From: Acidobacteriota bacterium
GTDB lineage: Bacteria > Acidobacteriota > Thermoanaerobaculia > Multivoradales > Multivoraceae
Assembly: GCA_036337765.1 (NCBI GenBank)
Contig: JAYZDP010000139.1
Coordinates: 13,923-77,922 of the forward strand
Reading direction: 5' to 3'
Length of the DNA: 64,000 nt
In this document: in pieces, positions 1-64,000 of the stretch
Layout of the letters: each line of letters opens with the position of its first letter
Position numbering within the stretch: position 1 is the first letter of the stretch
Made by a program: the position numbers and the translations under genes
The notes under the pieces: model-generated
Databases searched by the model: none
Seen by the model: the letters and a program-made list of their open reading frames with translations, nothing else
Told to the model about the DNA's origin: nothing

Positions 1-59
1 CGCGAGCAGATGGTGTGGTCGGTGTCAGCGAGGCGTCGCTTGCCCAGGTGCAACGTATC

Positions 60-230
60 TACGGCTTCACGGGTCCGGTCCGACAGCCTATCCACCTGGT
101 CGTCCAGGAAGCGAATCTCTCCGTCGTAGCGAGACAGCTCGTCTCGCAGCTCCTCGCCACCCTCTGCGCTTCCCGATCGGCGTCGCGTCGGTGCCTCGTA
201 CGGAAGTCACGGTTATCATGGGGATCTCTT
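60..230 (-). pseudogene. Sulfatase-like gene remnant
   Basis: Minus strand reads DPHD, then in another frame LPYEAP...RYDGEIRFLDDQVDRL, which are sulfatase-like motifs. There are in-frame stops upstream and no start. Confidence 0.45.
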
Positions 231-284
231 TACTTCGTCAAGTTAGTAGCACCGTAAGCCCCCCTGGGCGACGGAGGTATCTAC

Positions 285-1016
285 ATGCCTTCCAGAATCC
301 GACGCTTTGCTCTCACCATCCTTCTCTTCGCAGCCTGGGTAGCCACACCCGGAGCCGTCTGCGCAGCCGAGACAGTGAAGTTCCAGGCTTCCGACGGGCA
401 CTCGCTCACCGGAACGCTGTGGAAAAACGACGACGCCCCGGGCGTTCTGCTCCTGCACCAGTGCAACAGCGACCGCTCGATGTACGAGGAGGTCGCGGGA
501 TTGCTCGTCGACGCCGGCTTCAAGGTGCTGACCGTCGACTTCCGCGGCTTCGGCGACAGCAAGGGAGGCGGCTACGACCTCGCCAACGCCGAGCGGGCGG
601 ACTGGGAAAAGGCGATGGAGGGCTTTCCGCTCGACGCAGAGGCCGCACACGCCTTTCTGGCTGGCGAGGGCAGCGGCGCAGTGCTCGGCGCCCTGGGCGC
701 CTCGTGCGGCGGCTGGCAGGTGGTCAAGCTGGCGCAGGACCACCCCGAGCTGAAACACCTAGGCTTCTTCTCGAGCGGCCTGAACGCCGAGCACGAGCGG
801 GATCTCCTGCAGATGCGCGATCGCATGATGCTGCTGGTCGCCGCCAAGGGCGACACCCGCGCCGCGGCCCCCGCCGGCACCCTTGCCTATCGCGGCGGCA
901 AGGACCGCACGGACCTGCTGCTCTACGATGGCGACGCCCACGGCTACCCGCTCTTCGAGCAGGATCCGCAGCTGGCCTCGAAGATGGTGAAGTTCTTCGA
1001 GCCGATCCTCGACTAG
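285..1016 (+). CDS. Secreted alpha/beta hydrolase
   Basis: Signal peptide, GASCG nucleophile elbow, AHG His motif, GGAGG RBS. Confidence 0.85.
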   Translation: MPSRIRRFALTILLFAAWVATPGAVCAAETVKFQASDGHSLTGTLWKNDDAPGVLLLHQCNSDRSMYEEVAGLLVDAGFKVLTVDFRGFGDSKGGGYDLANAERADWEKAMEGFPLDAEAAHAFLAGEGSGAVLGALGASCGGWQVVKLAQDHPELKHLGFFSSGLNAEHERDLLQMRDRMMLLVAAKGDTRAAAPAGTLAYRGGKDRTDLLLYDGDAHGYPLFEQDPQLASKMVKFFEPILD

Positions 1017-3064
1017 AGCCCTTCGCCGACCACCAGGTTGCGAATTGTCTGGCCGCGGGCGTCCTTGACGTAGACCCGTACCTCGCCGTCGGCGGCGGCC
1101 GTAGTCACGATCATCAGATCAGGGGCCCCACTGCCAGCCGTGTGTGGAACCACGGCCAGATCGTGCGGCTGCTCCTTGTGGGGAATGGTAGTTGTCGTCA
1201 GTGTCGACCCCGAGGACGAGTCGATGACGAACAGCCGAGCGCGTACATTGGCTCGCCGCCGGCCCAGGATCGCCAGCTCGTCTGCCGGAGTGCCGGAGAA
1301 GTCCGGTACCCGCTCGAAGGCGCGGGGATGGAAGCGATCGGGGAAGTTGCGCATCATCAGCTCGGCGCCCGAGGCCGGGTCGAACACCCGCACTTGCGGA
1401 TTGCCATTCTTTGCCCGCGACCCGAGAAGGGCCACCTCGTCGGCCCCCGTGCCGCCGAAGCTCGCCACCGCCCGGGCATGCGACGGTCGGAAGTCGTCAT
1501 CCAACGAAGAGTCGAGGAGCTTCGCCCCGGAGACCGCGTCACGCACGTGCATCGAAGCGATGCCGGTTGCAGGATCGATGACGACCACCACGACCTCGGG
1601 CGCGGTGCCACCGCCGAACGACGGCACGATCGCGAAGTCGGCGACGAGCCCCTCTGGAAAGGTCAGGTTCGCGAGCACAGCCGCGGACTGCGCATCCTTG
1701 ATGAAGACCTTGATCTTCCCGCTGGGCAGGATCGTCAGCACGGCGATCTCGTCGGTGGAGGATCCGCCGAAGTCCGGAACCACCAGCATGGCGCACGGGA
1801 AGGAGGTCGGGAAGTTGAGGGTCTTCAGGTGCAGGCCTGACGTCGAATCGCGCACGAACACCTGGACGCGCCGGCCCCGGGCAGACCAGGTGAGGATCGC
1901 GATCTCGCGCGCCGACGTGTCGCCGAAGGTCGACAGCGTGGCGATGTCCAGCGCGGTGGCATTGGCGTCGACGGCCATTTCCGCCACGCGGTTGTTGGTC
2001 TGGGGATCGAACACGCGCACATTGTGGCGAGCCGGGTTGTGGCCGATGCGCATCACGGCGATGTCGTCGGGGCCGAGCTGGTCGAGATTCTCGACCCCCA
2101 CCACCGACAGGTGGGTGACGGCCCAGCCGAGATCCTGCAGGAGCCGCGCTGAGAGGAAAGGATCACCCCGTCTGACGAGAAAGGCCTCCATGGTCTCGTC
2201 GAGCTGCGCATTGAGGGAGGGGTCGAAGTGGTTGACCGAGCTTCCGCCCGAGAACTCCTCCGGCGCGTAGAGCAGTGGATGGGCACTCATGTCGCCCAGA
2301 CCGCTGATCAGAGTTGCACCGTCGGTACCGGTGTTGGGCCCGACCCAGTGGAGCTGGCCGTCCTTTGTGATCGACGCGAGACGCTGTTTGTTGTTGAGCT
2401 TCGACCAAGTCCTACCGCGCTCGTGATCTTCGACGTGGACCATGAAGGTGTCGTCGAAACCCTGCAGCTTGGCTCCGGTTTCGGGGTCGACGTAGGTCAG
2501 GAAGCCGAAGCCATGGGCCAGCTCGTGCAGCATCACCTGAAAGAGGCTGAACGTGGCCCCGGTGTTGGGAACGCCGATCCGGTAGTCCCACTGCGCACCC
2601 GTGAGACAGTCGGCCGACCCGACGTCGATGTTGATGCGGGTCTCTATGTGGGCCTCTTCCCGGCCCGGTGCGGCTTCGAAGCCCAAGAAGGCATTGGTCT
2701 GCGCCCAGCTGTACCAGACGTTCGGCGCGGCCAAGAGAGCGGGGTCCCGGAACACCAGAGTCGGCGAAGCGAACGCCAGTACACCTTCCGACTCCTCACA
2801 CTCGAGCGATTCCCAGGCGGCGTCGACGCGGATGTCGGGCATCGACACCAACCGGTTCAACCAGTCTCTGCCGGCGGCCTCGAGCACGTTGAGGCGCTGC
2901 TCTCCCACGGTGGTCCCGGGGTTGCCCGTCACCGGGCTGACCGGGCTCGGATCGTTGAAGCCCACGTCGGCCTCGTCGGCGACCTCGATGACGAGCTCAC
3001 CGGCCCAGACAGTCGCGGGCACCAGCAGAACGAGAAGCGTAGCGGCGATCCGTAGCGTGCTCAT
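1013..3064 (-). CDS. Secreted zinc metallopeptidase-like protein with C-terminal FG-GAP-like beta-propeller
   Basis: Start re-called at ATG 3064 (MSTLRIAATLLVLL signal peptide, overlapping the upstream stop). HELAHGFG motif and seven repeats of the VPDFGGSSTDEIAVL type. Confidence 0.8.
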   Translation of the reverse strand: MSTLRIAATLLVLLVPATVWAGELVIEVADEADVGFNDPSPVSPVTGNPGTTVGEQRLNVLEAAGRDWLNRLVSMPDIRVDAAWESLECEESEGVLAFASPTLVFRDPALLAAPNVWYSWAQTNAFLGFEAAPGREEAHIETRINIDVGSADCLTGAQWDYRIGVPNTGATFSLFQVMLHELAHGFGFLTYVDPETGAKLQGFDDTFMVHVEDHERGRTWSKLNNKQRLASITKDGQLHWVGPNTGTDGATLISGLGDMSAHPLLYAPEEFSGGSSVNHFDPSLNAQLDETMEAFLVRRGDPFLSARLLQDLGWAVTHLSVVGVENLDQLGPDDIAVMRIGHNPARHNVRVFDPQTNNRVAEMAVDANATALDIATLSTFGDTSAREIAILTWSARGRRVQVFVRDSTSGLHLKTLNFPTSFPCAMLVVPDFGGSSTDEIAVLTILPSGKIKVFIKDAQSAAVLANLTFPEGLVADFAIVPSFGGGTAPEVVVVVIDPATGIASMHVRDAVSGAKLLDSSLDDDFRPSHARAVASFGGTGADEVALLGSRAKNGNPQVRVFDPASGAELMMRNFPDRFHPRAFERVPDFSGTPADELAILGRRRANVRARLFVIDSSSGSTLTTTTIPHKEQPHDLAVVPHTAGSGAPDLMIVTTAAADGEVRVYVKDARGQTIRNLVVGEGL

Positions 3065-3444
3065 GGTGACGGTCCCTCGGAGTCCCGCTCGGCTTGCGCG
3101 CGGTCGGCGTCGGGCAACTCCACCACCAGAGGAGCGGCGAAACGTCCCTGTAGGTCGATGACGACCATACCGTTGGGCAGGATCTCCTCGAACAGGCCCT
3201 CGTGGCTGTAGCGCAGGGACTCCTGCGTGCTCAGGGGGGGTGCTGGCGCGCTCGACTCCACAACCCTGCGTATCGCCTCGGGGTCGGAAGTCGGCAGACC
3301 GGTCTCGGGATCGAGAATCGCGCGAACCCCGGCCGCGCGGTTTTCGTCGGCCGCTCGGTCCGGGAGACTCAAGATCGTCAGGCCGGTCACCGCCAAACCC
3401 ACTGCGCTGGCTACTGCCACTCGCCGAACGAGAACTCTGGTCAT
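3061..3444 (-). CDS. Small exported protein resembling the post-PEP-CTERM-1 domain family
   Basis: Hydrophobic N-terminus; motifs AILDPETG and GMVVIDLQGRF; AGAAAGGAGG RBS; stop overlaps the peptidase start. Confidence 0.7.
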   Translation of the reverse strand: MTRVLVRRVAVASAVGLAVTGLTILSLPDRAADENRAAGVRAILDPETGLPTSDPEAIRRVVESSAPAPPLSTQESLRYSHEGLFEEILPNGMVVIDLQGRFAAPLVVELPDADRAQAERDSEGPSP

Positions 3445-3634
3445 GCTGCGCCTCCTTTCTACCTATTGTGCCGCGACTGGAGCGATTCCAGACATGCGTC
3501 AAAAAGTCGCATCACTGATCCGAATCGACGCTCTCTCTAGAGCACAACCGCCAGGAAGACAGCGACCGGGCGCTCACCGTCTATACGGTAGACTCCCAAA
3601 ACTCACGCGACAAACGAGGAAGTAGGCCCACAAG

Positions 3635-4957
3635 ATGCGGAAACAGACCCCCACTCTGGCGATCGCGACGATTCTCGCGTTGGCTCTGTCTCCGGCCATC
3701 TTCGGAGCTGGCGCGAAGGACGCGACCCAGCCGGCGGAGGTAACGTTCGCGCGTGATGTCCTGCCGATCCTGCAGGAAAACTGCCAGACTTGCCACCGGC
3801 CGGGCGGCGACAACTTCACAGGCATGGTCGCGCCGATGTCGCTCGTCACCTACGACGAGGTAAGGCCGTGGGCGCGGTCGATCGCGAAGCAGGTCGAGTC
3901 GCGCAAGATGCCGCCGTGGTTCGCGTCGCCCGAGTACCACGGGGTGTTCTCGAACGAGCGCACGCTGACCGACGACGAGATCAGCTCGATCGTGGCGTGG
4001 GCCAAAAGTGGCGCCCCGATCGGCGACTTAGCCGAAGCGCCGGCACCGCGGGAATTCGGCTCCAAGGGCTGGCGCATTGGCGAGCCCGACCTGGTCGTCA
4101 CGGCACCACGCTACTTCGTGCCCGACGACGTCGACACCCACTACACGAACCATCAGGTAGTGCTGACCGATGACATCCTGCCCGCCAGCCGCTGGGTGCA
4201 GGCAATCGAGTGGAAGGGCGGCGCATCAGCGGTGCATCACATCGTCGGCTACGCCTACCTCCCCGGCCAGAAGGTCGAACGCGGTCGTGGCTACGGTCTC
4301 GGCTCGATCGCCCCGGGTGAGGAGCCGATGCACTTCCCCGACGGCTTCGCGAAGCTCCTGGTGAAGGGCTCGACGCTGGTCTTCAACATGCACTACCACA
4401 AGGAAGCCGGGCCCGGCACCGGCGAGTGGGACGCGTCGCAGGTCGCCTTCAAGTTCTACCCGGAGGGGGCCGAGGTCGCCCACTTCGTCGACCACAACGC
4501 AATCGGCGCCGCGGCTTTCGAGATTCCCCCGAACCACCCCAACTGGAAGGTCGGCGCGGCGCGCATGATCGACGAGGACATCACGCTGATCTCCATGCAC
4601 CCGCACATGCATCTACGGGGCAAGCGCGCGCGCTACATCGCCTTTTACCCCGACGGCTCGCAGGAGACGATCCTCGAGGTTCCGGAGTTCGACTTCAACT
4701 GGCAAACCGACTACTCGTTCGTCGAGCCCAAGGTGATCCCCGCGGGCACGCGCCTCGAGTACACGGCCTGGTTCGACAACTCGGTCGACAACCCGTCCAA
4801 CCCCGACGCCAACAAGGCTCAGGGCTGGGGACGCGAGACGTGGGACGAGATGATGCTCGGCTACATCACCTACTCATCGACCGAGCCCAAGAAGCTCACG
4901 GTCGAAGAGGCCATCGCCCAGCACCTCGGCCGCAGGCGGGGCGGACTCAGCGAATAG
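3635..4957 (+). CDS. Cytochrome c fused to a copper type II (PHM/DBH-like) monooxygenase fold
   Basis: Signal peptide; CQTCH; VHH, HYH, HPHMH and EMM copper-ligand motifs. Confidence 0.8.
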   Translation: MRKQTPTLAIATILALALSPAIFGAGAKDATQPAEVTFARDVLPILQENCQTCHRPGGDNFTGMVAPMSLVTYDEVRPWARSIAKQVESRKMPPWFASPEYHGVFSNERTLTDDEISSIVAWAKSGAPIGDLAEAPAPREFGSKGWRIGEPDLVVTAPRYFVPDDVDTHYTNHQVVLTDDILPASRWVQAIEWKGGASAVHHIVGYAYLPGQKVERGRGYGLGSIAPGEEPMHFPDGFAKLLVKGSTLVFNMHYHKEAGPGTGEWDASQVAFKFYPEGAEVAHFVDHNAIGAAAFEIPPNHPNWKVGAARMIDEDITLISMHPHMHLRGKRARYIAFYPDGSQETILEVPEFDFNWQTDYSFVEPKVIPAGTRLEYTAWFDNSVDNPSNPDANKAQGWGRETWDEMMLGYITYSSTEPKKLTVEEAIAQHLGRRRGGLSE

Positions 4958-5007
4958 CCAGCGAAGCGACATTCGTGCTCACTCGCGGGAGGGGGCGATC
5001 TAGATCT

Positions 5008-5868
5008 CTAGATCCGCAACACCCGATCCATCATCCCGGTCAATTCCGAGACTTCCCATGGCTCGTTCGAGCCTCTTCGCTCCACGCCTCTGGTGACCAT
5101 CATCTTGTAGACGAAGATTCGCGTGCCGCCGACGCCGAAGACCTCTCCTGAGATGTTCGCCGCCTCGTCCGATGCGAGGTACGCGACTAGCGGTGCGATG
5201 TGCTGCGGGCCCTGGCTGTCGTGGCGCTCATCGGGATCGAGATCTCGGTTCGGAACCAGGTCTTCGGTCATGCGGGTGTACGCGATCGGGGCGATGGCGT
5301 TGACGGTGATCTCGTAGCGCGCCATCTCCCACGAGCCAATGCGGGTGAGCGCCCAGATGCCTGCCTTGGCGGCACCGTAGTTCGACTGGCCGAAGTTGCC
5401 CAGGAGACCCGAGCCCGAGGAGGTGTTGATGATCCGACCGCCGCGGCCCTGCTCGCGCATGCGGGCGCCGGCGACCTGCATCATCGAGAAGCTGCCCTTC
5501 AGGTGGACGTTGATCACCGAGTCCCACTCCTGCTCGGAGGTCTTGAGCAGCGTGCGGTCGCGCAGGATGCCGGCGTTGTTGACCAGGATGTCGACGCCAC
5601 CGAAGTTGTCGGCCGCCGTGGCCACGCTCGACTCCGCCGCGTCGAAGCCGCCGACGGCGTCGATGTTCGAGACCGCCTCGCCGCCGTCGGCACGGATCTT
5701 GGCAACCACGACGTCGGCGTCGTTGCCGGTCCCCGCGCCGTGCCGATCGCAGCCCGGATCGTTGACAACGACCTTGGCCCCCTCGCGCGCGAAGAGCAGC
5801 GCGTGCTCCCTGCCGATTCCGTTGCCGCCGCCGGTGACGATCGCGATCTTGCCGTCGAGTGCACCCAT
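5008..5868 (-). CDS. SDR family oxidoreductase
   Basis: TGGGNGIG, NNAG and YGAAK motifs. Confidence 0.9.
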   Translation of the reverse strand: MGALDGKIAIVTGGGNGIGREHALLFAREGAKVVVNDPGCDRHGAGTGNDADVVVAKIRADGGEAVSNIDAVGGFDAAESSVATAADNFGGVDILVNNAGILRDRTLLKTSEQEWDSVINVHLKGSFSMMQVAGARMREQGRGGRIINTSSGSGLLGNFGQSNYGAAKAGIWALTRIGSWEMARYEITVNAIAPIAYTRMTEDLVPNRDLDPDERHDSQGPQHIAPLVAYLASDEAANISGEVFGVGGTRIFVYKMMVTRGVERRGSNEPWEVSELTGMMDRVLRI

Positions 5869-5938
5869 ATACGTTGTCTCCGTTTCGTTTCGGGGAAGGC
5901 AGCGAGCCTAACGCAGTCCAACGCCGTACACTCACGAG

Positions 5939-7018
5939 ATGCGAACGCTCTTGATCGCGGCCCTGGCGTTTCTAGCCGTGGTTCCCGCGCTGGCGCACAA
6001 GACCGAGAACGTGATCCTCGTCACCTACGACGGCCTGCGCTGGCAAGAGCTCTTCGGCGGCGCCGACGAGACATTGCTCGACGAGGAGCACGGCGGGGTG
6101 CGCGACGTGGCCGCGCTGCGGCAGCGCTTCTGGCGGGGCGGACCGATCGAGCGCCGCAAGGCGTTGTTGCCCTTCTTCTGGAGCGTCGTCGCCGAGCGCG
6201 GCCGGATCTACGGCAACCCCGACGCCGACTCGCGAGTGACGGTCACCAACGGCAGGGTCTTCTCCTACCCCGGCTACAACGAGATCCTGGCCGGTGTCGC
6301 CGACGACCGGATCATCTCGAACGCCAAGAAGCCCAACGCCAACCTCACTGTCCTCGGCTGGCTGCACCAACAGCCAGGCTTCGCGGGGAAGGTGGCGGCC
6401 TTCGCCTCGTGGGACGTCTTTCCGTACATCATCGACGAGCCCGGTACGGGGGTCTACGTCAACGCCGGATGGGAGCCGCTCGAGCGCCCTCTCGATTCGG
6501 AGCGTCAGGCGTTGATGGCCGAGATCCAGCGCGACCTCCCGCACTACTGGGGCGCCGGCGTCCGCTACGACGCCTTCACCCTCGACGGCGCGCTGGCGCG
6601 GCTCGCGAGCCATCGCCCCCGAGTGCTCTACGTCGCCTTCGACGAGACCGACGACTGGGCCCACGGCGGACGCTACGACCTCTACCTCGACGCCGCCCAC
6701 CGCACCGACGACTTCGTTCACCGGCTGTGGAGCGCGGTCGAGAGCGATTCGCACTACGCGGGCAAAACCAGCTTGGTCTTGACCACCGATCACGGCCGCG
6801 GCGGAGGGCTCGATGACTGGAAGAGCCATGGCGCCGACGTCGACGGAGCCAAGCGGATCTGGATCGCGGTCATGGGCCCCGACACTCCCGCCAGCGGCAG
6901 CGTCAACGGCGCCCAGGCGACGCAGGCTCAGGTCGCCGCGACTGTAGCGGCGCTTCTGGGACTCGATTTCGTCGCGGCGAGTCCATCGGCGGCGCCACCA
7001 CTACCGGGAATCCGCTAG
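5939..7018 (+). CDS. Secreted alkaline phosphatase superfamily protein
   Basis: Signal peptide; TYDGLR, DDWAH and TTDHG metal-binding motifs. Confidence 0.85.
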   Translation: MRTLLIAALAFLAVVPALAHKTENVILVTYDGLRWQELFGGADETLLDEEHGGVRDVAALRQRFWRGGPIERRKALLPFFWSVVAERGRIYGNPDADSRVTVTNGRVFSYPGYNEILAGVADDRIISNAKKPNANLTVLGWLHQQPGFAGKVAAFASWDVFPYIIDEPGTGVYVNAGWEPLERPLDSERQALMAEIQRDLPHYWGAGVRYDAFTLDGALARLASHRPRVLYVAFDETDDWAHGGRYDLYLDAAHRTDDFVHRLWSAVESDSHYAGKTSLVLTTDHGRGGGLDDWKSHGADVDGAKRIWIAVMGPDTPASGSVNGAQATQAQVAATVAALLGLDFVAASPSAAPPLPGIR

Positions 7019-8229
7019 TCGATCGTCGGCTCGGCGCCGATCACACCCTGCTCGCGCAGAGCGGCGATGTCCTCGGCACCCAGGCCGAGATCGGCCGCCA
7101 GCACCTCGTCGGTGTGCCCGCCCAGGAAGGGAGCCGGCTCGATATCGACGCTCGACTCCGTCATCCTGGCGGGCCACGCCAGCAGGCGCATCGTGCCGCG
7201 CTTCGGGTGGGGAATGGTGTGAACGAAGTCGCGCTCCAGCAGATGCGGATCGTTGAAGAGGTCGACGGTGTCGAAGACCGCGCTCGCCGGTACCCCGGCC
7301 TCTCCGAGTAACAGCATCGCCTCGTGCTTGTCGTGCTGGCGGGTCCAGGCTGAGATCTCGGCGGCCAGTGTCTCGCCGTTCTCGAGGCGCAGGCGGGACT
7401 TGACGAACCTCGGATCCTCGGGCAGATCCGGGCGATCCATGACCGCGCACAGCGACTGCCACATGCGCGGGGTGATGGCGCAGATGTAGATGAAGTCGTT
7501 CGGCCCCTCGGGCTTGCAGGGATAGAGGTTCGCCACCGCACCGATGCCGTTGCCGTTGCGCTGCGACGCCTGCTCGCCGAAGTTCGATCCCATCGCGATC
7601 GCGGTGCGGATGTAGTAGGTCACTGCCTCCTGCATCGACAGCTCGATCATCTGCCCTTTTCCGGTACGCAGCTTCTGGACGTAGGCAGCGCAGAGCGCCA
7701 ACGCCATCTGCACACCCGTGCCGGCATCACCGATCGTGGCCCCGGGGCGCACCGGTGCCTCGCCCGCCTCGCCGGTCACCGACATCGAGCCGCCGGCCGC
7801 CTGGGCGACCGGATCGAAGCACTTGAACTCGGCGTACGGACCGCTGAGGCCGAAGCCCTTGATACGCCCATAGATGATGGCGGGGTTGGCCTCCTTGAGC
7901 ACGTCGTAGCCGATGTCGAGCTTCTCCACCACCCCGGGCCCGAAGTTCTCGACGAAGGCGTCGTAGCGCGGCGCCATCTTCAAGAGCAGCTCTCGGCCTT
8001 CTGGAGTGTCGAGGGCGAGAGTGACGCTGCGCTTGTTGGAGTTCCAGTTCAGAAAGTACTCGGAGTCCTCGAAGCCGTACTCGTCGAAGGCGCCGCGGCC
8101 GGGGTCACCCGAGCCGGGCCGCTCGATCTTCACGACGTCGGCACCGAGCCAGGCGAGCGCCTGCGTGCACGAGGTGCCCGCCTCGTACTGCGTCATGTCT
8201 AAGATTCTCATTCCATCGAGTGCAGGCAT
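7015..8229 (-). CDS. CaiB/BaiF class III CoA-transferase (formyl-CoA transferase-like)
   Basis: Start re-called at ATG 8229 with a GGAGG RBS; LGADVVKIE, NSNKRS and ENFGPG motifs. Confidence 0.9.
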   Translation of the reverse strand: MPALDGMRILDMTQYEAGTSCTQALAWLGADVVKIERPGSGDPGRGAFDEYGFEDSEYFLNWNSNKRSVTLALDTPEGRELLLKMAPRYDAFVENFGPGVVEKLDIGYDVLKEANPAIIYGRIKGFGLSGPYAEFKCFDPVAQAAGGSMSVTGEAGEAPVRPGATIGDAGTGVQMALALCAAYVQKLRTGKGQMIELSMQEAVTYYIRTAIAMGSNFGEQASQRNGNGIGAVANLYPCKPEGPNDFIYICAITPRMWQSLCAVMDRPDLPEDPRFVKSRLRLENGETLAAEISAWTRQHDKHEAMLLLGEAGVPASAVFDTVDLFNDPHLLERDFVHTIPHPKRGTMRLLAWPARMTESSVDIEPAPFLGGHTDEVLAADLGLGAEDIAALREQGVIGAEPTID

Positions 8230-8283
8230 CGTCTTCCTCCCTAGGGCGCTTACTTTAGTACCAAGCTCCCTCGACCCGGCTCG

Positions 8284-8435
8284 GGGCCTGCGCGGCGAGC
8301 GGCCCCCGGAGGGACAGTAATGCAGTGGGAGCCGTGGCATGAGCACGGTACGTCTTAGCGACGAACGAACTGCACACTCGACACATTCCCCTGCGCGACT
8401 GGCCGCCCCGCCGTGACCGCCACGGCTCCCACTGC
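8284..8435 (+). repeat. Structured intergenic repeat, copy 1 (29-bp leader plus perfect 17-bp inverted repeat 8322-8338/8419-8435)
   Basis: GCAGTGGGAGCCGTGGC and GCCACGGCTCCCACTGC are exact reverse complements. Homologous to 47044-47155 and 39535-39559. Confidence 0.75.
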
Positions 8436-8455
8436 TAGAGTCCCCGCTCATCGTT

Positions 8456-10561
8456 ATGCGGACAAGGATCGAGGTCGCCCTGACCGCCGCTCTGTTGTCG
8501 TGGCTGAGCCCGGCCGCCGCGCTGGCCCAGCAGGGCGCGTATACCCAGGAACAGGTCGAGCGAGGCCGGGCGCTCTATGTCGGCCAGTGCGGTGAGTGCC
8601 ACCAGGCCAACATGGAGGGCGACCGCGAGGCCCCGCCGCTGCGCGGCTCGGTCTTCGTCACGGCATGGGAGAACGACACCTTGGCGGGTATCGCCGACAC
8701 CATCCGTGTGACGATGCCGCCCGAGAGTCGAGGCTCTCTGACCGAGGACGACGCCTTCGACCTCGTCGCCTTCATCCTGTTCGCCAACGGTGCCGCCGCT
8801 GGGGGCGCTGCGCTCGGGGCCGCCACCGCATCGCCGACTCTCGGCGCCGTCGCCGGCGAGCCGCTCGATGTCGCCGACTTGGGGCTCGAGGGCGCGCGCT
8901 GCCAGGATCGTCGCGCCGCGCCCGTTTGGGAAGGCGAGATTGCCGACTACCGGCCGGTGACCGAGGCCGAGCTGCGCGAGCCCTCGCCCGACGACTGGCT
9001 GTCGTGGCGGCGGACGCGCGACAGTCATGGCTACAGCCCGCTCTCCGACATCGACCGCGACAACGTCGGCGGCCTGCGCCTCGAGTGGTCCTGGGCAATG
9101 GCACCGGGCGTCAACCAGCCGACGCCTCTGGTGCGTGACGGGATCATGTTCCTCGCCAACCCGGGCAACATCATCCAAGCCCTCAACGCGACCACCGGCG
9201 ACGTCATCTGGGAGTACCGGCGCGAGTTCACCCACGAGCCGCGCTTCTTCAACCAGCTGCGAAACCTGGCGCTCTTCGACGACAAGATCTTCGTCGCCAC
9301 CCTCGACGCCTACATGGTGGCGCTGGACGCGAGTACCGGAAAGGAGATCTGGGCGACGAAGATCGCCGACGCCGAGAAGGGCTACTCCAACACCAGCGGC
9401 CCGATCGTCGCCCGCGGGCGGGTGATCAACGGCATCGGCGGCTGCGCCCAGTTCTACGCGGACGGCTGCTTCATCACCGCGCACGAGGCCGAAACAGGGC
9501 GCGAGCTCTGGCGCACCTCCACCGTGGCGATGCCCGGCCAGCCCGGCGGTGACACCTGGGGCAACCTCGAGCCGATGTTTCGCGCCGGCGGCGACTCGTG
9601 GATCCCGGGTAGCTACGACGCGGAGCTCGACCTCTTCTTCTGGCCCACTGCCCAGGCGAAGCCCTGGGTGCCCGCGAGCCGCGGCATCGACATCGACCAA
9701 GCGGCGCTCTACACCAACTCGACCCTCGCTCTCGACCCGGCGAGCGGCAAGATCGAGTGGTACCGCCAGCACGTGCCCGGCGAAGCGCTGGACCTCGACG
9801 AGGGCTTCGAGCAGGTGCTTATCGACATCGACGGCGGCCGTTACCTCTTCACCATCGGCAAGCACGGCATCCTGTGGAAGCTAGACCGTGAGAGCGGCGC
9901 GTACGTCGCGCACAAGGAGACGGTGTATCAGGACATCTTCATCAAGATCGACTCGGAGACGGGCGAGGTCACCTACCGCGACGACATCCGCAATGCGAAG
10001 ATCGACGAGTGGATCGACGTCTGCCCGTCAACGGCCGGCGGCCACAACTGGCACGCCATGGGCTACAGCCCCGAGACCGACACAGTGGTGATTCCGCTGT
10101 CGCAGAGCTGCCTGCGGATCGCCGCGCGCAAGGTCGAGTTCGAAGAGGGGTCCGGCGGCAGCGCGGCGCGGCGCGACTGGTTCGAGATGCCTGGCACCGA
10201 CGGCAACGTCGGCAAGCTCGCGGCCTTCGACGTCCGCACGTTGGAGGAAAAGTGGAGCGTCGAGCAACGCGCGTCGTTTCTGACTGCGGCACTGACGACC
10301 GCTGGGAGGCTGGTCTTCGCCGGCGACCTCGGCCGGCGCTTCCGCGCCTTCGATGTGGAGAGCGGAGCCGAGCTGTGGGGCACCCGCCTGCCGACCTCGG
10401 TCCAGGGTTTCCCCGTGAGCTTCCGAGCCGGCGGCAAGCAGTTCATCGCGGTCTCCACCGGCACCGGCGGCGGCAGTCCGCGCATGGTGCCTGCGAGGAT
10501 AAGCCCCGACGTCCGAAATCCCGGCTACGGCAACGCCCTCTACGTGTTCTCCCTGCCGTGA
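8456..10561 (+). CDS. PQQ-dependent dehydrogenase with N-terminal cytochrome c
   Basis: Signal peptide; CGECH; PQQ propeller repeats ([22 protein letters not shown]); C-terminal LYVFSLP. Confidence 0.85.
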
Positions 10562-11415
10562 CTTCGGGTTGGAAGATCGGCTCGGCGACCGTCACGCCGG
10601 TGATCGAGCTGGAGTGGCCGGTCAAGCCGCATTGGCTCATTCCCGGCGCCACCGCCGAGAATCTCGCCCCCTACGCCGACTGGCTCAAGCCGACCTACGT
10701 AACCGAGGACGACCGGCTGCGGCTGACGATCCAGGCGTTCCTGGTCGAGAGCCGCGGGCAGAAGATCATCATCGACACCTGCATCGGCAACGGCAAGACC
10801 CGCGGCGTGGAGGCCTTCAATCAGCTCGACACGGATTTCGTAGGCAGCATCACGGACGCCAGCTTCCCGCCCGAGAAGGTCGACCTGGTGATCTGCACAC
10901 ACCTGCACGTCGACCACGTCGGCTGGAATACGAAGCTCGTGGGTGGAGCCTGGGTGCCGACGTTTCCCAACGCCCGCTATGTGATGGCCCGCACCGACTA
11001 CGACCACTGGTCGACCCAGACCGACGAGGACATGGGGCGCGAGGTCTTCGCCGACTCGGTGCAGCCGATCTTCGAGCACGGCCTCGCCGACCTGGTGGAG
11101 ATGGACCACGAGATCAACCCCGAGCTGGGCTTCCTGCCGACGCCGGGCCACACGCCAGGCCACTGCAGCGTGACGATCTCGTCGGACGGCGAGGAGGCGG
11201 TGGTGACCGGCGACTGCATCCACCATCCCTCGCAGTGCATGCACCCGGAGTGGGGATGCACGGCCGACCTCGACCCCGAGCGTGCGAACGTGACCCGGAG
11301 GGCGTTCTTGGAGCGCACCGCCGACAGCGGCGTCCTGGTGATCGGCACCCACTTCGCGGCGCCGACGGCAGCCCACATCACCGCCGCGGGTGAGCGATGG
11401 ACGCTCGTGCGGTAG
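10558..11415 (+). CDS. MBL-fold metallo-hydrolase
   Basis: GTG start overlapping the upstream TGA; THLHVDHVG and TPGHTPGH motifs. Confidence 0.88.
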
Positions 11416-12581
11416 CGGCCGCAATCGTCGCCCTCACCGCGGCCTGCTCGCCCGCTCCGGCGCCGCCCGCGGAGAGGGCCGGGGACAGGCCGGTGGTGCG
11501 CGTCGCGCTCTTCAACGTGCGCGAACTCTCGGTAGAGAAGATCGAGGTGGTCGACGACACAGGCGCGGGCGAGCACCCCCAGCTGCGCGCCGTAGCCGCG
11601 ATCGTCGCGCGCTATGACCCGGACATCCTGGTGCTGCAGGAGATCGATGCACCCGATGCCACCGGCCCCGCTGGCCCGGCGCAACGCTTCACCGCGCTCT
11701 ATCTCGAAAGCGGCGCCTACCCCTTCGTCTTTTCCGCTCCGACCAACACCGGCACCCTGTCGGGCCTCGACCTCAACGGCGACGGCATCGTCGCCACCGA
11801 CGAGCACCGCGACGACCGCATCCACGGGGACGATGCCTTCGGCTTCGGCACCTACCAGGGTCAGTACGGAATGTCGGTCTTGTCGCGGCACCCGATCCGA
11901 GGCGACGACGCTCGCTCGTTCCAACGCTTCCTGTGGAAGGATTTCCCCGGCAACCACATGCCGCGAGACTTCTACAGCGACGAGGCGACCGCGGTCTTGC
12001 GGCTGTCGAGCAAATCGCATTGGGATGTGCCGCTGGACGTCAACGGAAGGATGCTGCATCTACTCATCAGCCACCCCACGCCGCCTGTCTTCGACGGCGA
12101 CGAGGACCGCAACGGCCGACGCAACTTCGACGAGATCGGCCTCTGGGCCCACTACCTCGACGACGCGGACTGGCTCGGCGACGACAGCGGCCGGTCCGGG
12201 GGGCTTGGCAACGACGACCCCTTCGTCGTCGTCGGCGATCTCAACGCGTCGCCGGACAACGACGTGATCTACGCCGGGCGGGCGTCGATCTCACAGCTCC
12301 TCGACCATCCCCGGGTGCAGGAGTCCGGGCCCAACCTGACGAGTGACCGCGACTTGGAGGAGCGTCGGCCCGGACCGCCCACCCATCTCGAGCGGGCCAC
12401 TGCGAAGTTTCAGGGGGGACACCGCATCGACTACTTACTCCCGTCGGTCGGAACGGAAATCGTCGATGGCGGTGTGCACTGGCCGAACGCAGCCACCGAC
12501 CGGGCCGGCGCCGAGGAGGCGGAGACTGCCTCGGATCACCGCTTCATTTGGCTCGACCTGCGGCTAGGAGAAACCGACTAG
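11397..12581 (+). CDS. Endonuclease/exonuclease/phosphatase family lipoprotein
   Basis: LTAAC lipobox; LQEID, GDLN, RIDY and ASDH motifs. Confidence 0.85.
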   Translation: MDARAVAAAIVALTAACSPAPAPPAERAGDRPVVRVALFNVRELSVEKIEVVDDTGAGEHPQLRAVAAIVARYDPDILVLQEIDAPDATGPAGPAQRFTALYLESGAYPFVFSAPTNTGTLSGLDLNGDGIVATDEHRDDRIHGDDAFGFGTYQGQYGMSVLSRHPIRGDDARSFQRFLWKDFPGNHMPRDFYSDEATAVLRLSSKSHWDVPLDVNGRMLHLLISHPTPPVFDGDEDRNGRRNFDEIGLWAHYLDDADWLGDDSGRSGGLGNDDPFVVVGDLNASPDNDVIYAGRASISQLLDHPRVQESGPNLTSDRDLEERRPGPPTHLERATAKFQGGHRIDYLLPSVGTEIVDGGVHWPNAATDRAGAEEAETASDHRFIWLDLRLGETD

Positions 12582-13997
12582 ATGGATCCGCAGTCCGACA
12601 CGACCGCGCGCTTCGCCCGCTCGACCGGCGCCGCGACCTTCTCGCAGCTGTGGCGAGTAGGCGTCATGTTCGTGACCCAGATAGTCCTGATGCGGCTCAT
12701 CGCGCCGCCGGACTGGGGTCTGTTCGAGTGGACGCTGGCGCTCTTCATGATCCTCGGCGCCGTCCGCGACCTCGGGCTCGTCTACCACGTCGTACGCGTG
12801 CAGCCGCGACCCTACGGCAACCTGCTCGCGGTGGAGCTGGTCTGGGGCGGCGTCCTGGCCGCGGCCGCCTTCGCCGGCGTCGGTGTGCTGGCGCTCGGTT
12901 TCAGCGAGTCCCACGAAAGCGTTGCGCCGGTGCTGCGCCTCTTCTGTCTGGTGCTCCTGCTCGAGGGAGTCGCGGCGGTACCTAAGGTCTACTTCGATGC
13001 CGAGCTCGAGGTCGGACGCACGGTCCTCCCCGAGATCCTCCGCAACCTGACGTTCGCCGCCACGGCCGTCGTTCTGGCCTTGCAGGGGTACGGCGTCTGG
13101 AGCCTGGTCGTGGCCCAGGTCGCGTGCTCCTTCGTCTACGCCGCGCACCTCTGGCTGCGGGCCTACAAGACCATGCCGCTGCATTGGGAGGCGGGCGCGA
13201 CCTGGGAGCTGCTGCGCCACAGCCTGCCGCTGGCGACGATCTGGTTTCTCGCCATCCTGATCCAGCGTATCGATCCGTTGATCCTCGGCACGCAGTTCAC
13301 GCGCGAGACCGTGGGCCTGTACACCCGTGCCTACTTCTTCGCCTTCCTAGTGCGCGCGATCCTCGTTCCCGCGGTGGGGCGCACGCTGTACCCGGCGCTG
13401 GTCGCGTACGCAACGAATCCGCCGCGCCTCCTCGAGGCCTATCGCCTGGCCACGCTCCTGGTGGTGGCGGTCGAGATCACCGGCGGCTACTTCCTCTTTC
13501 TCAACGCCGAAGCGGCACTGAGGCTGGTCGGTGGCGAGGTCTGGGTGTCGGCGGCCCCCTACCTGAAAGTGCTGGCGCTGGCGCCGCTGATCGACCCCTT
13601 CACGCGCCTCGGGGGAGAGGTGCTCAAGGTCTACCGGCGCGATCGGCTGTGGATCGTCGCTTCGGCCCTGACCCTCGCCGCCTTCGTGGCATGCGGCTTC
13701 GCCTTCACCGCCCGGTGGGGCGCCATCGGCATGGCCTGGGCGAACTACCTGCCGCTCGGCGGAGTGCTCATGACCTGGGGCCTGTACCGCATCGCACCCC
13801 GGCCGGTCCGGGTCCTGGCGCGCGACCTGCTGGTGGTCTACCTGGTGCCGATCCCGCTCTTCGCCATCACCTTTGTGCTGGCGGGCGACCGCATCTGGCT
13901 GCGCTTCGGGCTGTCAGCGGCCGCCGCTCTGATCGTGCTCGGCTTCTATGCGCGGCGCTTCGGAGCGCCCTTTCGGGAGTTCTTCCGCCAAGTCTGA
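12582..13997 (+). CDS. Oligosaccharide flippase (Wzx-like)
   Basis: About 12 TM segments; RIDPLILG...VGLY motif; adjacent to sugar-nucleotide genes. Confidence 0.8.
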   Translation: MDPQSDTTARFARSTGAATFSQLWRVGVMFVTQIVLMRLIAPPDWGLFEWTLALFMILGAVRDLGLVYHVVRVQPRPYGNLLAVELVWGGVLAAAAFAGVGVLALGFSESHESVAPVLRLFCLVLLLEGVAAVPKVYFDAELEVGRTVLPEILRNLTFAATAVVLALQGYGVWSLVVAQVACSFVYAAHLWLRAYKTMPLHWEAGATWELLRHSLPLATIWFLAILIQRIDPLILGTQFTRETVGLYTRAYFFAFLVRAILVPAVGRTLYPALVAYATNPPRLLEAYRLATLLVVAVEITGGYFLFLNAEAALRLVGGEVWVSAAPYLKVLALAPLIDPFTRLGGEVLKVYRRDRLWIVASALTLAAFVACGFAFTARWGAIGMAWANYLPLGGVLMTWGLYRIAPRPVRVLARDLLVVYLVPIPLFAITFVLAGDRIWLRFGLSAAAALIVLGFYARRFGAPFREFFRQV

Positions 13998-14000
13998 CGC

Positions 14001-14804
14001 CTACCAACTCTTCCAGGGGGCGCCTTCGGCCCACAGCATGTTCAGATACTGATAGTCGCGGTAGGTGTCCATCGGCTCCCAGCAGCCTTCGTGGCCGTAG
14101 ACCGCGAGCTGATCGTCGCGCGCCAGCTGCTGCAGTGGCTCCAGCTCGAGCAGCAGCTCCGGCTCTTTACCAAGATAGTCGAAGACCTGCTTTTGGAAGA
14201 CGAAGAAACCGCCGCTGACCATGCCGTCGGCGACCGTCGGTTTCTCGTTGAACTCGGTGGCTCGACCGTCGGAGACCACCATCTCGCCGTAGCGCGAGGT
14301 CGGGTGCACGCCGGTGACCGTCGCCGCCCGCGCCTTTTCGAAGTGGTAGGCCAGGAGTCGCTCAATGTCGATGTCGGCTACGGCGTCGCCGTAGGTGAAG
14401 AAGAAGGTGTCGGTGTCGATGTAGTCGCGAACGTTACGTAGGCGCCCTCCGGTGCCAGTCACGTCGCCGGTCTCGGCACAGGTGACCTCCCAGGCCTCTT
14501 CCTCGACCCGGTTGTGGAAGACCGGCGGCTGCTCGCCCCCGAGGGTGACGGTGAAGTCGCGCATCATCTCGTGGAAGCGCAGGAAGTACTGCTTGATCAC
14601 CCAACCCTTGTAACCGAGACACAGAATGAACCGGCGCACACCGAAGTGACCGTAGATCTTCATGATGTGCCAGACGATTGGCATGCCGCCGATCTCCACC
14701 ATCGGCTTCGGCTTGTACTCCGTCTCCTCGCGCAGCCTCGTCCCCTGGCCACCGCAGAGGATGACCAGTGGCAGGTCGGCGGGTTTCGGATGCTCGACGC
14801 TCAT
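14001..14804 (-). CDS. rfbF: Glucose-1-phosphate cytidylyltransferase
   Basis: LCGGQGTRLREETEYKPKPMVEIG; TGGRL; MDTYRD...APWK. Confidence 0.9.
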   Translation of the reverse strand: MSVEHPKPADLPLVILCGGQGTRLREETEYKPKPMVEIGGMPIVWHIMKIYGHFGVRRFILCLGYKGWVIKQYFLRFHEMMRDFTVTLGGEQPPVFHNRVEEEAWEVTCAETGDVTGTGGRLRNVRDYIDTDTFFFTYGDAVADIDIERLLAYHFEKARAATVTGVHPTSRYGEMVVSDGRATEFNEKPTVADGMVSGGFFVFQKQVFDYLGKEPELLLELEPLQQLARDDQLAVYGHEGCWEPMDTYRDYQYLNMLWAEGAPWKSW

Positions 14805-15352
14805 GGTGGGCTCTCCGATTGCGGCTCCGCCTCCGTCGAGACGACGAGCTCGTGGTTGTTCGTCACTTTCGCTCCCGCCGGGATGTCTTGTGTCACCACC
14901 GTGTTGGCACCGATGAACACGTCGTCTTGGATCTCGATATCGCCGATCAACCGCGCCCCGGCCGCGACGAACACCCGGTCGCCGAGCCGTGGCATCTGTG
15001 CGAGCCGCCGCAGGCTCGGCGCCCCGATGGTCACCTGCTGCAGAAGTGTAGCGTCGGCGCCGATGCGCACCCCGGCGCCGATCACCAGGCCTGTTCCGTG
15101 CGAGACCAGCAAGCCGGGGCCGATCGTCGCCGCCGGGGAGATGTCGGCGCCGGTCAGAGTCAGCGACACGCGGGCGATGAACGGCCCGAAGAAGGGAATC
15201 CGCCGATGCCGGAACCAGCTGGCGATGCGATAGAGCACCACCGCCTGATAGCCGTTCTCGAACATCAGCGACTCGACGATGTAGAACGGAAACGGCTTGG
15301 TCTTGAACTGCCGAAGGAGGCGGGTGTCGACCTTGAGGTTGTCGAGCATCAC
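14801..15352 (-). CDS. Serine acetyltransferase-like hexapeptide-repeat acyltransferase
   Basis: LbH repeats (ADISPAATIGPGL, IGANTVVTQDIP). Confidence 0.8.
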   Translation of the reverse strand: MMLDNLKVDTRLLRQFKTKPFPFYIVESLMFENGYQAVVLYRIASWFRHRRIPFFGPFIARVSLTLTGADISPAATIGPGLLVSHGTGLVIGAGVRIGADATLLQQVTIGAPSLRRLAQMPRLGDRVFVAAGARLIGDIEIQDDVFIGANTVVTQDIPAGAKVTNNHELVVSTEAEPQSESPP

Positions 15353-16668
15353 GACACCGGGCTGCCTATGCGGTCGAGGACGCGCTGCGCGGCATCCTCA
15401 CCGCTGGTGAACGACTCGTCGGTCCAGTGATAGCCCCACTCGCCGTAGCGGCCGCAGGTCTCGACTCCGACGTCGGCGAGAAACCCCCTGACCCGATCCA
15501 GCGCCGCGGTTCGATCGTGATCGAAGATGACGTTCGCATAGCGAACCAGGGTGGCGTTGGTGTGCAGGATCGTGTCGTCGTCGCTGAGCACGCTGCAACG
15601 CTTCAGGTCAGCGATGACGGGCTCGATGAGAGCCTCGGGCTCCTCGGTCCGGGGCAGGTACTTGCGCGAGTAGTAGACCTCCGCCTGGACGCTTCCGGAG
15701 CCGGCCGGCACGTTGTTCGGCGACAGCAGATGGGGGTAGTTCACGCGCGTGAAAACGACGTCGCGATCGTAGAAGTAGGTCCAGTGGCAATCCGAGAGGT
15801 CTTCGCGGTCGACACCGACGTTGACCACGATGCACTCGGTACAGGCGAGCCGCTCGGCGGCCGCCTGGACGTCGTCGGGAACGTCCACCACCAACTTGAC
15901 GATCTCAGGGAGCGGCAGTGACGACACCAGGTGGCCGTAGTCCACCTCGGAGTCGTCGGCGAAGCGCATCGTGCGGGACCCGGTGTCGACGCCCACGACG
16001 CAGCACCCGAGGCGCAGCTCGCTCGTGGCGGCGAAGCGCTCTAGGAACGAGACGAATCCGCCCCGTTTCGGGTAGCGGAACTGACTCACATAGTGGACGT
16101 CCGGAGTCGAAGGTGCCAGCGCGCCGCGCAGCACCTCCTCGAGCTCGGGGCGATACAGACGGGGACCGAGCCAGTCGGTCGTCATCTCCTCGGCCGCAGC
16201 GGTGTGGTACTTGCGCCCGTACTGCATCGGAAAGGTCTCGGCAAAGGTCTTGCCGTAGGTCGCGATCAGCCACTCACGATAGTCCTTGGGCTCGGGGTGG
16301 TCTTGCTGCGTCGCAGCGATGAAGTCGACGAGCACGCGGACCACGAGGTCCTCCGGCAGACCATACAGGTTGCACTGCGCGGGGTGCTTGATGCGGTGGC
16401 CGCGCCAGTAGTTGTCGACTCGCGTGGGCGACTCGAGATACTCACCGTCGACGCCCTGAGCGAAGAGCTCCCGAACCCGATCGCTCTTGGTGAACGAGAT
16501 GTGCGGCCCGTCGTCGAAGACGAACCCGGTCGGATGGGCAAACGATGACGCGTGACCGCCGTGGAACGCGTGCTTCTCGAAGATCGCGGTACCGACGCCC
16601 TCGGCGCCGAGGCGATGTGCAGCGCCGAGTCCGGCCATGCCGGCTCCGAGAATGGCGATCTCGGTCAT
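15349..16668 (-). CDS. FAD-dependent oxidoreductase (protoporphyrinogen oxidase/Glf-like, glycan-cluster type)
   Basis: Start ATG 16668; GAGMAG, FDDGPH and GRYGEW motifs. Confidence 0.8.
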   Translation of the reverse strand: MTEIAILGAGMAGLGAAHRLGAEGVGTAIFEKHAFHGGHASSFAHPTGFVFDDGPHISFTKSDRVRELFAQGVDGEYLESPTRVDNYWRGHRIKHPAQCNLYGLPEDLVVRVLVDFIAATQQDHPEPKDYREWLIATYGKTFAETFPMQYGRKYHTAAAEEMTTDWLGPRLYRPELEEVLRGALAPSTPDVHYVSQFRYPKRGGFVSFLERFAATSELRLGCCVVGVDTGSRTMRFADDSEVDYGHLVSSLPLPEIVKLVVDVPDDVQAAAERLACTECIVVNVGVDREDLSDCHWTYFYDRDVVFTRVNYPHLLSPNNVPAGSGSVQAEVYYSRKYLPRTEEPEALIEPVIADLKRCSVLSDDDTILHTNATLVRYANVIFDHDRTAALDRVRGFLADVGVETCGRYGEWGYHWTDESFTSGEDAAQRVLDRIGSPVS

Positions 16669-17594
16669 GGTGCCGCCAGCTCCAAACGGGATCGCCACCA
16701 GTCGATGGTGCGCTCCATCCCCCGCTCCAAAGTGAAGGCCGGTAGCCACCCGACATCGCGCTGCAAACGAACCGTGTCCGCCACTACGGACGAGGCCGCG
16801 TCGGATGCCTCGATGGCTCCGAAGTCGATCATGTCCGCGGCTTGGAGCCCGCTCGCGGCGGCTACGGCCAGATCGCGGACCCGAATCGGGATGCCCGAGC
16901 CGACGTTTAACGGTCCTGCCACGTCGGAGTGGAGCAACGCGACCATGGCATCCGCCACATCCTCCACGTAGAGGAAGTCGCGGAGTTGCACGCCGCTACT
17001 GCACCGAGCCCGCTCGCCCTTCAAAATCGAGCTGATCACGTGACCGACGAGAGTCTCCTCCCGCTGGCCAGGACCGTAGATGAAGAAGATCCTCCCCCAT
17101 GCGCCACTGAGACCGGCCGACTCGACGAACGCCTCAAAGAGCAGGCCCATGGCTCTCTTGCAGGACCCATAGAGCGTCGCTGGCGCTAACTGCGTCGTCG
17201 CCTCGGAGCACGTCCCGTCGCTCCAGTCGTACTCCGCCGACGATCCCGCCATCACGACTCGCTCTCCACCGTTGGCGGCGAAGTGCCGTAGCAGGTCAAA
17301 GCTCGCTTCCACCCAGGCGAAGTTGTGGTCCGAATGGTAGAAGTCGCGCTCCCCGTACCAGGCGAGATGCAGTAGATGGCTCGGCCGGACGGTCTCGACC
17401 AACGCCTTCGCCGCATCGCGATCGAGCAGATCAGCGCGATGCCAAACCGCGCCCGAGCCCTCACCGCCCTCGACTTTCTTCGAGCGTACGGCGTGAACCT
17501 CGAAGCCCGCGCCCGCCAGCCTCTCGATGCAGTGGCGCCCCACGAATCCGCCGGCTCCAGTCAACAGAACCGACTTGGAGCCACGGTCGATCAC
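16665..17594 (-). CDS. NAD-dependent epimerase/dehydratase (probable NDP-4-keto-sugar reductase)
   Basis: TGAGGFVG, HLAW and YGSCK motifs; GTG start with an AGAAGG RBS. Confidence 0.8.
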   Translation of the reverse strand: MIDRGSKSVLLTGAGGFVGRHCIERLAGAGFEVHAVRSKKVEGGEGSGAVWHRADLLDRDAAKALVETVRPSHLLHLAWYGERDFYHSDHNFAWVEASFDLLRHFAANGGERVVMAGSSAEYDWSDGTCSEATTQLAPATLYGSCKRAMGLLFEAFVESAGLSGAWGRIFFIYGPGQREETLVGHVISSILKGERARCSSGVQLRDFLYVEDVADAMVALLHSDVAGPLNVGSGIPIRVRDLAVAAASGLQAADMIDFGAIEASDAASSVVADTVRLQRDVGWLPAFTLERGMERTIDWWRSRLELAAP

Positions 17595-17776
17595 GCCTTC
17601 TATGCCTGAGAACGGAGAGCGAGCGCGGAGAACCCGGCGCCGCAAATGGCAGTCTAGCAGGGGTGACTCGGCACCTCCGAACGCCCGCAAAGCACCTTAC
17701 CAGGCGCTTTCTCAGGGGCATTTCCTCCGTTAACATCGCGCTGACCAGCATCCGCTGGCCGATCGTCTCCCTCGCC

Positions 17777-18715
17777 ATGGAACCGCCATCGACGCCACAG
17801 CCCCGAGTCGTCGCCCTGGTGCTGAACTACAACGGCAAAGAGGTGACGCTGGACTCGATCGGCAGCCTCTTGGCCATGAACTATCCGAACTGTGACGTCG
17901 TTCACATCGACAATGGCTCGACCGACGGCTCGTTCGATGCGGTCGCAGAGCAGTTCCCGGATGCCATCCAGGTCCGGACCGAGGACAACCTGTGGGTGGC
18001 CGGAGGCGCCAATCTCGGCATGCGCTGGGCTCTGGAGCGCGACTACGACTACCTCATGATCCTCAACAACGACATCGAGGTCGAGCCCGAGATGCTGACC
18101 GAGATGGTGGCCGTGGCTGAGAGCGATCCGCAGGTGGGCTGTGTCGGCCCCAAGGCCTACTACTACGGAGACCGTGACCGCATCTGGTCCGCCGGCGGGC
18201 TGATCCGCTTCCGTGAGGCCGGCAGCAAGGAGCGCGGCATGGGGGAGATGGATCGCGGCCAGTACGACCGCACCGAAGAAGTCGAATACATCAACGGCTG
18301 CGCGGTGTTGATGCCGCGCGGGGTGGTGGAAGCGGTCGGGGGCTGGGACCCGAACTACCGACTGGCGCTGGAAGACACCGACTGGTGCCTGCGCATGAAA
18401 ACGCTCGGATACCACTGCATGTACGCCCACAAGGCGATCCTCTGGCACCGGGTCTCGCACACGGTGGGTGGTTACGTCGCGGGGCGTACCTACCAGAGCG
18501 GCCGCAGCACCGCGATTTTGGTCCGTCGACATGGTGGCCTCTGGCAGTGGCTCACCTTCGTCGCGTTCATGTCGGCGGCCCTGCCCATGGCGTTCGTGCG
18601 TGAGCTGATCAAAGGCAATCAGGCCGCCGTCACGGCCAAGCTCCGTGGCGTGGTCGATGGCCTGCGAGCGACCCTTTCCGAGCCACCCAGCTTCAGCTCG
18701 GCTTCGTCGAGCTGA
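17777..18715 (+). CDS. GT2 glycosyltransferase
   Basis: LNYNG, DNGSTDGS, LNND and EDTDWC motifs. Confidence 0.88.
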   Translation: MEPPSTPQPRVVALVLNYNGKEVTLDSIGSLLAMNYPNCDVVHIDNGSTDGSFDAVAEQFPDAIQVRTEDNLWVAGGANLGMRWALERDYDYLMILNNDIEVEPEMLTEMVAVAESDPQVGCVGPKAYYYGDRDRIWSAGGLIRFREAGSKERGMGEMDRGQYDRTEEVEYINGCAVLMPRGVVEAVGGWDPNYRLALEDTDWCLRMKTLGYHCMYAHKAILWHRVSHTVGGYVAGRTYQSGRSTAILVRRHGGLWQWLTFVAFMSAALPMAFVRELIKGNQAAVTAKLRGVVDGLRATLSEPPSFSSASSS

Positions 18716-18728
18716 GCGAGCCAACGTT

Positions 18729-19670
18729 GTGAACGACTCCCTCCGTAACGTCGTCAAGGCGAGCCTGGATTGGATCTCGAGGACCACGAAGATCCAGATC
18801 TGGCGCGACGAGAACCGCTTCTACTCGCCCATCCCAACCCATGCCGAGCTCAAGAGCGGGCGTCAGCTCTGGGACCGGCCGAGCGAGATGATCGGTGTCC
18901 ACCGCGACGTCGCCGCGATGAGACAACGGCTCGAGCGCTTGATGGCAACCTACCGCGACGAGCTCGAGGCGCTGGACGACTACTACGAGGTCAAAAAGAA
19001 GGGGCTCGGCGAGGGCTTCACCATTCTCGATTCGTTCCTCCTCTACGCCATGCTTCGCGATCTGAAGCCCCGCCGCATGATCGAGATCGGCGCGGGCTTC
19101 TGCACTTACTACTCGAGCTCCGCCCTGCAGCAGAACGCCGAAGAGGGCAGGCCCTGCGCGCACACCGTCATCGAGCCGAACCCGTGGCAGGGCCTCCGCG
19201 ACGTCGCAGGCGACCTGGTCGCCAAGCCCGCGCAGGAAGTCCCGCTCGAAACCTTCGCCGAGCTCGAGGAAGGAGACGTGCTCTTCATCGACACGACCCA
19301 CATGGTCAAGATCGGCGGTGAGGTCGTCTTTCTCTACCTGGAGGTGATCCCGCGCCTGAAGCCTGGCGTCGTGGTTCACGCGCACGACATCCACTTTCCA
19401 CACAACACTCCCTACCCGGCGGAGCGCTACATATTCAAGCGGCTCTTCCCCTGGCTCTTCACAGAGGCCGCTTTGCTGCAGGCGTTCTTGGCCTTCAACA
19501 ACGACTACGAGATCCGTGTCTCGAACTCTATGATCCGCCACGACGACCAGCTCGAGGGCGTCGACTCCCTGAGCCAGATCCCGGGGTGCAAGCCGCTCGA
19601 ATGGCGGGACTTCGACACCCACTATGGCTCGATCTGGTTCCAGCGGAAGGTTCCTGGCCAGGGAGCCTGA
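18729..19670 (+). CDS. Class I SAM-dependent methyltransferase (Methyltransf_24-like)
   Basis: IEIGAG, LFIDTTH and LKPGVVVHAHDI motifs. Start is approximate. Confidence 0.8.
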   Translation: MNDSLRNVVKASLDWISRTTKIQIWRDENRFYSPIPTHAELKSGRQLWDRPSEMIGVHRDVAAMRQRLERLMATYRDELEALDDYYEVKKKGLGEGFTILDSFLLYAMLRDLKPRRMIEIGAGFCTYYSSSALQQNAEEGRPCAHTVIEPNPWQGLRDVAGDLVAKPAQEVPLETFAELEEGDVLFIDTTHMVKIGGEVVFLYLEVIPRLKPGVVVHAHDIHFPHNTPYPAERYIFKRLFPWLFTEAALLQAFLAFNNDYEIRVSNSMIRHDDQLEGVDSLSQIPGCKPLEWRDFDTHYGSIWFQRKVPGQGA

Positions 19671-19672
19671 CG

Positions 19673-20203
19673 ATGCGCTTTACATCGACCGAGATCTCCG
19701 ACGTCTACGCCGTCGAGATCGACCCGATCGAGGATCCTCGGGGATCGTTCGCGCGTAGCTTTTGCGCTCGGGAGTTCGAAGACCTCGGCCTCGACCCCTG
19801 CGTGGCTCAGTGCAACGTGTCGTTCAACCTCCGGCGCGGGACGCTGCGAGGAATGCACTACCAGATCGCCCCCCACGAGGAGGCGAAACTGGTCCGCGTC
19901 ACCCGAGGCTCCGTCTACGACGTCGTCGTCGATCTACGCCCCGAGTCACCGACCTTTCGCCGCTGGGTCTCGGCTGAGCTGCGATCCGACCTCGGCAACG
20001 CCCTCTACGCGCCGAAGGGTGTCGCACACGGGTTTCAGACTCTCGAAGACGACACCGAAGTCTTCTACCAGATGTCGTACCCCTACCACCCCGACGCCGG
20101 GCGTGGTGTCCGCTACGACGATCCCGCATTCGGTATCGATTGGCCGATCGGGGAGATCATCATCTCGGGCCGCGACCGGGCCTTCGAGCTCTTTGAGCCC
20201 TAG
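19673..20203 (+). CDS. rfbC: NDP-4-dehydro-6-deoxyhexose 3,5-epimerase (RmlC/RfbC family)
   Basis: DPRGSF, GTLRGMHYQ, AHGF and YDDPAFGIDWP motifs. Confidence 0.9.
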   Translation: MRFTSTEISDVYAVEIDPIEDPRGSFARSFCAREFEDLGLDPCVAQCNVSFNLRRGTLRGMHYQIAPHEEAKLVRVTRGSVYDVVVDLRPESPTFRRWVSAELRSDLGNALYAPKGVAHGFQTLEDDTEVFYQMSYPYHPDAGRGVRYDDPAFGIDWPIGEIIISGRDRAFELFEP

Positions 20204-21432
20204 AGGTGTACGCGCGGCTCGGGGATCGCGGTCAGGAAACGTCCGCCCCACTCCCGGATCACCGCCATCTGCTCGGTGATCTCGTCGACGAGATTCCACG
20301 GCAGGATGAACAGCCAGTCGGGCCGGGTCTCGAGCACTGCCTCGGGCGAGCGCACCGGGATGACCGAGCCGGGAAGGAAGCGACCTTGTTTTTCGGGATT
20401 GCGGTCCACGGCGTAGTCGATGAAGTCAACGCCAATGCCGCAGTAGTTCAGGAGCGTGTTGCCCTTCGCGGCGGCTCCGTAGGCGACGATCGTCTCTCCA
20501 CGGTCTCGGATCGCAACCAGCTCGGCCAAGAGCTTGCGCTTGGTCTCGGCCACGCGCTCACCGAAGCCCCTGTAGCCATCGAGAGAGTCGAGCCCCGCGG
20601 CAGCCTCCGCGGCCTCGAGCGCCGCTACACTCTCGGCGGCCGGATGCCCGCTGGCGCTGTGGCAGGCGAACACCCTCAGCGAGCCACCGTGGGTCGGTAG
20701 CTCCTGGACATCGAAGACCCTGAGCCCTTGCGCCTCGAGCACCTGCTTCACCGTGCCCAGCGAGAGGTAGGAGAAATGCTCGTGGTAGATCGTGTCGAAC
20801 TGGTTTTCTTCGATCAGGCGCGCGAGGTGCGGAAACTCCAGCGTGAGTACGCCTTGGGGGCCGAGGACGATCCCGAGCCCGGCGACGAAGTCGTTGAGGT
20901 CGGGAACGTGAGCCAGGACGTTGTTGCCGAGGAGCAGATCGGCCGTGCGTCCCTCCTCAGCCAGGCCGCTGGCACATGCACTTCCGAAGAACTCGACCCG
21001 AGTCGGAACCCCGTCGGCAACGGCAGCAGCCGCCACGTTTGAGGCCGGCTCGATGCCGAGCACGGGCACACCGCGTTTCTGGAAGAAGCGCAACAGACAG
21101 CCGTCGTTGCTGGCGACCTCGATCACCAGGCTCGCCTCGTCGAGCTCGAGCCGCTCGCACATCTGCCCGGCATAGGCCTCCACATGACGGAGCCAGGTGT
21201 CGGAGTAGCCCGAGAAGTAGGCATAGTCGGAAAAGATGTGCTCAGGGCTCGCGAACTCCGGAAGCTGCACCAGAAAGCACCGCTGGCACACGTAGACCCG
21301 CAGCGGCCAGGTCGGCTCCATGTCGAGCAGCTCGTCCTCGCGCCGAAACGAGTTGGCCAGCGGAGACATCCCGAGGTCTACGAGCACGTGCTCGAGCTGC
21401 GCCCCGCAGAACCGGCAGCCGAGCTGCTTCAC
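20200..21432 (-). CDS. NDP-hexose C-methyltransferase
   Basis: CRFC...CQRC zinc motif; EVASNDG; FDTIYHEH; YGAAAKGNTLLNYC. Confidence 0.9.
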   Translation of the reverse strand: MKQLGCRFCGAQLEHVLVDLGMSPLANSFRREDELLDMEPTWPLRVYVCQRCFLVQLPEFASPEHIFSDYAYFSGYSDTWLRHVEAYAGQMCERLELDEASLVIEVASNDGCLLRFFQKRGVPVLGIEPASNVAAAAVADGVPTRVEFFGSACASGLAEEGRTADLLLGNNVLAHVPDLNDFVAGLGIVLGPQGVLTLEFPHLARLIEENQFDTIYHEHFSYLSLGTVKQVLEAQGLRVFDVQELPTHGGSLRVFACHSASGHPAAESVAALEAAEAAAGLDSLDGYRGFGERVAETKRKLLAELVAIRDRGETIVAYGAAAKGNTLLNYCGIGVDFIDYAVDRNPEKQGRFLPGSVIPVRSPEAVLETRPDWLFILPWNLVDEITEQMAVIREWGGRFLTAIPEPRVHL

Positions 21433-22508
21433 GTCAGACCAACCAAGTCTTCGTAGCGCAACAGCTGCGTCTCGGTCAGGGTCCGCGCATCCGCGCCGTC
21501 GCGAAACTCCCGGTACCACTCGACGGTCCAGCGCAGCGTGTCCTCGATCTCGAGCCGCGGCTCCCAGCCGAGAGACTCGCGAGCCTTGGCGCTGTCGAGC
21601 TGTAGTAGCTGCGCCTCGTGCGGGTTGGGATTCGAGTCCAGGGCCCAGTCGATCGGCTGTCCCCAGATCGACGAGAAGCTGTCGCAGATCGAGCGCACCG
21701 ACTCGCCGCCCTCCGACGGTCCGAAGTTCCAGGCGCTGCGGGCGGTCATGTCACCTGCGCAGAGGCGTTCGACCAGGCTCAGATAGCCCCACAGCGGCTC
21801 GACGACATGCTGCCAGGGGCGAATCGCATCCGGATTGCGGATGCGAGCCGGCTCGTTGCCCAGCGCTGCGCGAACGATGTCGGGAACCAGGCGGTCCGCG
21901 CCCCAGTCTCCGCCGCCAACGACGTTGCCGGCTCGCGCCGTGGCAAGCGCCGCGTGCTCCGGTGCCGCCAGGAACGACTCGCGGTAGGCAGAGGTGACGA
22001 GCTCCGCGCAGGCCTTGCTGCTCGAATAGGGATCGCGACCGCCAAGGCGATCCGACTCACGATAGCCCCGTGTCTGCTCGCGGTTCTCGTAGCACTTATC
22101 GCTAGTCACCACGACCGCAGCGACCACGGAATCGGTCTTGTGAACCAGCTCGAGAACCTGGGCCGTTCCCACGACATTCGTAGTGAAGGTCTCGACCGGG
22201 TCGCGGTAGCTCTCACGTACCAACGCCTGGGCCGCGAGATGAAGCACTACCTCGGGCTGCGTACGGGTGAAGACCTCACCGAGCCGCTCGGCGTCGCGCA
22301 CATCGCCGATCACCGAGTCGGTTACTTCCGCGACCCGCGCATCGGCAAACAGCGACGGCGAGGAGGGCTCCAGCGCGTAGCCGGTGACCCGAGCTCCGAG
22401 GCGCGCCAACCATAGGGCCAACCAGCTTCCCTTGAAGCCAGTGTGGCCGGTTACAAGGACTCGCCTGCCGGTCCAGAAGGATCTCTCCGGGATCAGAGAC
22501 TTACCCAT
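21429..22508 (-). CDS. rfbG: CDP-glucose 4,6-dehydratase
   Basis: TGHTGFKGSWL, TSDKCY, DPYSSSK and RPWQHV motifs. Confidence 0.92.
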   Translation of the reverse strand: MGKSLIPERSFWTGRRVLVTGHTGFKGSWLALWLARLGARVTGYALEPSSPSLFADARVAEVTDSVIGDVRDAERLGEVFTRTQPEVVLHLAAQALVRESYRDPVETFTTNVVGTAQVLELVHKTDSVVAAVVVTSDKCYENREQTRGYRESDRLGGRDPYSSSKACAELVTSAYRESFLAAPEHAALATARAGNVVGGGDWGADRLVPDIVRAALGNEPARIRNPDAIRPWQHVVEPLWGYLSLVERLCAGDMTARSAWNFGPSEGGESVRSICDSFSSIWGQPIDWALDSNPNPHEAQLLQLDSAKARESLGWEPRLEIEDTLRWTVEWYREFRDGADARTLTETQLLRYEDLVGLT

Positions 22509-22905
22509 TCGTCGAACTCGGCCCGCGCGGCGATCCATCGCCGAATCGAGTCGAGTTGTTCCGGGGTGAGTGGGTCGCCCTCGGCCGGCATGATGTCGAG
22601 ATCGTCGGCCGGCAGGCTGGGGCGCACGAACATCGGGCTCCTGTCGGGCTCTTGTCGGGATCGGCGGGGACGACGATCTTGCCCATGTCGCCGCCCTTGA
22701 GGATGCGCTCCTTGGAGTCGAGACACAGCTCGCCGAACGAGTCGACCGGGCCGTGGCAGACGACGCAGTTGTCCATCAGGATCGGCCAGACGTCTTTCTC
22801 GAAGTCCATCGGATCCTGAGCGACCGTCGATGACGGTGCAGCCACGAGCAAGATGCCGGTCAGGGCAGCGGCGGCGAGGGTGAAGTAGGTGGCTTTGTTC
22901 TTCAT
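22493..22905 (-). pseudogene. Planctomycete-type cytochrome c domain protein, frameshifted
   Basis: Signal peptide and CVVCHG lie in one frame, and MP...LTPEQLDSIRRWI in another. An 11-bp near-tandem duplication sits at 22638-22659. Confidence 0.75.
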
Positions 22906-23009
22906 CCAGAGCTCCAGCGTGACCAGAATCTCCCCAATCCGACTCCGGCTGGCGACACTAGCAAACAAGGTACACGCACAAGGCCGGGAATGCCACAATG
23001 CACCCCCCC

Positions 23010-23831
23010 ATGACCGCCCCCGCACTGCCGAGGCTTCTCGCCTTCGACCTCGACGGCACTCTGTTGCCCGCCGACAAGCAAATCACACGGCACACGCGCG
23101 CCGTGTTGGAGCGCATCCGTGAGCTCGGCACACAGATCACTCTGGCGACCGGTAAGTTCCACCACCTGACCGTCGGTCACGGCGACGAGCTCGACCTCGA
23201 CACTCCCCTGATTTCGCTCGACGGCGCCTGTATCGGCAATCGGGATCATCCGGAGCGCAAGCGCGGCATCCCGGCCGAGGTGACGCGCGACGCCCTCGGT
23301 CGCTACCAGGGACTCTGCCAGCACGCCTTCGCCGACGACGGCGAGGACCGGATGCTGCTGCGCTCAACTGACGGCGACCACTTCCGTCACGTCACGCGTT
23401 TCTGGGCCGACGACTTCCGCCACGTCGACGATCTTGCCGAGGCGGTGCGCGCCGATTCCGCGATCGTCACCTTCTACGGCGACGAAGAGCCAATGCGAGA
23501 GATCGCCGACGACATCCGCGGCCAGCACCCCCGACTACGAGTAACCGAGTATGCGTCCAATCTGGTGGCCAGCTACCGGGTGTCGATCCAGCCCGATAGC
23601 ACCCACAAGGGCTCCGGCGTGCTCGACGCGGCCGAGATGCTCGGCATCGATGCCAGCGAGGTGATGGTCTTTGGCGACTGGCTCAACGACCTGCCGATGT
23701 TCGGCGTCGGCGCGATCGGCGTGGCGATGTCGAACGCCATGCCCGAGGTGCTCAAAGTGGCAGACTATGTCACCGACCGCACCTGCGAAGAGGACGGCAT
23801 CGCCGACTTCCTCGAACGCAACTATCTTTAG
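23010..23831 (+). CDS. Cof-type HAD hydrolase
   Basis: FDLDGTLL, LATG, HKG and FGDWLNDLPMF motifs. Confidence 0.9.
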   Translation: MTAPALPRLLAFDLDGTLLPADKQITRHTRAVLERIRELGTQITLATGKFHHLTVGHGDELDLDTPLISLDGACIGNRDHPERKRGIPAEVTRDALGRYQGLCQHAFADDGEDRMLLRSTDGDHFRHVTRFWADDFRHVDDLAEAVRADSAIVTFYGDEEPMREIADDIRGQHPRLRVTEYASNLVASYRVSIQPDSTHKGSGVLDAAEMLGIDASEVMVFGDWLNDLPMFGVGAIGVAMSNAMPEVLKVADYVTDRTCEEDGIADFLERNYL

Positions 23832-24718
23832 CTATGGAACGCCGGCAGGACTTGCTCGATGAAGGCCTCGAAGGCGTCGAAGTCGATAGGCGGACGAAAC
23901 GCCAGGTTGACCCCGCCCACGCCGACGTCGGCGTACTCGCCGAGCCTGTCGATGGCTTGCTGAGATGAGCCCGTCAGCGACCCCGCCACTAGGTGGGGTG
24001 GCGGCTCGCGGCCATCCATGTAAAAGCCGAGGTTGACGCTGGTCTCGATCTGCGCCGGATCGCGACCGATCGCCGCGCACTCGGCGGCCAGGGTCTCGAG
24101 CCGTCTACCTGCCATATCGGGCGGTACGTAGGGGAGGTTGTACCCATCGGCGTAGCGCGCCGCCATGCGCGGGGTGCGCTTCTTGCCACGACCGCCCACC
24201 CAGAGGCGCATGTTCGGGTTCAGCGGCTTGGGTCCGCACACCGCCTCGTGCAGCTCGTAGTACTCGCCCTGGAAGTTCGTCACCGGCTCGCGCCACAGCG
24301 ACGTCAGGACCTGCAGCGCCTCCTCGAGCTGATCGAGTCGCTTGCCCAGTGGCGGGAACCCGTAGCCGAAGTCGCGGAACTCCTCCTCGAACCAACCGGC
24401 GCCCACCCCGATCTCGGCACGCCCGCCCGAGAGGTGATCGATCGTCACGGCCGCCTTGGCGAGCACTCCAGGGCTGCGGAACAGAGCGCAGAACACCAGG
24501 CAGCCCACCCGCACGTTACGCGTCGCCCCGGCCAGCGCCGCCATCGAGGCCACCCCTTCGAAGCACGGATCCTCGCGGTCGCTCAGCGGGTTGGCGTAGA
24601 AGTGATCCCACACCGAAGCCCAGTGAAACCCCGCCTCGTCGGCGCGCCGCCAGACCCGCATCAGATCGTCCATCGACAGATCCTGCGGACCGGTGTGGAT
24701 TCCTATCTTCAGAGACAT
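23828..24718 (-). CDS. LLM-class (probably F420-dependent) oxidoreductase
   Basis: WDHFY, TIDHLSGGR, GAGW and LWVGG motifs. Confidence 0.88.
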   Translation of the reverse strand: MSLKIGIHTGPQDLSMDDLMRVWRRADEAGFHWASVWDHFYANPLSDREDPCFEGVASMAALAGATRNVRVGCLVFCALFRSPGVLAKAAVTIDHLSGGRAEIGVGAGWFEEEFRDFGYGFPPLGKRLDQLEEALQVLTSLWREPVTNFQGEYYELHEAVCGPKPLNPNMRLWVGGRGKKRTPRMAARYADGYNLPYVPPDMAGRRLETLAAECAAIGRDPAQIETSVNLGFYMDGREPPPHLVAGSLTGSSQQAIDRLGEYADVGVGGVNLAFRPPIDFDAFEAFIEQVLPAFHS

Positions 24719-24772
24719 CTCTCCTACCTCTGAGCCGTGCTCAGATTCGCCGAACCGAGTTCAGAGCCTGCT

Positions 24773-26104
24773 CTACGAAGCGCCTTTCGCGTCGAGAATC
24801 GCCTGGTAGGTCAGGCGCCGCGACAGTGTCCTGGTGTCGGCGCGGCCGTAGCCGTTGCCACCGAAGTGCTGGATCATGCCGACGAAGACCAGGTCCTCGA
24901 CCGGATCGATCCAAAACCAGGTACCAGCGGCGCCGCCCCAGTAGTACTCGCCTTTCGAGATGCCGTCGGCCTCCACCGGGTCGAGGATTACGGCGAAATC
25001 GAGACCGAAGCCGGTGCCAGGCGACTGCTCGATGCCACGCGGCATGTGGTCGCGGTGCATCAGATCGACGGTGAGCGGCGACAGGATGCGCACACCGTCC
25101 AGCTCGCCGCCGTTGAGCAGCATCTGACTGAAACGCATGTAGTCCATCGTCGTCCCTACGAGCCCGCCGCCACCTGACAGGAAATTCGGTGGGTCGAGGT
25201 AGTTACGACTGCCCCCGAAACCCTCCTGAGCGACGAGGTTGCCGTCCTCGTCGTGGGTGTAGACCGCCGAGAAGCGATCGGCCTTGTCCGCCGCGACGTG
25301 AAACGCCGTGTCGTCCATACCGAGCGGATCGAACAGCCGCTCCTGCAAGAACTCGTCGAAACGCTGGCCGGAGAGGACCTCGACCAGGTAGCCCTGAACG
25401 TCGACGGCGACACTGTAGTGCCACATCGAGCCCGGCTGCTGACGCAGCGGGATCTTGCCTAGCTTCCCGACCATGTCCTTGAGCGTCGAGTCGTTATCGA
25501 GGATGTTGGCTTCTTGGTACAGACTGTCGACCTGTGAGCGCGAGAAGATGCCGTAGCTCAGACCCGCGGTGTGGCTCATCAGCTCACGAATGGTCATCGG
25601 ATGGTCGGCATCCTCGACGATCGGCTGACCGTTGGGGCCTTCGCCGGCCGCGACCTTCAGGCCCTCGAACTCGGGGATGTACTTTTCGACCGGATCGCGC
25701 AGGCGAAACTTGCCCTCTTCGTAGAGGATCATCAGAGCGACGCCGGTGATCGGCTTCGACATCGAATAGATGCGAAAGATCGTGTCCTCGGCCATGGGCG
25801 TCTCTTCGGCGATGTTCTGGTGGCCGAAGGTGTCGAAGTGCACCAGCTTGCCGTGGCGCGAGATCGCGGTGGTGATGCCGGCCAGCTGACCGTCATCGAC
25901 CAAGCCCTGCATGGCCTCGGACAGACGCTCGAGACGCTCGCTGGACATTCCGGCGTCCTCTGGCGCGGCCACGGCCAGGTTGCGCGGACCGTAGTCGACA
26001 TCCGGGATGTCGGCACGGGTGACCCCCAGGTCGCAGCCGGAGGCGATCAGGGTGAGCGCGAGAATCGCGAGCAGCGGAAACAGACGAATCAGTTTGAACC
26101 TCAT
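24773..26104 (-). CDS. Serine hydrolase (beta-lactamase class C family) lipoprotein
   Basis: ASGC lipobox; SMSK, YS and WGGAAGT motifs. Confidence 0.9.
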   Translation of the reverse strand: MRFKLIRLFPLLAILALTLIASGCDLGVTRADIPDVDYGPRNLAVAAPEDAGMSSERLERLSEAMQGLVDDGQLAGITTAISRHGKLVHFDTFGHQNIAEETPMAEDTIFRIYSMSKPITGVALMILYEEGKFRLRDPVEKYIPEFEGLKVAAGEGPNGQPIVEDADHPMTIRELMSHTAGLSYGIFSRSQVDSLYQEANILDNDSTLKDMVGKLGKIPLRQQPGSMWHYSVAVDVQGYLVEVLSGQRFDEFLQERLFDPLGMDDTAFHVAADKADRFSAVYTHDEDGNLVAQEGFGGSRNYLDPPNFLSGGGGLVGTTMDYMRFSQMLLNGGELDGVRILSPLTVDLMHRDHMPRGIEQSPGTGFGLDFAVILDPVEADGISKGEYYWGGAAGTWFWIDPVEDLVFVGMIQHFGGNGYGRADTRTLSRRLTYQAILDAKGAS

Positions 26105-26185
26105 GGACAAGGCTCCCTCCCTTTCAGACGTGGGCGTTCGCGGAACGCCCATCCTACCTTGGGAGGCGACTGCCTTGGAGCTGGT

Positions 26186-26992
26186 CTAGCGACCCTTGAA
26201 ATCGGGGAGTCGCCGCTCCGACATCGCCTTGACGCCTTCCTTGAAGTCGTCGGTCTCGCGTAGCCAATCCTGCTCGACCAGCTCGTGGTCAGTAGCTAGC
26301 CGGATGCGATCGGCGAGGCCACGGCGCATGGTGCGCCGAATCGAGCGCACCGCGAGCGGGCCGGAGCTGGCGATCTCCTGGGCCAGCCAGCGCGCCTTGT
26401 CGCGCAGCTCGTCGGCGGCTACGAGGTAGTCACACAGCCCGATCTCGAGCGCCTCGTCACCCTTGATCCGACGGCCGGTGTACATCATCTCGAGCGCCTT
26501 CTGTTGGCCGACGATCGCCGGCAAGGTGACGGTCAGTCCGAATCCCTGATGGAAGCCGAGGCGCGCGAAGTTCGACGTGAAACGGGCTTCCGGGCTGGCG
26601 ACGCGGAGGTCGGCCGACAGCGCCAGGCCGAACCCGCCACCCACCGCCGCACCCTGAATGGCCGCCACCACGGGGGTCTGCGCGTCGAACACACGTACGC
26701 CCTCCTGGTAGAGGTGCCCCGAGCCCTCCCGGCTCTTCACCGCGCCGTCGGAGGTCGTCGTGCCGAGCTCGCGGTTGCCGCCGAGGTCCGCCCCGGCGCA
26801 GAAGTTCTTTCCCTGGGAGCACAGAACGATCGCCCGCGCGTCGCTCTCGCGATCGATGTCGAGATAGGCATCCGCGAGGGTGCGGATGAGGTTCACGTCG
26901 AAGAAATTGTGGGGTGGTCGCTGAATCTCGACGGTCGCGATGTGACCCTCGATTTCGACCGACAGGTCGTTGTAGTCGCCGAGCTGAGTCAT
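26186..26992 (-). CDS. Enoyl-CoA hydratase/isomerase family protein
   Basis: FCAGADL, GAAVGGG and DFKEG...F.GR motifs. Confidence 0.9.
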   Translation of the reverse strand: MTQLGDYNDLSVEIEGHIATVEIQRPPHNFFDVNLIRTLADAYLDIDRESDARAIVLCSQGKNFCAGADLGGNRELGTTTSDGAVKSREGSGHLYQEGVRVFDAQTPVVAAIQGAAVGGGFGLALSADLRVASPEARFTSNFARLGFHQGFGLTVTLPAIVGQQKALEMMYTGRRIKGDEALEIGLCDYLVAADELRDKARWLAQEIASSGPLAVRSIRRTMRRGLADRIRLATDHELVEQDWLRETDDFKEGVKAMSERRLPDFKGR

Positions 26993-27071
26993 CTATGTCC
27001 TCCTGAGGAACTCGCAAAGTCTAGCGTCAATCGACGGCGTGACTGCGCCTCTGCGCTCAACTTGCTCCTTT

Positions 27072-28922
27072 TTAGTCCAGGGGGTCTCCCATCTGACGCC
27101 TGTGCAGACGATAGAGCGCCGCATAGCCACCGTCGCTCGCCAACAGCTCCTCGTGCGTCCCGGACTCGACGATACGACCCTCCCCCATGACGAGGATGCG
27201 ATCGGCCATCCCGATAGTGCTGAAGCGGTGCGAGATTAGTAGCGTCGTGTGGCCTCGTGCCAGGTCGCGAAAGCGCGAGAACAGCTCGAACTCCGCGGCG
27301 GCGTCGAGGCTGGCGGTTGGCTCATCGAGGACCAAGAGCGACGCGTCACGCGCGAAGGCGCGGCCGAGAGCCAGATACTGCCACCGTCCTCCCGACAGGT
27401 CGTAGCCGCCGAACCTGCGGCCGATGAACGTGTCGTAACCATCGGGCATCTCCTCGATGATCCGCGCAATGCCCGCTTGGCGCGCCGCCTCCTCGACCCG
27501 GCTGCGGTCGGTGAGCAGCTTTCGCCAGTCGCCGTAGGCGATGTTGTCGGCCGCACTCGCCTCGTAGCGTCCGTAGTGCTGGAAGATGAAGGCGACCTGG
27601 GACCTGAGCTGATCGACCGCCAACTCTCGGATGTCGACGCCGTCGAAGCGGATTGCCCCTCGATCAGGATCGTAGAGGCGACACAGGAGCTTCACCAGGG
27701 TGGTCTTGCCGGAGCCGTTCTCGCCGACGAGCCCGGCGATCTCGCCCCGCGCAATCTGCATCGTCACCCCCCGCAGGGTGGCCTGCTCGGCTCCGGGATA
27801 GGTGAACCAGACGTCTTCGAACTCGATCGAGCCGACGTGGTCGAGGGGGCGAGGCTCCGGCGCATCGACCACCTTCGGCTCAAGAGCCAGGAACTCGATC
27901 AAGTTGGCGATGTGCAACGCGTTTTCGCGGGCGGAGGAGATCGACAGGATGGCCAGATCGACACTCTGGCGGAGCCGGCTAGAAACGGCGCCGAACACCG
28001 CGACGTCTCCCAGCGTCAGGACGCCCGCCACAACACGTTGCACGACGCGAAAGAAGAGCCCGAAGAAGACCAGGGTCATGGCTGCCCCGAACAACCAGCT
28101 GCCGAAGAACTCGCGACGATGCAGCAGCCGGTCGCGATCGCGGAACGACTCCATCAACTCGCGGAAGCGCAAGACGAGCTGCGGTGCGAGATCGAGCATC
28201 TTCGACTCTGCGACCGCGTCCCGATCCGTCAGGAGATTGACGAAGTAGGCGGTCCAGCGCAGCTTCGCGGTGCGCTCGTGGACCTCCCGGTAGCGCTGGG
28301 CGGCCAGACGCCACTTGAACACCACATACGGAAGCGCGAATGGCGCCACCAGCAGAGGCACGAGTGGCTCGATGACGGCCAGGATCCCGACCAGGGAAGC
28401 CAGCTGCAGTCCGTTCGTGCCGATCTCGATGGCGTTGTGGAGGAAGTGGGTGGCCCGCGCCGCCGTGTCCTGGCGCGCGCGCTCGAGGATGTCCTGATGT
28501 TTCGGGCTCTCGAAGAACTCGAGGTCGAGCGTGGCGGCGTGCACCAGGACGTCGCTGGTGATCCTCAGATTCAGCTCGTCCACCAGACGACGGTGGCAGA
28601 GCTGGGTCGCCGCTGGCGCCATGGCGTCGATCAGGCTCACCATGCAGCCGAGGGCCAGCCACATCACGATCGGTCGAAGGCTCGTCGTCTCGCCTGCCGT
28701 CAAGGCGACCGTGGCGTTGACCAAGCCCCGGGCAAACAGCGCCAGCCCGGCGGGCACCACCCCGCGCACGAGGGCGAGGAGCCCGATCGCGACGGTCAGG
28801 CTGGCACGCGTGCTCCAGGCCAGTGCGACGGTCCAGACCGTATACGCCCACAGCGACCGGAAGTCCATCCGCGAACCGTTGCCGTCATTGGCGCCTACGG
28901 CATTGATCGGGGCTCGGCTCAT
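27072..28922 (-). CDS. ABC exporter (fused TMD-NBD)
   Basis: TM region; GENGSGKT, LSGGRWQ, LDEPT and ISHR motifs. Confidence 0.9.
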   Translation of the reverse strand: MSRAPINAVGANDGNGSRMDFRSLWAYTVWTVALAWSTRASLTVAIGLLALVRGVVPAGLALFARGLVNATVALTAGETTSLRPIVMWLALGCMVSLIDAMAPAATQLCHRRLVDELNLRITSDVLVHAATLDLEFFESPKHQDILERARQDTAARATHFLHNAIEIGTNGLQLASLVGILAVIEPLVPLLVAPFALPYVVFKWRLAAQRYREVHERTAKLRWTAYFVNLLTDRDAVAESKMLDLAPQLVLRFRELMESFRDRDRLLHRREFFGSWLFGAAMTLVFFGLFFRVVQRVVAGVLTLGDVAVFGAVSSRLRQSVDLAILSISSARENALHIANLIEFLALEPKVVDAPEPRPLDHVGSIEFEDVWFTYPGAEQATLRGVTMQIARGEIAGLVGENGSGKTTLVKLLCRLYDPDRGAIRFDGVDIRELAVDQLRSQVAFIFQHYGRYEASAADNIAYGDWRKLLTDRSRVEEAARQAGIARIIEEMPDGYDTFIGRRFGGYDLSGGRWQYLALGRAFARDASLLVLDEPTASLDAAAEFELFSRFRDLARGHTTLLISHRFSTIGMADRILVMGEGRIVESGTHEELLASDGGYAALYRLHRRQMGDPLD

Positions 28923-29022
28923 TGGACGACAACGCCCACCAGCCGGGCGAGGGGACTAATGCATACGGTTACGGCCAGGATGCCCCCGAGGCCAACGCTA
29001 TACTGAGTAGACGCGCACAACA

Positions 29023-29638
29023 ATGCAACCCTTCGCCCTCCTTCTAGTCGGAATGCTGACCCCCGCGACCGCTATGGCGGGCGACAGCACTTGCACCGAC
29101 TGCCACCGGTCGAACCCCGACCTGCCCTCCCACCCCCACATCGAGGACTGGCAAGCGTCCGTGCACGGGCACAACGAGGTCGGATGCGAACAGTGCCACG
29201 GCGGCGACGCGACAACCTTCCGCAAGTTCCTCGCCCACCGCGGCATGCTGCGGCCCGTCGATCCTCAGGGCCATCTGCAGGCGACTAACCTTCCAGCGAC
29301 CTGCGGCAAGTGTCACGCGGCCGCTTACAGGGCGTTCTCGACCAGCACCCACGGCGAGCTGGTCTCCGAGGGCGACAACCAGGTGCCGACCTGCACCAGC
29401 TGCCACGGCCCCTTGGCACTACAGGGCCTGGGGCCGAACGGACTGCAGGTGGCGAGTGCGCAAGGTGCGCGACCCGGCACGGCGCCACGACCTCGAGGCG
29501 GCGGTTCACGCCGCAACCGGTAGCCTTGCCGAGGCCATCGAGAACGGCCACGCAATGGATCTGACCGGAATGCTCGAAGAGAGCCGCGCCGCACAGACCG
29601 AGATCGACGAACTCCTGGCAGCCATCCCCAACCGTTGA
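29023..29638 (+). pseudogene. Multiheme cytochrome c, probably frameshifted or internally deleted near 29450
   Basis: Four CxxCH motifs, then low-complexity run-off. A helical C-terminus (LAEAIENGHAMDL) lies in the +1 frame at 29456-29638. Confidence 0.6.
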
Positions 29639-29676
29639 GCCCACTTCCGGCGTAGCCAACGCCGCCAAGAGCCTAC

Positions 29677-31188
29677 ATGCGTCTCACTGGAGTCTTTCTC
29701 TACTTCGGCATTCTCGTGGTGATCGGCATCGTCGCGTCGCGGCGAGTGCACGATGTGCGCGACTACTTCGCGGCAGGCAAGAAGTTGGGCTACTGGGTCG
29801 CGGCCTTCTCGGCGCGCGCGACCGGCGAGTCAGCCTGGCTGCTGCTGGGGCTGACCGGCATGGGGGCGGCGGTCGGCGTGCAGGCATTCTGGGTCGTCCT
29901 GGGCGAGGTCATCGGTGTCGGTGGTGCTTGGCTCTTCATGTGCCGACGATTCAAGAATCTCACCGATCGCTACGACTCGATCACGGTTCCCGACTACCTC
30001 GAGAGCCGCTTTCGCGATGACTCTCACCGCCTCCGCCTCGCCTCCGCGACATGTCTGGTGGTTTTCGTCACTATCTACGTCAGCGCCCAGATCGACGCGA
30101 CCGGAACCGCCTTCGAGAGCTTCCTCGGTTGGAACTACTACGTCGGGGCGCTGCTGGGTTTCGCCGTGGTGCTGGCCTACATCCTCGCAGGAGGCTTTCT
30201 GGCGGTGGCCTGGTCGGACCTCTTCCAGGGCACCCTCATGGTGCTGGGCCTGGTTGCACTCCCGCTGATCGCCCTGGCGACGATCGGTCCGTCCGAAGTG
30301 GCTCACAACCTGGGCGAGATCGACCCGAATCTGCTGTCGTGGTCGGGCGCCGATGGCTGGAGCGCGCTGGCGATCGCGAACACTCTGGGCCTCGCCTTGA
30401 TCGGGCTCGGTTTTCTCGGTTCGCCCCAGGTGTTCGTGCGCTTTCTGGCGATGCGCACCGCAAGAGACATCCCGAAGGGAACGATCATCGCGATCGCCTG
30501 GACGCTACTCGCCGATAGTGGCGCCGTATGCATCGGCCTCATGGGCCGGGCGCTTCTCACCCGCTCGGGAGCAGACGTCACGGAGATCCTCGGCCCGAGC
30601 GGCCAGGAGGTGCTGCCGCTCCTGGTCGAGTCGGTGCTGCCGACGTTTCTGGTCGGCGTCTACATCGCCATCGTGCTGGCGGCGACCATGTCGACCGTCG
30701 ACTCGCTCTTGATTCTGGCGTCTAGCGCCGCGGTCCGCGACTACGTGCAGAAGGTGCGTCGACCCGATCTCTCAGATGCGTCTCTGGTCCCCGCCAGCCG
30801 ACGAACGACCCTGGTCATCGCCACCTTCGCCCTGGCGGTGGCCATGACTGTGGCCGTCACGAGCCCGAACCGAACGATCTTCTGGTTCGTCATCTTTGGC
30901 TGGTCGGGCATCGCAGCGACCTTCTGCCCGGTCATGATTCTGTCGTTGTACTGGTCGCGTTTGACGGTACGCGGGGCACTCGCCGGCATGTTCACCGGCT
31001 TTCTGGGCGTTCCGATCTTCAAGTTCGCAGCACCCCTTCTTCCCGGAGTCGGGCACCTGTTCGTCGGCCTGGCAGAGCTCGGTCCCGCCTTCGCCGTTTC
31101 CGGATTGATCGCGATCCTCACGAGCCTGGGCGACCGGCGTGGTCAGCAAAGGCTCCACGGGGTGGCCGAAGAGATCGCCAGCGCGTAA
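29677..31188 (+). CDS. putP: Sodium/proline symporter (SSS family)
   Basis: DYFAAG, SARATGESAW, LGSPQVFVRF and AATMSTVDS motifs. Confidence 0.85.
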   Translation: MRLTGVFLYFGILVVIGIVASRRVHDVRDYFAAGKKLGYWVAAFSARATGESAWLLLGLTGMGAAVGVQAFWVVLGEVIGVGGAWLFMCRRFKNLTDRYDSITVPDYLESRFRDDSHRLRLASATCLVVFVTIYVSAQIDATGTAFESFLGWNYYVGALLGFAVVLAYILAGGFLAVAWSDLFQGTLMVLGLVALPLIALATIGPSEVAHNLGEIDPNLLSWSGADGWSALAIANTLGLALIGLGFLGSPQVFVRFLAMRTARDIPKGTIIAIAWTLLADSGAVCIGLMGRALLTRSGADVTEILGPSGQEVLPLLVESVLPTFLVGVYIAIVLAATMSTVDSLLILASSAAVRDYVQKVRRPDLSDASLVPASRRTTLVIATFALAVAMTVAVTSPNRTIFWFVIFGWSGIAATFCPVMILSLYWSRLTVRGALAGMFTGFLGVPIFKFAAPLLPGVGHLFVGLAELGPAFAVSGLIAILTSLGDRRGQQRLHGVAEEIASA

Positions 31189-31255
31189 TGCCCGCCCGTT
31201 GGGGCGCTATACTCCCCAGCCGTCGAGGAGGAAAACCTCGCCTCAACGGTCACTT

Positions 31256-31331
31256 GGCGGTGTAGCTCAGTCGGTAGAGCAAGCGGCTCATATCCGCTGC
31301 GTCAGGGGTTCGAGTCCCTTCACCGCCACCA
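31256..31331 (+). tRNA. tRNA-Met(CAT), probably elongator
   Basis: Acceptor GGCGGTG/CACCGCC; TAGCTCAG D-arm; anticodon arm AGCGG-CTCATAT-CCGCT; GGTTCGAGTCC T-arm; encoded CCA. Confidence 0.93.
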
Positions 31332-32362
31332 TGAACCTTCTGCCGCACATCGAGCGATTTCTCGTCGATGACGCGGGCATCGAGCCGGGAGACGGCGTCG
31401 TGGTCGCGTTTTCGGGTGGGGGCGATTCGACGATCCTCCTCTGGAGCTTGGCGCAGCTCGCCGAGAGGCTGCGACTCCGCCTGGTCGCCGCGCATCTCGA
31501 CCACAACAGCGATCCCGACTCGTCCGACCGCTGTGAGAAGGCCGCGGGAGTCGCGGCGGAGATCGGCGTCGCGTTCGAGAGCGGCCTCGCCGCGGGCCAG
31601 ATCGACCCGCAACGCAACGGTCTCGAGGCCAGTCTCCGGCGGCTGCGCTATCGCTTTCTGTCCGACGCGCGCCACCGGCACGGCTCGCGATTCGTCGCCA
31701 CCGCTCACCATCGCGACGATCAGGCGGAGACCGTGCTCCTACGGATGCAGTTCGGCTCGGGTCCCCTGGGCCTTGCCGGCATCCGCGACCGCGATGGCCA
31801 GACCCTGCGGCCGCTCCTACCCTTCACCCGCCTCGAGCTCATGCAGGCAGCGCGAGAGGTCGGCCTCACCTGGGTCGAGGACCCGACGAACCGCGACCTC
31901 ACCCGGCCGCGCAACCGGCTGCGCCATGCGACTCTGCCGGCCCTCGAACTAGGCGTGGCGGATCTCAGACCACGCCTCGACCGGCTGGCGACGCAGGCTG
32001 GGCGGGCGCGCGAGGCCACCCGCGACAGGCTGCACACGGCGCTGCGGCCGATCGTAGTGCGAGACGGGGCAAGTGTAGTGCTCTCGACCCTCGCCGGTCT
32101 ACCAGACGCCCTTCTGGGGCCGGCCATGGCCCTGCTTCAGGACCTCGCTGGGGCAGAATATCCGCCGCCGGCGAAGGCAGTGGAAGAACTCCGGCGCCAG
32201 ATCGGCGCCGGGCACGGAATTGGCTGCGACTGCGGAGCGTTCTGGCGTTGGGAGGGGTGCGAAGGCCGCATCCACATTGGTCGTCGCAGAACGAATGCCC
32301 CGGTTTTCCCGTATACTTTAAAGCTATCCGGAGGTCGCGCACATGCTTCCTCAGCCGGGTAA
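31331..32362 (+). CDS. tilS: tRNA(Ile)-lysidine synthetase (short form)
   Basis: AFSGGGDS, AHLDH, TAHHRDDQAET, RPLL and EDPTN...RNRLR motifs. Confidence 0.9.
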   Translation: MNLLPHIERFLVDDAGIEPGDGVVVAFSGGGDSTILLWSLAQLAERLRLRLVAAHLDHNSDPDSSDRCEKAAGVAAEIGVAFESGLAAGQIDPQRNGLEASLRRLRYRFLSDARHRHGSRFVATAHHRDDQAETVLLRMQFGSGPLGLAGIRDRDGQTLRPLLPFTRLELMQAAREVGLTWVEDPTNRDLTRPRNRLRHATLPALELGVADLRPRLDRLATQAGRAREATRDRLHTALRPIVVRDGASVVLSTLAGLPDALLGPAMALLQDLAGAEYPPPAKAVEELRRQIGAGHGIGCDCGAFWRWEGCEGRIHIGRRRTNAPVFPYTLKLSGGRAHASSAG

Positions 32363-32458
32363 GGAGCAGTGTAGGGGAGGATTCTCCAAGCACCCGTACT
32401 CATGTACCGGTGAAATCGACGCCCGATCTTTTCTGCACGGAGCCGAAAGGTCTCTAGT

Positions 32459-34450
32459 TTGAGTTCAACCATCAAAACGCTTCTTCTCTGGGCCGTCATC
32501 TTCGTGGTGGTCATCCTGCTCTGGAACACGTTCCAGACCGGGAAAGCGGCTCCCGAGGAACTCACCTACACGGACTTCGTCGCTGAGCTCGACGACGGCA
32601 ACATCGAGACCATCACCATTCAGGGCGCGCAGATCACGGGCAAGCTCACACCGTCCGGCCGCTTCCCCGATGGCGGTGACTTCGTGACCCAGGCCCGTGT
32701 CACCGACGGCCTGGTCGAGAAACTCGAGGCGCACGACGTGATCGTCACCTTCGAGAAGCCGCGCGAGTCGACGCTCGTGACCATGCTGATCAGCTGGGCG
32801 CCGATCCTGGTTCTCGTCGGTCTGTGGATTTTCTTCATGCGCCAGATGCAGACCGGCGGCAACCGGGCGCTGTCGTTTGGCAAGTCGAAGGCGAAGCTCC
32901 TGAGCTCGACCGGCAAGAAGGTGACCTTCAAGGACGTCGCCGGGATCGAAGAGGCGAAAGACGAGCTGCTCGAGATCGTCGAGTTCCTCAAAGATCCGCA
33001 GAAGTTCCAGAAGCTGGGCGGCAAGATCCCGAAAGGTGTCCTGCTCATGGGCCCGCCGGGAACCGGTAAGACGCTCCTGGCGCGGGCGATCTCGGGCGAG
33101 GCCAACGTTCCCTTCTTCTCGATCTCGGGCTCCGACTTCGTCGAGATGTTCGTCGGAGTTGGCGCGAGTCGGGTGCGCGATCTCTTCGAGCAGGGCAAGA
33201 AAAACGCTCCCTGCATCATCTTCATCGATGAGATCGACGCCGTCGGCCGCCACCGTGGTGCTGGCCTCGGCGGTGGCCACGATGAGCGCGAGCAGACCCT
33301 GAACCAACTGCTCGTCGAAATGGATGGCTTCGAGACAAATGAGGGCGTCATCCTGATCGCCGCGACCAACCGGCCCGACGTGCTCGATCCGGCTCTCCTA
33401 CGGCCCGGCCGCTTCGATCGGCGGGTGGTCGTCGACCGGCCCGACGTACTCGGCCGACTCGGCATCCTGCGGGTACACACCCGCAACATCCCGCTCAACG
33501 AAGACGTCGATCTCGAGATCCTGGCCAGGGGCACGCCCGGCTTCGCCGGCGCCGATCTCGCCAACCTCGTCAACGAGGGCGCTCTCATCGCTGCCCGCCG
33601 CGGCAAGAAGACGGTCGAGATGGAGGACTTCGAGTACTCCAAGGACAAGGTCCTGATGGGCGTCGAGCGCAAAACGATGATGCTGACGGAGGGCGAGAAG
33701 GAGATCACCGCCTACCACGAGGCCGGTCACGCCATCGTCGCCGTTTTCCAGCCCGAGGCCGATCCCCTGCACAAGGTCACGATCATTCCCCGTGGCCGCG
33801 CGCTCGGTCTGACCATGCAGTTGCCGCTGGACGACACCCACACCTACAAGAAGAAGTACGTCCAGGCGCAGATCGCCATCCTCATGGGCGGTCGCGTAGC
33901 CGAAGAGCAGACCCAGGACGACATCACCACTGGCGCCGGCAACGACATCGATCGTGCCACCGAGCTGGCGCGCCAGATGGTCTGCGACTGGGGTATGTCG
34001 AACCTCGGGCCGCTGTCCTACGGAGGTGCCGGCGACGAGCCCGTCTTTCTCGGCCGAGATCTGAACTCCCGCAGCGAGTACTCCGACGAGACCGCACGGC
34101 GCATCGACAAGGAGATCGAGTCGATCGTCGACACCGGCCATCAGAAGGCCCGCCAGATCCTGACCGATCATCACGACGTCCTCGACCGGGTCGCCCAACA
34201 GCTCCTAGAGCACGAGGTTCTGGACGGCGACGAGGTCTACGGCATCGTCGAGGAGATGACCGGCAAGGCGCTGAAGCCGGTTCGTTCCCGCCTCAGCGAA
34301 AGACTGCCGGAAGAGGCCGAAGAGGAAGACTCGGCGGCGGCGATGGTGACGGAAGAGGAAAACGAGGACGGCGGCGCCTACCCCGGCTCACCCGAGCCGG
34401 CCCCCGCGCAGTTTTCCTCCCTTCCCCCGCAGGCCCCCGGAAACGACTAG
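32459..34450 (+). CDS. ftsH: ATP-dependent zinc metalloprotease FtsH
   Basis: Two TM segments; [16 protein letters not shown] region and HEAGH. Confidence 0.97.
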
Positions 34451-34464
34451 ATGTCCCAAACGGG

Positions 34465-35379
34465 ATGACCTCGAGCCCCCGAGCCGCGGTTGAGGGATCG
34501 AGGCGCCGCGGCACGTCGCCGTGGTCGCTACGCCTGCCGGGCGACCGCCGCATCGTTCGCGGGTCGCTCCCCCCGCTCATGGCGCTCGTCAATCTGACGC
34601 CGGCCTCCTTCAGTGACGGCGACCGGTTCACCGGAGCGGAGCCGGCAGTCGCCCCCCGGCGCGACAAGCTCCGTGACGGAGCCGACATCCTCGACCTGGG
34701 AGCCGCGTCGTCGAGGCCAGGCGGCGGCGTGTACGGCGGCGGCGCCGACGAGGTCTCCGTTGACGAGGAGTGGCACCGTCTGGGTCCTGTTCTCGAAGGC
34801 CTGCGCGATCTCACCGACGCCCCGATCTCGGTCGACACCCGCAAGGCCGAGGTCGCTCGACGTGCACTCGACGCCGGCGCCGACCTCGTTAACGACGTCT
34901 CGTGTCTCGGCGACCCCGACATGGCACCGCTGGTGGCGCAGCGAGACGTCCCGGTAGTGCTCATGCACAGCCGCGGCGAGCTCCGGACCATGCAGCGCGG
35001 TATCTCCTTTCGAGACGTTGTCTCAGAGGTGACCGCCGAGCTCGCGGCAGCCGTAGAAGGCGCGTCCGAAGCCGGTATCGCGCGCGATCAAATCGTCGTC
35101 GACCCGGGCCTCGGCTTCGGCAAGACCTACGAGCAGAACCTCACGCTTCTCGCACAGCTTCCCAGGTTGGGCGAGCTCGGCCTGCCAATCCTCGTCGGCG
35201 CGAGCCGCAAGAGCTTCCTCGGCAAGCTGGGCGGCGACCCAGCGCCGCAGAGGCTGATCCCGAGCCTCGCCGCCGCGGCCTGGTCGGCGGCCAAGGGCGC
35301 CGACATCGTAAGGGTTCACGACGCCGCCGAGACCTGCGCTCTGCTCCGGGTCTGGAACGCGATCGCAGGTGCCGAGTGA
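34465..35379 (+). CDS. folP: Dihydropteroate synthase
   Basis: SFSDG, SVDT, NDVS, DPGLGFGK, SRKSF and RVHD motifs. Confidence 0.92.
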   Translation: MTSSPRAAVEGSRRRGTSPWSLRLPGDRRIVRGSLPPLMALVNLTPASFSDGDRFTGAEPAVAPRRDKLRDGADILDLGAASSRPGGGVYGGGADEVSVDEEWHRLGPVLEGLRDLTDAPISVDTRKAEVARRALDAGADLVNDVSCLGDPDMAPLVAQRDVPVVLMHSRGELRTMQRGISFRDVVSEVTAELAAAVEGASEAGIARDQIVVDPGLGFGKTYEQNLTLLAQLPRLGELGLPILVGASRKSFLGKLGGDPAPQRLIPSLAAAAWSAAKGADIVRVHDAAETCALLRVWNAIAGAE

Positions 35380-36173
35380 TGTCGCTGGCCGATTTCCTCG
35401 ACACCGTCACGGTCCTCGACCTGGTCGACATCCTGGCAGTGACGCTGATCATCTACGCGCTTTTGCTGCTCATTCAGCGCACCCGGGCGGTGCGCGTGCT
35501 ACTCGGCATCCTGGTGATTTTGGGCGTCTACTTTCTCGCCCGGGTCCTCAACCTGAAAACGCTTGAGACCCTGGTAAGCAACGTCATGGTCTTTCTGCCG
35601 TTCGCAGCGGTCGTGCTCTTTCGCGACCAGATTCGGAGCGCATTGGCGCAGTTCGGCTCGACCTCACTATGGGGGTTGGGCAACCGCGCCAACCCAGAGT
35701 CGACCCTGAACGAGATCGTGCTCGCGGCCACGGCGCTGGCGCGGGAACGCACGGGGGCATTGATCGTAGTCGAGCGCGAGCTCGGCCTGCGCGAGTTCAT
35801 CGAAGGCGGCCGCGAGCTCGACGCGGCCCTCGTCTGCGACCTGCTGGTGAACATCTTCACTCCCGGGGCGCCGCTTCACGACGGCGCTGTGATCGTGCGT
35901 GACGATCGAATCGCCGCCGCCGCTTGCTTTCTCCCCCTCACCCGTCAGACCGGCCTCCCAACCGATCTGGGCACGCGCCACCGAGCTGCAATCGGCATCT
36001 CCGACGAGAGCGACGCCTTGGCGGTCGTAGTCTCGGAAGAGACGGGCAGCATCCGCGTGGCGTACCGTGGAGATCTGACCGCCGGGCTCGACACGGACAC
36101 CCTCCGCGACACCCTCTTCAAACGACTGATTCACGTGGACGAGAACGATACCGAGGAGGGCGACGGTGGGTAA
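35379..36173 (+). CDS. cdaA: Diadenylate cyclase CdaA
   Basis: ATG overlaps the folP stop; three TM segments; PLHDGA and GTRHRAA motifs. Confidence 0.92.
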   Translation: MSLADFLDTVTVLDLVDILAVTLIIYALLLLIQRTRAVRVLLGILVILGVYFLARVLNLKTLETLVSNVMVFLPFAAVVLFRDQIRSALAQFGSTSLWGLGNRANPESTLNEIVLAATALARERTGALIVVERELGLREFIEGGRELDAALVCDLLVNIFTPGAPLHDGAVIVRDDRIAAAACFLPLTRQTGLPTDLGTRHRAAIGISDESDALAVVVSEETGSIRVAYRGDLTAGLDTDTLRDTLFKRLIHVDENDTEEGDGG

Positions 36174-36885
36174 CGGCAACTCTGCGGGTCCCCGGCCCGA
36201 CGGGCACTGGCCACTGCGCTTTCTCAGCGTAGCGATCGCCGTGGTGTTGTGGCTGGTGTACTCGTACGCCGACCGCGAACAGTCGCTTCTCGAGCGTGCC
36301 TTCAACGAGGTGAACGTCACCTATGAAACGCCCGACGGCTTCATCCTCCTCAATCCGGTGAGCACCGTCGCGCTGCGGGTCAGCGGTCCGGAGGATGCGA
36401 TCCAGGGTCTGCAGCCCTTCGATCTAGGCTGCACGCTGACGCTCGTCGCCGAGGCGGGTATTCAGGAGGTACTGCTCGAGGAGGATTGCGTAAGCCGCCC
36501 TGCCAGAGTCTCCGTCACGAGCTTGACCCCGGATCGGTTGTCGCTCGAGATCGACCGGGAGATCGAAAAGACGCTGACGGTGTACGTCGATCCGGTCGGC
36601 GAGCCCGCGGCAGGCGCCCTGGAGGGCGAGCACGGGGTCTTTCCGGCCCAGGTGACCCTGGTCGGTCCGGCAAGGCTCCTCGAGCGCCGCGACCGCATCG
36701 CGGCTACGGTCGACATCGACGGTCGCGCCCGCAGCTTCGACGGCGAGGTCAGCCTCGACCCCGAAGACCCGCTGCTCCGCATTCTCGGCTCGTCGACGGC
36801 GCGAGTCCAGATCGTGCTCGAGACCCCGCTGCTGCCATCAGAAGCCGTCAACAGTGCCAACGGCGCTGCGGCCGAGGCGCAGTAG
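36166..36885 (+). CDS. cdaR: CdaR/YbbR-like regulator
   Basis: N-terminal TM (SVAIAVVLW), YbbR-like beta repeats, position between cdaA and glmM. Confidence 0.8.
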   Translation: MGNGNSAGPRPDGHWPLRFLSVAIAVVLWLVYSYADREQSLLERAFNEVNVTYETPDGFILLNPVSTVALRVSGPEDAIQGLQPFDLGCTLTLVAEAGIQEVLLEEDCVSRPARVSVTSLTPDRLSLEIDREIEKTLTVYVDPVGEPAAGALEGEHGVFPAQVTLVGPARLLERRDRIAATVDIDGRARSFDGEVSLDPEDPLLRILGSSTARVQIVLETPLLPSEAVNSANGAAAEAQ

Positions 36886-36908
36886 GCCCAGGCGGCCCAC
36901 CTTCGACC

Positions 36909-38249
36909 GTGAAACGGATCTTCGGCACCGACGGTGTGCGTGGGCGGTTCGGCACCCCGCCGATCGACAGGGCCACCATCCGCGCCCTTGGCACCGCACT
37001 CGCCGCCGAGCTCGAATCCCGCGTACAGCCTCGAGCTGCTCACGTCGTCATCGGTGGTGACACCCGCGCCTCGACGCCGACTGTGGCGTCCTGGATCTCG
37101 GCGCCTCTGCTCGACCGAAACACCAGGATCACCTTCGCCGGAGTTGTCCCGACCCCGGCTGTGGCCTACCTGGTCCGAGAGCTGGGCGCCACCGCAGGGA
37201 TCTCCATCTCCGCGAGCCACAACCCGTACCCCGACAACGGAGTGAAGCTCTTCGATCGGCACGGCTACAAGTGGGGTCTAGCGGCAGAGCGAGAGCTCGA
37301 GGCGCAGATGCGACCGGATGCACAGAGCGGACCCGGCGACGATCCGAAGCTCGAAGCGGATGCCTCACTAGCCACGCGTTACGCCGACTCTCTTGTCGCA
37401 GGTCTCGGCGACCGGCGTCTCGCCGGAATGCGTGTAGTTGTCGACACGGCGCAAGGTGCCGCCTACGACCTCGCTGGACAGGTCTTCAAGGCCGCCGGTG
37501 CCGACGTCACGGTTATCGGCAACGAGCCCGACGGGCACAACATCAACGTCGGATACGGCTCGACCGACACGAGGGCCTTGTCGGAAACGGTCATCGCGCG
37601 AGGCGCGCAGATCGGCTTCGCGTTCGACGGGGATGCCGACCGGTGCCTGATCGTCGACGAATGCGGTCGCCTCGTCAACGGCGACGCCGTGCTCTACATC
37701 TGGGCCCGAGCATTGGCGGAGCGCGGCCAGCTGGAGCCCTCCGAGATCGTGGCCACAACCATGTCGAACCTCGGCCTGGAAACGAGCCTTCTTGCGCTCG
37801 GCATCTCTGTGCGTCGCTCGGATGTCGGTGACCGTGAGGTGGTGACCGAAATGAAGCGGAGCGGAGCAATCCTCGGGGGGGAGCAGTCGGGCCACATCGT
37901 GCATCTCGGCCTCGGAACCACCGGCGACGGGACGATGACGGCGCTGCACATCGCAATGCTGGTCGAAAGAGCCCAGCGCCCCATCTCGGAGCTGGTCTCC
38001 GACCTGACGCTTGTCCCGCAGACGCTGCGCAACGTGGAAGTCGCCCAACGAGTCCCCTTCGATGAGGTGGCAGGCCTGGACAGGATCCTCAGCGACATCC
38101 AGGAACGGCTCGGCAACCCGAGTCGAGTGCTCCTGCGCTACAGCGGAACCGAGCCTCTGGTGCGGATCATGATCGAAGGAAGCAGCGAGAGCGAGATCGA
38201 GGCGATGGCGGCCGAGATCGCCGAGCATCTCGACCGCTCACTTCGCTGA
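36909..38249 (+). CDS. glmM: Phosphoglucosamine mutase
   Basis: FGTDGVRG, SASHNP, DGDADR, GGEQSGH and RYSGTEP motifs. Confidence 0.93.
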   Translation: MKRIFGTDGVRGRFGTPPIDRATIRALGTALAAELESRVQPRAAHVVIGGDTRASTPTVASWISAPLLDRNTRITFAGVVPTPAVAYLVRELGATAGISISASHNPYPDNGVKLFDRHGYKWGLAAERELEAQMRPDAQSGPGDDPKLEADASLATRYADSLVAGLGDRRLAGMRVVVDTAQGAAYDLAGQVFKAAGADVTVIGNEPDGHNINVGYGSTDTRALSETVIARGAQIGFAFDGDADRCLIVDECGRLVNGDAVLYIWARALAERGQLEPSEIVATTMSNLGLETSLLALGISVRRSDVGDREVVTEMKRSGAILGGEQSGHIVHLGLGTTGDGTMTALHIAMLVERAQRPISELVSDLTLVPQTLRNVEVAQRVPFDEVAGLDRILSDIQERLGNPSRVLLRYSGTEPLVRIMIEGSSESEIEAMAAEIAEHLDRSLR

Positions 38250-38250
38250 A

Positions 38251-38748
38251 GACCCTCGTCGCTTCGGAGGCAGCGGCCTTGGCCTTTCCATCTGCAAGCT
38301 CCTGGTCGGATTGATGGGCGGTCAGATGCATGTGGAGAGCCAAGGTGGGGTGGGCTCCCTGTTCTGGTTCACGGTTTCTCTCCCAGCGGCCTCGACGAGG
38401 CCACAAGAGCCCGCGGAGTCCAACGACGTTGTCGCGGCGGGCGAGCTCGGCGGCCGCTCTCAGTACCGAGTCCTGATCGCCGAGGACAACCCGGTCAACC
38501 GCCTGGTTACTCACAAGCAGCTGCGCAGCCTCGGATACGAAGTCGACGCAGTGGAAGACGGGTTTCAGCCTCTAGAGGCTCTCGATCAGAAGCGCTACGA
38601 GCTCCTACTCATGGACCCCCAGATGCCCCAGGCTACGACACGGCTCGAAGAATCCGCGCACAGGAGAACGGCGACGGTCATCGCCCTCACGGCTCACGTT
38701 CTTCCCGACGATGCGGCGCCTGCGCCGCTTGAGACAGGCCGGCGGTAG
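38251..38748 (+). pseudogene. Remnant of a hybrid histidine kinase (HATPase G2 box plus degenerate receiver)
   Basis: RRFGGSGLGLSICKLLVGLMGG...FWFTV then VLIAEDNPVN...LLLMD...IALTAH. The 5' part is missing and the receiver is truncated. Confidence 0.8.
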
Positions 38749-38757
38749 GATCCCGCC

Positions 38758-39534
38758 ATGCCCGAAAATGTGAAAAGCGTATGTATCGTGATCGGAGCCG
38801 GAGCCGGTATCGGCGGCAATGTCGGCAAACGATTCGCCGAAGCGGGGTACCACGCCGCTCTCTGCCGACGCTCGGACGAGGACGGCTTGAAGCGGCTCGT
38901 CGATTCGATCGAAAGCGACGGCGGCTCCGCCTCGGGCTACCTGCTGAATGCCGTTCACCCGGAAAGCATCGAAGAACGCGTCGCCGCGGTAGAGGCGGAG
39001 ATCGGCCCGATCGAGGTCGCGGTCTTCAACCTCGGCGCGCAGATCGGCGACCGGGCGCTCGTGGACACGACCTACAAGGCGTTCGAGCTGGGATGGCGTA
39101 TGGCGACCTTCGCGCTGTTTCGGCTCGCCGCGTCGCTGTGCCCGCTGATGGAAGCGCGCGGCAGGGGAACCCTGCTCGTGACCTCCGCGACCGCCGCGAT
39201 GCGTGGCAACAGCGGCCAGCACTCGCACGCCGCCGCCATGGGTGGACGACGGATGTTGTGCCAGTCTCTCAACGCCGAATTCGGACCCAAGGGCATCCAC
39301 GTCGCCCACATCCTGATCGACGGCGCCGTCGACGCACCCGACACTCTGGGCAAGATGCTCGGCCCCGAGCGTTTTCAAGAGCTGCGAGAAACCCGCGGTA
39401 AGGAGCACGACGGCCTGATGCTGCCCGAGAAGATCGCCGACACCTACTTCCACCTGGCCCAGCAGCACCGCTCGACTTGGTCCCACGAGATCGACATGCG
39501 CTCCTTCTCAGACCGCCCCTGGTGGAACCACTAG
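38758..39534 (+). CDS. SDR family oxidoreductase (atypical)
   Basis: GAGAGIGG, TSATAAMRG and HVAHILIDG motifs. Confidence 0.88.
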   Translation: MPENVKSVCIVIGAGAGIGGNVGKRFAEAGYHAALCRRSDEDGLKRLVDSIESDGGSASGYLLNAVHPESIEERVAAVEAEIGPIEVAVFNLGAQIGDRALVDTTYKAFELGWRMATFALFRLAASLCPLMEARGRGTLLVTSATAAMRGNSGQHSHAAAMGGRRMLCQSLNAEFGPKGIHVAHILIDGAVDAPDTLGKMLGPERFQELRETRGKEHDGLMLPEKIADTYFHLAQQHRSTWSHEIDMRSFSDRPWWNH

Positions 39535-39559
39535 CGGGGGGCGCTGGCCGCGCAGGCCC
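39535..39559 (-). repeat. Truncated copy 2 of the intergenic repeat leader
   Basis: CGGGGGGCGCTGGCCGCGCAGGCCC matches the copy 1 leader at 23 of 25 positions. Confidence 0.6.
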
Positions 39560-39799
39560 GAAGGGGGTCGGCTCCCACGTCCTCGCCGCTAATCCTACTC
39601 AGGGAGAACAAGACACAACCGGCCCGTCGTTCGGATCGAAGCACGGGCACTTCGTTTCGTCGATGCAGCTGACGCAGATCTGAAAGTCGAGGACGCACAA
39701 GCCGATGAACTCGCTGTCGACCGGCTTGCCTTTTCGCAGCGATCCACCGCATCGCCGCGGGAATTCCTTAGGCTCTCGGTGAGCCGAACGGGCGCTCGC

Positions 39800-40414
39800 G
39801 ACCGTGGAAGGTCTCAGTGACAGCGAGGCCTACTTCATTCGAGGGGCCTACTACTGCCGACCGGCCTACGCGAAACCCACGAGCGAGGAAGTCTGGTCCG
39901 ACTTCGCCGAGGCCACTGACAGCTTCCTCGCTTTGATGCAGGTGGACCCCGATCACTGTTGGCGCAACCAGTTCCTCCAAAGCGCCCTGGGCGCGCTGGG
40001 TCGCTTCCAACAGAGCAACGAGGTCCAAATCAAGCTGGCTGAGCTCTTGCCCTACCGGGTGCTCAACCAGCAGGCAGCAGCGAGGGGTCTGCAGCGTCGA
40101 GGGGACCTCGCTCGCGCCGAACAGGCTGCCGTAAGCTTAGGTTGGCGATTTCGGGGAAGCCGCCAGATTTGGAGAAGGCCAGCTCCGTCGACAAGCGAGC
40201 CGTCGTACATCCGGCGCTCTTGTTGCGAGTGCGTTCGCGGCTTCTAACCCTGTATGGACGGCGCGGGATGGTCGACCAGAAACAGCAACTCGCCAACGAG
40301 CTCGTCGGCCTACTGGTCTTCGCTGATTCCGACCATCCCATTGCGCTCCAACTCCAGGGTCTGGAAGGCTCCCCCCCGATCGAGGGGTCATCAAGCCCTG
40401 GCGGCGGCCCCTAG
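39800..40414 (+). pseudogene. Degraded TPR-like protein C-terminal remnant
   Basis: Helical fragments YFIRGAYY...LMQVDPDHCW and, in another frame, LLTLYGRRG...ELVGLLVFADSDHPI. No convincing start. Confidence 0.45.
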
Positions 40415-40488
40415 GCCCCGACCACGGTCGCAAGCAGGTCGTCGTCGCGCAGAACTGGACGGCCGGGCTGACCGAGTAGGATTCGACT

Positions 40489-41223
40489 ATGCCGAGGGCA
40501 CGACTCTCCGTCAACGTGGACCATGTCGCCACCCTGCGCCAGGCGCGGGGGGTCGACTATCCGGATCCGGTGGAGGCGGCGGCGATCGCCGAGGCGGCGG
40601 GCGCAGAGGGGATCACGATCCATATCCGGGTGGACCGGCGCCACATCCAGGAGCGCGACGTGCGGGTGATGCGTGAACGGGTGGCGGGCAAGCTCAATCT
40701 CGAGATGTCGACCGCCGAGGAGATGGTCGACATCGCGCTGGAGACGCGGCCTCACCAGGTGACGTTGGTGCCGGAGCGGGCCGAGGAGGTGACGACCGAA
40801 GGCGGGCTCGACCTCACGACTCAGATGGACCGCATCCGCGAGGTCGCCCAGCGGTTGGCGGCTGGCGGCATCGCGACGTCACTCTTCATCGACCCCGATC
40901 CCGAGCACGTCCGGATCCTGGCCGCCGAGGACAGATCGATGCTACCCGGCTTCGAGATCAACACCGACGCCTACACCCGGGTGAGCGGTGCCGAGCAGGA
41001 TGGGGAGCTCGAGCGAGTACGGGAGGCCGCACTTCAGGGCGCGGATGCGGGGCTTCTGGTCTACGCGGGGCACGGGCTGACGACCGCGAACGTGGGGCCG
41101 ATCTCGGCCATCGAGCCGATCGAGGAGCTCAACATCGGCCACTCGATCGTGTCGCGCGCCGTCCTCGTCGGCCTCCATGCCGCTGTAGGCGAGATTCTCG
41201 AGCACATGTATCCGGGCACCTGA
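40489..41223 (+). CDS. pdxJ: Pyridoxine 5'-phosphate synthase
   Basis: VNVDHVATLRQAR, DRRHI, LVPE...TTEGG, AGHGL and ELNIGH motifs. Confidence 0.95.
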   Translation: MPRARLSVNVDHVATLRQARGVDYPDPVEAAAIAEAAGAEGITIHIRVDRRHIQERDVRVMRERVAGKLNLEMSTAEEMVDIALETRPHQVTLVPERAEEVTTEGGLDLTTQMDRIREVAQRLAAGGIATSLFIDPDPEHVRILAAEDRSMLPGFEINTDAYTRVSGAEQDGELERVREAALQGADAGLLVYAGHGLTTANVGPISAIEPIEELNIGHSIVSRAVLVGLHAAVGEILEHMYPGT

Positions 41224-41260
41224 CCACCTAGTCCGGAGCGATCATCTATGATCGCGATCG

Positions 41261-42175
41261 ATGACCATCCTTACCGAAGGCAAGACCAAGACCATCCGCA
41301 CCGGTGACGTTGCGGGCGAGGTGATTCTCGAGACCAAGGACGAGCTCACCGGCGGCGACGCGGCGAAGCGCGAGACCATCGAGGGCATCGCGGCCCACAA
41401 GACGACGCAGACCTGCAACGTCTTCGGCCTGCTCGAGGCGAACGGGATCCCGACCTCGTTTCTGCGCCGCAACGACGCCACCTCGTTCGTCTGCCGCGGG
41501 TGCGAGATGCTGCCGCTCGAGCTCGTGATCCGACGCTACGCCTGGGGCAGCATGCTCAAGCGCGAGCCCGATCTGGTCTCTACGCGCGAGGCGCCGTACC
41601 GTTTCCCCGATCTCTTGTGTGAGCTCTACCACAAGCACAGCGCGGTCACTCCGCCACTAGTCGACGAGCCGCTACAGATGGACGAGGGCGCCGCCCGCGA
41701 GCACTACCTACGCGACGGCGTGTGGGCCGAAGGCGTCTACACCGATCCCTTGATCCGGGTCGAGGACGGCACCTGGCGGCTCTACTCCGCCAAGGCCCCG
41801 GCGGCGACCGCGCAACCGCTGATGGAGACCGCGGCGATCCTGTCGCCCGACGAGCTCGAGAACGTGCGCACCCAGATCATGCGGCGGACCTTCGAGACCC
41901 TGGAAGAGGCCTGGGCCTCGATCGACACGGCCGATGGCCCGGTCTCGCTGGTCGACATGAAGATCGAGATCGGCCGCACCCGCGATGGCGATCTGGTGGT
42001 GGCTGACGTCATCGACAACGACAGCTGGCGCATCTGGCCCGGCGGCGACCCGACGAAGCAGTTGGACAAGCAGTGCTTCCGCGAGGATCACCCGCTGTCG
42101 GAGGTGGCTGGCAACTATGAGCTCGTAGCGGCCCTCACCGAGCAGTTTCAGCGAGCCGCCAGCGCCGCCTCCTGA
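41261..42175 (+). CDS. purC: SAICAR synthetase (PAICS-like type)
   Basis: EGKTK, PLELVIRR, LVDMKIE, ADVIDNDSWRIW and LDKQ motifs. Confidence 0.85.
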   Translation: MTILTEGKTKTIRTGDVAGEVILETKDELTGGDAAKRETIEGIAAHKTTQTCNVFGLLEANGIPTSFLRRNDATSFVCRGCEMLPLELVIRRYAWGSMLKREPDLVSTREAPYRFPDLLCELYHKHSAVTPPLVDEPLQMDEGAAREHYLRDGVWAEGVYTDPLIRVEDGTWRLYSAKAPAATAQPLMETAAILSPDELENVRTQIMRRTFETLEEAWASIDTADGPVSLVDMKIEIGRTRDGDLVVADVIDNDSWRIWPGGDPTKQLDKQCFREDHPLSEVAGNYELVAALTEQFQRAASAAS

Positions 42176-42182
42176 GCCGCTG

Positions 42183-43088
42183 ATGAAGTGGATTGGCAAC
42201 GTCCTGCGGGGCTTTGCCATGGGGTCGGCCGACGTCGTGCCCGGCGTCTCGGGCGGCACCATGGCCTTCGTCCTCGGTATCTACGAGGACCTGGTCGCGG
42301 CGACGCGGCGATTGACGGACGTCGAGTTTCTAACCCGGTTGCGCCGCTTCGAGCTCCGAGGCGCGCTCGAATACGTCGACTGGCGCCTGCTGGTGTCGGT
42401 CGGCGCCGGCATCGCGCTCGCTGTTTTGACGCTGGCCCCGTTTCTCGAGTGGGCGCTCGAGAACGAACCGGCGCTTCTCTGGTCGTTTTTCTTCGGTCTC
42501 GTACTGGCGTCGATCTGGGTGGTCGGCAGGCGCGTGCCGTCCTGGAACACTTCGAAGGCCGGCCTGGTGGTTGTCGGTGCCGCGTTGGCCTGGATCGTCG
42601 TCGGCCTGGTACCCGTCTCGACTCCCGACGCGGCCTGGTTCGTCCTGCTGAGCGGCTCGCTCGCCATCTGCGCGATGATGCTGCCTGGCATCTCGGGCGC
42701 CTTCATCCTCGTTCTCCTGGGGAAGTACGAAACGGCCCTGAGCGCGGTCAACGAGCGCGACCTGCTCACTCTGTTGCTGCTCGCGTCCGGCGCAGGCCTG
42801 GGACTCCTGGTGTTTGCCAGGTTTCTCAACTGGCTCCTGGCCCGCTTCCACGACGCCACGGTGGCAGTGCTCCTCGGCCTCATGGCCGGCAGCCTGCGTA
42901 AGATCTGGCCGTGGAAGGAGACGCTGACCACGCGCCTTGATCATCACGGCGATCTGGTTGCAGTGCTCGAGCACAACGTCGCACCCGCGCTCGACAACGC
43001 AACCCTGATCGCGATCGCCGTCGCGCTGGCCGGGCTCGTGGCCGTGTTTCTACTCGCCCGCCTCGAGAGTCGGGGCAGCAGTCTCTAG
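42183..43088 (+). CDS. DUF368 family membrane protein
   Basis: GFAMGSADVVPGVSGGT and AMMLPGISG repeats. Confidence 0.9.
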   Translation: MKWIGNVLRGFAMGSADVVPGVSGGTMAFVLGIYEDLVAATRRLTDVEFLTRLRRFELRGALEYVDWRLLVSVGAGIALAVLTLAPFLEWALENEPALLWSFFFGLVLASIWVVGRRVPSWNTSKAGLVVVGAALAWIVVGLVPVSTPDAAWFVLLSGSLAICAMMLPGISGAFILVLLGKYETALSAVNERDLLTLLLLASGAGLGLLVFARFLNWLLARFHDATVAVLLGLMAGSLRKIWPWKETLTTRLDHHGDLVAVLEHNVAPALDNATLIAIAVALAGLVAVFLLARLESRGSSL

Positions 43089-43808
43089 CACCTCTGCTTC
43101 GATCTCTCGCAGGCGCAGGAGAAGCTCGGCGCGCGCCGCCTCCGAGAACGGATTCTCGTTGTGGATGGTGCGAAAGAGCGCACTCGAAGCCTCGCGAAGT
43201 ATCTCCTCGATCTTGAGCAGATGCCGGTATGCAGGCGTCGCCAGGCCGAGGTCGGGCAGCTTGATCTCGCGAAGCGCCTTCGCGATCCAGTGGGTCAGCC
43301 CCTGGATGTAGGCCATCTCCCGGTCGTGATCGCTCGGCGACATCTCGATCACTTCCAGGCCGAGCTCGTCGGCGAGAAAGTCGCGAATCGAGCCCAAACG
43401 AGTGGTCCGTAGCGGGCAGACCACGATCTTGAGGCCGCCAATACCGTCTCGGCCCGACTGCGGCCCGAACATCGGATGGGTGCCGACGATCTCCACCGAG
43501 TCGGGCAGAAGGCGCGGCATCAGCTCTAGCGGCCGAGTCTTCACGGAGCCCACGTCGAGCACGAGGCCCGGCAGCCGTGCGAGGCCCCCCAGCTCCGTTA
43601 GCACCCCTTCCATATCCTGAACCGGAACCGCCAGCACGACCACCTCGCAGGCCGCAGTCTCGACGAGCGACCCGGAGCGCACCCCGAGCTCGGCGGCCCG
43701 CGCGGCCACATCACGGCGGTCGTGGACCACGATGTCGAAGTGAGCCCGCAGGTGCTCGGTCATGAAGCGGCCGAAGCTCCCGAAACCGACGATGCCGAGC
43801 GACCTCAT
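43050..43808 (-). CDS. tyrA: Prephenate/arogenate dehydrogenase
   Basis: GFGSFG, DVGSVK, THPMFGP and HDREMA...QGLTH motifs. Confidence 0.85.
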
Positions 43809-43874
43809 GGGCCGCCGACACTAGCAAAAGCCGGCGAATCGACAGGCCCCGCTGGGTTAAGATCGGCGGCTCAG

Positions 43875-45161
43875 ATGCCCGCCCGCAAGCATAGCGTCGC
43901 AGCTCTCGCAGCCGCCATCGGCGCACTCGCGCTGGTGGCCGCCGCCTCGGAGGACGAGGTCGACCGCCTGCGCATCGTCGGTGAAGTGCTCGACGAGGTG
44001 CCGCTCATCGACGGGCACAACGACGTTCCTTGGCAGTACCGGACGAGGGTCGACAACCAGCTCGGGCGCATCGACTTCCACGACACGACGCGGCTGAGCC
44101 CGCCCATGCACACCGACCTGGTCCGGCTGCGCGAGGGCCGGATCGGGGGCCAGTTCTGGTCGGTGTACGTACCCGCCGATTTCGCGGATCGGGGAGCGGC
44201 AACCGCCGTTTTGGAGCAGATCGATGTGGTCCACCGCTTGGCGGCCCGCTATCCGGACTTCCTGGAGGTCGCCACCAGTGCCGACGACGTGGTCCGCATC
44301 CATGGCGCCGGCAAAGTCGCATCGCTGATCGGCATGGAGGGTGGGCACGCTATCGAGAACTCGCTGGCAGTCCTGCGCCAGCTCTACGGCGTCGGCGCGC
44401 GCTACATGACCCTCACCCATTCGGCCAACGTCGATTGGGCGGACTCGGCAACCGATCGCGCCGAGCACAACGGCCTCAGCGGCTTCGGTGACGAGGTGGT
44501 GCGCGAGATGAACAGGCTCGGCATGCTGGTCGATCTGTCTCACGTATCCGCGAAGACCATGCACGACGCCCTCGACGTGACCGAGGCGCCGGTGATCTTC
44601 TCCCACTCGTCTGCCAGGGGTGTTACCGACCATCCGCGCAACGTGCCCGACGCCGTGCTGCGCCGCCTACCCGAGAACGGAGGGGTCGTCATGGTCACCT
44701 TCGTACCCCCCTACATCAACGACGGAGTCCGCCAGCACACGGCGGCGGTGGAGCGCGAGACCGAACGGCTCGAGCGCACGCTCGGCGACGAGGAGGCAGT
44801 GCGGGCGGCAGTACGGCGCTTCTCGGCCGAGCATCGCGCCGCCCCCGCCAGCCTCGCCGACGTCGCTGACCACATCGATTACATTCGCGAGATCGCCGGC
44901 ATCGAGCACATCGGCATCGGCTCGGACTACGACGGCATCACCTCGGTGCCGGCAGGGCTCGAGGACGTCTCCCGTATCCCGCATCTGCTGGCCGAGCTTC
45001 TGGCCCGTGGCTACAGCCGCGACGACATCGCACAGATCGGCGGCCGCAACCTGATTCGGGTCATGCGTCAGAGCGAAGCTTTGGCGCTGCGGCTGCAGGC
45101 CGAGCGCTTCGCTTCGGACCGACTGTTCGGCGGACCCCGCCAGGCCGGGAACGCTCCGTGA
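43875..45161 (+). CDS. Membrane dipeptidase (M19)
   Basis: IDGHND, GMEGGH, DLSH, SHS and IGSDYDG motifs. Confidence 0.92.
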
Positions 45162-46006
45162 GCGAGACACCAGAGGCCGGCACCGCCGTTGCACCTCGGA
45201 GCGCCTCGACAGTGTTGTTGCTCCGGGACGCGACCGACGGTCCAGAAGTCTTCATGGTCGAGCGTCACCAAGGCTCGCGCTTCATGGCCGGCGCCTACGT
45301 CTTTCCGGGCGGACGCGTCGATCCCGACGACAGTGACGTCGAGACCTTCTGCGTCGGTCTCGACGACGCCACAGCTTCGGCGCGCCTGCATCTTGCCGAG
45401 GGTGGGCTGGCCTACTACGTTGCCGCGATTCGCGAATGCTTCGAGGAGGCGGGAGTGCTGCTGGCCTATGGCGACGACGATTCGCTGATCGACACCAGCA
45501 ACCACCCCGAGCTGGGTCCCCGCATCGACTCACTACGCTCGGCACTGAATAGTCGCAAGATCGGCTTCCTCGACCTGGTTCGCCAGGAGGGCTGGCGTCT
45601 CGCTACCGATCACATGCACTACTGGGCCCACTGGATCACTCCGGAAGACTCCCCGGTGCGCTTCACGACACGCTTCTTTCTGGCGGCAGTGCCCTCCGAT
45701 CAGGCGGCGGTCCACGACGACGCCGAGGTGACGGGCTCGGCGTGGGTCACTCCCCGAGCGGCGCTGCGCAAAGCCGAGCGCGAGGAGTGGGCGATCATCT
45801 TCCCGACGCTGCGCAACCTCGAGACCATCTGCGATTTCTCGACGGTTGCCGAGGCGGAGGCCGCGGCGCTCGAAAGGCGCGCGATCGAGACACTCCAGCC
45901 GATCATCCTCCACCGCGATGGCGGCATCCAGGCCGTGCTGCCCGGAGACGAAGGCTACGAGGAGGCGCTCGCCGCCGCTGACTGCGCCAAGGAAGATGGC
46001 CAGTGA
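45158..46006 (+). CDS. NUDIX hydrolase (NUDT19-like)
   Basis: VFPGGRVD...[11 protein letters not shown] and HWITP...RF motifs. Confidence 0.88.
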
Positions 46007-46857
46007 GCGTCCCCGCCACACGCCCCGACATGCCGGTTCCCGGCGAGCTGTCGCAGCTCTCCCCACGGGTGCGCAGAATCACCCAGGACAACCCCTCGGT
46101 CTTCACCGGTGCGGGGACGAACACCCACCTGGTGGGAACCCGCAACCTGTTCATCCTCGACCCGGGACCCGACGACGATGCCCACTTCGAACGGATCGTC
46201 GAGGCGGTGGGCGACGCCGGCGTGGCCGCCGTCATTCCGACCCACCACCACGATGACCACTGGCCCCTCGCACCCCGCCTGGCGGAGCACTTCGGGGCGC
46301 CGACGCTGGGGTTCGCGGTGGAGGGCAACTACACCCCGGACCGACTGGTGCGAGACGGCGAGGAGCTCGCCACGGCAGACGTCAGCCTCACAGCGATCCA
46401 CACTCCGGGCCATGCACCGGATCACCTGTGCTACCTGATGCGCGAGGAGCCGACGCTCTTCTCCGGCGACCATGTCATGGGCTGGTCGACCTCGGTGATC
46501 GCGCCACCCAAGGGCAACCTCAACGACTTCATGGCCTCGCTGCGCCGGCTGAGGGACGTGGCACACGAGCGCATGATCCCGGCCCACGGCCTGCCGATCT
46601 CGACGCCCTACGACCGCATCGAGGAGATCTACGCCCACCGCGAGCAGCGCACCGCGCAGGCCCTTGCGGCTATGGGCGCGGGCCTCGACAAGATCCCGGA
46701 AATGGTCGTTTCAATCTACGCCGACATCGACCAGAAGCTCCACCGGCCCGCCGCATGGTCTCTTCTCGCCCACCTGCAGGCGCTCGTCGAGGACGGACGT
46801 GTCACGATGCAGGGCGAGGCCAACGAGCCCCTCGAAGCGCACTGGCACCTCTCTTGA
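46003..46857 (+). CDS. MBL-fold hydrolase (LACTB2-like)
   Basis: NPSVFTGAGTN, THHHDDH, TPGHAPDH and SGDH motifs. Confidence 0.88.
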   Translation: MSVPATRPDMPVPGELSQLSPRVRRITQDNPSVFTGAGTNTHLVGTRNLFILDPGPDDDAHFERIVEAVGDAGVAAVIPTHHHDDHWPLAPRLAEHFGAPTLGFAVEGNYTPDRLVRDGEELATADVSLTAIHTPGHAPDHLCYLMREEPTLFSGDHVMGWSTSVIAPPKGNLNDFMASLRRLRDVAHERMIPAHGLPISTPYDRIEEIYAHREQRTAQALAAMGAGLDKIPEMVVSIYADIDQKLHRPAAWSLLAHLQALVEDGRVTMQGEANEPLEAHWHLS

Positions 46858-46862
46858 ACTAG

Positions 46863-47048
46863 TCGCAGGATGCACTTTCGCTCGGTGAGGCGACGGTGTG
46901 CCACATGAAGGCCTTCCGGCGCGGCAACAAGCTCAAGATCGTGTCGCGCGACGAGCGAGTGTGGAATCTGATCGAGTCGCTGAAGCTCGATCGCATCCTC
47001 GATTGCCATCGCAGCGAAGAAGCCGCCCTAGCCGACTTCGTTCAGTAG
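46863..47048 (+). pseudogene. C-terminal half of a STAS anti-sigma-factor antagonist
   Basis: DALSLGEATVCHMKAFRRGNKLKIV...VWNLIESLKLDRILDCHRSEEAALADF, preceded by an in-frame TAG. Confidence 0.65.
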
Positions 47049-47155
47049 CGGGGCCGCGGTGGTCATTGTTGACGGACTTGTTTGGATCTAGCGCGCTCAT
47101 ACCGCGACCCCGCTACTCATGCTGCGCCTCCGGGGGAGGCTCGCCGCGCAGGCCC
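47044..47155 (-). repeat. Structured intergenic repeat, copy 3 (17-bp inverted repeat 47044-47060/47101-47117 plus leader 47127-47155)
   Basis: Stem has one G-T pair. The leader matches copy 1 at 27 of 29 positions, and the stem shows compensatory changes relative to copy 1. Confidence 0.75.
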
Positions 47156-47172
47156 GGAACCAGAGTCTCGCG

Positions 47173-48846
47173 CTAGGGGTCTTCTATCCGTGTGCCGGCG
47201 CCGGCTACTAGTTCGTGGTAGCTGCCGACCTGGATGTCGGAGAAACGCTCGCGGCGGCCGTCTGGCCAACGCACGACGACCGAGACCTTCTTCTTTGCGG
47301 CCTCGCCGAGGGCGATGACCACTCGGGGGTCGCGGGCGGAGGCGTAGCTGCCGTCGGTGTGGACTATGCGCGTGGCTGCGGCGGGGCCTTCTAGCTCGGC
47401 GAAGACGGTGGCTCCGTGCGCGTCTCGGCCACCGGCTTGGAGGCGCAGGCGTAGGCCGATCCATGGCCGTGAGGTGTCGGCTTCGTTGCGCAGCGCCTGG
47501 ACGGGGCCGCTGTTGTTGGTGACGACGACGTCGGTGTCGCCGTCGTTGTCGATATCGCCAAAAACCGCGCCGCGGCTGACCCCGGAGACCGCGAAGGCGG
47601 GGCCGGCGACGGCGGTGACGACGTAGAACTCACGCCCACCGTTGGAGCGAAAGAGCTGGTTGTTCTCGTCGAGAGGGTACGGATCGGCCTGCCTGTCCGA
47701 GCCTGGCGGAAAGGTCACTCCGCCGTTGACGACCAGCAGATCGAGCCAGCCATCGAGGTCGTAGTCGACGAACCCGGTGCCGAAAGACGTGTAGCTCCAG
47801 CTCGGCGTGGCCAGGCCCGCCATCTCTGTCGAGTCCTCGAAAAAACCCCGGCCGTCGTTGACGTACATGGTGTTGGTTTCGCGGCTGAAGTGGGTCATGA
47901 AGATGTCGACGTCACCATCGGCATCGAAGTCCGCCGCGTCGACGCCCATCGACGCTTCCGCTCGACCCTCGGAGTTCAGCGAGCTCCCGGACGCCAGGCC
48001 CTGGTTGCGAAACCTGCCGTCCCCCTGATTGATCCACAGCTGGTTGGGCGTCAGATCGTTGGCGATGTAGAAGTCGACGAGACCGTCGCCGTCGAAATCC
48101 GCCGTCGACACGCCGAGCCCGTTTCCCGGCTCCTGGGTAAGGCCGGCCCTGGCGCTGACGTCGGCGAACGAGCCGTCACCGAGATTGCGGTACAGGCGGT
48201 CGGCGGCCGGGCCGTAGGCCTTCGGCAGGCAGTAGTCGTGCACACCGCGCTCGTTGAGGCAGGTCTTGTGCGCGCCGTAGGAGTACGTCAGGTAGTTGGC
48301 GACCACCAGGTCGAGCCAGCCGTCGGCGTCTAGGTCGACAAACGACGCGGAGCTTGAGAAGCGCGCGTCGCCCACTCCGGCGCGTGCCGTTGCGTTCTCG
48401 AAGCGACCCTCGCCGAGGTTGCGCCAGAGCTGATTGGCACCGAAGTTGGTGACGTAGAGATCGATATGGCCGTCGCTATCGTAGTCGCCCGTCGCGACAC
48501 CGATGCCGTAGCCCACGGCCTCGATGCCGCTCGCCTCGGTGACATCGACGAACTGCGCCACGCCATCGGTGAGGTCGTTGCGAAACAGTCGATCACGCAG
48601 CGGAAGGGGCTCGCGCGGCGGCACGATCGCGTCGTCCAAGGTGAGGCCAGGGCCGAGCATCGCGCCCTGGACGAGGTAGAGGTCGAGGTCGCCGTCACCG
48701 TCATAGTCGAACAGCGCCCCGCCGCTGCCGACCACCTCCGGATAGTAGAGGCGTCCCGACATGCCGTTGAAGTGGTGAAACGACAGCCCCCATTCCGCGG
48801 TCGCGTCCGAGAACGGCGCGGCTGCCGGCAGTAGCACTAACGACAT
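47173..48846 (-). CDS. CRTAC1-family FG-GAP/ASPIC-UnbV protein (type A)
   Basis: Many DxDxDGxxD repeats; C..DYC motif; UnbV GSYASARDPR...V.WPDG. Confidence 0.88.
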   Translation of the reverse strand: MSLVLLPAAAPFSDATAEWGLSFHHFNGMSGRLYYPEVVGSGGALFDYDGDGDLDLYLVQGAMLGPGLTLDDAIVPPREPLPLRDRLFRNDLTDGVAQFVDVTEASGIEAVGYGIGVATGDYDSDGHIDLYVTNFGANQLWRNLGEGRFENATARAGVGDARFSSSASFVDLDADGWLDLVVANYLTYSYGAHKTCLNERGVHDYCLPKAYGPAADRLYRNLGDGSFADVSARAGLTQEPGNGLGVSTADFDGDGLVDFYIANDLTPNQLWINQGDGRFRNQGLASGSSLNSEGRAEASMGVDAADFDADGDVDIFMTHFSRETNTMYVNDGRGFFEDSTEMAGLATPSWSYTSFGTGFVDYDLDGWLDLLVVNGGVTFPPGSDRQADPYPLDENNQLFRSNGGREFYVVTAVAGPAFAVSGVSRGAVFGDIDNDGDTDVVVTNNSGPVQALRNEADTSRPWIGLRLRLQAGGRDAHGATVFAELEGPAAATRIVHTDGSYASARDPRVVIALGEAAKKKVSVVVRWPDGRRERFSDIQVGSYHELVAGAGTRIEDP

Positions 48847-48875
48847 TCCGGCGACGAGAATCCGACGGGCCGGCT

Positions 48876-51059
48876 TCAGTGCTCACCCCCGAGGCTGAGC
48901 TCGGCGACGGACACCGCCACGAGCTCGGAGCTGCCCTCCACGACCCGGTAGACGTGATTGGCGGCCACGTCGGCGAAGACCTGAGTCGGTCCGGGAGCGG
49001 GCCAACGGACGGTCAGGCGCTCGATCGAGCTCGCCTCGCCGATTCCCAACTCCTGCTGCAGGCTAGACCCGCCGAAGGAGCCGCCACCGCCCACCAGCGC
49101 GTGAAACGACCGATTTCCCCCTGGGCCCGAAACCTCGAGCTCGATGCGGGCTCCGACGCCGAAGGAGTTGGCACGCGCACCTTCGAGCCGCAGTGTGACC
49201 CAGTTTCCTCCGCCGCCGGGATTCTCGAACAGGCTGTTGGCGTAGGTGTCGCCGGGATAGAAACCGCCGAGCTGATGGAAGAGGTCCTGATCGCCGTCGT
49301 TGTCGACGTCGCCGAAGGCCACGCCATGGCCCTTCTGGATGTGCGCGAAACCACCGACGAAGCTGACGTCGACGAAGCGCCCGGCAGTGTTGCGGTACAT
49401 GACGTTCGGCATCAGGCTCGCCAGGTCCGGCTCGCCGGTGCCGAGATAGATGTCGAGCCAGCCGTCGTTGTCGAGGTCCCCGTAGTTGGCGCCCATCGGC
49501 ATCAGCGGGCGCTCGAGGCCGACCTCGGCGGAGACCTCGGTGAAACGCCCGCCGTCGTTGCGATAGAGCAACGGTTGCCCGTCGTCGAACGACAGACCGA
49601 AGTAGGAGCCCGAGACCCGCGCGGGCTGCTGGCGGTAGTCGGCGACGAAGATATCGAGGTCGCTGTCGTTGTCGTAATCGAAGAACCACGCCGGGAAGCT
49701 CTCGCGCACCGGAGCCGTGACTTCCAGCTCCGGCGCCACGTCGACGAAGCGCCCGCCGCCGTCGTTGCGGTACAGGCGGTTCTCGCCGATGTTCGAAACG
49801 TAGAGATCGGGATCGCCGTCGTTGTCGTAGTCGCCCCAGGTCACCGCCTTGGTGTAGCGGTTGTTGGTGACTCCGGCCGCCGCCGCCACCTCACGGAAAC
49901 GCCCGTCGCCCTCATTGCGGAACAGCTGGTTCGGAAAGGCGTGAAGGAAGGTCCACTCGTTGCCGACGTAGACGTCGAGGTCGCCGTCGGCATCGTAGTC
50001 GGCCCAGGCGGCGGTGCCGGAGGCGAAGGCCGGCTCCGCCATGCCCGCGGCGCGGGTCACATCGACGAACTGTCCCACCTGGGTGTCGAGCTGGTTGTGC
50101 AGCAGTGAGTTGCGGATCCGGCCCTCACTCAGCAACCAGGCACCGCGCAAGACCAGCAGATCGAGCATGCCGTCGTCGTCGTAGTCGGCCTGCACCAGGT
50201 TGAGCCCGCCCAGCTGCCCGCTGAGGCCCCAGGCTTCGGTGACGTTCTCGAAGCCGCCACGCCCGTCGTTGCGGTAGGCCTTCATCGCGTCGCACGGATC
50301 CCAGGTCGTCGCCAACAGGTCCAGATGCCCGTCGCCGTCGAAGTCGTCCATGACCGCTCCACCCGCGAGATCGACCTCCGCCAGCCCCAGCTCCGGAGCC
50401 CGGTCGCGCCATCGGTCGAGCTGGGCATCGTTGGCGAGCGCGCCCGCCGGCAGCCGCAGGTTCTCCGGCACTCCGTCGGGCCAGTCGCCCGAGACCTGTC
50501 GAACCACGTTCAGCAACCACGCAGCCTGAACGTTGCGCGGGTGCCGGCCAGCGTAGTCCGCCAGTACGTCGCCGGCCCTTCGAGCGGCCTCGGGGCGGGT
50601 GTGGATACCCTCCTTCGTCACCGGCAACAGGCACGAGGCGGCATTGTGGTGGCCGATGCAGTTCTGGTCCTCGGCGAGCTGGATCCAGGCCAGAGCCAGG
50701 TGCCACTCGAGCGACGACACCAGCCCTCCCTCGGGCGCCGACGTGGCAGACACCTCGGCCAGGGCCTCGTCGAGCAGCTCGATGGCCGCCGCAGGATCAC
50801 CTAGCTTGAGCCTCTCCCGGGCCAGAATCCCTTTCCACCCTGCGCGCGTCGCCACATCTCCGCCGCCGGTCTCGAGCTGGGCCGTCGTCTCGAGCGCCAG
50901 GCGGTCGCTGAAGTAGAGGTTGTCGCCGGTTCTCAGACGCTCACAGACGGCCTCGAAAGTCTCGGCGCCTCTCGCGCCGGTTCCCGCAAGGACCGCCACG
51001 ACGGCGACTAGAAAGCGGAATGCCACGCCGCCAAGGCGCCCTGAAGCCAGAGCCGACAT
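48876..51059 (-). CDS. CRTAC1-family protein with N-terminal TPR-like region (type B)
   Basis: NCIGHHNAASC motif; FG-GAP repeats; HIQKGHG; GGSFGG UnbV domain. Confidence 0.88.
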   Translation of the reverse strand: MSALASGRLGGVAFRFLVAVVAVLAGTGARGAETFEAVCERLRTGDNLYFSDRLALETTAQLETGGGDVATRAGWKGILARERLKLGDPAAAIELLDEALAEVSATSAPEGGLVSSLEWHLALAWIQLAEDQNCIGHHNAASCLLPVTKEGIHTRPEAARRAGDVLADYAGRHPRNVQAAWLLNVVRQVSGDWPDGVPENLRLPAGALANDAQLDRWRDRAPELGLAEVDLAGGAVMDDFDGDGHLDLLATTWDPCDAMKAYRNDGRGGFENVTEAWGLSGQLGGLNLVQADYDDDGMLDLLVLRGAWLLSEGRIRNSLLHNQLDTQVGQFVDVTRAAGMAEPAFASGTAAWADYDADGDLDVYVGNEWTFLHAFPNQLFRNEGDGRFREVAAAAGVTNNRYTKAVTWGDYDNDGDPDLYVSNIGENRLYRNDGGGRFVDVAPELEVTAPVRESFPAWFFDYDNDSDLDIFVADYRQQPARVSGSYFGLSFDDGQPLLYRNDGGRFTEVSAEVGLERPLMPMGANYGDLDNDGWLDIYLGTGEPDLASLMPNVMYRNTAGRFVDVSFVGGFAHIQKGHGVAFGDVDNDGDQDLFHQLGGFYPGDTYANSLFENPGGGGNWVTLRLEGARANSFGVGARIELEVSGPGGNRSFHALVGGGGSFGGSSLQQELGIGEASSIERLTVRWPAPGPTQVFADVAANHVYRVVEGSSELVAVSVAELSLGGEH

Positions 51060-51135
51060 CGCGTCAGTATAGCTAGCAGCGGTCGGCGACGCTCCTGCCG
51101 GACAAGGCGACAAGGGCCTTTGCTAGCATCGCTCC

Positions 51136-52950
51136 ATGGCACGTTTCGCGGTCGTGATGGCCCTCTGCGCGGGCCTCGTAGCCTGCGGCCCGAGCGGTCG
51201 CAGCACGCCGTCGAACGGCGTCGGAGAGATCCCCGGGGACGCCCTCACGCAACCGGCGTTCGCTACCGACGACGATCCTGCAGCCCTGGTCGATCCGAGC
51301 CGCGACGGCTGGGACAGCGAGATCCTCAGCGCCGCCGCCGAGCAGCAGCTCTACCGCCTGGCGAACTGGCTCGCCGATCCCGCAAAAGAGGCCATCGACG
51401 TCGCTGGGCACGACTTCGCATCGTCGGTGCTGGCTCCCGAAACACTGTCGGAGCACTACTCGGACGGGGTCGTGACCGTGCGGCAGGGGACGATCGATTC
51501 CCGGGCCGTCGAACACCGTGGGCCGACGGGGCTGGCCGACGGAATCGATCGACAGAGGCGCCGGGTCGACGGCTTTGACCAGCGGAGGGCGACTCTGAAG
51601 CAGTTCAGGATCGAACTCGAAGAGTCGAGCTTCGTCACCCGGTCGTACTTCGAGCTGTCGGGAAGCCGCGAAGCTGGCGCCAAACAGATCAACTCGCTGT
51701 GGACCACCCGCTGGCAGCTCCCCGAGAGCACGGACGACGCGCCCCTGCTGATGGCAATCACGGTCGCCGACTACGAGGAGACGGAGACGCGCTCGGCGGA
51801 GCAATACGAGGACGTCACAGCGGCGGCGATCGGTCACAACCGCAGCTACGGGGAACAGATCCTCAAGGGCCCCGAGCACTGGCTGAGCCGGCTCACCAAG
51901 GGCCACGGTTTCTCCAAGGACGGCTGGCACGGCGTGTCGGTCGCCGACGTCGACGGCGACGGACTCGAGGATCTGTTCCTGGCCGAGCAGGGCGGGCTGC
52001 CGAACCGGCTATTCGTCCAAAGCGCCATCGGCACTTTCGACGACCGCTCGTCGGAGGCGGGCATCGACTTCCTGGAGCGCACCCTCGCCGGCCTGTTCGT
52101 GGATCTCGACAACGATGGCGATCAGGACCTGGTGCTGTCGCACCGGCCCGCGGTGCTGATCCTCGAGAACGACGGCAACGGCCGCTTCCAGGACGTCCGC
52201 TTCGTCGCCGGCGCGATTCCCGACAGCCACTCGGTGTCGGCGGCCGATTTCGACCTCGACGGCGACCTCGACCTCTACGTGTGCGCGTACCGCCGCGCAC
52301 CCAACGAGCGCGGCCTAGCCAGCCCTGTGCCCTACCACGATGCCAATAACGGTGGACGCAACGCTCTGCTGCGCAACGACGGCGGCTTCCAGTTCACCGA
52401 CGTGACGGCCGAGACCGGCCTCGACGCCAACAACCGCCGGTTCAGCCTGGCTGCCGCCTGGGAGGACTTCGACAACGACGGCGATCCTGACCTCTACGTC
52501 GCCAACGACTACGGCCGCAACAACCTGTACCGCAACGACGCCAAAGCGGGCGGGCAGTTGCGCTTCACCGACATCGCCGCCCAGGCCGGCGTAGAGGATG
52601 TGTCGTCGGGGATGTCGGTGAGCTGGGCCGACTACGATCGCGATGGTCGGATGGACGTCTACGTCGGCAACATGTTCTCGGCCGCCGGCAACCGCATCAC
52701 CTACCAGCGAAAGTTCGACGCGTTGCGTCGGCGGGCAGGTCCGCTGGCCGAAGTGCAGCGGATGACTCGCGGTAACTCGCTGTTTCGCAACGCCGGTCCT
52801 GCTACTTTTCACGACCGCAGCGAAGCCGAGGCCGTCACCATGGGGCGCTGGTCGTGGTCGTCGCTCTTCGCCGACATCAACAACGACGGCTGGGAGGACC
52901 TCGTGATCGCCAACGGCAACCTCACCCAGACCAACCCCGACGACTTGTGA
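51136..52950 (+). CDS. FG-GAP beta-propeller lipoprotein; N-terminal part of a probable UGA-recoded CDS 51136..55362
   Basis: LVAC lipobox; DxDxDG repeats; ends mid-propeller at PDDL-TGA, in frame with the next ORF. Confidence 0.85.
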   Translation: MARFAVVMALCAGLVACGPSGRSTPSNGVGEIPGDALTQPAFATDDDPAALVDPSRDGWDSEILSAAAEQQLYRLANWLADPAKEAIDVAGHDFASSVLAPETLSEHYSDGVVTVRQGTIDSRAVEHRGPTGLADGIDRQRRRVDGFDQRRATLKQFRIELEESSFVTRSYFELSGSREAGAKQINSLWTTRWQLPESTDDAPLLMAITVADYEETETRSAEQYEDVTAAAIGHNRSYGEQILKGPEHWLSRLTKGHGFSKDGWHGVSVADVDGDGLEDLFLAEQGGLPNRLFVQSAIGTFDDRSSEAGIDFLERTLAGLFVDLDNDGDQDLVLSHRPAVLILENDGNGRFQDVRFVAGAIPDSHSVSAADFDLDGDLDLYVCAYRRAPNERGLASPVPYHDANNGGRNALLRNDGGFQFTDVTAETGLDANNRRFSLAAAWEDFDNDGDPDLYVANDYGRNNLYRNDAKAGGQLRFTDIAAQAGVEDVSSGMSVSWADYDRDGRMDVYVGNMFSAAGNRITYQRKFDALRRRAGPLAEVQRMTRGNSLFRNAGPATFHDRSEAEAVTMGRWSWSSLFADINNDGWEDLVIANGNLTQTNPDDL

Positions 52951-52978
52951 AGCTTCTTCTGGCGGCAGGTCGTGCCGC
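52948..52978 (+). promoter_or_regulatory. In-frame UGA with a candidate bacterial SECIS hairpin
   Basis: TGA at 52948-50, an 11-nt spacer, then GCGGCA-GGTCG-TGCCGC (52962-52978). Confidence 0.7.
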
Positions 52979-55362
52979 GCGCCCCACGAGCCCCGGGCGA
53001 CGCCTCGGTCGGCGACTATCTAGACTCGCTCGCCGACCTCCACGAGCGCCTCGACGAGGGCATGTCGTGGAGCGGCTCCGAGCGCAACTGCGCCTATCTG
53101 AATCCGGGCCGTCCGGACGCCTCGCGCTTCGCCAATGTCTCTGCCGTCAGCGGGCTGGACTTCGACGACGACGCGCGCGGCCTCGCCGCCTTCGATTGGG
53201 ACCACGATGGCGATGTCGACCTCGCCCTGTCGAACCGCACGGCGCCGCGGCTGCGCCTGATGCGCAACACCCATCCGAACGCGACGGCATCGATCGTGGT
53301 GGAAGTCGCCGGCGACGGCACGCGCACCAACCGTGACGGAGTCGGCACCCGCATCGCGCTTGACACCGACCAGGGGACCATGGTGCGCAGTGTCCGTGCC
53401 GGCGACGGCTTCCTCTCGCAGTCGTCGAAGGCGGTCCATTTCGGCCTCGGCTCGGCGACGCCGCGCGGAGAGCTGACGGTCACCTGGCCAGGCGGCGGCA
53501 CGGAGACCTTCCCCGTTCCCCGACCCGGCAGCCGCGTCCGCCTGGTTCAAGGCTCGGGCCTTGCACGTGAGGTCGCAGCCCGCGACCTCACCGCCGATCT
53601 CCTGTCATCGTCGCAGCGCCCCGACGCACCCACCACCGGGGAACGGATCGTTCTGCCAACGCGGCCTCCCGCTCCCTCGCTGACCATCGAGGCGTACGCG
53701 GAGGGAGAGGTCCGACCCGTCGAGATCACCGCCAAGCCAACCCTCATCAATTTCTGGGCGAGCTGGTGCATCCCCTGCCGCGGCGAGCTCGAAGATCTCG
53801 CCGACAGCGCTGCGAGCCTCGAGAGCGCGGGCCTGGAGATCGTCGCTCTGGCGACCGACGGCCTGGGCGAGGATCCCCCGACCACGGCAGCCGACGCCGA
53901 GGCGTTCATGGCGCGCATCGATTTCCCGTTCACCCACGGCCGTGCCACGGCAGAGACTCTGGACAAGATCGAGATCGTCAAGCGCTATCTCTTCGACCGA
54001 CGGTTCCCACTGTCGCTGCCCTTCTCGCTCCTAGTCGACGCGCAGGGCAATGCTGCGGCCCTGTACCGTGGCGGCCTCGAGAGCGCCGATCTGATCGCCG
54101 ACCTCGACCACATGTTGCCGGCCACCGCCGTGGAGCGACGCGACATGTCGGTGCCCTTCTCCGGCAGGTGGTTCGCGGAACCCCGGCAACGAGCCGCCGT
54201 CGGTCGCTACGCGCGATGGTTCGAGGACGACTATCCCGACGAGTCGCTGGCACTGCTCGAGCGCGCCGTCGAGCAGGCGTCCGAGCGGCTGGACAGCGCT
54301 CACGAGAGCTTCGAGAAGGTCGACGCCCGCAACGAGCTCTTTGCCGCGTACAAAGACCTGGCCCGGATCGAGCACGAGCTCGACCGCCATGAGCCGGCCG
54401 CGCGCCACTACCGGGCGGCGCTCGAGCTCGAGCCACGAGATCCAGCGGCCCGCACGGCGCTTCTCGGCGTGCTGCGTTCCATCGGCGAGCACGGCGAGCT
54501 CGAGACCCTGCTCACTCGTTGGCTGCGGGAGGACTCCGGCAACGTCGAGCTACATGTGCGACTCGCGGAGCTGCTGGAGGACAACAATGACCTAGCGGGC
54601 GCGACGCGTGAGCTCGGCCGAGCCGTCGCGCTCCGACCCCAAGACGCGGATCTTCACTTCCTCCTGGGTCGAACGTTGGCACGGCAGAGCTCGATGCCCG
54701 CCGCCCTGGAGCAGTTCGAGGCCACCGTCGCTCTTGCCCCGGGCGACGCGGAGGCGCACTTCTTCGCCGGCGTCGTCGCGGCCGGGATGGGGCGCGGCGA
54801 GAAGGCGCTGGATCACCTCGGCAGAACTCTCGTGCTCGACCCCGGCCATCGCAACGCTCGGTTCGAGAGCGCCAGGGTGCTGACGGGGACCGGACGCGTC
54901 GAGGCCGCGATACCGCTGTATCAGGCGATCGTCGGTGAGGACCCCGAGGACGCCGCGGCGCACAGCGGGCTCGGGCTTGCGCTCGTGCAAGCGGGACGCC
55001 ACGAGGAGGGTGGCGTGCACGTGCGCCGGGCCTACACCCTGGACCCGCAGTTCCTCGGCACGGGTAACAGCGCGGCCTGGATCATGGCCACCCATCCGGA
55101 CGCGCGCTACCGCAACGGAGCGCAGGCATTGCTGATCGCCGAGGAGCTCAACGCCAGAACCGAGAACCGGGAGCCCGCGCTGCTCGAGACCCTGGCCGCC
55201 GCCCAGGCCGAGGCGGGAGCCTTCGACGACGCCGTAGCAACCGTAGAGCGAGCGATCGAGCTGGTCGGTTCCTCCGGCCAGACGCGCGCGGCGCAGCAGC
55301 TCGCCTCCCGGCTCCAGCTCTACCGCAGCCGGCGCCCGTTCCGCGACCCAGGGCTGGGTTAG
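52951..55362 (+). CDS. Last FG-GAP blade, ASPIC/UnbV, TlpA-like redoxin (WCIPC) and TPR repeats; C-terminal part of the probable selenoprotein
   Basis: SFFWRQVV..., DWDHDGDVD, AGDGFLSQSS, INFWASWCIPC and a TPR array. No own RBS or signal peptide. Confidence 0.85.
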   Translation, partial: SFFWRQVVPRAPRAPGDASVGDYLDSLADLHERLDEGMSWSGSERNCAYLNPGRPDASRFANVSAVSGLDFDDDARGLAAFDWDHDGDVDLALSNRTAPRLRLMRNTHPNATASIVVEVAGDGTRTNRDGVGTRIALDTDQGTMVRSVRAGDGFLSQSSKAVHFGLGSATPRGELTVTWPGGGTETFPVPRPGSRVRLVQGSGLAREVAARDLTADLLSSSQRPDAPTTGERIVLPTRPPAPSLTIEAYAEGEVRPVEITAKPTLINFWASWCIPCRGELEDLADSAASLESAGLEIVALATDGLGEDPPTTAADAEAFMARIDFPFTHGRATAETLDKIEIVKRYLFDRRFPLSLPFSLLVDAQGNAAALYRGGLESADLIADLDHMLPATAVERRDMSVPFSGRWFAEPRQRAAVGRYARWFEDDYPDESLALLERAVEQASERLDSAHESFEKVDARNELFAAYKDLARIEHELDRHEPAARHYRAALELEPRDPAARTALLGVLRSIGEHGELETLLTRWLREDSGNVELHVRLAELLEDNNDLAGATRELGRAVALRPQDADLHFLLGRTLARQSSMPAALEQFEATVALAPGDAEAHFFAGVVAAGMGRGEKALDHLGRTLVLDPGHRNARFESARVLTGTGRVEAAIPLYQAIVGEDPEDAAAHSGLGLALVQAGRHEEGGVHVRRAYTLDPQFLGTGNSAAWIMATHPDARYRNGAQALLIAEELNARTENREPALLETLAAAQAEAGAFDDAVATVERAIELVGSSGQTRAAQQLASRLQLYRSRRPFRDPGLG

Positions 55363-55383
55363 GCCCCCCTACGCCTCAACCCT

Positions 55384-56724
55384 CTACCTGGCTCTGCGGT
55401 AGCGATCAAGCTGCTGGCGATACTCACGCAGCTCGTGGGGCGGCGCGCCGGTCTCCTGGATGACCGTGAGGGCCTGTGCCATGCGCTGCGCGGCCTCGGG
55501 ATAGCGACCGACGTCGGCGAAGGCGGCAGCGAGATCGACGAACAGCTGCGCCATGACCGGCGCCATCAAGGACTCACGGTTGCGCATTGCGTAGGCATGG
55601 TCGAGGTGGCCGATCATCAAATCGATCTCGTTGCGCTGCGCCGCACCCATCGCCGACAGCACGAGCATGTGGAGGTTGTCGGGATCCTCCTCCAGGACCT
55701 CGGCGGCGATCGGCTCGGCCTCGTCGAAGCGCTCGAGCTTAAAGAGCGCCGACGCCAGCACCGGCTTCGCGACCGCCAGGTCCGGATCGGCGGCCAGGGC
55801 CTTCTGCACCGCGTGCAGGGCCTTGGCGGCGTCCCCCGTCCGATCGTAGAGGCCGGCGGCGAGAAACCAGGCCTGTGCGTGATCGGGTGAGAAGTCGAGC
55901 ACCGCCTCGACCTCGGCCCGCGCGCGCGACAGGTCGCCGACGTCGGCGTAGGTCCGGCTACGACGAAGATAGCTGGTCGAGTCCACGGCGAGAGCTTCGA
56001 CGCCGGCCCGAATCGAGTCCTTGTGGGGGAGCGTACGTGGCAGCGATCGCGCCTCCTGCGCCTTCTGTCTGGCGGCTTCACGATCTCCCGTCAGAGCGTA
56101 GGCACGCGCCAGGGTCGCCACGGTCGCCTGAATGCCTGCGTCGATCCGATAGGCCTGCTCGAGGTGTCGCACAGCCTCTTCGACCCTGCCTGCGGCGAGG
56201 GCCAGGCGCCCGAGTCCGAGCGGGCCGAGGGGGTCGGTCGGATCGAGATCGGAAGCGCTGCGGTACTGGACCTCGGCGTCGGCATCGCGGCCGACTACCT
56301 CGAGAGCCTGTGCGTAGCGGATGCGGCTCGGGGCGTAGGCGGAGTCGAGCGCGGTCGCTCGCTCGTACCAACCCAGTGCCTCCTCCGGGCCCGAGTACTC
56401 GAGCAGGGTTGCGAGCAGGTAGGGCCAGCGCACGTCGCGATCGTCGAGTGCGAACGCTTCGCGATAGGCCGCGGCGGCCTCCGTCGGAAGGTGGTGGGCA
56501 TCGAGAATCATCCCGTAGCGACCCCAGGAATCGGCATCGCCCGTGGCGTCGGCAACAGCCTGACGCGCCGCGCCGATCGCCTCCTCGACCCTCGCCTCCA
56601 CGCCCTCGAGATCGGGGCTAGGGATCTCGGCGGTGCTCGCGACGCCGGCGCACAAGAAGACTGCCGCGACACCGGCCCAACCGGATGGGACCCGATAGAC
56701 TCCAACCTCCCTCAACGCCCCCAT
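55384..56724 (-). CDS. Exported TPR-repeat protein
   Basis: Hydrophobic N-terminus and multiple TPR helical repeats. Start uncertain. Confidence 0.8.
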   Translation of the reverse strand: MGALREVGVYRVPSGWAGVAAVFLCAGVASTAEIPSPDLEGVEARVEEAIGAARQAVADATGDADSWGRYGMILDAHHLPTEAAAAYREAFALDDRDVRWPYLLATLLEYSGPEEALGWYERATALDSAYAPSRIRYAQALEVVGRDADAEVQYRSASDLDPTDPLGPLGLGRLALAAGRVEEAVRHLEQAYRIDAGIQATVATLARAYALTGDREAARQKAQEARSLPRTLPHKDSIRAGVEALAVDSTSYLRRSRTYADVGDLSRARAEVEAVLDFSPDHAQAWFLAAGLYDRTGDAAKALHAVQKALAADPDLAVAKPVLASALFKLERFDEAEPIAAEVLEEDPDNLHMLVLSAMGAAQRNEIDLMIGHLDHAYAMRNRESLMAPVMAQLFVDLAAAFADVGRYPEAAQRMAQALTVIQETGAPPHELREYRQQLDRYRRAR

Positions 56725-59161
56725 GAGCGTCTTCGAAGGCATCCGTCTAGTCGATCTCAGCGGCACAGTTGCGACGTCCTACTGCGGCAAGCTCTTCGCG
56801 AGCTTCGGGGCAGACGTTATCAACGTGGAGCCGCCGGGCACGGGCAATCCGACCCGATCGTTGCCACCGTTCGGCGACGCTGCCGACCCCCCGGAGTCAA
56901 GCGCCCTCGCAGGCTGGCTCGATGCCGGCAAACGCTCCGTCGTCGCCGATCTGGGAAGCGATGAAGGGCGCGAGCACGCTCGTGCCCTGATCGCGGGGGC
57001 GCAGATCGTCATCGAGGGCCACCGGCCAGGAGCTCTCGCCGCCAGGGGGATCGACCCCGAGAGCCTCGACTCCAGCCTGTCGGCGCCGATCGTGGCCTCG
57101 ATCAGCTGGTTCGGCCAGACCGGACCCTGGGCGCAGTTCGAGGCCACCGACGCCACCATCCACGCCCTGATCGGTCAGGTACGCGGCTTCGGACCTCGAG
57201 AGGGTCCGCCGCTGGCTCCTGCCGGTTACGAAGTGCAGACCATCGGCGGACTGACCGCGTTTGTGGCGATCGTCGGACAGCTCATCGGACTCGAGCGCGG
57301 CTCGATCTCCCGGCCAGGCCATCTCGACATCAGCCTCTACGAGGCCGCCCTGTGCCTGGTCGAGGTTGGTGCGGTCGCATCGCACAACATCGACGAGCCG
57401 CCGAAGCCGCGCCTCGGCCTGAACCGTTACTGGCCTACCTTTCCGGCCGGTATCTACGCCTGCCGGGATGGTTGGGTGGGCATCACCGCCCTTCTTCCGA
57501 CTCAGTGGCGTAGTTTCTGCGAGTTGATCGGAGCGCCAGAGATCGCCGACGAAGCGCGCTTCGCGCTCCACGCCGATCGGCACGAGGCCGCCGACGAGCT
57601 CGACGCGATCTTCACCGAGAAGCTCGCTGCTCGAGACGCCGAGTACTGGTTCCACGAGGGGCAGAAACGCCGCATTCCGCTGGCAATGGTGCCGACCATG
57701 GCCGACCTGCTCGAGTGCGAGCAGTTCGTCGAGCGCGGTGCTTTCGGCGAGATCCACCATTCCGAGCTCGGCGCGTACCGCGCGCCCGGCGTTGGGTTCC
57801 GCCACCAGCTGACGCCGGCCATCGCGGATGGGCGGGCGCCGCGGCTCGGTGAGCACAACCTCGAGGTGGCGGCATCGGATCACCGCCCACCTGACAGCTC
57901 GAACAGCAACCGTCAGGACGAGGGCGGGAAGGCCCGAAGACCGCTCCACGGTCTGCGGGTCGTCGACCTGTCGATGGGCTGGGCCGGGCCGCTTGCGGCG
58001 CGGCACTTGGCCGACCTCGGGGCCGAGGTGGTCAAGGTCGAGTCGTGCAGCCACTTCGACTGGTGGCGTGGCTGGGAAGTGACCGAGGAAGTGCTTGCCG
58101 ACAACGGCCTCGAGAAGTCCTGGGCGTACCACAGCGTCAACCGCAACAAGCTCGACGTCACGCTCGAGCTCACCAATGACACGGCCACCGATCTGCTCAA
58201 GCGCCTGGTCGCGACCGCGGATGCCGTGGTTGAGAACTTCGCCGGCACGGTTTTGCCCAAGCTCGGCATCGGCTACGAAGTCCTTCGCCGGCACAACGAG
58301 AAGATCGTCATGCTGTCGATGCCGCCCTTCGGCGCCAGCGGCGACTGGCGCGGCTACCGAGCCTACGGCTCGACCGTCGAGCAAGCGTCGGGCCTACCTC
58401 ACCTGCAGGGCTATGGCGATTGGCCACCGATCATGCAGCACGTGGCACTGGGTGACCCGATCGCAGGGCTCAACGGCGCCGCCGCCGCGGTCGTCGGCCT
58501 GTTCCATCAGCAGCGCACCGGCGTCGGGCAGCTCGTCGATCTGTCGCACGTCGAATGCCTCTTTCCGTTCGCCGCGAGCGGTCTAGTCGCGGAGAGCCTC
58601 GGCAGCACGCTCCCCAGAAGGCACGGACACCGCCACCCTCACTACGCGCCGCACGGCGTCTACCGCTGCGCCGGAGAGGACCGCTGGCTCGTCGTCAGTG
58701 TCACGAGCGGCGAAGTGTGGCGGGCCTTGGCAGGCTGCGTGCCGGGGCTCGACGATCCGGCACTCGACAACATCGACGAGCGACGGCGACGCCACGACGA
58801 GATCGATGGCGCCGTTTCCCACTGGGCCATGGACCGCGTCGACACCGAGCTAGTCGAGGAGCTGCTGGCCGCGGGGGTCGCGGCGGCGACGGTGCGCCAC
58901 TCCAGCGCGCTGTTGACCGACCCGCAGCTCACGGCGCGCGAGTTCTGGCAGTGGGCCGAGGGAGAAGTCGTCGGCCGCCAGCCCAACCCCTCCGCCCCCT
59001 ACCGCATTGACGGTCGCTACCCTGAGGTGCGCTGGCAGGCCCCGACGCTGGGCGGTCACAACCGCGAAGTCCTACACGGAATGCTCGGCCTCTCGGACGA
59101 TGAGCTGGCCCGACTGGCGAGCGACGGCATCATCGGCACCCGTCCGACAGCCAAGAGTTAG
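56723..59161 (+). CDS. Tandem two-domain CaiB/BaiF CoA-transferase
   Basis: Two class III domains (GADVINVEPP...GKRS; LGAEVVKVES...NRNK, ENF). Confidence 0.9.
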   Translation: MSVFEGIRLVDLSGTVATSYCGKLFASFGADVINVEPPGTGNPTRSLPPFGDAADPPESSALAGWLDAGKRSVVADLGSDEGREHARALIAGAQIVIEGHRPGALAARGIDPESLDSSLSAPIVASISWFGQTGPWAQFEATDATIHALIGQVRGFGPREGPPLAPAGYEVQTIGGLTAFVAIVGQLIGLERGSISRPGHLDISLYEAALCLVEVGAVASHNIDEPPKPRLGLNRYWPTFPAGIYACRDGWVGITALLPTQWRSFCELIGAPEIADEARFALHADRHEAADELDAIFTEKLAARDAEYWFHEGQKRRIPLAMVPTMADLLECEQFVERGAFGEIHHSELGAYRAPGVGFRHQLTPAIADGRAPRLGEHNLEVAASDHRPPDSSNSNRQDEGGKARRPLHGLRVVDLSMGWAGPLAARHLADLGAEVVKVESCSHFDWWRGWEVTEEVLADNGLEKSWAYHSVNRNKLDVTLELTNDTATDLLKRLVATADAVVENFAGTVLPKLGIGYEVLRRHNEKIVMLSMPPFGASGDWRGYRAYGSTVEQASGLPHLQGYGDWPPIMQHVALGDPIAGLNGAAAAVVGLFHQQRTGVGQLVDLSHVECLFPFAASGLVAESLGSTLPRRHGHRHPHYAPHGVYRCAGEDRWLVVSVTSGEVWRALAGCVPGLDDPALDNIDERRRRHDEIDGAVSHWAMDRVDTELVEELLAAGVAAATVRHSSALLTDPQLTAREFWQWAEGEVVGRQPNPSAPYRIDGRYPEVRWQAPTLGGHNREVLHGMLGLSDDELARLASDGIIGTRPTAKS

Positions 59162-60894
59162 GGTAGATCGCTCGTTCCGGTGCCTCGGGCGAGCGTCACG
59201 GTTTGGCGGGCCGCGGCCCCGGGGAAGCTCTCACGAGTACCGTCGGGCCAGCGCACCTCGAAACGGTCGACCTTCTCGGCTGCGGCGAGGCCGAACCAGA
59301 CACTGAGCGGGCTCGAGGTCAGGTAACCGCCAGAGGCCTGCACGAGGCGCAGCAGCCGCAGCTCACCGACATGCGCGACTACCTGAGCTCCAGGCGAGCC
59401 ACCGTGCTCGAGGTCGTCGAGCACGACCTCGATCCACCCTGAGGAGTTCCCACCGTCGTTTCGCCACAGGCGGGCGCGGCCCTCGATCTGCGTCGTCAGA
59501 AGATCCAGGTCGCCGTCGCGGTCCAAGTCAGCAGCCACCAGCCCACGGCTGACCTCGACAGATTCCCCCCAGGCACCGGTCTCGCCAGTCACGTCGAGGA
59601 ATCGGCCGCCGCCTACGTTCTCCAGCAGGCTGTTGGGCTCGGCATACAGGTGGAGACTCGTCGCCGGGTGCGCCAGTGTCGTGGGGCGCTGCTTCACCGC
59701 ACCGTTGACGACCACCAGGTCGAGATCGCCGTCGTTATCGAGATCTGCGAGCGCGTCACCGAAGCCGGTATAGGGAATGCTCGCCACGCCGAGGCCGCTG
59801 GTGCCGGTGGCGTCCTCGAAGCCGGCATCATTGCGATTCTCGTAGAAGGTGTTGGTCTCCTCGATGAGATGGCTGACGAAGACGTCTGCGTCCGCATCGC
59901 CGTCTAGGTCGCCAATAACCACTCCCATGCCGCCCTCGGCCACGCCGTAGCGGTTGAACGCCAACCCCACGAGCAGCGCGTCTTCGACGAAACGGCCGTC
60001 CCCCTGGTTGGTCCACAGGTGGTTGGGGTCGGCGTCGTTGGCGACGTAGAGATCCAGCTGGCCATCGGCGTCGAAGTCGTGACACAACACTCCCAGTCCG
60101 GCATCGGCCAGGGTCGCGATACCTGAGCTACGTGAGCGGTCTTCGAAGCGGCCGTCGCCCCGGTTGCGGTAGAGCCGATCGGAGAGGCCTTCGAAACGCA
60201 CCGGGCCGCAGTAGTCGACACGGCCGCCTTCGACCCGGCACTCGGTACCGGGGTCGTAGTCGACATAGCGGGCAACGAACAGGTCGAGCAGCCCGTCGCC
60301 GTCGACATCGCAGAACACGGCCGAGGTAGACCATCCCTCGTCACCGACGCGGGCACGGTCGGTAATGTCTCGAAAGTGACCGGAGCCATCGTTGAGGTAG
60401 AGAGAGTCGCGACCCCAGTTCGAGACGAAGAGATCGGTATCGCCATCGTTGTCGATGTCACCCGCGGCGGCTCCCATGCCATAGCGATCGTCGCCGAGGC
60501 CCGAGTCAGTGGTTGCGTCGACGAAGCTGCCATCGGTCTGTTGGAGAAAGAGCGCGTTCGCGGCGCCCGCCGGGCCCCGATCCGCGGGGAAGCGCTCGCC
60601 GCCGTTGATCAGAAAGACGTCGAGATCGCCGTCGCCCTCGGCATCGAAGACCGCGGCGCCGCTCCCCATGATCGCCGGCATCGGTGTCTCGAGCCCGGCG
60701 CCCGCGTAGTGGCGGAACTCGAGCCCGGACTCGGCCGAGATCTCGACCCACGAGACCCGGCTGGCGAGCTCTCCGACAGAACCCGCGGCGCGGTCGCCGC
60801 GGCCACTGGTCCCCGGGCCGGCGTCATCAACGCAGGCGGCCGCTGCGGCCACCAGCAGCACGACCGCGGCTGACCGCCCGTTGTCAGCTCCCAT
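59158..60894 (-). CDS. CRTAC1-family FG-GAP/ASPIC-UnbV lipoprotein (type A)
   Basis: AAAC lipobox; FG-GAP repeats; C..DYC motif; GGYLTSS...VRWPDG. Confidence 0.88.
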   Translation of the reverse strand: MGADNGRSAAVVLLVAAAAACVDDAGPGTSGRGDRAAGSVGELASRVSWVEISAESGLEFRHYAGAGLETPMPAIMGSGAAVFDAEGDGDLDVFLINGGERFPADRGPAGAANALFLQQTDGSFVDATTDSGLGDDRYGMGAAAGDIDNDGDTDLFVSNWGRDSLYLNDGSGHFRDITDRARVGDEGWSTSAVFCDVDGDGLLDLFVARYVDYDPGTECRVEGGRVDYCGPVRFEGLSDRLYRNRGDGRFEDRSRSSGIATLADAGLGVLCHDFDADGQLDLYVANDADPNHLWTNQGDGRFVEDALLVGLAFNRYGVAEGGMGVVIGDLDGDADADVFVSHLIEETNTFYENRNDAGFEDATGTSGLGVASIPYTGFGDALADLDNDGDLDLVVVNGAVKQRPTTLAHPATSLHLYAEPNSLLENVGGGRFLDVTGETGAWGESVEVSRGLVAADLDRDGDLDLLTTQIEGRARLWRNDGGNSSGWIEVVLDDLEHGGSPGAQVVAHVGELRLLRLVQASGGYLTSSPLSVWFGLAAAEKVDRFEVRWPDGTRESFPGAAARQTVTLARGTGTSDLP

Positions 60895-63103
60895 CGATCA
60901 CCTCCAGGACCGAAGATCCCTCCACCAGTCTGTAGACACGATCCACCGCAACATCGCCGCTGAACACCTGAGTGGTGTCGGTGGTGGGCCAATGAACTTC
61001 GATATGGTCAATGTCGAGAGCCCTGCCGATACCCACAGTCTGCCGCAGCGGGTTGCCGCCGAAGCTCGATCCGCTCGACACCCAACGGTAGGCGTCGCGC
61101 GAAGTCCCCCCGAGAGATGTTGTGACCCGAATGCGGGCACCGATCGCGGAGCGGTTGGAGGTCTTCCCGACCAGCTCCAGCGCAATCCAATGGTTGCCAA
61201 AGCCCGGATTTTCGAACAGGGCATCTCCGAAGCGATCGCCAGGGAAGGCCCCGCCCATCTGCTCGAAGATGTCGAGATCGCCATCGCCGTCGATGTCGCC
61301 GAAGGCCACAGCGTGGCCCTTCTGCAGGTGGCCGAGCCCGGCCGGTACGGTGACGTCGGCGAAGCGAACGCCGCCGCGGTTGTGGTACAGCACGTTCGGC
61401 ATCAGCGCCTCGTAGTCGGGATACCCCGTCCCCAGGTAGAAGTCGAGATAGCCGTCGTTGTCGAGGTCGCCGAAGTTCGACCCCATCGGCAGGTGGAGGC
61501 GCTCGAGGCCCACGCTCGCGGCCACATCACGAAACCCGCCACGCCCGTCGCCCTTGTAGAGCTTGGCCACCTCCCACGGACCCTCGATGCCGAGCGCACT
61601 CGCCGCGACGAAGGCGACACCGTCCACGTCGCCCTTGTAGCTCGAGACGTAGAGATCGAGGTCGCCGTCGTTGTCGAAGTCCCAGAACCAGACCGGAAAG
61701 CTCTGCTGCGGACCCTGCACTCCCGCCTGGGCGGCGACGTCGCGAAAGGTGCCGTCGCCCTCGTTGTGAAACAGGCGATTCGGCCCTCCGAGGACGGAGA
61801 CGTAGAGGTCGGGATGGCCATCGGCGTCGTAGTCACCCCAGGTGACTCCCTTGACGAAGGCTTCCACCGCAACGCCCGCGACCTCTGCAACGTCGGTGAA
61901 ACGGCCGTCACCCGCGTTGCGAAAGAGCTGACTGCGCGCCGACGCCTCCGGGTCGGGAAGGTGTTCGTTGCCGACATACAGGTCGAGGTCGCCGTCGTTG
62001 TCGTAGTCGGCCCAGGCGGCGGTCTGCGTCGGATAGTGCTGCTCGCCAAGACCGGCGGCGAAGGTGACGTCGACGAACACGCCATCGTCGTTGCGCAGCA
62101 GCGAGTTCGGATGCCGCCCCTCCCCCGCAAACCAGGCGCCCCGCAGCACGTAGAGGTCGAGGTCGCCATCGTTGTCGTAGTCGGCATGGGTGACGTTGAG
62201 ACCCCCATAAAGACCCTCGAGGCCGGCCGCCGCGGACCTGTCCTCGAACGTCCCGTCTCCAGAGTTCAAGAACAGGTGCGGCTGCCCCGCGGTGTCGAAG
62301 GTGGTGGTGAAGACGTCGAGGTCGCCGTCGCCGTCGAGGTCGTCGAGCACCGCTCCGCCCGACAGATTGAAGGTATCCAGCCCCTTCGCCGGAGCCACGT
62401 TCGTGAAGTGCGGAAAGGACGCGGCGGAGCCGAAGACCTCCAGGGGCAGCTGCCACTCCTCCTCCAGGGAGTCCGGATACTCCCCCAACGTCATCGCCGC
62501 GATGTTGAGCAGCCAGACGGCTTTGACGTAGCGGGGTGAGGAGCGTGGTGTCACTCCAAGGTACTCTCGTAGGTAGCGCTGAGCTTGCCGCGAGCCGTCT
62601 TTCTCAACATGGACGCCTTGTGCGCGGATCGGCAGGATGCACGAGTCGGCGTTGTGTCGCTTGGCGCAGTTCTCGGTCTCCGCGAAACGCAGGTTGGCGA
62701 CGGCGAGCCGAAACAGCGTCTCCGCGGACTCCCGCGACGGTACTGCCGCGAGCTCGGGCAGAAGCGTGCGAGCGGCCTGCAGCCGCTCGATCGCGACTGC
62801 CTCGTTGCCGAGGCGCAGCTCGTGCTCCGCCACCTCGGCCAGCAGCCGCCATCGTGCCTCGGCAGGAGCGCTACCCTCTAGCGCGTCGATCAGCAGCCTG
62901 CGGGAGTCTCGAGCGGGGCCCTCGCCGAACCACGGATTCTCCTCGTCGGTGGCGAGCCGAATCGCCTCGAGCTCGGCGAGCATGCGGCGATGGCTCTCAC
63001 GGGCCGCAGTCGGCGTGATCGGATCGGCCCCGCCGAGGACTCCTGGCAGCGCCAAAGTCCAAAGAACGAGCAGACAAGCTGCCGACGACCGAAAGATCCT
63101 CAC
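60884..63103 (-). CDS. CRTAC1-family protein with N-terminal TPR-like region (type B)
   Basis: Signal peptide; NCAKRHNADSC; HLQKGH; SGSSFGGN UnbV domain. Confidence 0.88.
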   Translation of the reverse strand: MRIFRSSAACLLVLWTLALPGVLGGADPITPTAARESHRRMLAELEAIRLATDEENPWFGEGPARDSRRLLIDALEGSAPAEARWRLLAEVAEHELRLGNEAVAIERLQAARTLLPELAAVPSRESAETLFRLAVANLRFAETENCAKRHNADSCILPIRAQGVHVEKDGSRQAQRYLREYLGVTPRSSPRYVKAVWLLNIAAMTLGEYPDSLEEEWQLPLEVFGSAASFPHFTNVAPAKGLDTFNLSGGAVLDDLDGDGDLDVFTTTFDTAGQPHLFLNSGDGTFEDRSAAAGLEGLYGGLNVTHADYDNDGDLDLYVLRGAWFAGEGRHPNSLLRNDDGVFVDVTFAAGLGEQHYPTQTAAWADYDNDGDLDLYVGNEHLPDPEASARSQLFRNAGDGRFTDVAEVAGVAVEAFVKGVTWGDYDADGHPDLYVSVLGGPNRLFHNEGDGTFRDVAAQAGVQGPQQSFPVWFWDFDNDGDLDLYVSSYKGDVDGVAFVAASALGIEGPWEVAKLYKGDGRGGFRDVAASVGLERLHLPMGSNFGDLDNDGYLDFYLGTGYPDYEALMPNVLYHNRGGVRFADVTVPAGLGHLQKGHAVAFGDIDGDGDLDIFEQMGGAFPGDRFGDALFENPGFGNHWIALELVGKTSNRSAIGARIRVTTSLGGTSRDAYRWVSSGSSFGGNPLRQTVGIGRALDIDHIEVHWPTTDTTQVFSGDVAVDRVYRLVEGSSVLEVIDGS

Positions 63104-63163
63104 CCGGCAACTCTATCCCCGGATTCCACTCACTCCGTCCTGGGAGCGCGGCCCTTCGAGGAC

Positions 63164-63197
63164 AAAGAAAAATGGAGGGGGCCGAAGCCCCCTCCAT
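63164..63197 (-). terminator. Rho-independent terminator of the TonB receptor gene
   Basis: ATGGAGGGGGC-TTCG-GCCCCCTCCAT followed by TTTTCTTT on the minus strand. Confidence 0.85.
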
Positions 63198-63223
63198 ATT
63201 CAGGCTAACTCTCTAAGCGAGAG

Positions 63224-64000
63224 CTACAGGCCGATCTTGAAAGAGGCCCGAAGCAGACGCGGGCGCTGGTACATGCGCCGGGCGGGGAAGACCTCACCAA
63301 TACTGTTGTGCTCCATCACCTTCTGCTGGTCGGTGATGTTGACCGCCTCGACCCGAAACTCGCCGCGAAGACCCTTCTTCGGCAGCGGGAATCCGTACGA
63401 GACCGACAGATTCAGCACGTACGAGTCGTTCTCTCGACGACCCTGACGTCCCGTCTCGTGCAGCTGCAGGCTCACACCGTCGTTCGGTGTACCCGGCTTC
63501 AGCAACTCGGCGGGAATACCGTCGGCGCTCGAAGTGATGTTCGTCACAGACACTCCCTCGCTACGCGCCCAGGGCATGCCGGACTGGAACTTCAGGTGGC
63601 CGCCCAACGTCAGGTCGTTCTTGCCAAAACGCCAGGTCTTGAAACCGAACGAGTTGTAGATGATCGACCGATCCGCGCTCAGGTTTGGACCCCGACGGTG
63701 GATCGTCGACACCGGCTGACCCAGAAACTGTGTCAGTGCGTCAGTGCAGTCCATCGGGTTCGTGCGGGTCCGTCCCGTAGCGCGACTCGGATTCGTCTGA
63801 CTGGCGTTGCAGTCATCGATCATGTCCTGATTCAACACGACCGTCAGGTTCTCCAGGTAGGAAGAGTTGGTGTTGTTCCACCAAGCACCGGCACCCGTCG
63901 TGTCGGTCTCTCCCCAGGAGATGTTGTTGTACACCGCGAAGCCGCCGGCAAAGCGACGGTTCAACTGCACCTGAAGCGCGCGGTAGCTGTTACGGGCCCG
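63224..64000 (-). CDS. TonB-dependent (Oar-type) outer-membrane receptor, C-terminal part, running off the window
   Basis: SYRALQVQLNRRF, FQSGMPW, FRVEAVNITDQQ and YQRPR...ASFKIGL beta-strand ending. Frame is open to the window edge. Confidence 0.78.
   Translation of the reverse strand, partial: RARNSYRALQVQLNRRFAGGFAVYNNISWGETDTTGAGAWWNNTNSSYLENLTVVLNQDMIDDCNASQTNPSRATGRTRTNPMDCTDALTQFLGQPVSTIHRRGPNLSADRSIIYNSFGFKTWRFGKNDLTLGGHLKFQSGMPWARSEGVSVTNITSSADGIPAELLKPGTPNDGVSLQLHETGRQGRRENDSYVLNLSVSYGFPLPKKGLRGEFRVEAVNITDQQKVMEHNSIGEVFPARRMYQRPRLLRASFKIGL

Follow-up and report, generated by a model that had tools for sequence, protein, structure and literature searches.

A very likely selenoprotein of the CRTAC1/UnbV family within a loosely shuffled acidobacterial array of propeller genes

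The window analysed here is a 64,000-nt stretch of DNA from Acidobacteriota bacterium GCA_036337765.1 (contig JAYZDP010000139.1, hereafter C139, positions 13,923 to 77,922), and it carries five genes of the CRTAC1/UnbV family (Table 1). All five products match Pfam FG-GAP_3 and, above cut-off, the C-terminal PF07593 (UnbV_ASPIC), which bears out an initial annotation of this DNA, and each contains 6-7 DxDxDG-type motifs predicted to bind calcium. As the annotation had noted, a type B gene is directly followed by a type A gene twice on the minus strand (B1/A1 and B2/A2), and a receptor gene with CarboxypepD_reg and beta-barrel domains ends immediately upstream of B1. Its account of the interval between the pairs was correct for the fifth propeller gene, S, and for a TPR gene, but overlooked a CoA-transferase family III gene that parts A1 from the TPR gene. 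S is a plus-strand gene, diverging from B2 and converging on the TPR gene, so the array does not form a single operon.

Table 1. Features of the propeller gene array, in window coordinates.
Feature	Position	Strand	Remarks
A2: type A propeller + UnbV	47173..48879	-	C196/C206 numbered from ATG 48846
B2: TPR-like helical domain with NC..H..SC pair + propeller + UnbV	48876..51059	-	
S: fifth CRTAC1/UnbV gene, 1408 codons	51136..55362	+	
In-frame TGA, codon 605 of S, DDL-U-SFFWRQVV, predicted selenocysteine	52948..52950	+	
bSECIS-like hairpin	52962..52978	+	6-bp stem, GGUCG loop; covariation
Cys652 of S, candidate partner thiol for Sec605	53089..53091	+	
CxxC = CIPC, S residues 878-881, redoxin domain	53767..53778	+	
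Free TPR protein; cognate partner of A1, with uncertain start codon	55384..56766	-	
Double-domain CoA-transferase family III gene	56723..59161	+	E 1.6e-166
A1: type A propeller + UnbV, possible lipoprotein, C219/C229	59158..60894	-	
B1: TPR-like helical domain (C146/C155) + 7-blade propeller + UnbV	60884..63103	-	
Intrinsic-terminator-like hairpin, 11 pairs + T-tract, between receptor stop and B1	63172..63197	-	
Receptor 3' end: CarboxypepD_reg + beta-barrel PF25183	63224..64000	-	1152 aa; continues to C139:80604

Signal peptides and lipoboxes (LVAC17 in S, AAAAC21 in A1) were called by eye only. Read from CTG 48879, the N-terminus of A2 likewise looks signal-peptide-like by eye, and this codon, which overlaps the B2 stop, is probably its start. 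A promoter scan found none, and a terminator scan gave 6 sites against 7.3 in shuffles, three of the six rows being the hairpin between the receptor gene and B1. In NCBIfam, none of the locus proteins matches a model above cut-off and no model covers a Sec-containing CRTAC1, and Pfam has no family for the N-terminal domains of B and S or for two secreted proteins encoded on contig C209. The STAS-like look of an ORF remnant at 46863-47045 was not borne out, with no Pfam match at E 0.05. The source genome holds 19 CRTAC1-like genes. Five relatives carry 14-28 UnbV matches each, one of them with five inside 17 kb, so the gene density of the window is ordinary for the lineage. The array as such is thus unexceptional, and S is the real find.

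In a tree of 17 paralogs, types A and B form separate clades (supports 99/99 and 100/99, respectively), in agreement with the initial annotation. Their signature motifs are present, C..DYC in A and an NCxxxHxxxSC-type motif in B, and their cysteine pairs are conserved: both residues are invariant in A (54/54 rows), while in B one is invariant and the other is kept in at least 90% of 66 rows. Spaced 9-10 residues apart in exported proteins, these pairs are likely to be structural disulfides. The tree does not bear out a locally duplicated B-A module. Identity between the window pairs is 41% and 47% (the latter for B2 versus B1), and each gene has its sister on another contig: C209:45138 for A1 (64%), C209:34934 for B1 (60%), C176 for A2 and C231 for B2. 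Murine CRTAC1 (PDB 9etn) is the best structural match of the B1 model (Z 38.9, rmsd 2.5, 464 aligned) and the only sequence match of A1 (E 4.6e-17). The N-terminal domain of B is all-helical and resembles the free TPR protein (82.6%, E 9.6e-6).

The conserved unit is a type A gene followed by a TPR gene, a linkage far tighter than that from B to A. In 29 of 29 relatives, the gene directly before the TPR ortholog is of type A (28 cases of the A1 subtype; 8 genera, with 21 loci from one genus), and the same order holds in 25 of 34 cases within 40 B-centred stretches from the family and order. Similarity among the 29 A genes tracks that of their downstream TPR genes (Spearman 0.81, 0/2000 permutations), and the pairs group by paralog subtype rather than by genome. 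A2 has no such downstream TPR gene in the window, its TPR ortholog lying on contig C163. Joint duplication accounts for both the linkage and the co-divergence, neither of which demonstrates binding. We consider it somewhat likely that each type A protein has its binding partner in the TPR protein of the following gene, two chains doing what B carries in one. The A-to-TPR rule, with one TPR subtype per propeller subtype, offers a testable partner for each type A protein.

A model built on the initial annotation makes B and A an obligate heteromer, the product of a duplicated B-A module in the service of the receptor, and has S maintain their cysteines. Part of the evidence suits such a model. 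The stop and start codons of both window pairs overlap, B2 is followed by A2 in 5 stretches from 4 genera and B1 by a type A gene in 3 more, a type A gene lies within 26 of the 40 B-centred stretches, and a receptor gene stands directly beside B1 in 6 of them and adjoins B on both C139 and C209. The B-to-A order is nevertheless confined to 8 of 39 B genes of the family and order, all 8 in the family. It is seen in 0 of 28 cases across Acidobacteriota and in 0 of 24 from Planctomycetota, three of which have A ahead of B. The pairs are not sisters, 14 of the 40 stretches and contig C231 hold B without a type A gene nearby, and the terminator-like hairpin follows the receptor gene. In all 23 relatives that have both genes, S is either on a different contig from B or separated from it by 230 kb or more, which argues against an action of S on the A and B cysteines within the locus. 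We therefore regard the heteromer model as quite improbable. What stands of the proposed clustering is that A, B, TPR and receptor genes gather in the family, and the recurrence of B2-A2, together with its apparent translational coupling in the window, may point to some B-A link.

A receptor homolog is found in 10 of the 40 stretches, in either order, and phylum-wide only 1 of 28 B loci has even a weak receptor match within 1.5 kb; on C209, a receptor paralog (50% identical) precedes the B gene. Clustering of this kind may be mostly historical, reflecting recombination among similar genes, with no function shared by B, the receptor, the CoA-transferase and S beyond the link of A to TPR. The variable gene order and strand among relatives, the separation of A1 and A2 from their TPR genes, the 14-28 paralogs per genome and the frequent position of S near unrelated CRTAC1 paralogs or second S copies all fit this view, whereas the recurrence of the same receptor subfamily (43-67% identical) and CoA-transferase (46-50%) beside B1 in several genera, despite the reshuffling, does not, and we judge it rather unlikely. 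The B1/A/TPR clusters of one related genus likewise have CoA-transferase homologs at their flanks. The reading we prefer, and consider reasonably likely, is that old CRTAC1/UnbV paralogs have gathered in this lineage as a loosely shuffled cluster. Its conserved unit would be a propeller with a TPR scaffold, probably acting as an envelope ligand-binding or adaptor protein beside a TonB-type receptor, and S is very likely a selenoprotein whose Sec is predicted to be recycled by the CxxC of S itself. The TPR scaffold would be fused in types B and S and supplied by a separate downstream gene for type A. B1-type proteins may also help the receptor beside them to capture its substrate, though this is somewhat doubtful.

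The S product is predicted to comprise a lipobox-like N-terminus, a SnoaL/NTF2-like domain, a seven-blade FG-GAP propeller, UnbV, a TlpA/ResA-like redoxin domain and C-terminal TPRs. The redoxin domain, with its WASWCIPC motif, matches AhpC-TSA (E 4e-10), the TlpA and ResA models scoring well below cut-offs. The in-frame UGA lies in the propeller and not in this domain, whose motif is an ordinary CIPC. Gene callers split S in two, and in the source genome the downstream part is recorded as a protein of its own, of 796 aa. The family spans Acidobacteriota, Planctomycetota, Verrucomicrobiota and other phyla, and TGA occupies codon 605 in 106 of 110 loci from several phyla, never as TAA or TAG and always with the frame kept. 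Cysteine replaces it in 4 of 99 full-length homologs, where N, D, S, E and A dominate; a distant paralog (L090) also aligns TGC at this position. This rarity of Cys sets the family apart from most selenoproteins and indicates that the site is dispensable in large clades.

A bSECIS-like hairpin follows the codon. Across S homologs, 96.9% of cells are paired and 16 cells carry double changes (0/500 shuffles; slid controls 14-66%). Its geometry, a 6-bp stem and a 5-nt loop starting GG located 17 nt after the UGA, fits the published bSECIS model, with a loop of 3-9 nt, G in its two opening positions and a distance of 16-37 nt from the UGA (PMC13188914). Support comes from this covariation, since the window hairpin folded alone is no better than shuffles (z +0.7 to +1.4, short stretches). 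The source genome encodes tRNA-Sec (UCA anticodon), SelB and a SelD whose gene itself contains a TGA. No SelA turned up in the assembly (90% complete, 235 contigs); 60 of 60 relatives have it. As a raw count, SelB occurs in 47 of the 49 genomes behind 50 of the 80 distant S loci, and the three genomes with a TGA-less homolog still carry it. Sec is thus very likely inserted at codon 605 by SelB bound to the GGUCG hairpin, which would yield a lipoprotein of 1408 residues, as conservation of the TGA and covariation of the hairpin suggest; here the initial annotation appears to have been right.

The TGA might instead be a real stop, whether between two genes with re-initiation or with low-level non-Sec read-through, the hairpin being a by-product of the WRQVVS peptide. 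The conservation of SFFWRQVV in non-TGA homologs, the rarity of Cys homologs and the missing SelA could be cited in its favour, but intact homologs are single proteins of 1200-1450 aa, and the hairpin has fixed synonymous positions, four standard pair types at pair 18-28 and broken pairing in three non-TGA loci. The read-through product is modelled as one confident CRTAC1-like fold (pLDDT 94, pTM 0.94; best match 9etn, E 8.8e-25), and a stop would interrupt blade 6 of its closed propeller. These observations, with the near-universal TGA and the preserved frame, make a real stop extremely improbable. A different possibility is that Sec605 is inserted but binds a metal or ligand on the propeller face, the redoxin domain having other clients. 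The N, D, E or S found in non-TGA homologs are typical ligand residues, and roughly one TGA form in four lacks Cys652. However, 93 of 94 TGA forms retain the redoxin CxxC, compared with 14 of 91 non-TGA forms, and three of the four Cys605 homologs have both Cys652 and the CxxC; we hold such a metal- or ligand-binding role to be unlikely.

A redox role for Sec605 is about evenly balanced. The model puts the residue in an extended helical stretch inserted between blade 6 strands B and C, seemingly on the face opposite the Ca-binding DxDxDG loops. There it could be oxidised by a periplasmic substrate or oxidant, often closing onto Cys652, and be re-reduced by the CIPC domain of S itself, rather than S acting on the A and B cysteines. 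Cys652 occurs in 76 of 103 TGA forms and in 10 of 91 non-TGA forms. Across 8 independent contrasts, the Sec-CxxC association runs 4.6 the same way against 0.3 opposite (median p 0.125), one-sided but not significant, and a Sec-Cys652 link is absent (1.8 against 0.3, p 1). With 27 of 103 TGA forms lacking it, Cys652 was rejected as an obligatory partner. More tentatively, bacterial CRTAC1/UnbV propellers may be more than adhesion scaffolds: a large multi-phylum subfamily would consist of exported selenoenzymes that carry Sec on the propeller's ligand face and recycle it through a built-in thioredoxin, the selenium site having no CxxU/UxxC motif and hardly any Cys counterpart. A, B and their TPR partners could then belong to the same envelope system as its members without selenium, supplying TonB-type receptors.

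UnbV domains have been linked to enediyne biosynthesis. As in SusC/SusD-like systems, where TPR-bearing helpers accompany the receptor, the outer-membrane receptor gene here clusters with genes for probably exported proteins, some containing TPRs and some probably lipid-anchored. The present locus differs from these systems in its unfixed gene order, in the terminator-like hairpin behind the receptor gene and in the absence of any SusD/RagB match in Pfam or NCBIfam on B1, A1 or the TPR protein. All five proteins share with the CRTAC1/ASPIC-UnbV family (PF13517 + PF07593) a seven-blade FG-GAP propeller followed by UnbV. Unlike CRTAC1, the bacterial forms have TPR modules that are either fused or adjacent, carry Cys pairs specific to the subtype and lack an EGF-like tail, and S adds a SnoaL-like N-domain, the Sec codon and the redoxin domain. 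S resembles bacterial selenoproteins of the SelB pathway with a SECIS within the ORF in its in-frame UGA and in the presence of selB, selC and selD in the genome. It shares the redoxin domain with TlpA/ResA-type periplasmic thiol-disulfide reductases, although in S this domain is fused behind a propeller, and the Sec lies outside the thioredoxin fold, unlike in the listed UGC-type TlpA selenoproteins.

Four split-gene 'selenoprotein gene candidates' with ASPIC UnbV and FG-GAP domains were listed in 2016 for planctomycetes P1 and P2 (PMC4807772, S9 Table), three of them with a SECIS call, the closest match having a non-Cys residue (G). Likened by description only, these very probably belong to the same family as S. 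They are four supplement rows, unnamed in the main text, with no family definition, conservation, covariation or domain analysis of the kind given here. The S family is missing from a 2026 selenoprotein inventory and database, and literature searches, with most subscription papers and the supplements of PMC12013277 and PMC13188914 outside their coverage, found neither the S family nor the array described. Having few Cys homologs, the family escapes the standard search for Cys/Sec pairs, which suggests that further such selenoprotein families have been overlooked. A Sec residue marks a functional site and would offer a first direct handle on the role of the numerous uncharacterised bacterial CRTAC1/UnbV proteins.

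In one marine metatranscriptome, 6% of the words were present; its contigs match 643 bases at the 3' end of the receptor gene, with 14 differences, and 202 bases of S, which is insufficient to rank genes or to show co-transcription.

The array contains five CRTAC1/UnbV paralogs (the type A genes A1 and A2, the type B genes B1 and B2, and the UGA-containing gene S), all five with FG-GAP repeats and an UnbV_ASPIC domain. The initial annotation recognized these genes but omitted the CoA-transferase III gene and did not remark on the plus-strand orientation of S. The name 'Oar-type' for the receptor is that annotation's own. Three strand switches indicate that the array is not one operon. We read the array as a family-level cluster that has been reshuffled and whose building blocks are A→TPR cassettes, B genes and the receptor. 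The genome assembly (G000), of which the window is C139:13923-77922, comprises 4.0 Mb at 66% GC and is 90% complete, and the closest named orthologs of the window genes are from Thermoanaerobaculia (Acidobacteriota). By eye, a short open frame at 46863-47048 (+) looks like a STAS (anti-sigma-antagonist) domain reduced to its C-terminal half; it has no Pfam match and may be what is left where a rearrangement took place. A tRNA-Met (CAT) at 31256-31331 (+) is unrelated to the array.

Features of the array, from right to left
Feature	Position	Strand	Domains or context
Outer-membrane receptor gene (1152 aa)	right end of array	minus	CarboxypepD_reg, beta-barrel PF25183
Terminator-like hairpin	63197-63172	minus	between receptor gene and B1
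B1	60884-63103, left of hairpin	minus	FG-GAP, UnbV_ASPIC
A1	59158-60894, after B1	minus	FG-GAP, UnbV_ASPIC
CoA-transferase III gene	56723-59161	plus	
Free TPR gene	55384-56766	minus	between CoA-transferase III gene and S
S, UGA-containing	51136-55362	plus	
B2	48876-51059, left of S	minus	
A2	47173-48879, after B2	minus	

A tree of the 17 UnbV-matching G000 paralogs resolves separate clades for B (4 genes, support 100/99) and A (10 genes, 99/99), in keeping with the proposed distinction of two types. The same tree argues against their proposed local duplication as a B-A pair, as all four sisters lie on other contigs: those of A1 (64% identical) and B1 (60%) on C209, that of A2 (48%) on C176 and that of B2 on C231. 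A1 and A2 are 41% identical, and B1 and B2 47%. We inspected 40 stretches, each no longer than 20 kb, which together include 42 of the 81 B matches from 60 relatives; for the 39 B genes off contig edges, the gene directly behind was A in 8, a receptor in 4, another B in 1 and something else in 26. All eight B→A cases fall in the window's family, and five are B2→A2. Across Acidobacteriota, where B occurs in 28 of 150 genomes, B→A was found in none of 28 loci, three of them with fewer than 700 bases downstream; in Planctomycetota (the phylum of genome G211) it was found in none of 24 loci from 16 of 121 genomes, with A preceding B in three. The B→A order is therefore not conserved across the two phyla. 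The 40 stretches include a type A gene in 26, a receptor homolog in 10 and a CoA-transferase homolog in 5.

The conserved unit of the array is instead A→TPR. With the window TPR protein as query, matches were obtained in 38 of 60 relatives, giving, with one best match counted per genome, 29 loci other than that of the window (8 genera, 21 loci from one genus). In all 29, a type A gene ends about 300 bases or less upstream on the same strand, in 28 of the A1 subtype, and only in the window does a CoA-transferase gene intervene. Likewise, a TPR gene lies behind 25 of 34 A genes in the B-centred stretches. Every A subtype is accompanied by a TPR subtype of its own, and A-gene similarities track those of the downstream TPR genes (Spearman 0.81, n = 29 A genes, 0 of 2000 permutations), the pairs sorting by subtype, though several genomes give more than one pair. 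We propose that the type A protein binds the TPR protein of the adjacent gene, although linkage alone would yield an equal pattern. The N-terminal 200 residues of B are all-helical in the predicted model (pLDDT 95, pTM 0.95) and resemble the free TPR family (top Atlas match a TPR-named cluster, 0.93), and S carries TPRs at its C-terminus; each window type thus has a TPR, fused or adjacent. The double-domain CoA-transferase gene may not be there by chance insertion alone; in one related genus, A/TPR/B1/receptor clusters have its homologs (46-50%) at their flanks (L117, L118, L119, L135, L136).

The available part of PMC3174227 describes ASPIC/UnbV as one of the paralog families that are expanded in Solibacter. 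G000 encodes 19 CRTAC1-like genes and gives 17 UnbV matches, and five relatives have 14-28 UnbV matches each, one with five inside 17 kb. A second cluster, with four CRTAC1-like genes, lies on C209, where a B gene lies behind a receptor paralog and the oppositely oriented A genes each have a TPR gene behind them (34892-52252, L218: B←receptor, A→TPR→A→TPR, two secreted proteins without Pfam match, A→TPR). This region contains the sisters of B1, A1, the window TPR gene and the receptor. C176 also has an A→TPR arrangement, and the C231 B gene has no adjoining A. A2 lacks its usual TPR partner behind it; an ortholog of that TPR lies on C163 in another reshuffled cassette (1505-5484), between a TPR gene (52% to the window TPR, 224 residues) and an A1-like propeller gene without UnbV match.

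We predict with high confidence that S encodes a selenoprotein. Its 1408-codon frame is broken by a single TGA (52948), and codon 605 is TGA in 106 of 110 S loci, a set that includes the window's own, combines two overlapping searches and over-represents one genus. The exceptions are GCC (two), GAG and GAC, one GCC being a misalignment with TGA a few codons on. Among the best 80 of 523 distant matches, S loci span Acidobacteriota, Planctomycetota, Verrucomicrobiota, Myxococcota and others. The 112 TGA sites show 94 distinct 48-base contexts, in which the TGA is followed by a hairpin with a 6-bp stem and GGUCG as its loop; each pair is kept in 91-93 of the 94, one pair shows four standard pair types, and synonymous positions are fixed. 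Over 69 distinct rows, 96.9% of cells are paired with 16 double changes, a level reached by 0 of 500 shuffles (relatedness ignored) and compared with 14-66% for slid structures. The hairpin is broken in three non-TGA loci, and it fits the bSECIS model in the accessible portion of PMC13188914. G000 has a tRNA-Sec (73 bits, UCA anticodon), SelB, and SelD with its own TGA and a similar loop. SelA was not found in this 90% complete assembly; its presence in 60 of 60 relatives makes an assembly gap likely. SelB occurs in 47 of 49 genomes covering 50 of the 80 distant loci, the three non-TGA genomes included.

The family is absent from the 119 selenoprotein families of PMC13188914 (all of Table 1). 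PMC4807772 lists four split ASPIC/UnbV FG-GAP genes from two planctomycetes as candidates in its S9 Table, three with a SECIS call; the available main text does not name them. ASPIC, UnbV, FG-GAP, CRTAC1 and VCBS are not mentioned in the text and one supplement of PMC13326102, or in the accessible main text of PMC12013277. We strongly predict a family outside the current inventory that uses a known insertion mechanism, with a site that is unusual and for which Cys counterparts are few.

Translated through the TGA, S is modelled as a single propeller followed by UnbV (pLDDT 94), with murine CRTAC1 as top structural match; CRTAC1 architecture is given in the available part of PMC10477339. In the predicted model, blade 6 carries a helical insertion between its second and third strands, which residue 605 starts and Cys652 ends, and general propeller topology would place this loop facing away from the Ca loops. 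Among full-length homologs (best 120 of 2108, 99 aligned at at least 40%), where TGA-split genes cannot occur, the Sec position holds N 34, D 18, S 15, E 13, A 9, C 4 and others 6. The redoxin CxxC is present in 93 of 94 TGA forms versus 14 of 91 non-TGA forms, and Cys652 in 76 of 103 versus 10 of 91; three of four Cys605 forms retain both. On a FastTree of 159 rows built with the trait columns removed (8 independent contrasts), CxxC changed with Sec in 4.6 contrasts and against it in 0.3 (median p 0.125), and Cys652 in 1.8 and 0.3 (p 1). Together these favour, as the most likely mechanism, a relay in which the protein's own redoxin CxxC would recycle Sec605, with Cys652 optional.

The initial annotation had instead proposed the A and B cysteines as substrates of S. 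Those motifs are conserved as it supposed: the A pair is invariant in 54 rows, and one B cysteine is invariant and the other present in at least 90% of 66. With 9-10 residues between the cysteines, and the proteins being exported, these pairs are probably structural disulfides. The neighbourhoods give the substrate link no support: of 25 relatives with S, 16 have B on the same contig but at least 230 kb distant, 7 have it on a different contig, and in 2 no B was found, and no B ortholog was found in the flanks of 80 distant S loci (best 80 of 523). Its observations are partly confirmed and its interpretation partly supported: the clades and Cys pairs find support, the duplicated B-A module and S-to-A/B link do not. 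Several distant S flanks hold other CRTAC1 paralogs (25-38%) or a second S gene. Two TGA-containing S genes lie less than 10 kb apart in several planctomycete and verrucomicrobial genomes (L071, L076, L078, L083, L088, L100). A Planctomycetota sister family with a TKDYC..FWCHD motif carries a Cys that coincides with the Sec position or adjoins it (L063:13553-15108, L090:990-2585). Distant CRTAC1-like genes in G048, G057, G038 and G045 (34-36% to query) each contain one in-frame TGA as well. On C188, near 17425 (minus), another TGA lies in frame within a peroxiredoxin-like context (VVW-U-PYC), together with a hairpin whose loop has GGUC, and likely marks a further G000 selenoprotein.

Follow-up and report, generated by a model that had tools for sequence, protein, structure and literature searches.

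Two open reading frames on the plus strand of a 64-kb window (the whole stretch of 64,000 nucleotides that was analysed) share one reading frame and are separated only by a TGA at 52948–52950. This arrangement raises two questions. First, is the TGA the stop codon of a shorter protein, or is it read as selenocysteine (Sec) within one long gene? Second, if Sec is inserted, what would it do at that position?

Layout of the locus and conservation of the TGA

The upstream frame spans 51136–52950 (604 aa) and the downstream one 52972–55362; the TGA, flanked by NPDDL on its 5′ side and SFFWRQVVP on its 3′ side, is the sole break between them. Reading through it gives a product that has 1408 residues, of which number 605 is the recoded one, and ends at a TAG codon, so that the layout proposed in an earlier note on this DNA (a shared frame, a single TGA, Sec at codon 605) is borne out. 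In our reading, 51136–55362 is very probably one gene for an exported lipoprotein of ~150 kDa, in which UGA-605 would be decoded as selenocysteine. Its features are collected in Table 1. Signal peptides or lipoboxes are also present in the proteins of relatives.

Table 1. Features of the read-through gene, with positions counted from the first letter of the window.
Feature	Positions	Strand	Details and basis
Whole read-through CDS	51136..55362	+	1408 codons + TAG stop
Signal peptide with lipobox LVAC (Cys17), pointing to an exported lipoprotein	51136..51186	+	By-eye reading
FG-GAP β-propeller repeats 5′ of the UGA, residues 266–604	51931..52947	+	Pfam FG-GAP_3, 134 bits (cut-off 26.9), four stretches; 9etn_A match
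UGA codon 605, very probably read as selenocysteine	52948..52950	+	Frame, conservation, independent contigs
Codons for peptide motif SFFWRQVV	52951..52974	+	Motif kept in Sec and non-Sec forms; WRQVV codons hold the hairpin
SECIS hairpin, 6-bp stem GCGGCA/UGCCGC, loop GGUCG, UGA-to-loop 17 nt	52962..52978	+	Folding, covariation, bSECIS consensus
UnbV_ASPIC domain, residues 735–800	53338..53535	+	Pfam, 53.6 bits (cut-off 23.4)
TlpA/ResA-like redoxin domain, residues 845–980	53668..54075	+	Pfam AhpC-TSA, 38.8 bits; TlpA and ResA models match below cut-offs
Redoxin active site C878-I-P-C881	53767..53778	+	Motif check
C-terminal TPR repeats, about residues 1040–1376	54253..55263	+	Pfam and NCBIfam profile matches

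Judged from the Pfam domain positions, the break comes after the last FG-GAP repeats and before the UnbV domain. FG-GAP repeats followed by a UnbV_ASPIC domain are the arrangement of the CRTAC1/ASPIC-UnbV proteins, and solved human CRTAC1 (PDB 9etn_A) is matched with E values of 1.6e-18 and, with a profile, 4e-30; unlike these proteins, the present one combines a very probable Sec with TPR repeats and a fused redoxin. The earlier note knew of no characterised Sec-containing CRTAC1/UnbV protein, and likewise we found none described in the literature; nor was a function found described for bacterial members in the available text of the sources. Four neighbouring paralogues, all on the minus strand (47173–48846, 48876–51113, 59158–60894 and 60884–63103), each carry FG-GAP_3 and UnbV_ASPIC in one unbroken frame, just as that note had claimed.

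Public annotation, in many genomes, treats the halves as two proteins, one called 'VCBS repeat-containing protein' (608 aa, with its end at the TGA) and the other 'tetratricopeptide repeat protein', and TGA is an ordinary stop in the source genome, since it terminates 18 of the 36 long frames within the window. If the TGA at 52948–52950 were a true stop, as the two public gene calls have it, the locus would encode a 604-aa propeller lipoprotein beside an independently started 796-aa protein, or else be a truncated pseudogene. This is very improbable given how the site behaves in relatives. Exactly one TGA, in the identical column and with the frame preserved across it, occurs in 30 of the 30 best loci from 60 relatives. 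The codon at this column is TGA in 88 of 125 related loci, with 4 more in which the TGA is shifted by 1–2 residues in the alignment; the remaining loci have sense codons, and TAA or TAG stands at the column in none of the 125. In species-representative genomes a degenerate pattern (TGA + 24 nt) had at least 120 matches, and among the 80 further loci that were retrieved from these, which span Verrucomicrobiota, Planctomycetota, Acidobacteriota, Latescibacterota and Eisenbacteria, 78 have an in-frame TGA at the same column of the homologous gene. The nucleotide conservation maximum falls precisely on the TGA and the hairpin behind it. Furthermore, a true stop would break an architecture that homologues keep contiguous and would leave exported-type downstream domains without a signal peptide; the downstream frame also has no Shine-Dalgarno sequence before it on by-eye reading, in agreement with what had been said of its ribosome-binding site.

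That the TGA arose as an error of sequencing or assembly in this metagenome-assembled genome has practically no probability, being refuted by contigs from three other metagenome sequencing runs, which span 52948–52950 with no letter differing, and by the presence of the TGA in dozens of independent genomes. All three checks that had been suggested for the codon, namely its retention across genomes, the occurrence of other stops at the site and a base-call error, speak for a maintained TGA. The UGA, the frame and the downstream hairpin are conserved jointly across many genomes from at least five phyla.

The downstream hairpin and the selenocysteine machinery

A 17-nt hairpin beginning 11 nt after the TGA had been pointed out before, and the sequence GCGGCA-GGTCG-TGCCGC is indeed found there. 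It lies within the bacterial SECIS (bSECIS) consensus given in the Fig. 2 legend of PMC13188914 (loop of 3–9 nt, stem of 4–16 bp, G in the first two loop positions, UGA-to-loop distance of 16–37 nt, MFE ≤ −7.5 kcal/mol), with its 5-nt loop starting GG, its 6-bp stem, a spacing of 17 nt and −10.0 kcal/mol when folded alone. The E. coli K-12 fdhF record reads TGA, 11 nt, then GGTTGCAGGTCTGCACC. The claimed likeness to this element holds for the 11-nt spacing, the heptamer GCAGGUC and the G-U in the apical loop, whereas the bulged U in the upper stem and the GGUC tetraloop of fdhF are replaced here by an uninterrupted stem and a 5-nt loop. Unlike the fdhF SECIS, moreover, this hairpin is embedded in the conserved peptide motif WRQVV, and part of it is therefore fixed by the protein, in keeping with the caveat that it could partly be a by-product of the WRQVVP codons.

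The stability of the hairpin is no greater than that of shuffled GC-rich sequence, with 148 of 200 dinucleotide shuffles of the 43-nt stretch folding at least as well (z = 0.65). It is conservation, not folding energy, that rules out chance. In 73 unique sequences carrying the TGA, 87.5% of the cells are paired, and the pair 18–28 appears as CG (36), GC (20), GU (7), UA (5) and AU (3), being unpaired in 2; these five pair types are driven by column 18, which is the third, silent position of an Arg codon. Covariation scores 0.227, compared with 0.089 in shuffles (none of 500 attains 0.227) and no more than 0.081 in slid controls. In a third subfamily, by-eye reading finds a doubly synonymous stem change in two sequences, GGC to GGT together with GCG to GCA. 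Pairing is thus kept by compensatory changes. The expectation that the hairpin would be confined to TGA-bearing copies was upheld in the main by these changes and by the presence of all six core pairs in 60 of 74 TGA-bearing sequences vs 1 of 24 non-TGA sequences with the same peptide register, but not without exception: locus L094 has GAG at the column and yet a complete hairpin. Among TGA-bearing loci, the hairpin is degenerate in L083 and in a shifted register in L054.

The source genome contains selB (330 bits vs a cut-off of 242), selD (362 bits, with an in-frame TGA of its own) and tRNA-Sec (selC; 73 bits, called SeC with anticodon TCA by ARAGORN). In the source assembly, which is 90.4% complete, selA was not found (best score 31 bits). 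The proposed search for selA, selB, selC and selD was successful for three of the genes, and the fourth, although missing from the assembly, is above cut-off in 5 of 5 relatives. In the phylum sample, selA is above cut-off in 299 of 401 genomes and, by hand count, is present in 54 of the 59 carriers. Neither selA nor SepSecS was detected in four other genomes with the TGA form, where tRNA-Sec is present. The Sec machinery is encoded by the source genome or its close relatives.

Could the UGA instead be read as a standard amino acid (by near-cognate Trp, Cys or Arg), or serve as a leaky regulated stop, with the hairpin as a stimulator of read-through rather than a SECIS? The presence of selenium in the protein is a prediction from sequence, and the undetected selA in the source assembly and four other carriers would suit this idea. 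We nevertheless regard it as improbable, given a loop and spacing that fit both the SelB-type consensus, as that figure legend words it, and the fdhF element, the tRNA-Sec, selB and selD of this genome, the tRNA-Sec of the selA-less carriers, the frequency of selA among carriers, and the lack of TAA and TAG at the site in the 125 loci. The original proposal of a selenoprotein made by UGA read-through is supported by the conserved TGA, the covarying hairpin and the selB, tRNA-Sec and selD genes. In such a mechanism, SelB with Sec-tRNA(Sec) would bind the GGUCG-loop hairpin 11 nt past the UGA while the ribosome is on that codon; Sec would be inserted, and translation would go on through the UnbV, redoxin and TPR domains.

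The selenocysteine column and the fused redoxin

Uninterrupted homologues have D, E, S, N, A, Q, H or Y at the Sec column, mostly E, D, S, A or N, and Cys is rare (5 of 138 non-Sec forms). Where Cys or another sense codon had been anticipated in contiguous homologues, it is a sense codon that is found, and seldom that of Cys. According to the available text of PMC13188914, Cys homologues align with the Sec position in 'nearly all' selenoprotein families; they exist in this family too, though they are uncommon. The occurrence of D/E/S/N/A instead of Cys at the column is atypical for a catalytic Sec. On a rough tree, at least 14 switches between Sec and other residues are counted.

The fused thioredoxin-type WCIPC motif that had been claimed downstream is present, as C878/C881. 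Its domain is above the cut-off of the AhpC-TSA Pfam model and far under those of the NCBIfam models TlpA (38 bits vs 230) and ResA (32 bits vs 170); by these scores it is a domain related to TlpA/ResA, not an equivalog. No NCBIfam selenoprotein model scores above its cut-off, NF041054 (34.5 bits vs 300) and TsoB (16.7 vs 805) being weak redoxin-domain matches, and NCBIfam has no selenoprotein model for this architecture. Catalogued redoxin/TlpA-type selenoproteins (the UGC-containing TlpA family and the WAxxUGC ResA-like one) share the extracytoplasmic TlpA/ResA-type thioredoxin fold. In those families, as listed in Table 1 of PMC13188914, Sec lies within the redoxin motif itself, whereas the redoxin here keeps an ordinary CxxC and the Sec is 273 residues upstream in another domain.

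What, then, could Sec605 do? It may be a reactive selenolate on the propeller/UnbV body that is paired in redox terms to the CxxC of the fused TlpA-like domain, C878/C881 re-reducing Sec605 outside the cytoplasm; we consider the chances of this about evenly balanced. In the Neisseria PilB type, an exported protein, a fused TlpA/DsbE-like CxxC domain recycles the catalytic residue on a neighbouring methionine sulfoxide reductase domain. By analogy, the present protein would also join a thioredoxin-like domain to a putative catalytic domain, but with a β-propeller/UnbV body instead of MsrA or MsrB; the bifunctional MsrA/MsrB model NF010625 of NCBIfam weakly matches the redoxin part (25.6 bits). 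The suggested coupling of Sec605 to the WCIPC redoxin rests on co-occurrence: among the assessable Sec forms 114 of 116 keep an intact CxxC, as do 3 of 3 Cys forms, compared with 17 of the 82 that have another residue at the column, many non-Sec forms reading WATWAPPS or SxxC at the redoxin site (AxxS or SxxC decay). Tree-aware pairs, an underpowered comparison, give about 4 in the same direction, 0 in the opposite one and 4 with no difference (median p 0.125).

It is also possible, though we think it the less probable case, that Sec is inserted and is not the redox partner of the CxxC, serving instead to bind a metal, metalloid or other ligand, occupying a tolerant helix-cap or surface position, or acting as a selenium-dependent gate for the full-length protein. 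The residues D, E, S, N, A, Q, H and Y would typically serve as ligands or helix caps, the third Sec subfamily lacks a redoxin domain and has almost no Cys, and the tree-aware test is not significant; about 70% of predicted Sec–ligand interactions involve metals, according to the available part of PMC13188914. On the other side stand the strong raw association between Sec and an intact CxxC and the persistence of the TGA across five phyla, where drift would be expected to put sense codons in place of the TGA if the site were neutral.

Origin and meaning of the family

In its most extended form, and only tentatively, the redox-pair reading would describe a new class of extracytoplasmic selenoenzyme with a two-site relay (Sec on the propeller/UnbV body and a TlpA-like CxxC), whose Sec arose at a non-Cys position and whose SECIS was exapted from protein-coding constraint. 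Sec could have arisen at such a position because the WRQVV codons would already have formed a hairpin that was nearly a SECIS and suitably spaced. Exaptation of this kind would explain the repeated switches at the column and why Cys/Sec-pair searches miss the family, which is spread over more than 100 species in five phyla.

The family does not appear in the available part of a 2026 catalogue of 119 prokaryotic selenoprotein families and, as far as found, is a widespread selenoprotein family missed by current catalogues and genome annotation, probably because homologues seldom have Cys at its Sec column, so that it escapes Cys/Sec-pair searches. Prokaryotic selenoprotein searches rely on such pairs, as the available text of PMC13188914 describes, and going by that text, families with Asp, Glu, Ser or Asn at the Sec column would fall into a blind spot. 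Reading the UGA as Sec would turn two annotated proteins back into one large exported protein in marine and soil Acidobacteriota, Planctomycetota and Verrucomicrobiota, among others, and this would be, as far as found, the first β-propeller (CRTAC1-like) family in the prokaryotic selenoproteome. Nested in a conserved peptide motif, its SECIS would offer a concrete case for the origin of new Sec sites, and the co-occurrence of Sec with an intact fused CxxC may provide a lead into the function of bacterial CRTAC1/UnbV proteins.

Organization of the proposed read-through gene

Evidence from conservation, a downstream hairpin and the decoding machinery makes it very probable that 51136-55362 is a genuine selenoprotein gene that has escaped annotation. 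As the earlier note had described, two open reading frames share one frame and are separated by a lone TGA. Read through, they encode a protein of 1408 residues, recoded at position 605 (...TNPDDL-U-SFFWRQVVPRAP...), and end at a TAG. The domain order that had been proposed is borne out by Pfam, with FG-GAP repeats upstream of the TGA and, downstream, UnbV_ASPIC, AhpC-TSA/redoxin and TPR repeats; the redoxin motif is likewise present (W874-A-S-W-C878-I-P-C881). A signal peptide and a lipobox (LVAC) were recognized by eye at the N-terminus.

Coordinates of the candidate selenoprotein gene, its parts and its neighbours
Feature	Position	Strand	Remarks
Read-through frame	51136-55362	+	
Upstream ORF	51136-52950	+	
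TGA	52948-52950	+	codon 605
Hairpin GCGGCA-GGTCG-TGCCGC	52962-52978		starts 11 nt after the TGA
Downstream ORF	52972-55362	+	
UnbV_ASPIC	residues 735-800		
AhpC-TSA/redoxin	residues 845-980		
Four ordinary FG-GAP/UnbV_ASPIC paralogues	47173-51113 and 59158-63103	minus	flank the selenoprotein gene
Separate TPR protein, 460 aa	55384-56766	minus	converges on the 3' end of the selenoprotein gene

Each of the four flanking paralogues is a single unbroken frame, as noted earlier; they align poorly with the protein at the junction, where their residue in the alignment column of codon 605 (hereafter the column) is unreadable. Many further FG-GAP/UnbV_ASPIC paralogues lie elsewhere in the genome, and the TGA-bearing gene itself is present in just one copy. 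Public annotation splits the gene in two: among the best 120 database matches, close relatives are C-terminal halves of ~800 aa named "tetratricopeptide repeat protein", and many database N-terminal halves stop exactly at residue 604, one of them named "VCBS repeat-containing protein". TGA terminates 18 of the 36 long frames in the window and is thus a normal stop in this organism.

The earlier note had named a base-call error as grounds for refutation. Sequence from part of the stretch occurs in 20 runs belonging to 14 studies, the majority of them metagenomes of marine or seawater origin, and contigs of three runs span the TGA with no differing letter. An RNA run (X18) covered 52600-52708 only.

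Conservation of the TGA and of the hairpin behind it

The TGA is kept at the same codon in many genomes, as would be anticipated for a selenocysteine (Sec) codon. In a search of 60 relatives together with the window's own genome, all 30 best loci carried exactly one TGA, in the same alignment column, at local identities of 33-72%. Two matches with one TAG from the 60-relative search were distant paralogues in which the TAG lay outside the column. In an even phylum sample of 401 genomes, 87 had a match at E 1e-40 or better and 59, counted by hand, had a one-TGA match. With one row per locus, the column codon was TGA in 88 of 125 loci and a sense codon in 33; in the other four the TGA was shifted by 1-2 residues in the alignment. 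TAA or TAG, which the earlier note had named as evidence against Sec, occurred in none of the 125. (Loci L085 and L089, from unpublished genomes, were excluded here and from the hairpin, tree, column-residue and tree-aware counts; L158, which contains an N, was removed from the alignment.)

A degenerate pattern of the TGA plus 24 nt matched at least 120 stretches in species-representative genomes. Among the 80 loci examined, 78 had an in-frame TGA in a homologous gene, again at this column, and in the other two the match lay at the locus edge. By record title the loci come from Verrucomicrobiota (Roseibacillus, Akkermansiaceae, Verrucomicrobiales), Planctomycetota (Pirellulaceae, Planctomycetaceae, Phycisphaerae), Acidobacteriota (Holophagales, Thermoanaerobaculia, Bryobacterales, Terriglobia, Candidatus Multivorans), Latescibacterota and Eisenbacteria. 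When ORFs of 150 aa or more in these 80 loci were crudely clustered, no conserved neighbour gene emerged; with the family's own frames and those antisense to it set aside, the biggest cluster comprised eight loci. One divergent paralogue (L162, G152:C1:3999722-4001204) has its TGA two residues earlier, in DG-U-T-C-LWRAVV, a U-x-C arrangement found in no other member.

The hairpin had been likened to the SECIS of E. coli fdhF, and the fdhF element was quoted true to the K-12 record (TGA, 11 nt, then GGTTGCAGGTCTGCACC). The published bSECIS consensus (PMC13188914) comprises a loop of 3-9 nt with G in its first two positions, a stem of 4-16 bp, a spacing of 16-37 nt and a folding energy of at most -7.5 kcal/mol. 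The window's element lies within this consensus (5-nt loop, 6 bp, 17 nt, -10.0 kcal/mol). Its folding energy is unremarkable against shuffles for a GC-rich sequence (z = 0.65), and an Rfam scan of 52900-53060 returned only a chance-level minus-strand match to COG3860 (16.8 bits against 42.5).

In part, the stem could follow from the codons of the WRQVVP motif, as the earlier note had cautioned. In subfamilies A and B (described below), 87.5% of cells in a 7-bp helix pair across 73 unique TGA-bearing sequences. The pair 18-28 is CG in 36, GC in 20, GU in 7, UA in 5, AU in 3 and unpaired in 2, position 18 being the silent third base of an Arg codon and position 28 the first base of a Pro/Ser/Ala/Thr codon three codons later. 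Covariation scored 0.227 against 0.089 in shuffles, none of 500 shuffles reaching the observed value, and was at most 0.081 in a slid-partner control. This covariation is strong, yet we attach no probability to it, because kinship among the sequences inflates such scores. G-U occupies loop positions 2-3 in all but two sequences, those with GGGCG.

The expected restriction of the hairpin to TGA-bearing copies held with one exception: among unique sequences, the six core pairs are all present in 60 of 74 with TGA and in 1 of 24 without it but with the same peptide register. Another 11 of the 74, Ala-Ala variants, retain four pairs, with pairing resumed past a bulge when judged by eye. The exception, L094 (G145:C389), has GAG (Glu) at the column and a complete GCGCCA-GGTCG-TGGCGC hairpin; WRQVV codons can thus give a SECIS-like hairpin in the absence of a UGA, from which a Sec site might be gained. 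Two TGA-bearing loci depart from the common form. L083 (G379:C67, SFFWRQGV) has only four core pairs left, and the 7-bp hairpin of L054 (G014:C2), with its GGGC loop, lies in a shifted register; each may represent a decaying copy or an alternative form of SECIS. Judged from these sequence comparisons, the behaviour of the family's hairpin is that of a SECIS.

Over 52936-52983, the summed depth of contigs from three metagenome runs (seawater or marine) climbs roughly 10- to 40-fold, in run X2 from 6-10 to about 250 exactly over these positions. Many contigs match this interval while their flanks differ, so other organisms in the same samples share the TGA-plus-hairpin stretch of ~40 nt almost letter for letter.

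Residues at the column and Sec-bearing subfamilies

Three Sec-bearing subfamilies have the column in common. Subfamily A (propeller-UnbV-redoxin-TPR, 1200-1450 aa) reads DDL-U-SFFWRQVV, and subfamily B, lipoproteins of about 920-1060 aa with redoxin and without TPR, reads KDT-U-SxFWR[HQ]VV. Subfamily C (L053, L055-L059 and L061; about 825-845 aa) has no redoxin and almost no Cys, and reads DDL-U-LPYxxxAVAH, extended as DDL-U-LPYxxxAVAHIDEYK; its nearest TGA-less kin (L060, L062, L063) have Glu at the column. Its hairpin, GCGC-GGTC-GCGC, lies ~20 nt after the TGA, and in two of its sequences a stem change is by eye synonymous on both sides.

Sense codons at the column of contiguous homologues, which the earlier note had counted as support, are common, with Cys rare. 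Following a survey of 53 uninterrupted database proteins, 303 family members that have the xxFW motif comprised 165 with Sec and 138 with another residue (E 35, D 27, S 24, A 16, N 15, C 5, Q 4, M 4, and a few Y, H, G, R and L). The D/S/N/E pattern by itself gives the idea that the column could be a helix N-cap. In a FastTree of 169 sequences, a rough tree with a midpoint root on which gain and loss are indistinguishable, Sec forms occur dispersed through clades that have other residues, and at least 14 Sec/other-residue changes are needed. According to PMC13188914, "nearly all" selenoproteins have Cys homologues, and Cys/Sec pairs are the basis of a main discovery strategy; the rarity of Cys at this column may explain why the family was overlooked.

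Sec605 could work with the fused redoxin CxxC (C878/C881) as a redox relay. Where the redoxin region is alignable, 114 of 116 Sec forms have an intact CxxC (48 further Sec forms gave no hit, mostly where just 1.5 kb of the locus was covered), as do 3 of 3 Cys forms and 17 of 82 with another residue at the column; at the motif, eight D forms show WATWAPPS, and eight N forms keep the second Cys alone. A tree-aware test on supported branches gave eight independent pairs, ~4 in the same direction, none opposite and 4 without difference (median p 0.125), an association that is suggestive only. Since, besides, the redoxin domain is wholly missing from subfamily C, we put the relay at about even odds. 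Exported thioredoxin-MsrA/B fusions may offer an analogy.

Decoding machinery and novelty of the family

The Sec machinery on which the proposal depends was found except for selA. The assembly (3.99 Mb, 235 contigs, 90.4% complete) contains selB (330 bits), tRNA-Sec (selC; 73 bits, called SeC with anticodon TCA by ARAGORN) and selD (362 bits; L001, G000:C157:628-1551). This selD has its own in-frame TGA, so SelD is probably a selenoprotein too. A second selD-like gene without in-frame stop (258 bits; L002, G000:C59:2333-3247) lies on another contig. The highest selA match reached 31 bits; the cut-off, 268 bits, was exceeded in 5 of 5 relatives tested and in 299 of the 401 genomes of the phylum sample. 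Four other genomes (G140, G366, G283, G307) combine the TGA form and a tRNA-Sec of 68-76 bits with no selA above the cut-off, among them one 99% complete (G140) and one in 6 contigs (G283). SepSecS, sought as a stand-in, did not turn up in the window's genome, G366 or G283, and its scores in G140 and G307 were just 24-25 bits. For these carriers, the options are a divergent selA, one left unassembled, or a different way of making Sec-tRNA.

Among NCBIfam models, none corresponds to this architecture. No FG-GAP, UnbV or CRTAC1 family appears in Table 1 of the 2026 catalogue, which comprises 119 prokaryotic selenoprotein families (PMC13188914). FG-GAP, ASPIC, VCBS, propeller and tetratricopeptide are unmentioned in the main texts of PMC13188914, PMC13326102, PMC12013277 and PMC9312934, and the first four terms in PMC2398784; the supplementary lists of BSepDB or deep-Sep may include the family. 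Literature searches linked no selenoprotein to UnbV, no bacterial selenocysteine protein to FG-GAP and no selenocysteine to VCBS, and returned nothing relevant on a CRTAC1 beta-propeller crystal structure. Among the records listed, selenoprotein and CRTAC1 met only in human proteomics co-mentions, and no functional study of UnbV/ASPIC proteins appeared.

The family is widespread and new to the catalogues checked. Decoding is predicted to follow the usual bacterial mechanism; the family stands out by its fold, its export, its non-Cys homologues and a SECIS nested in a conserved peptide motif.
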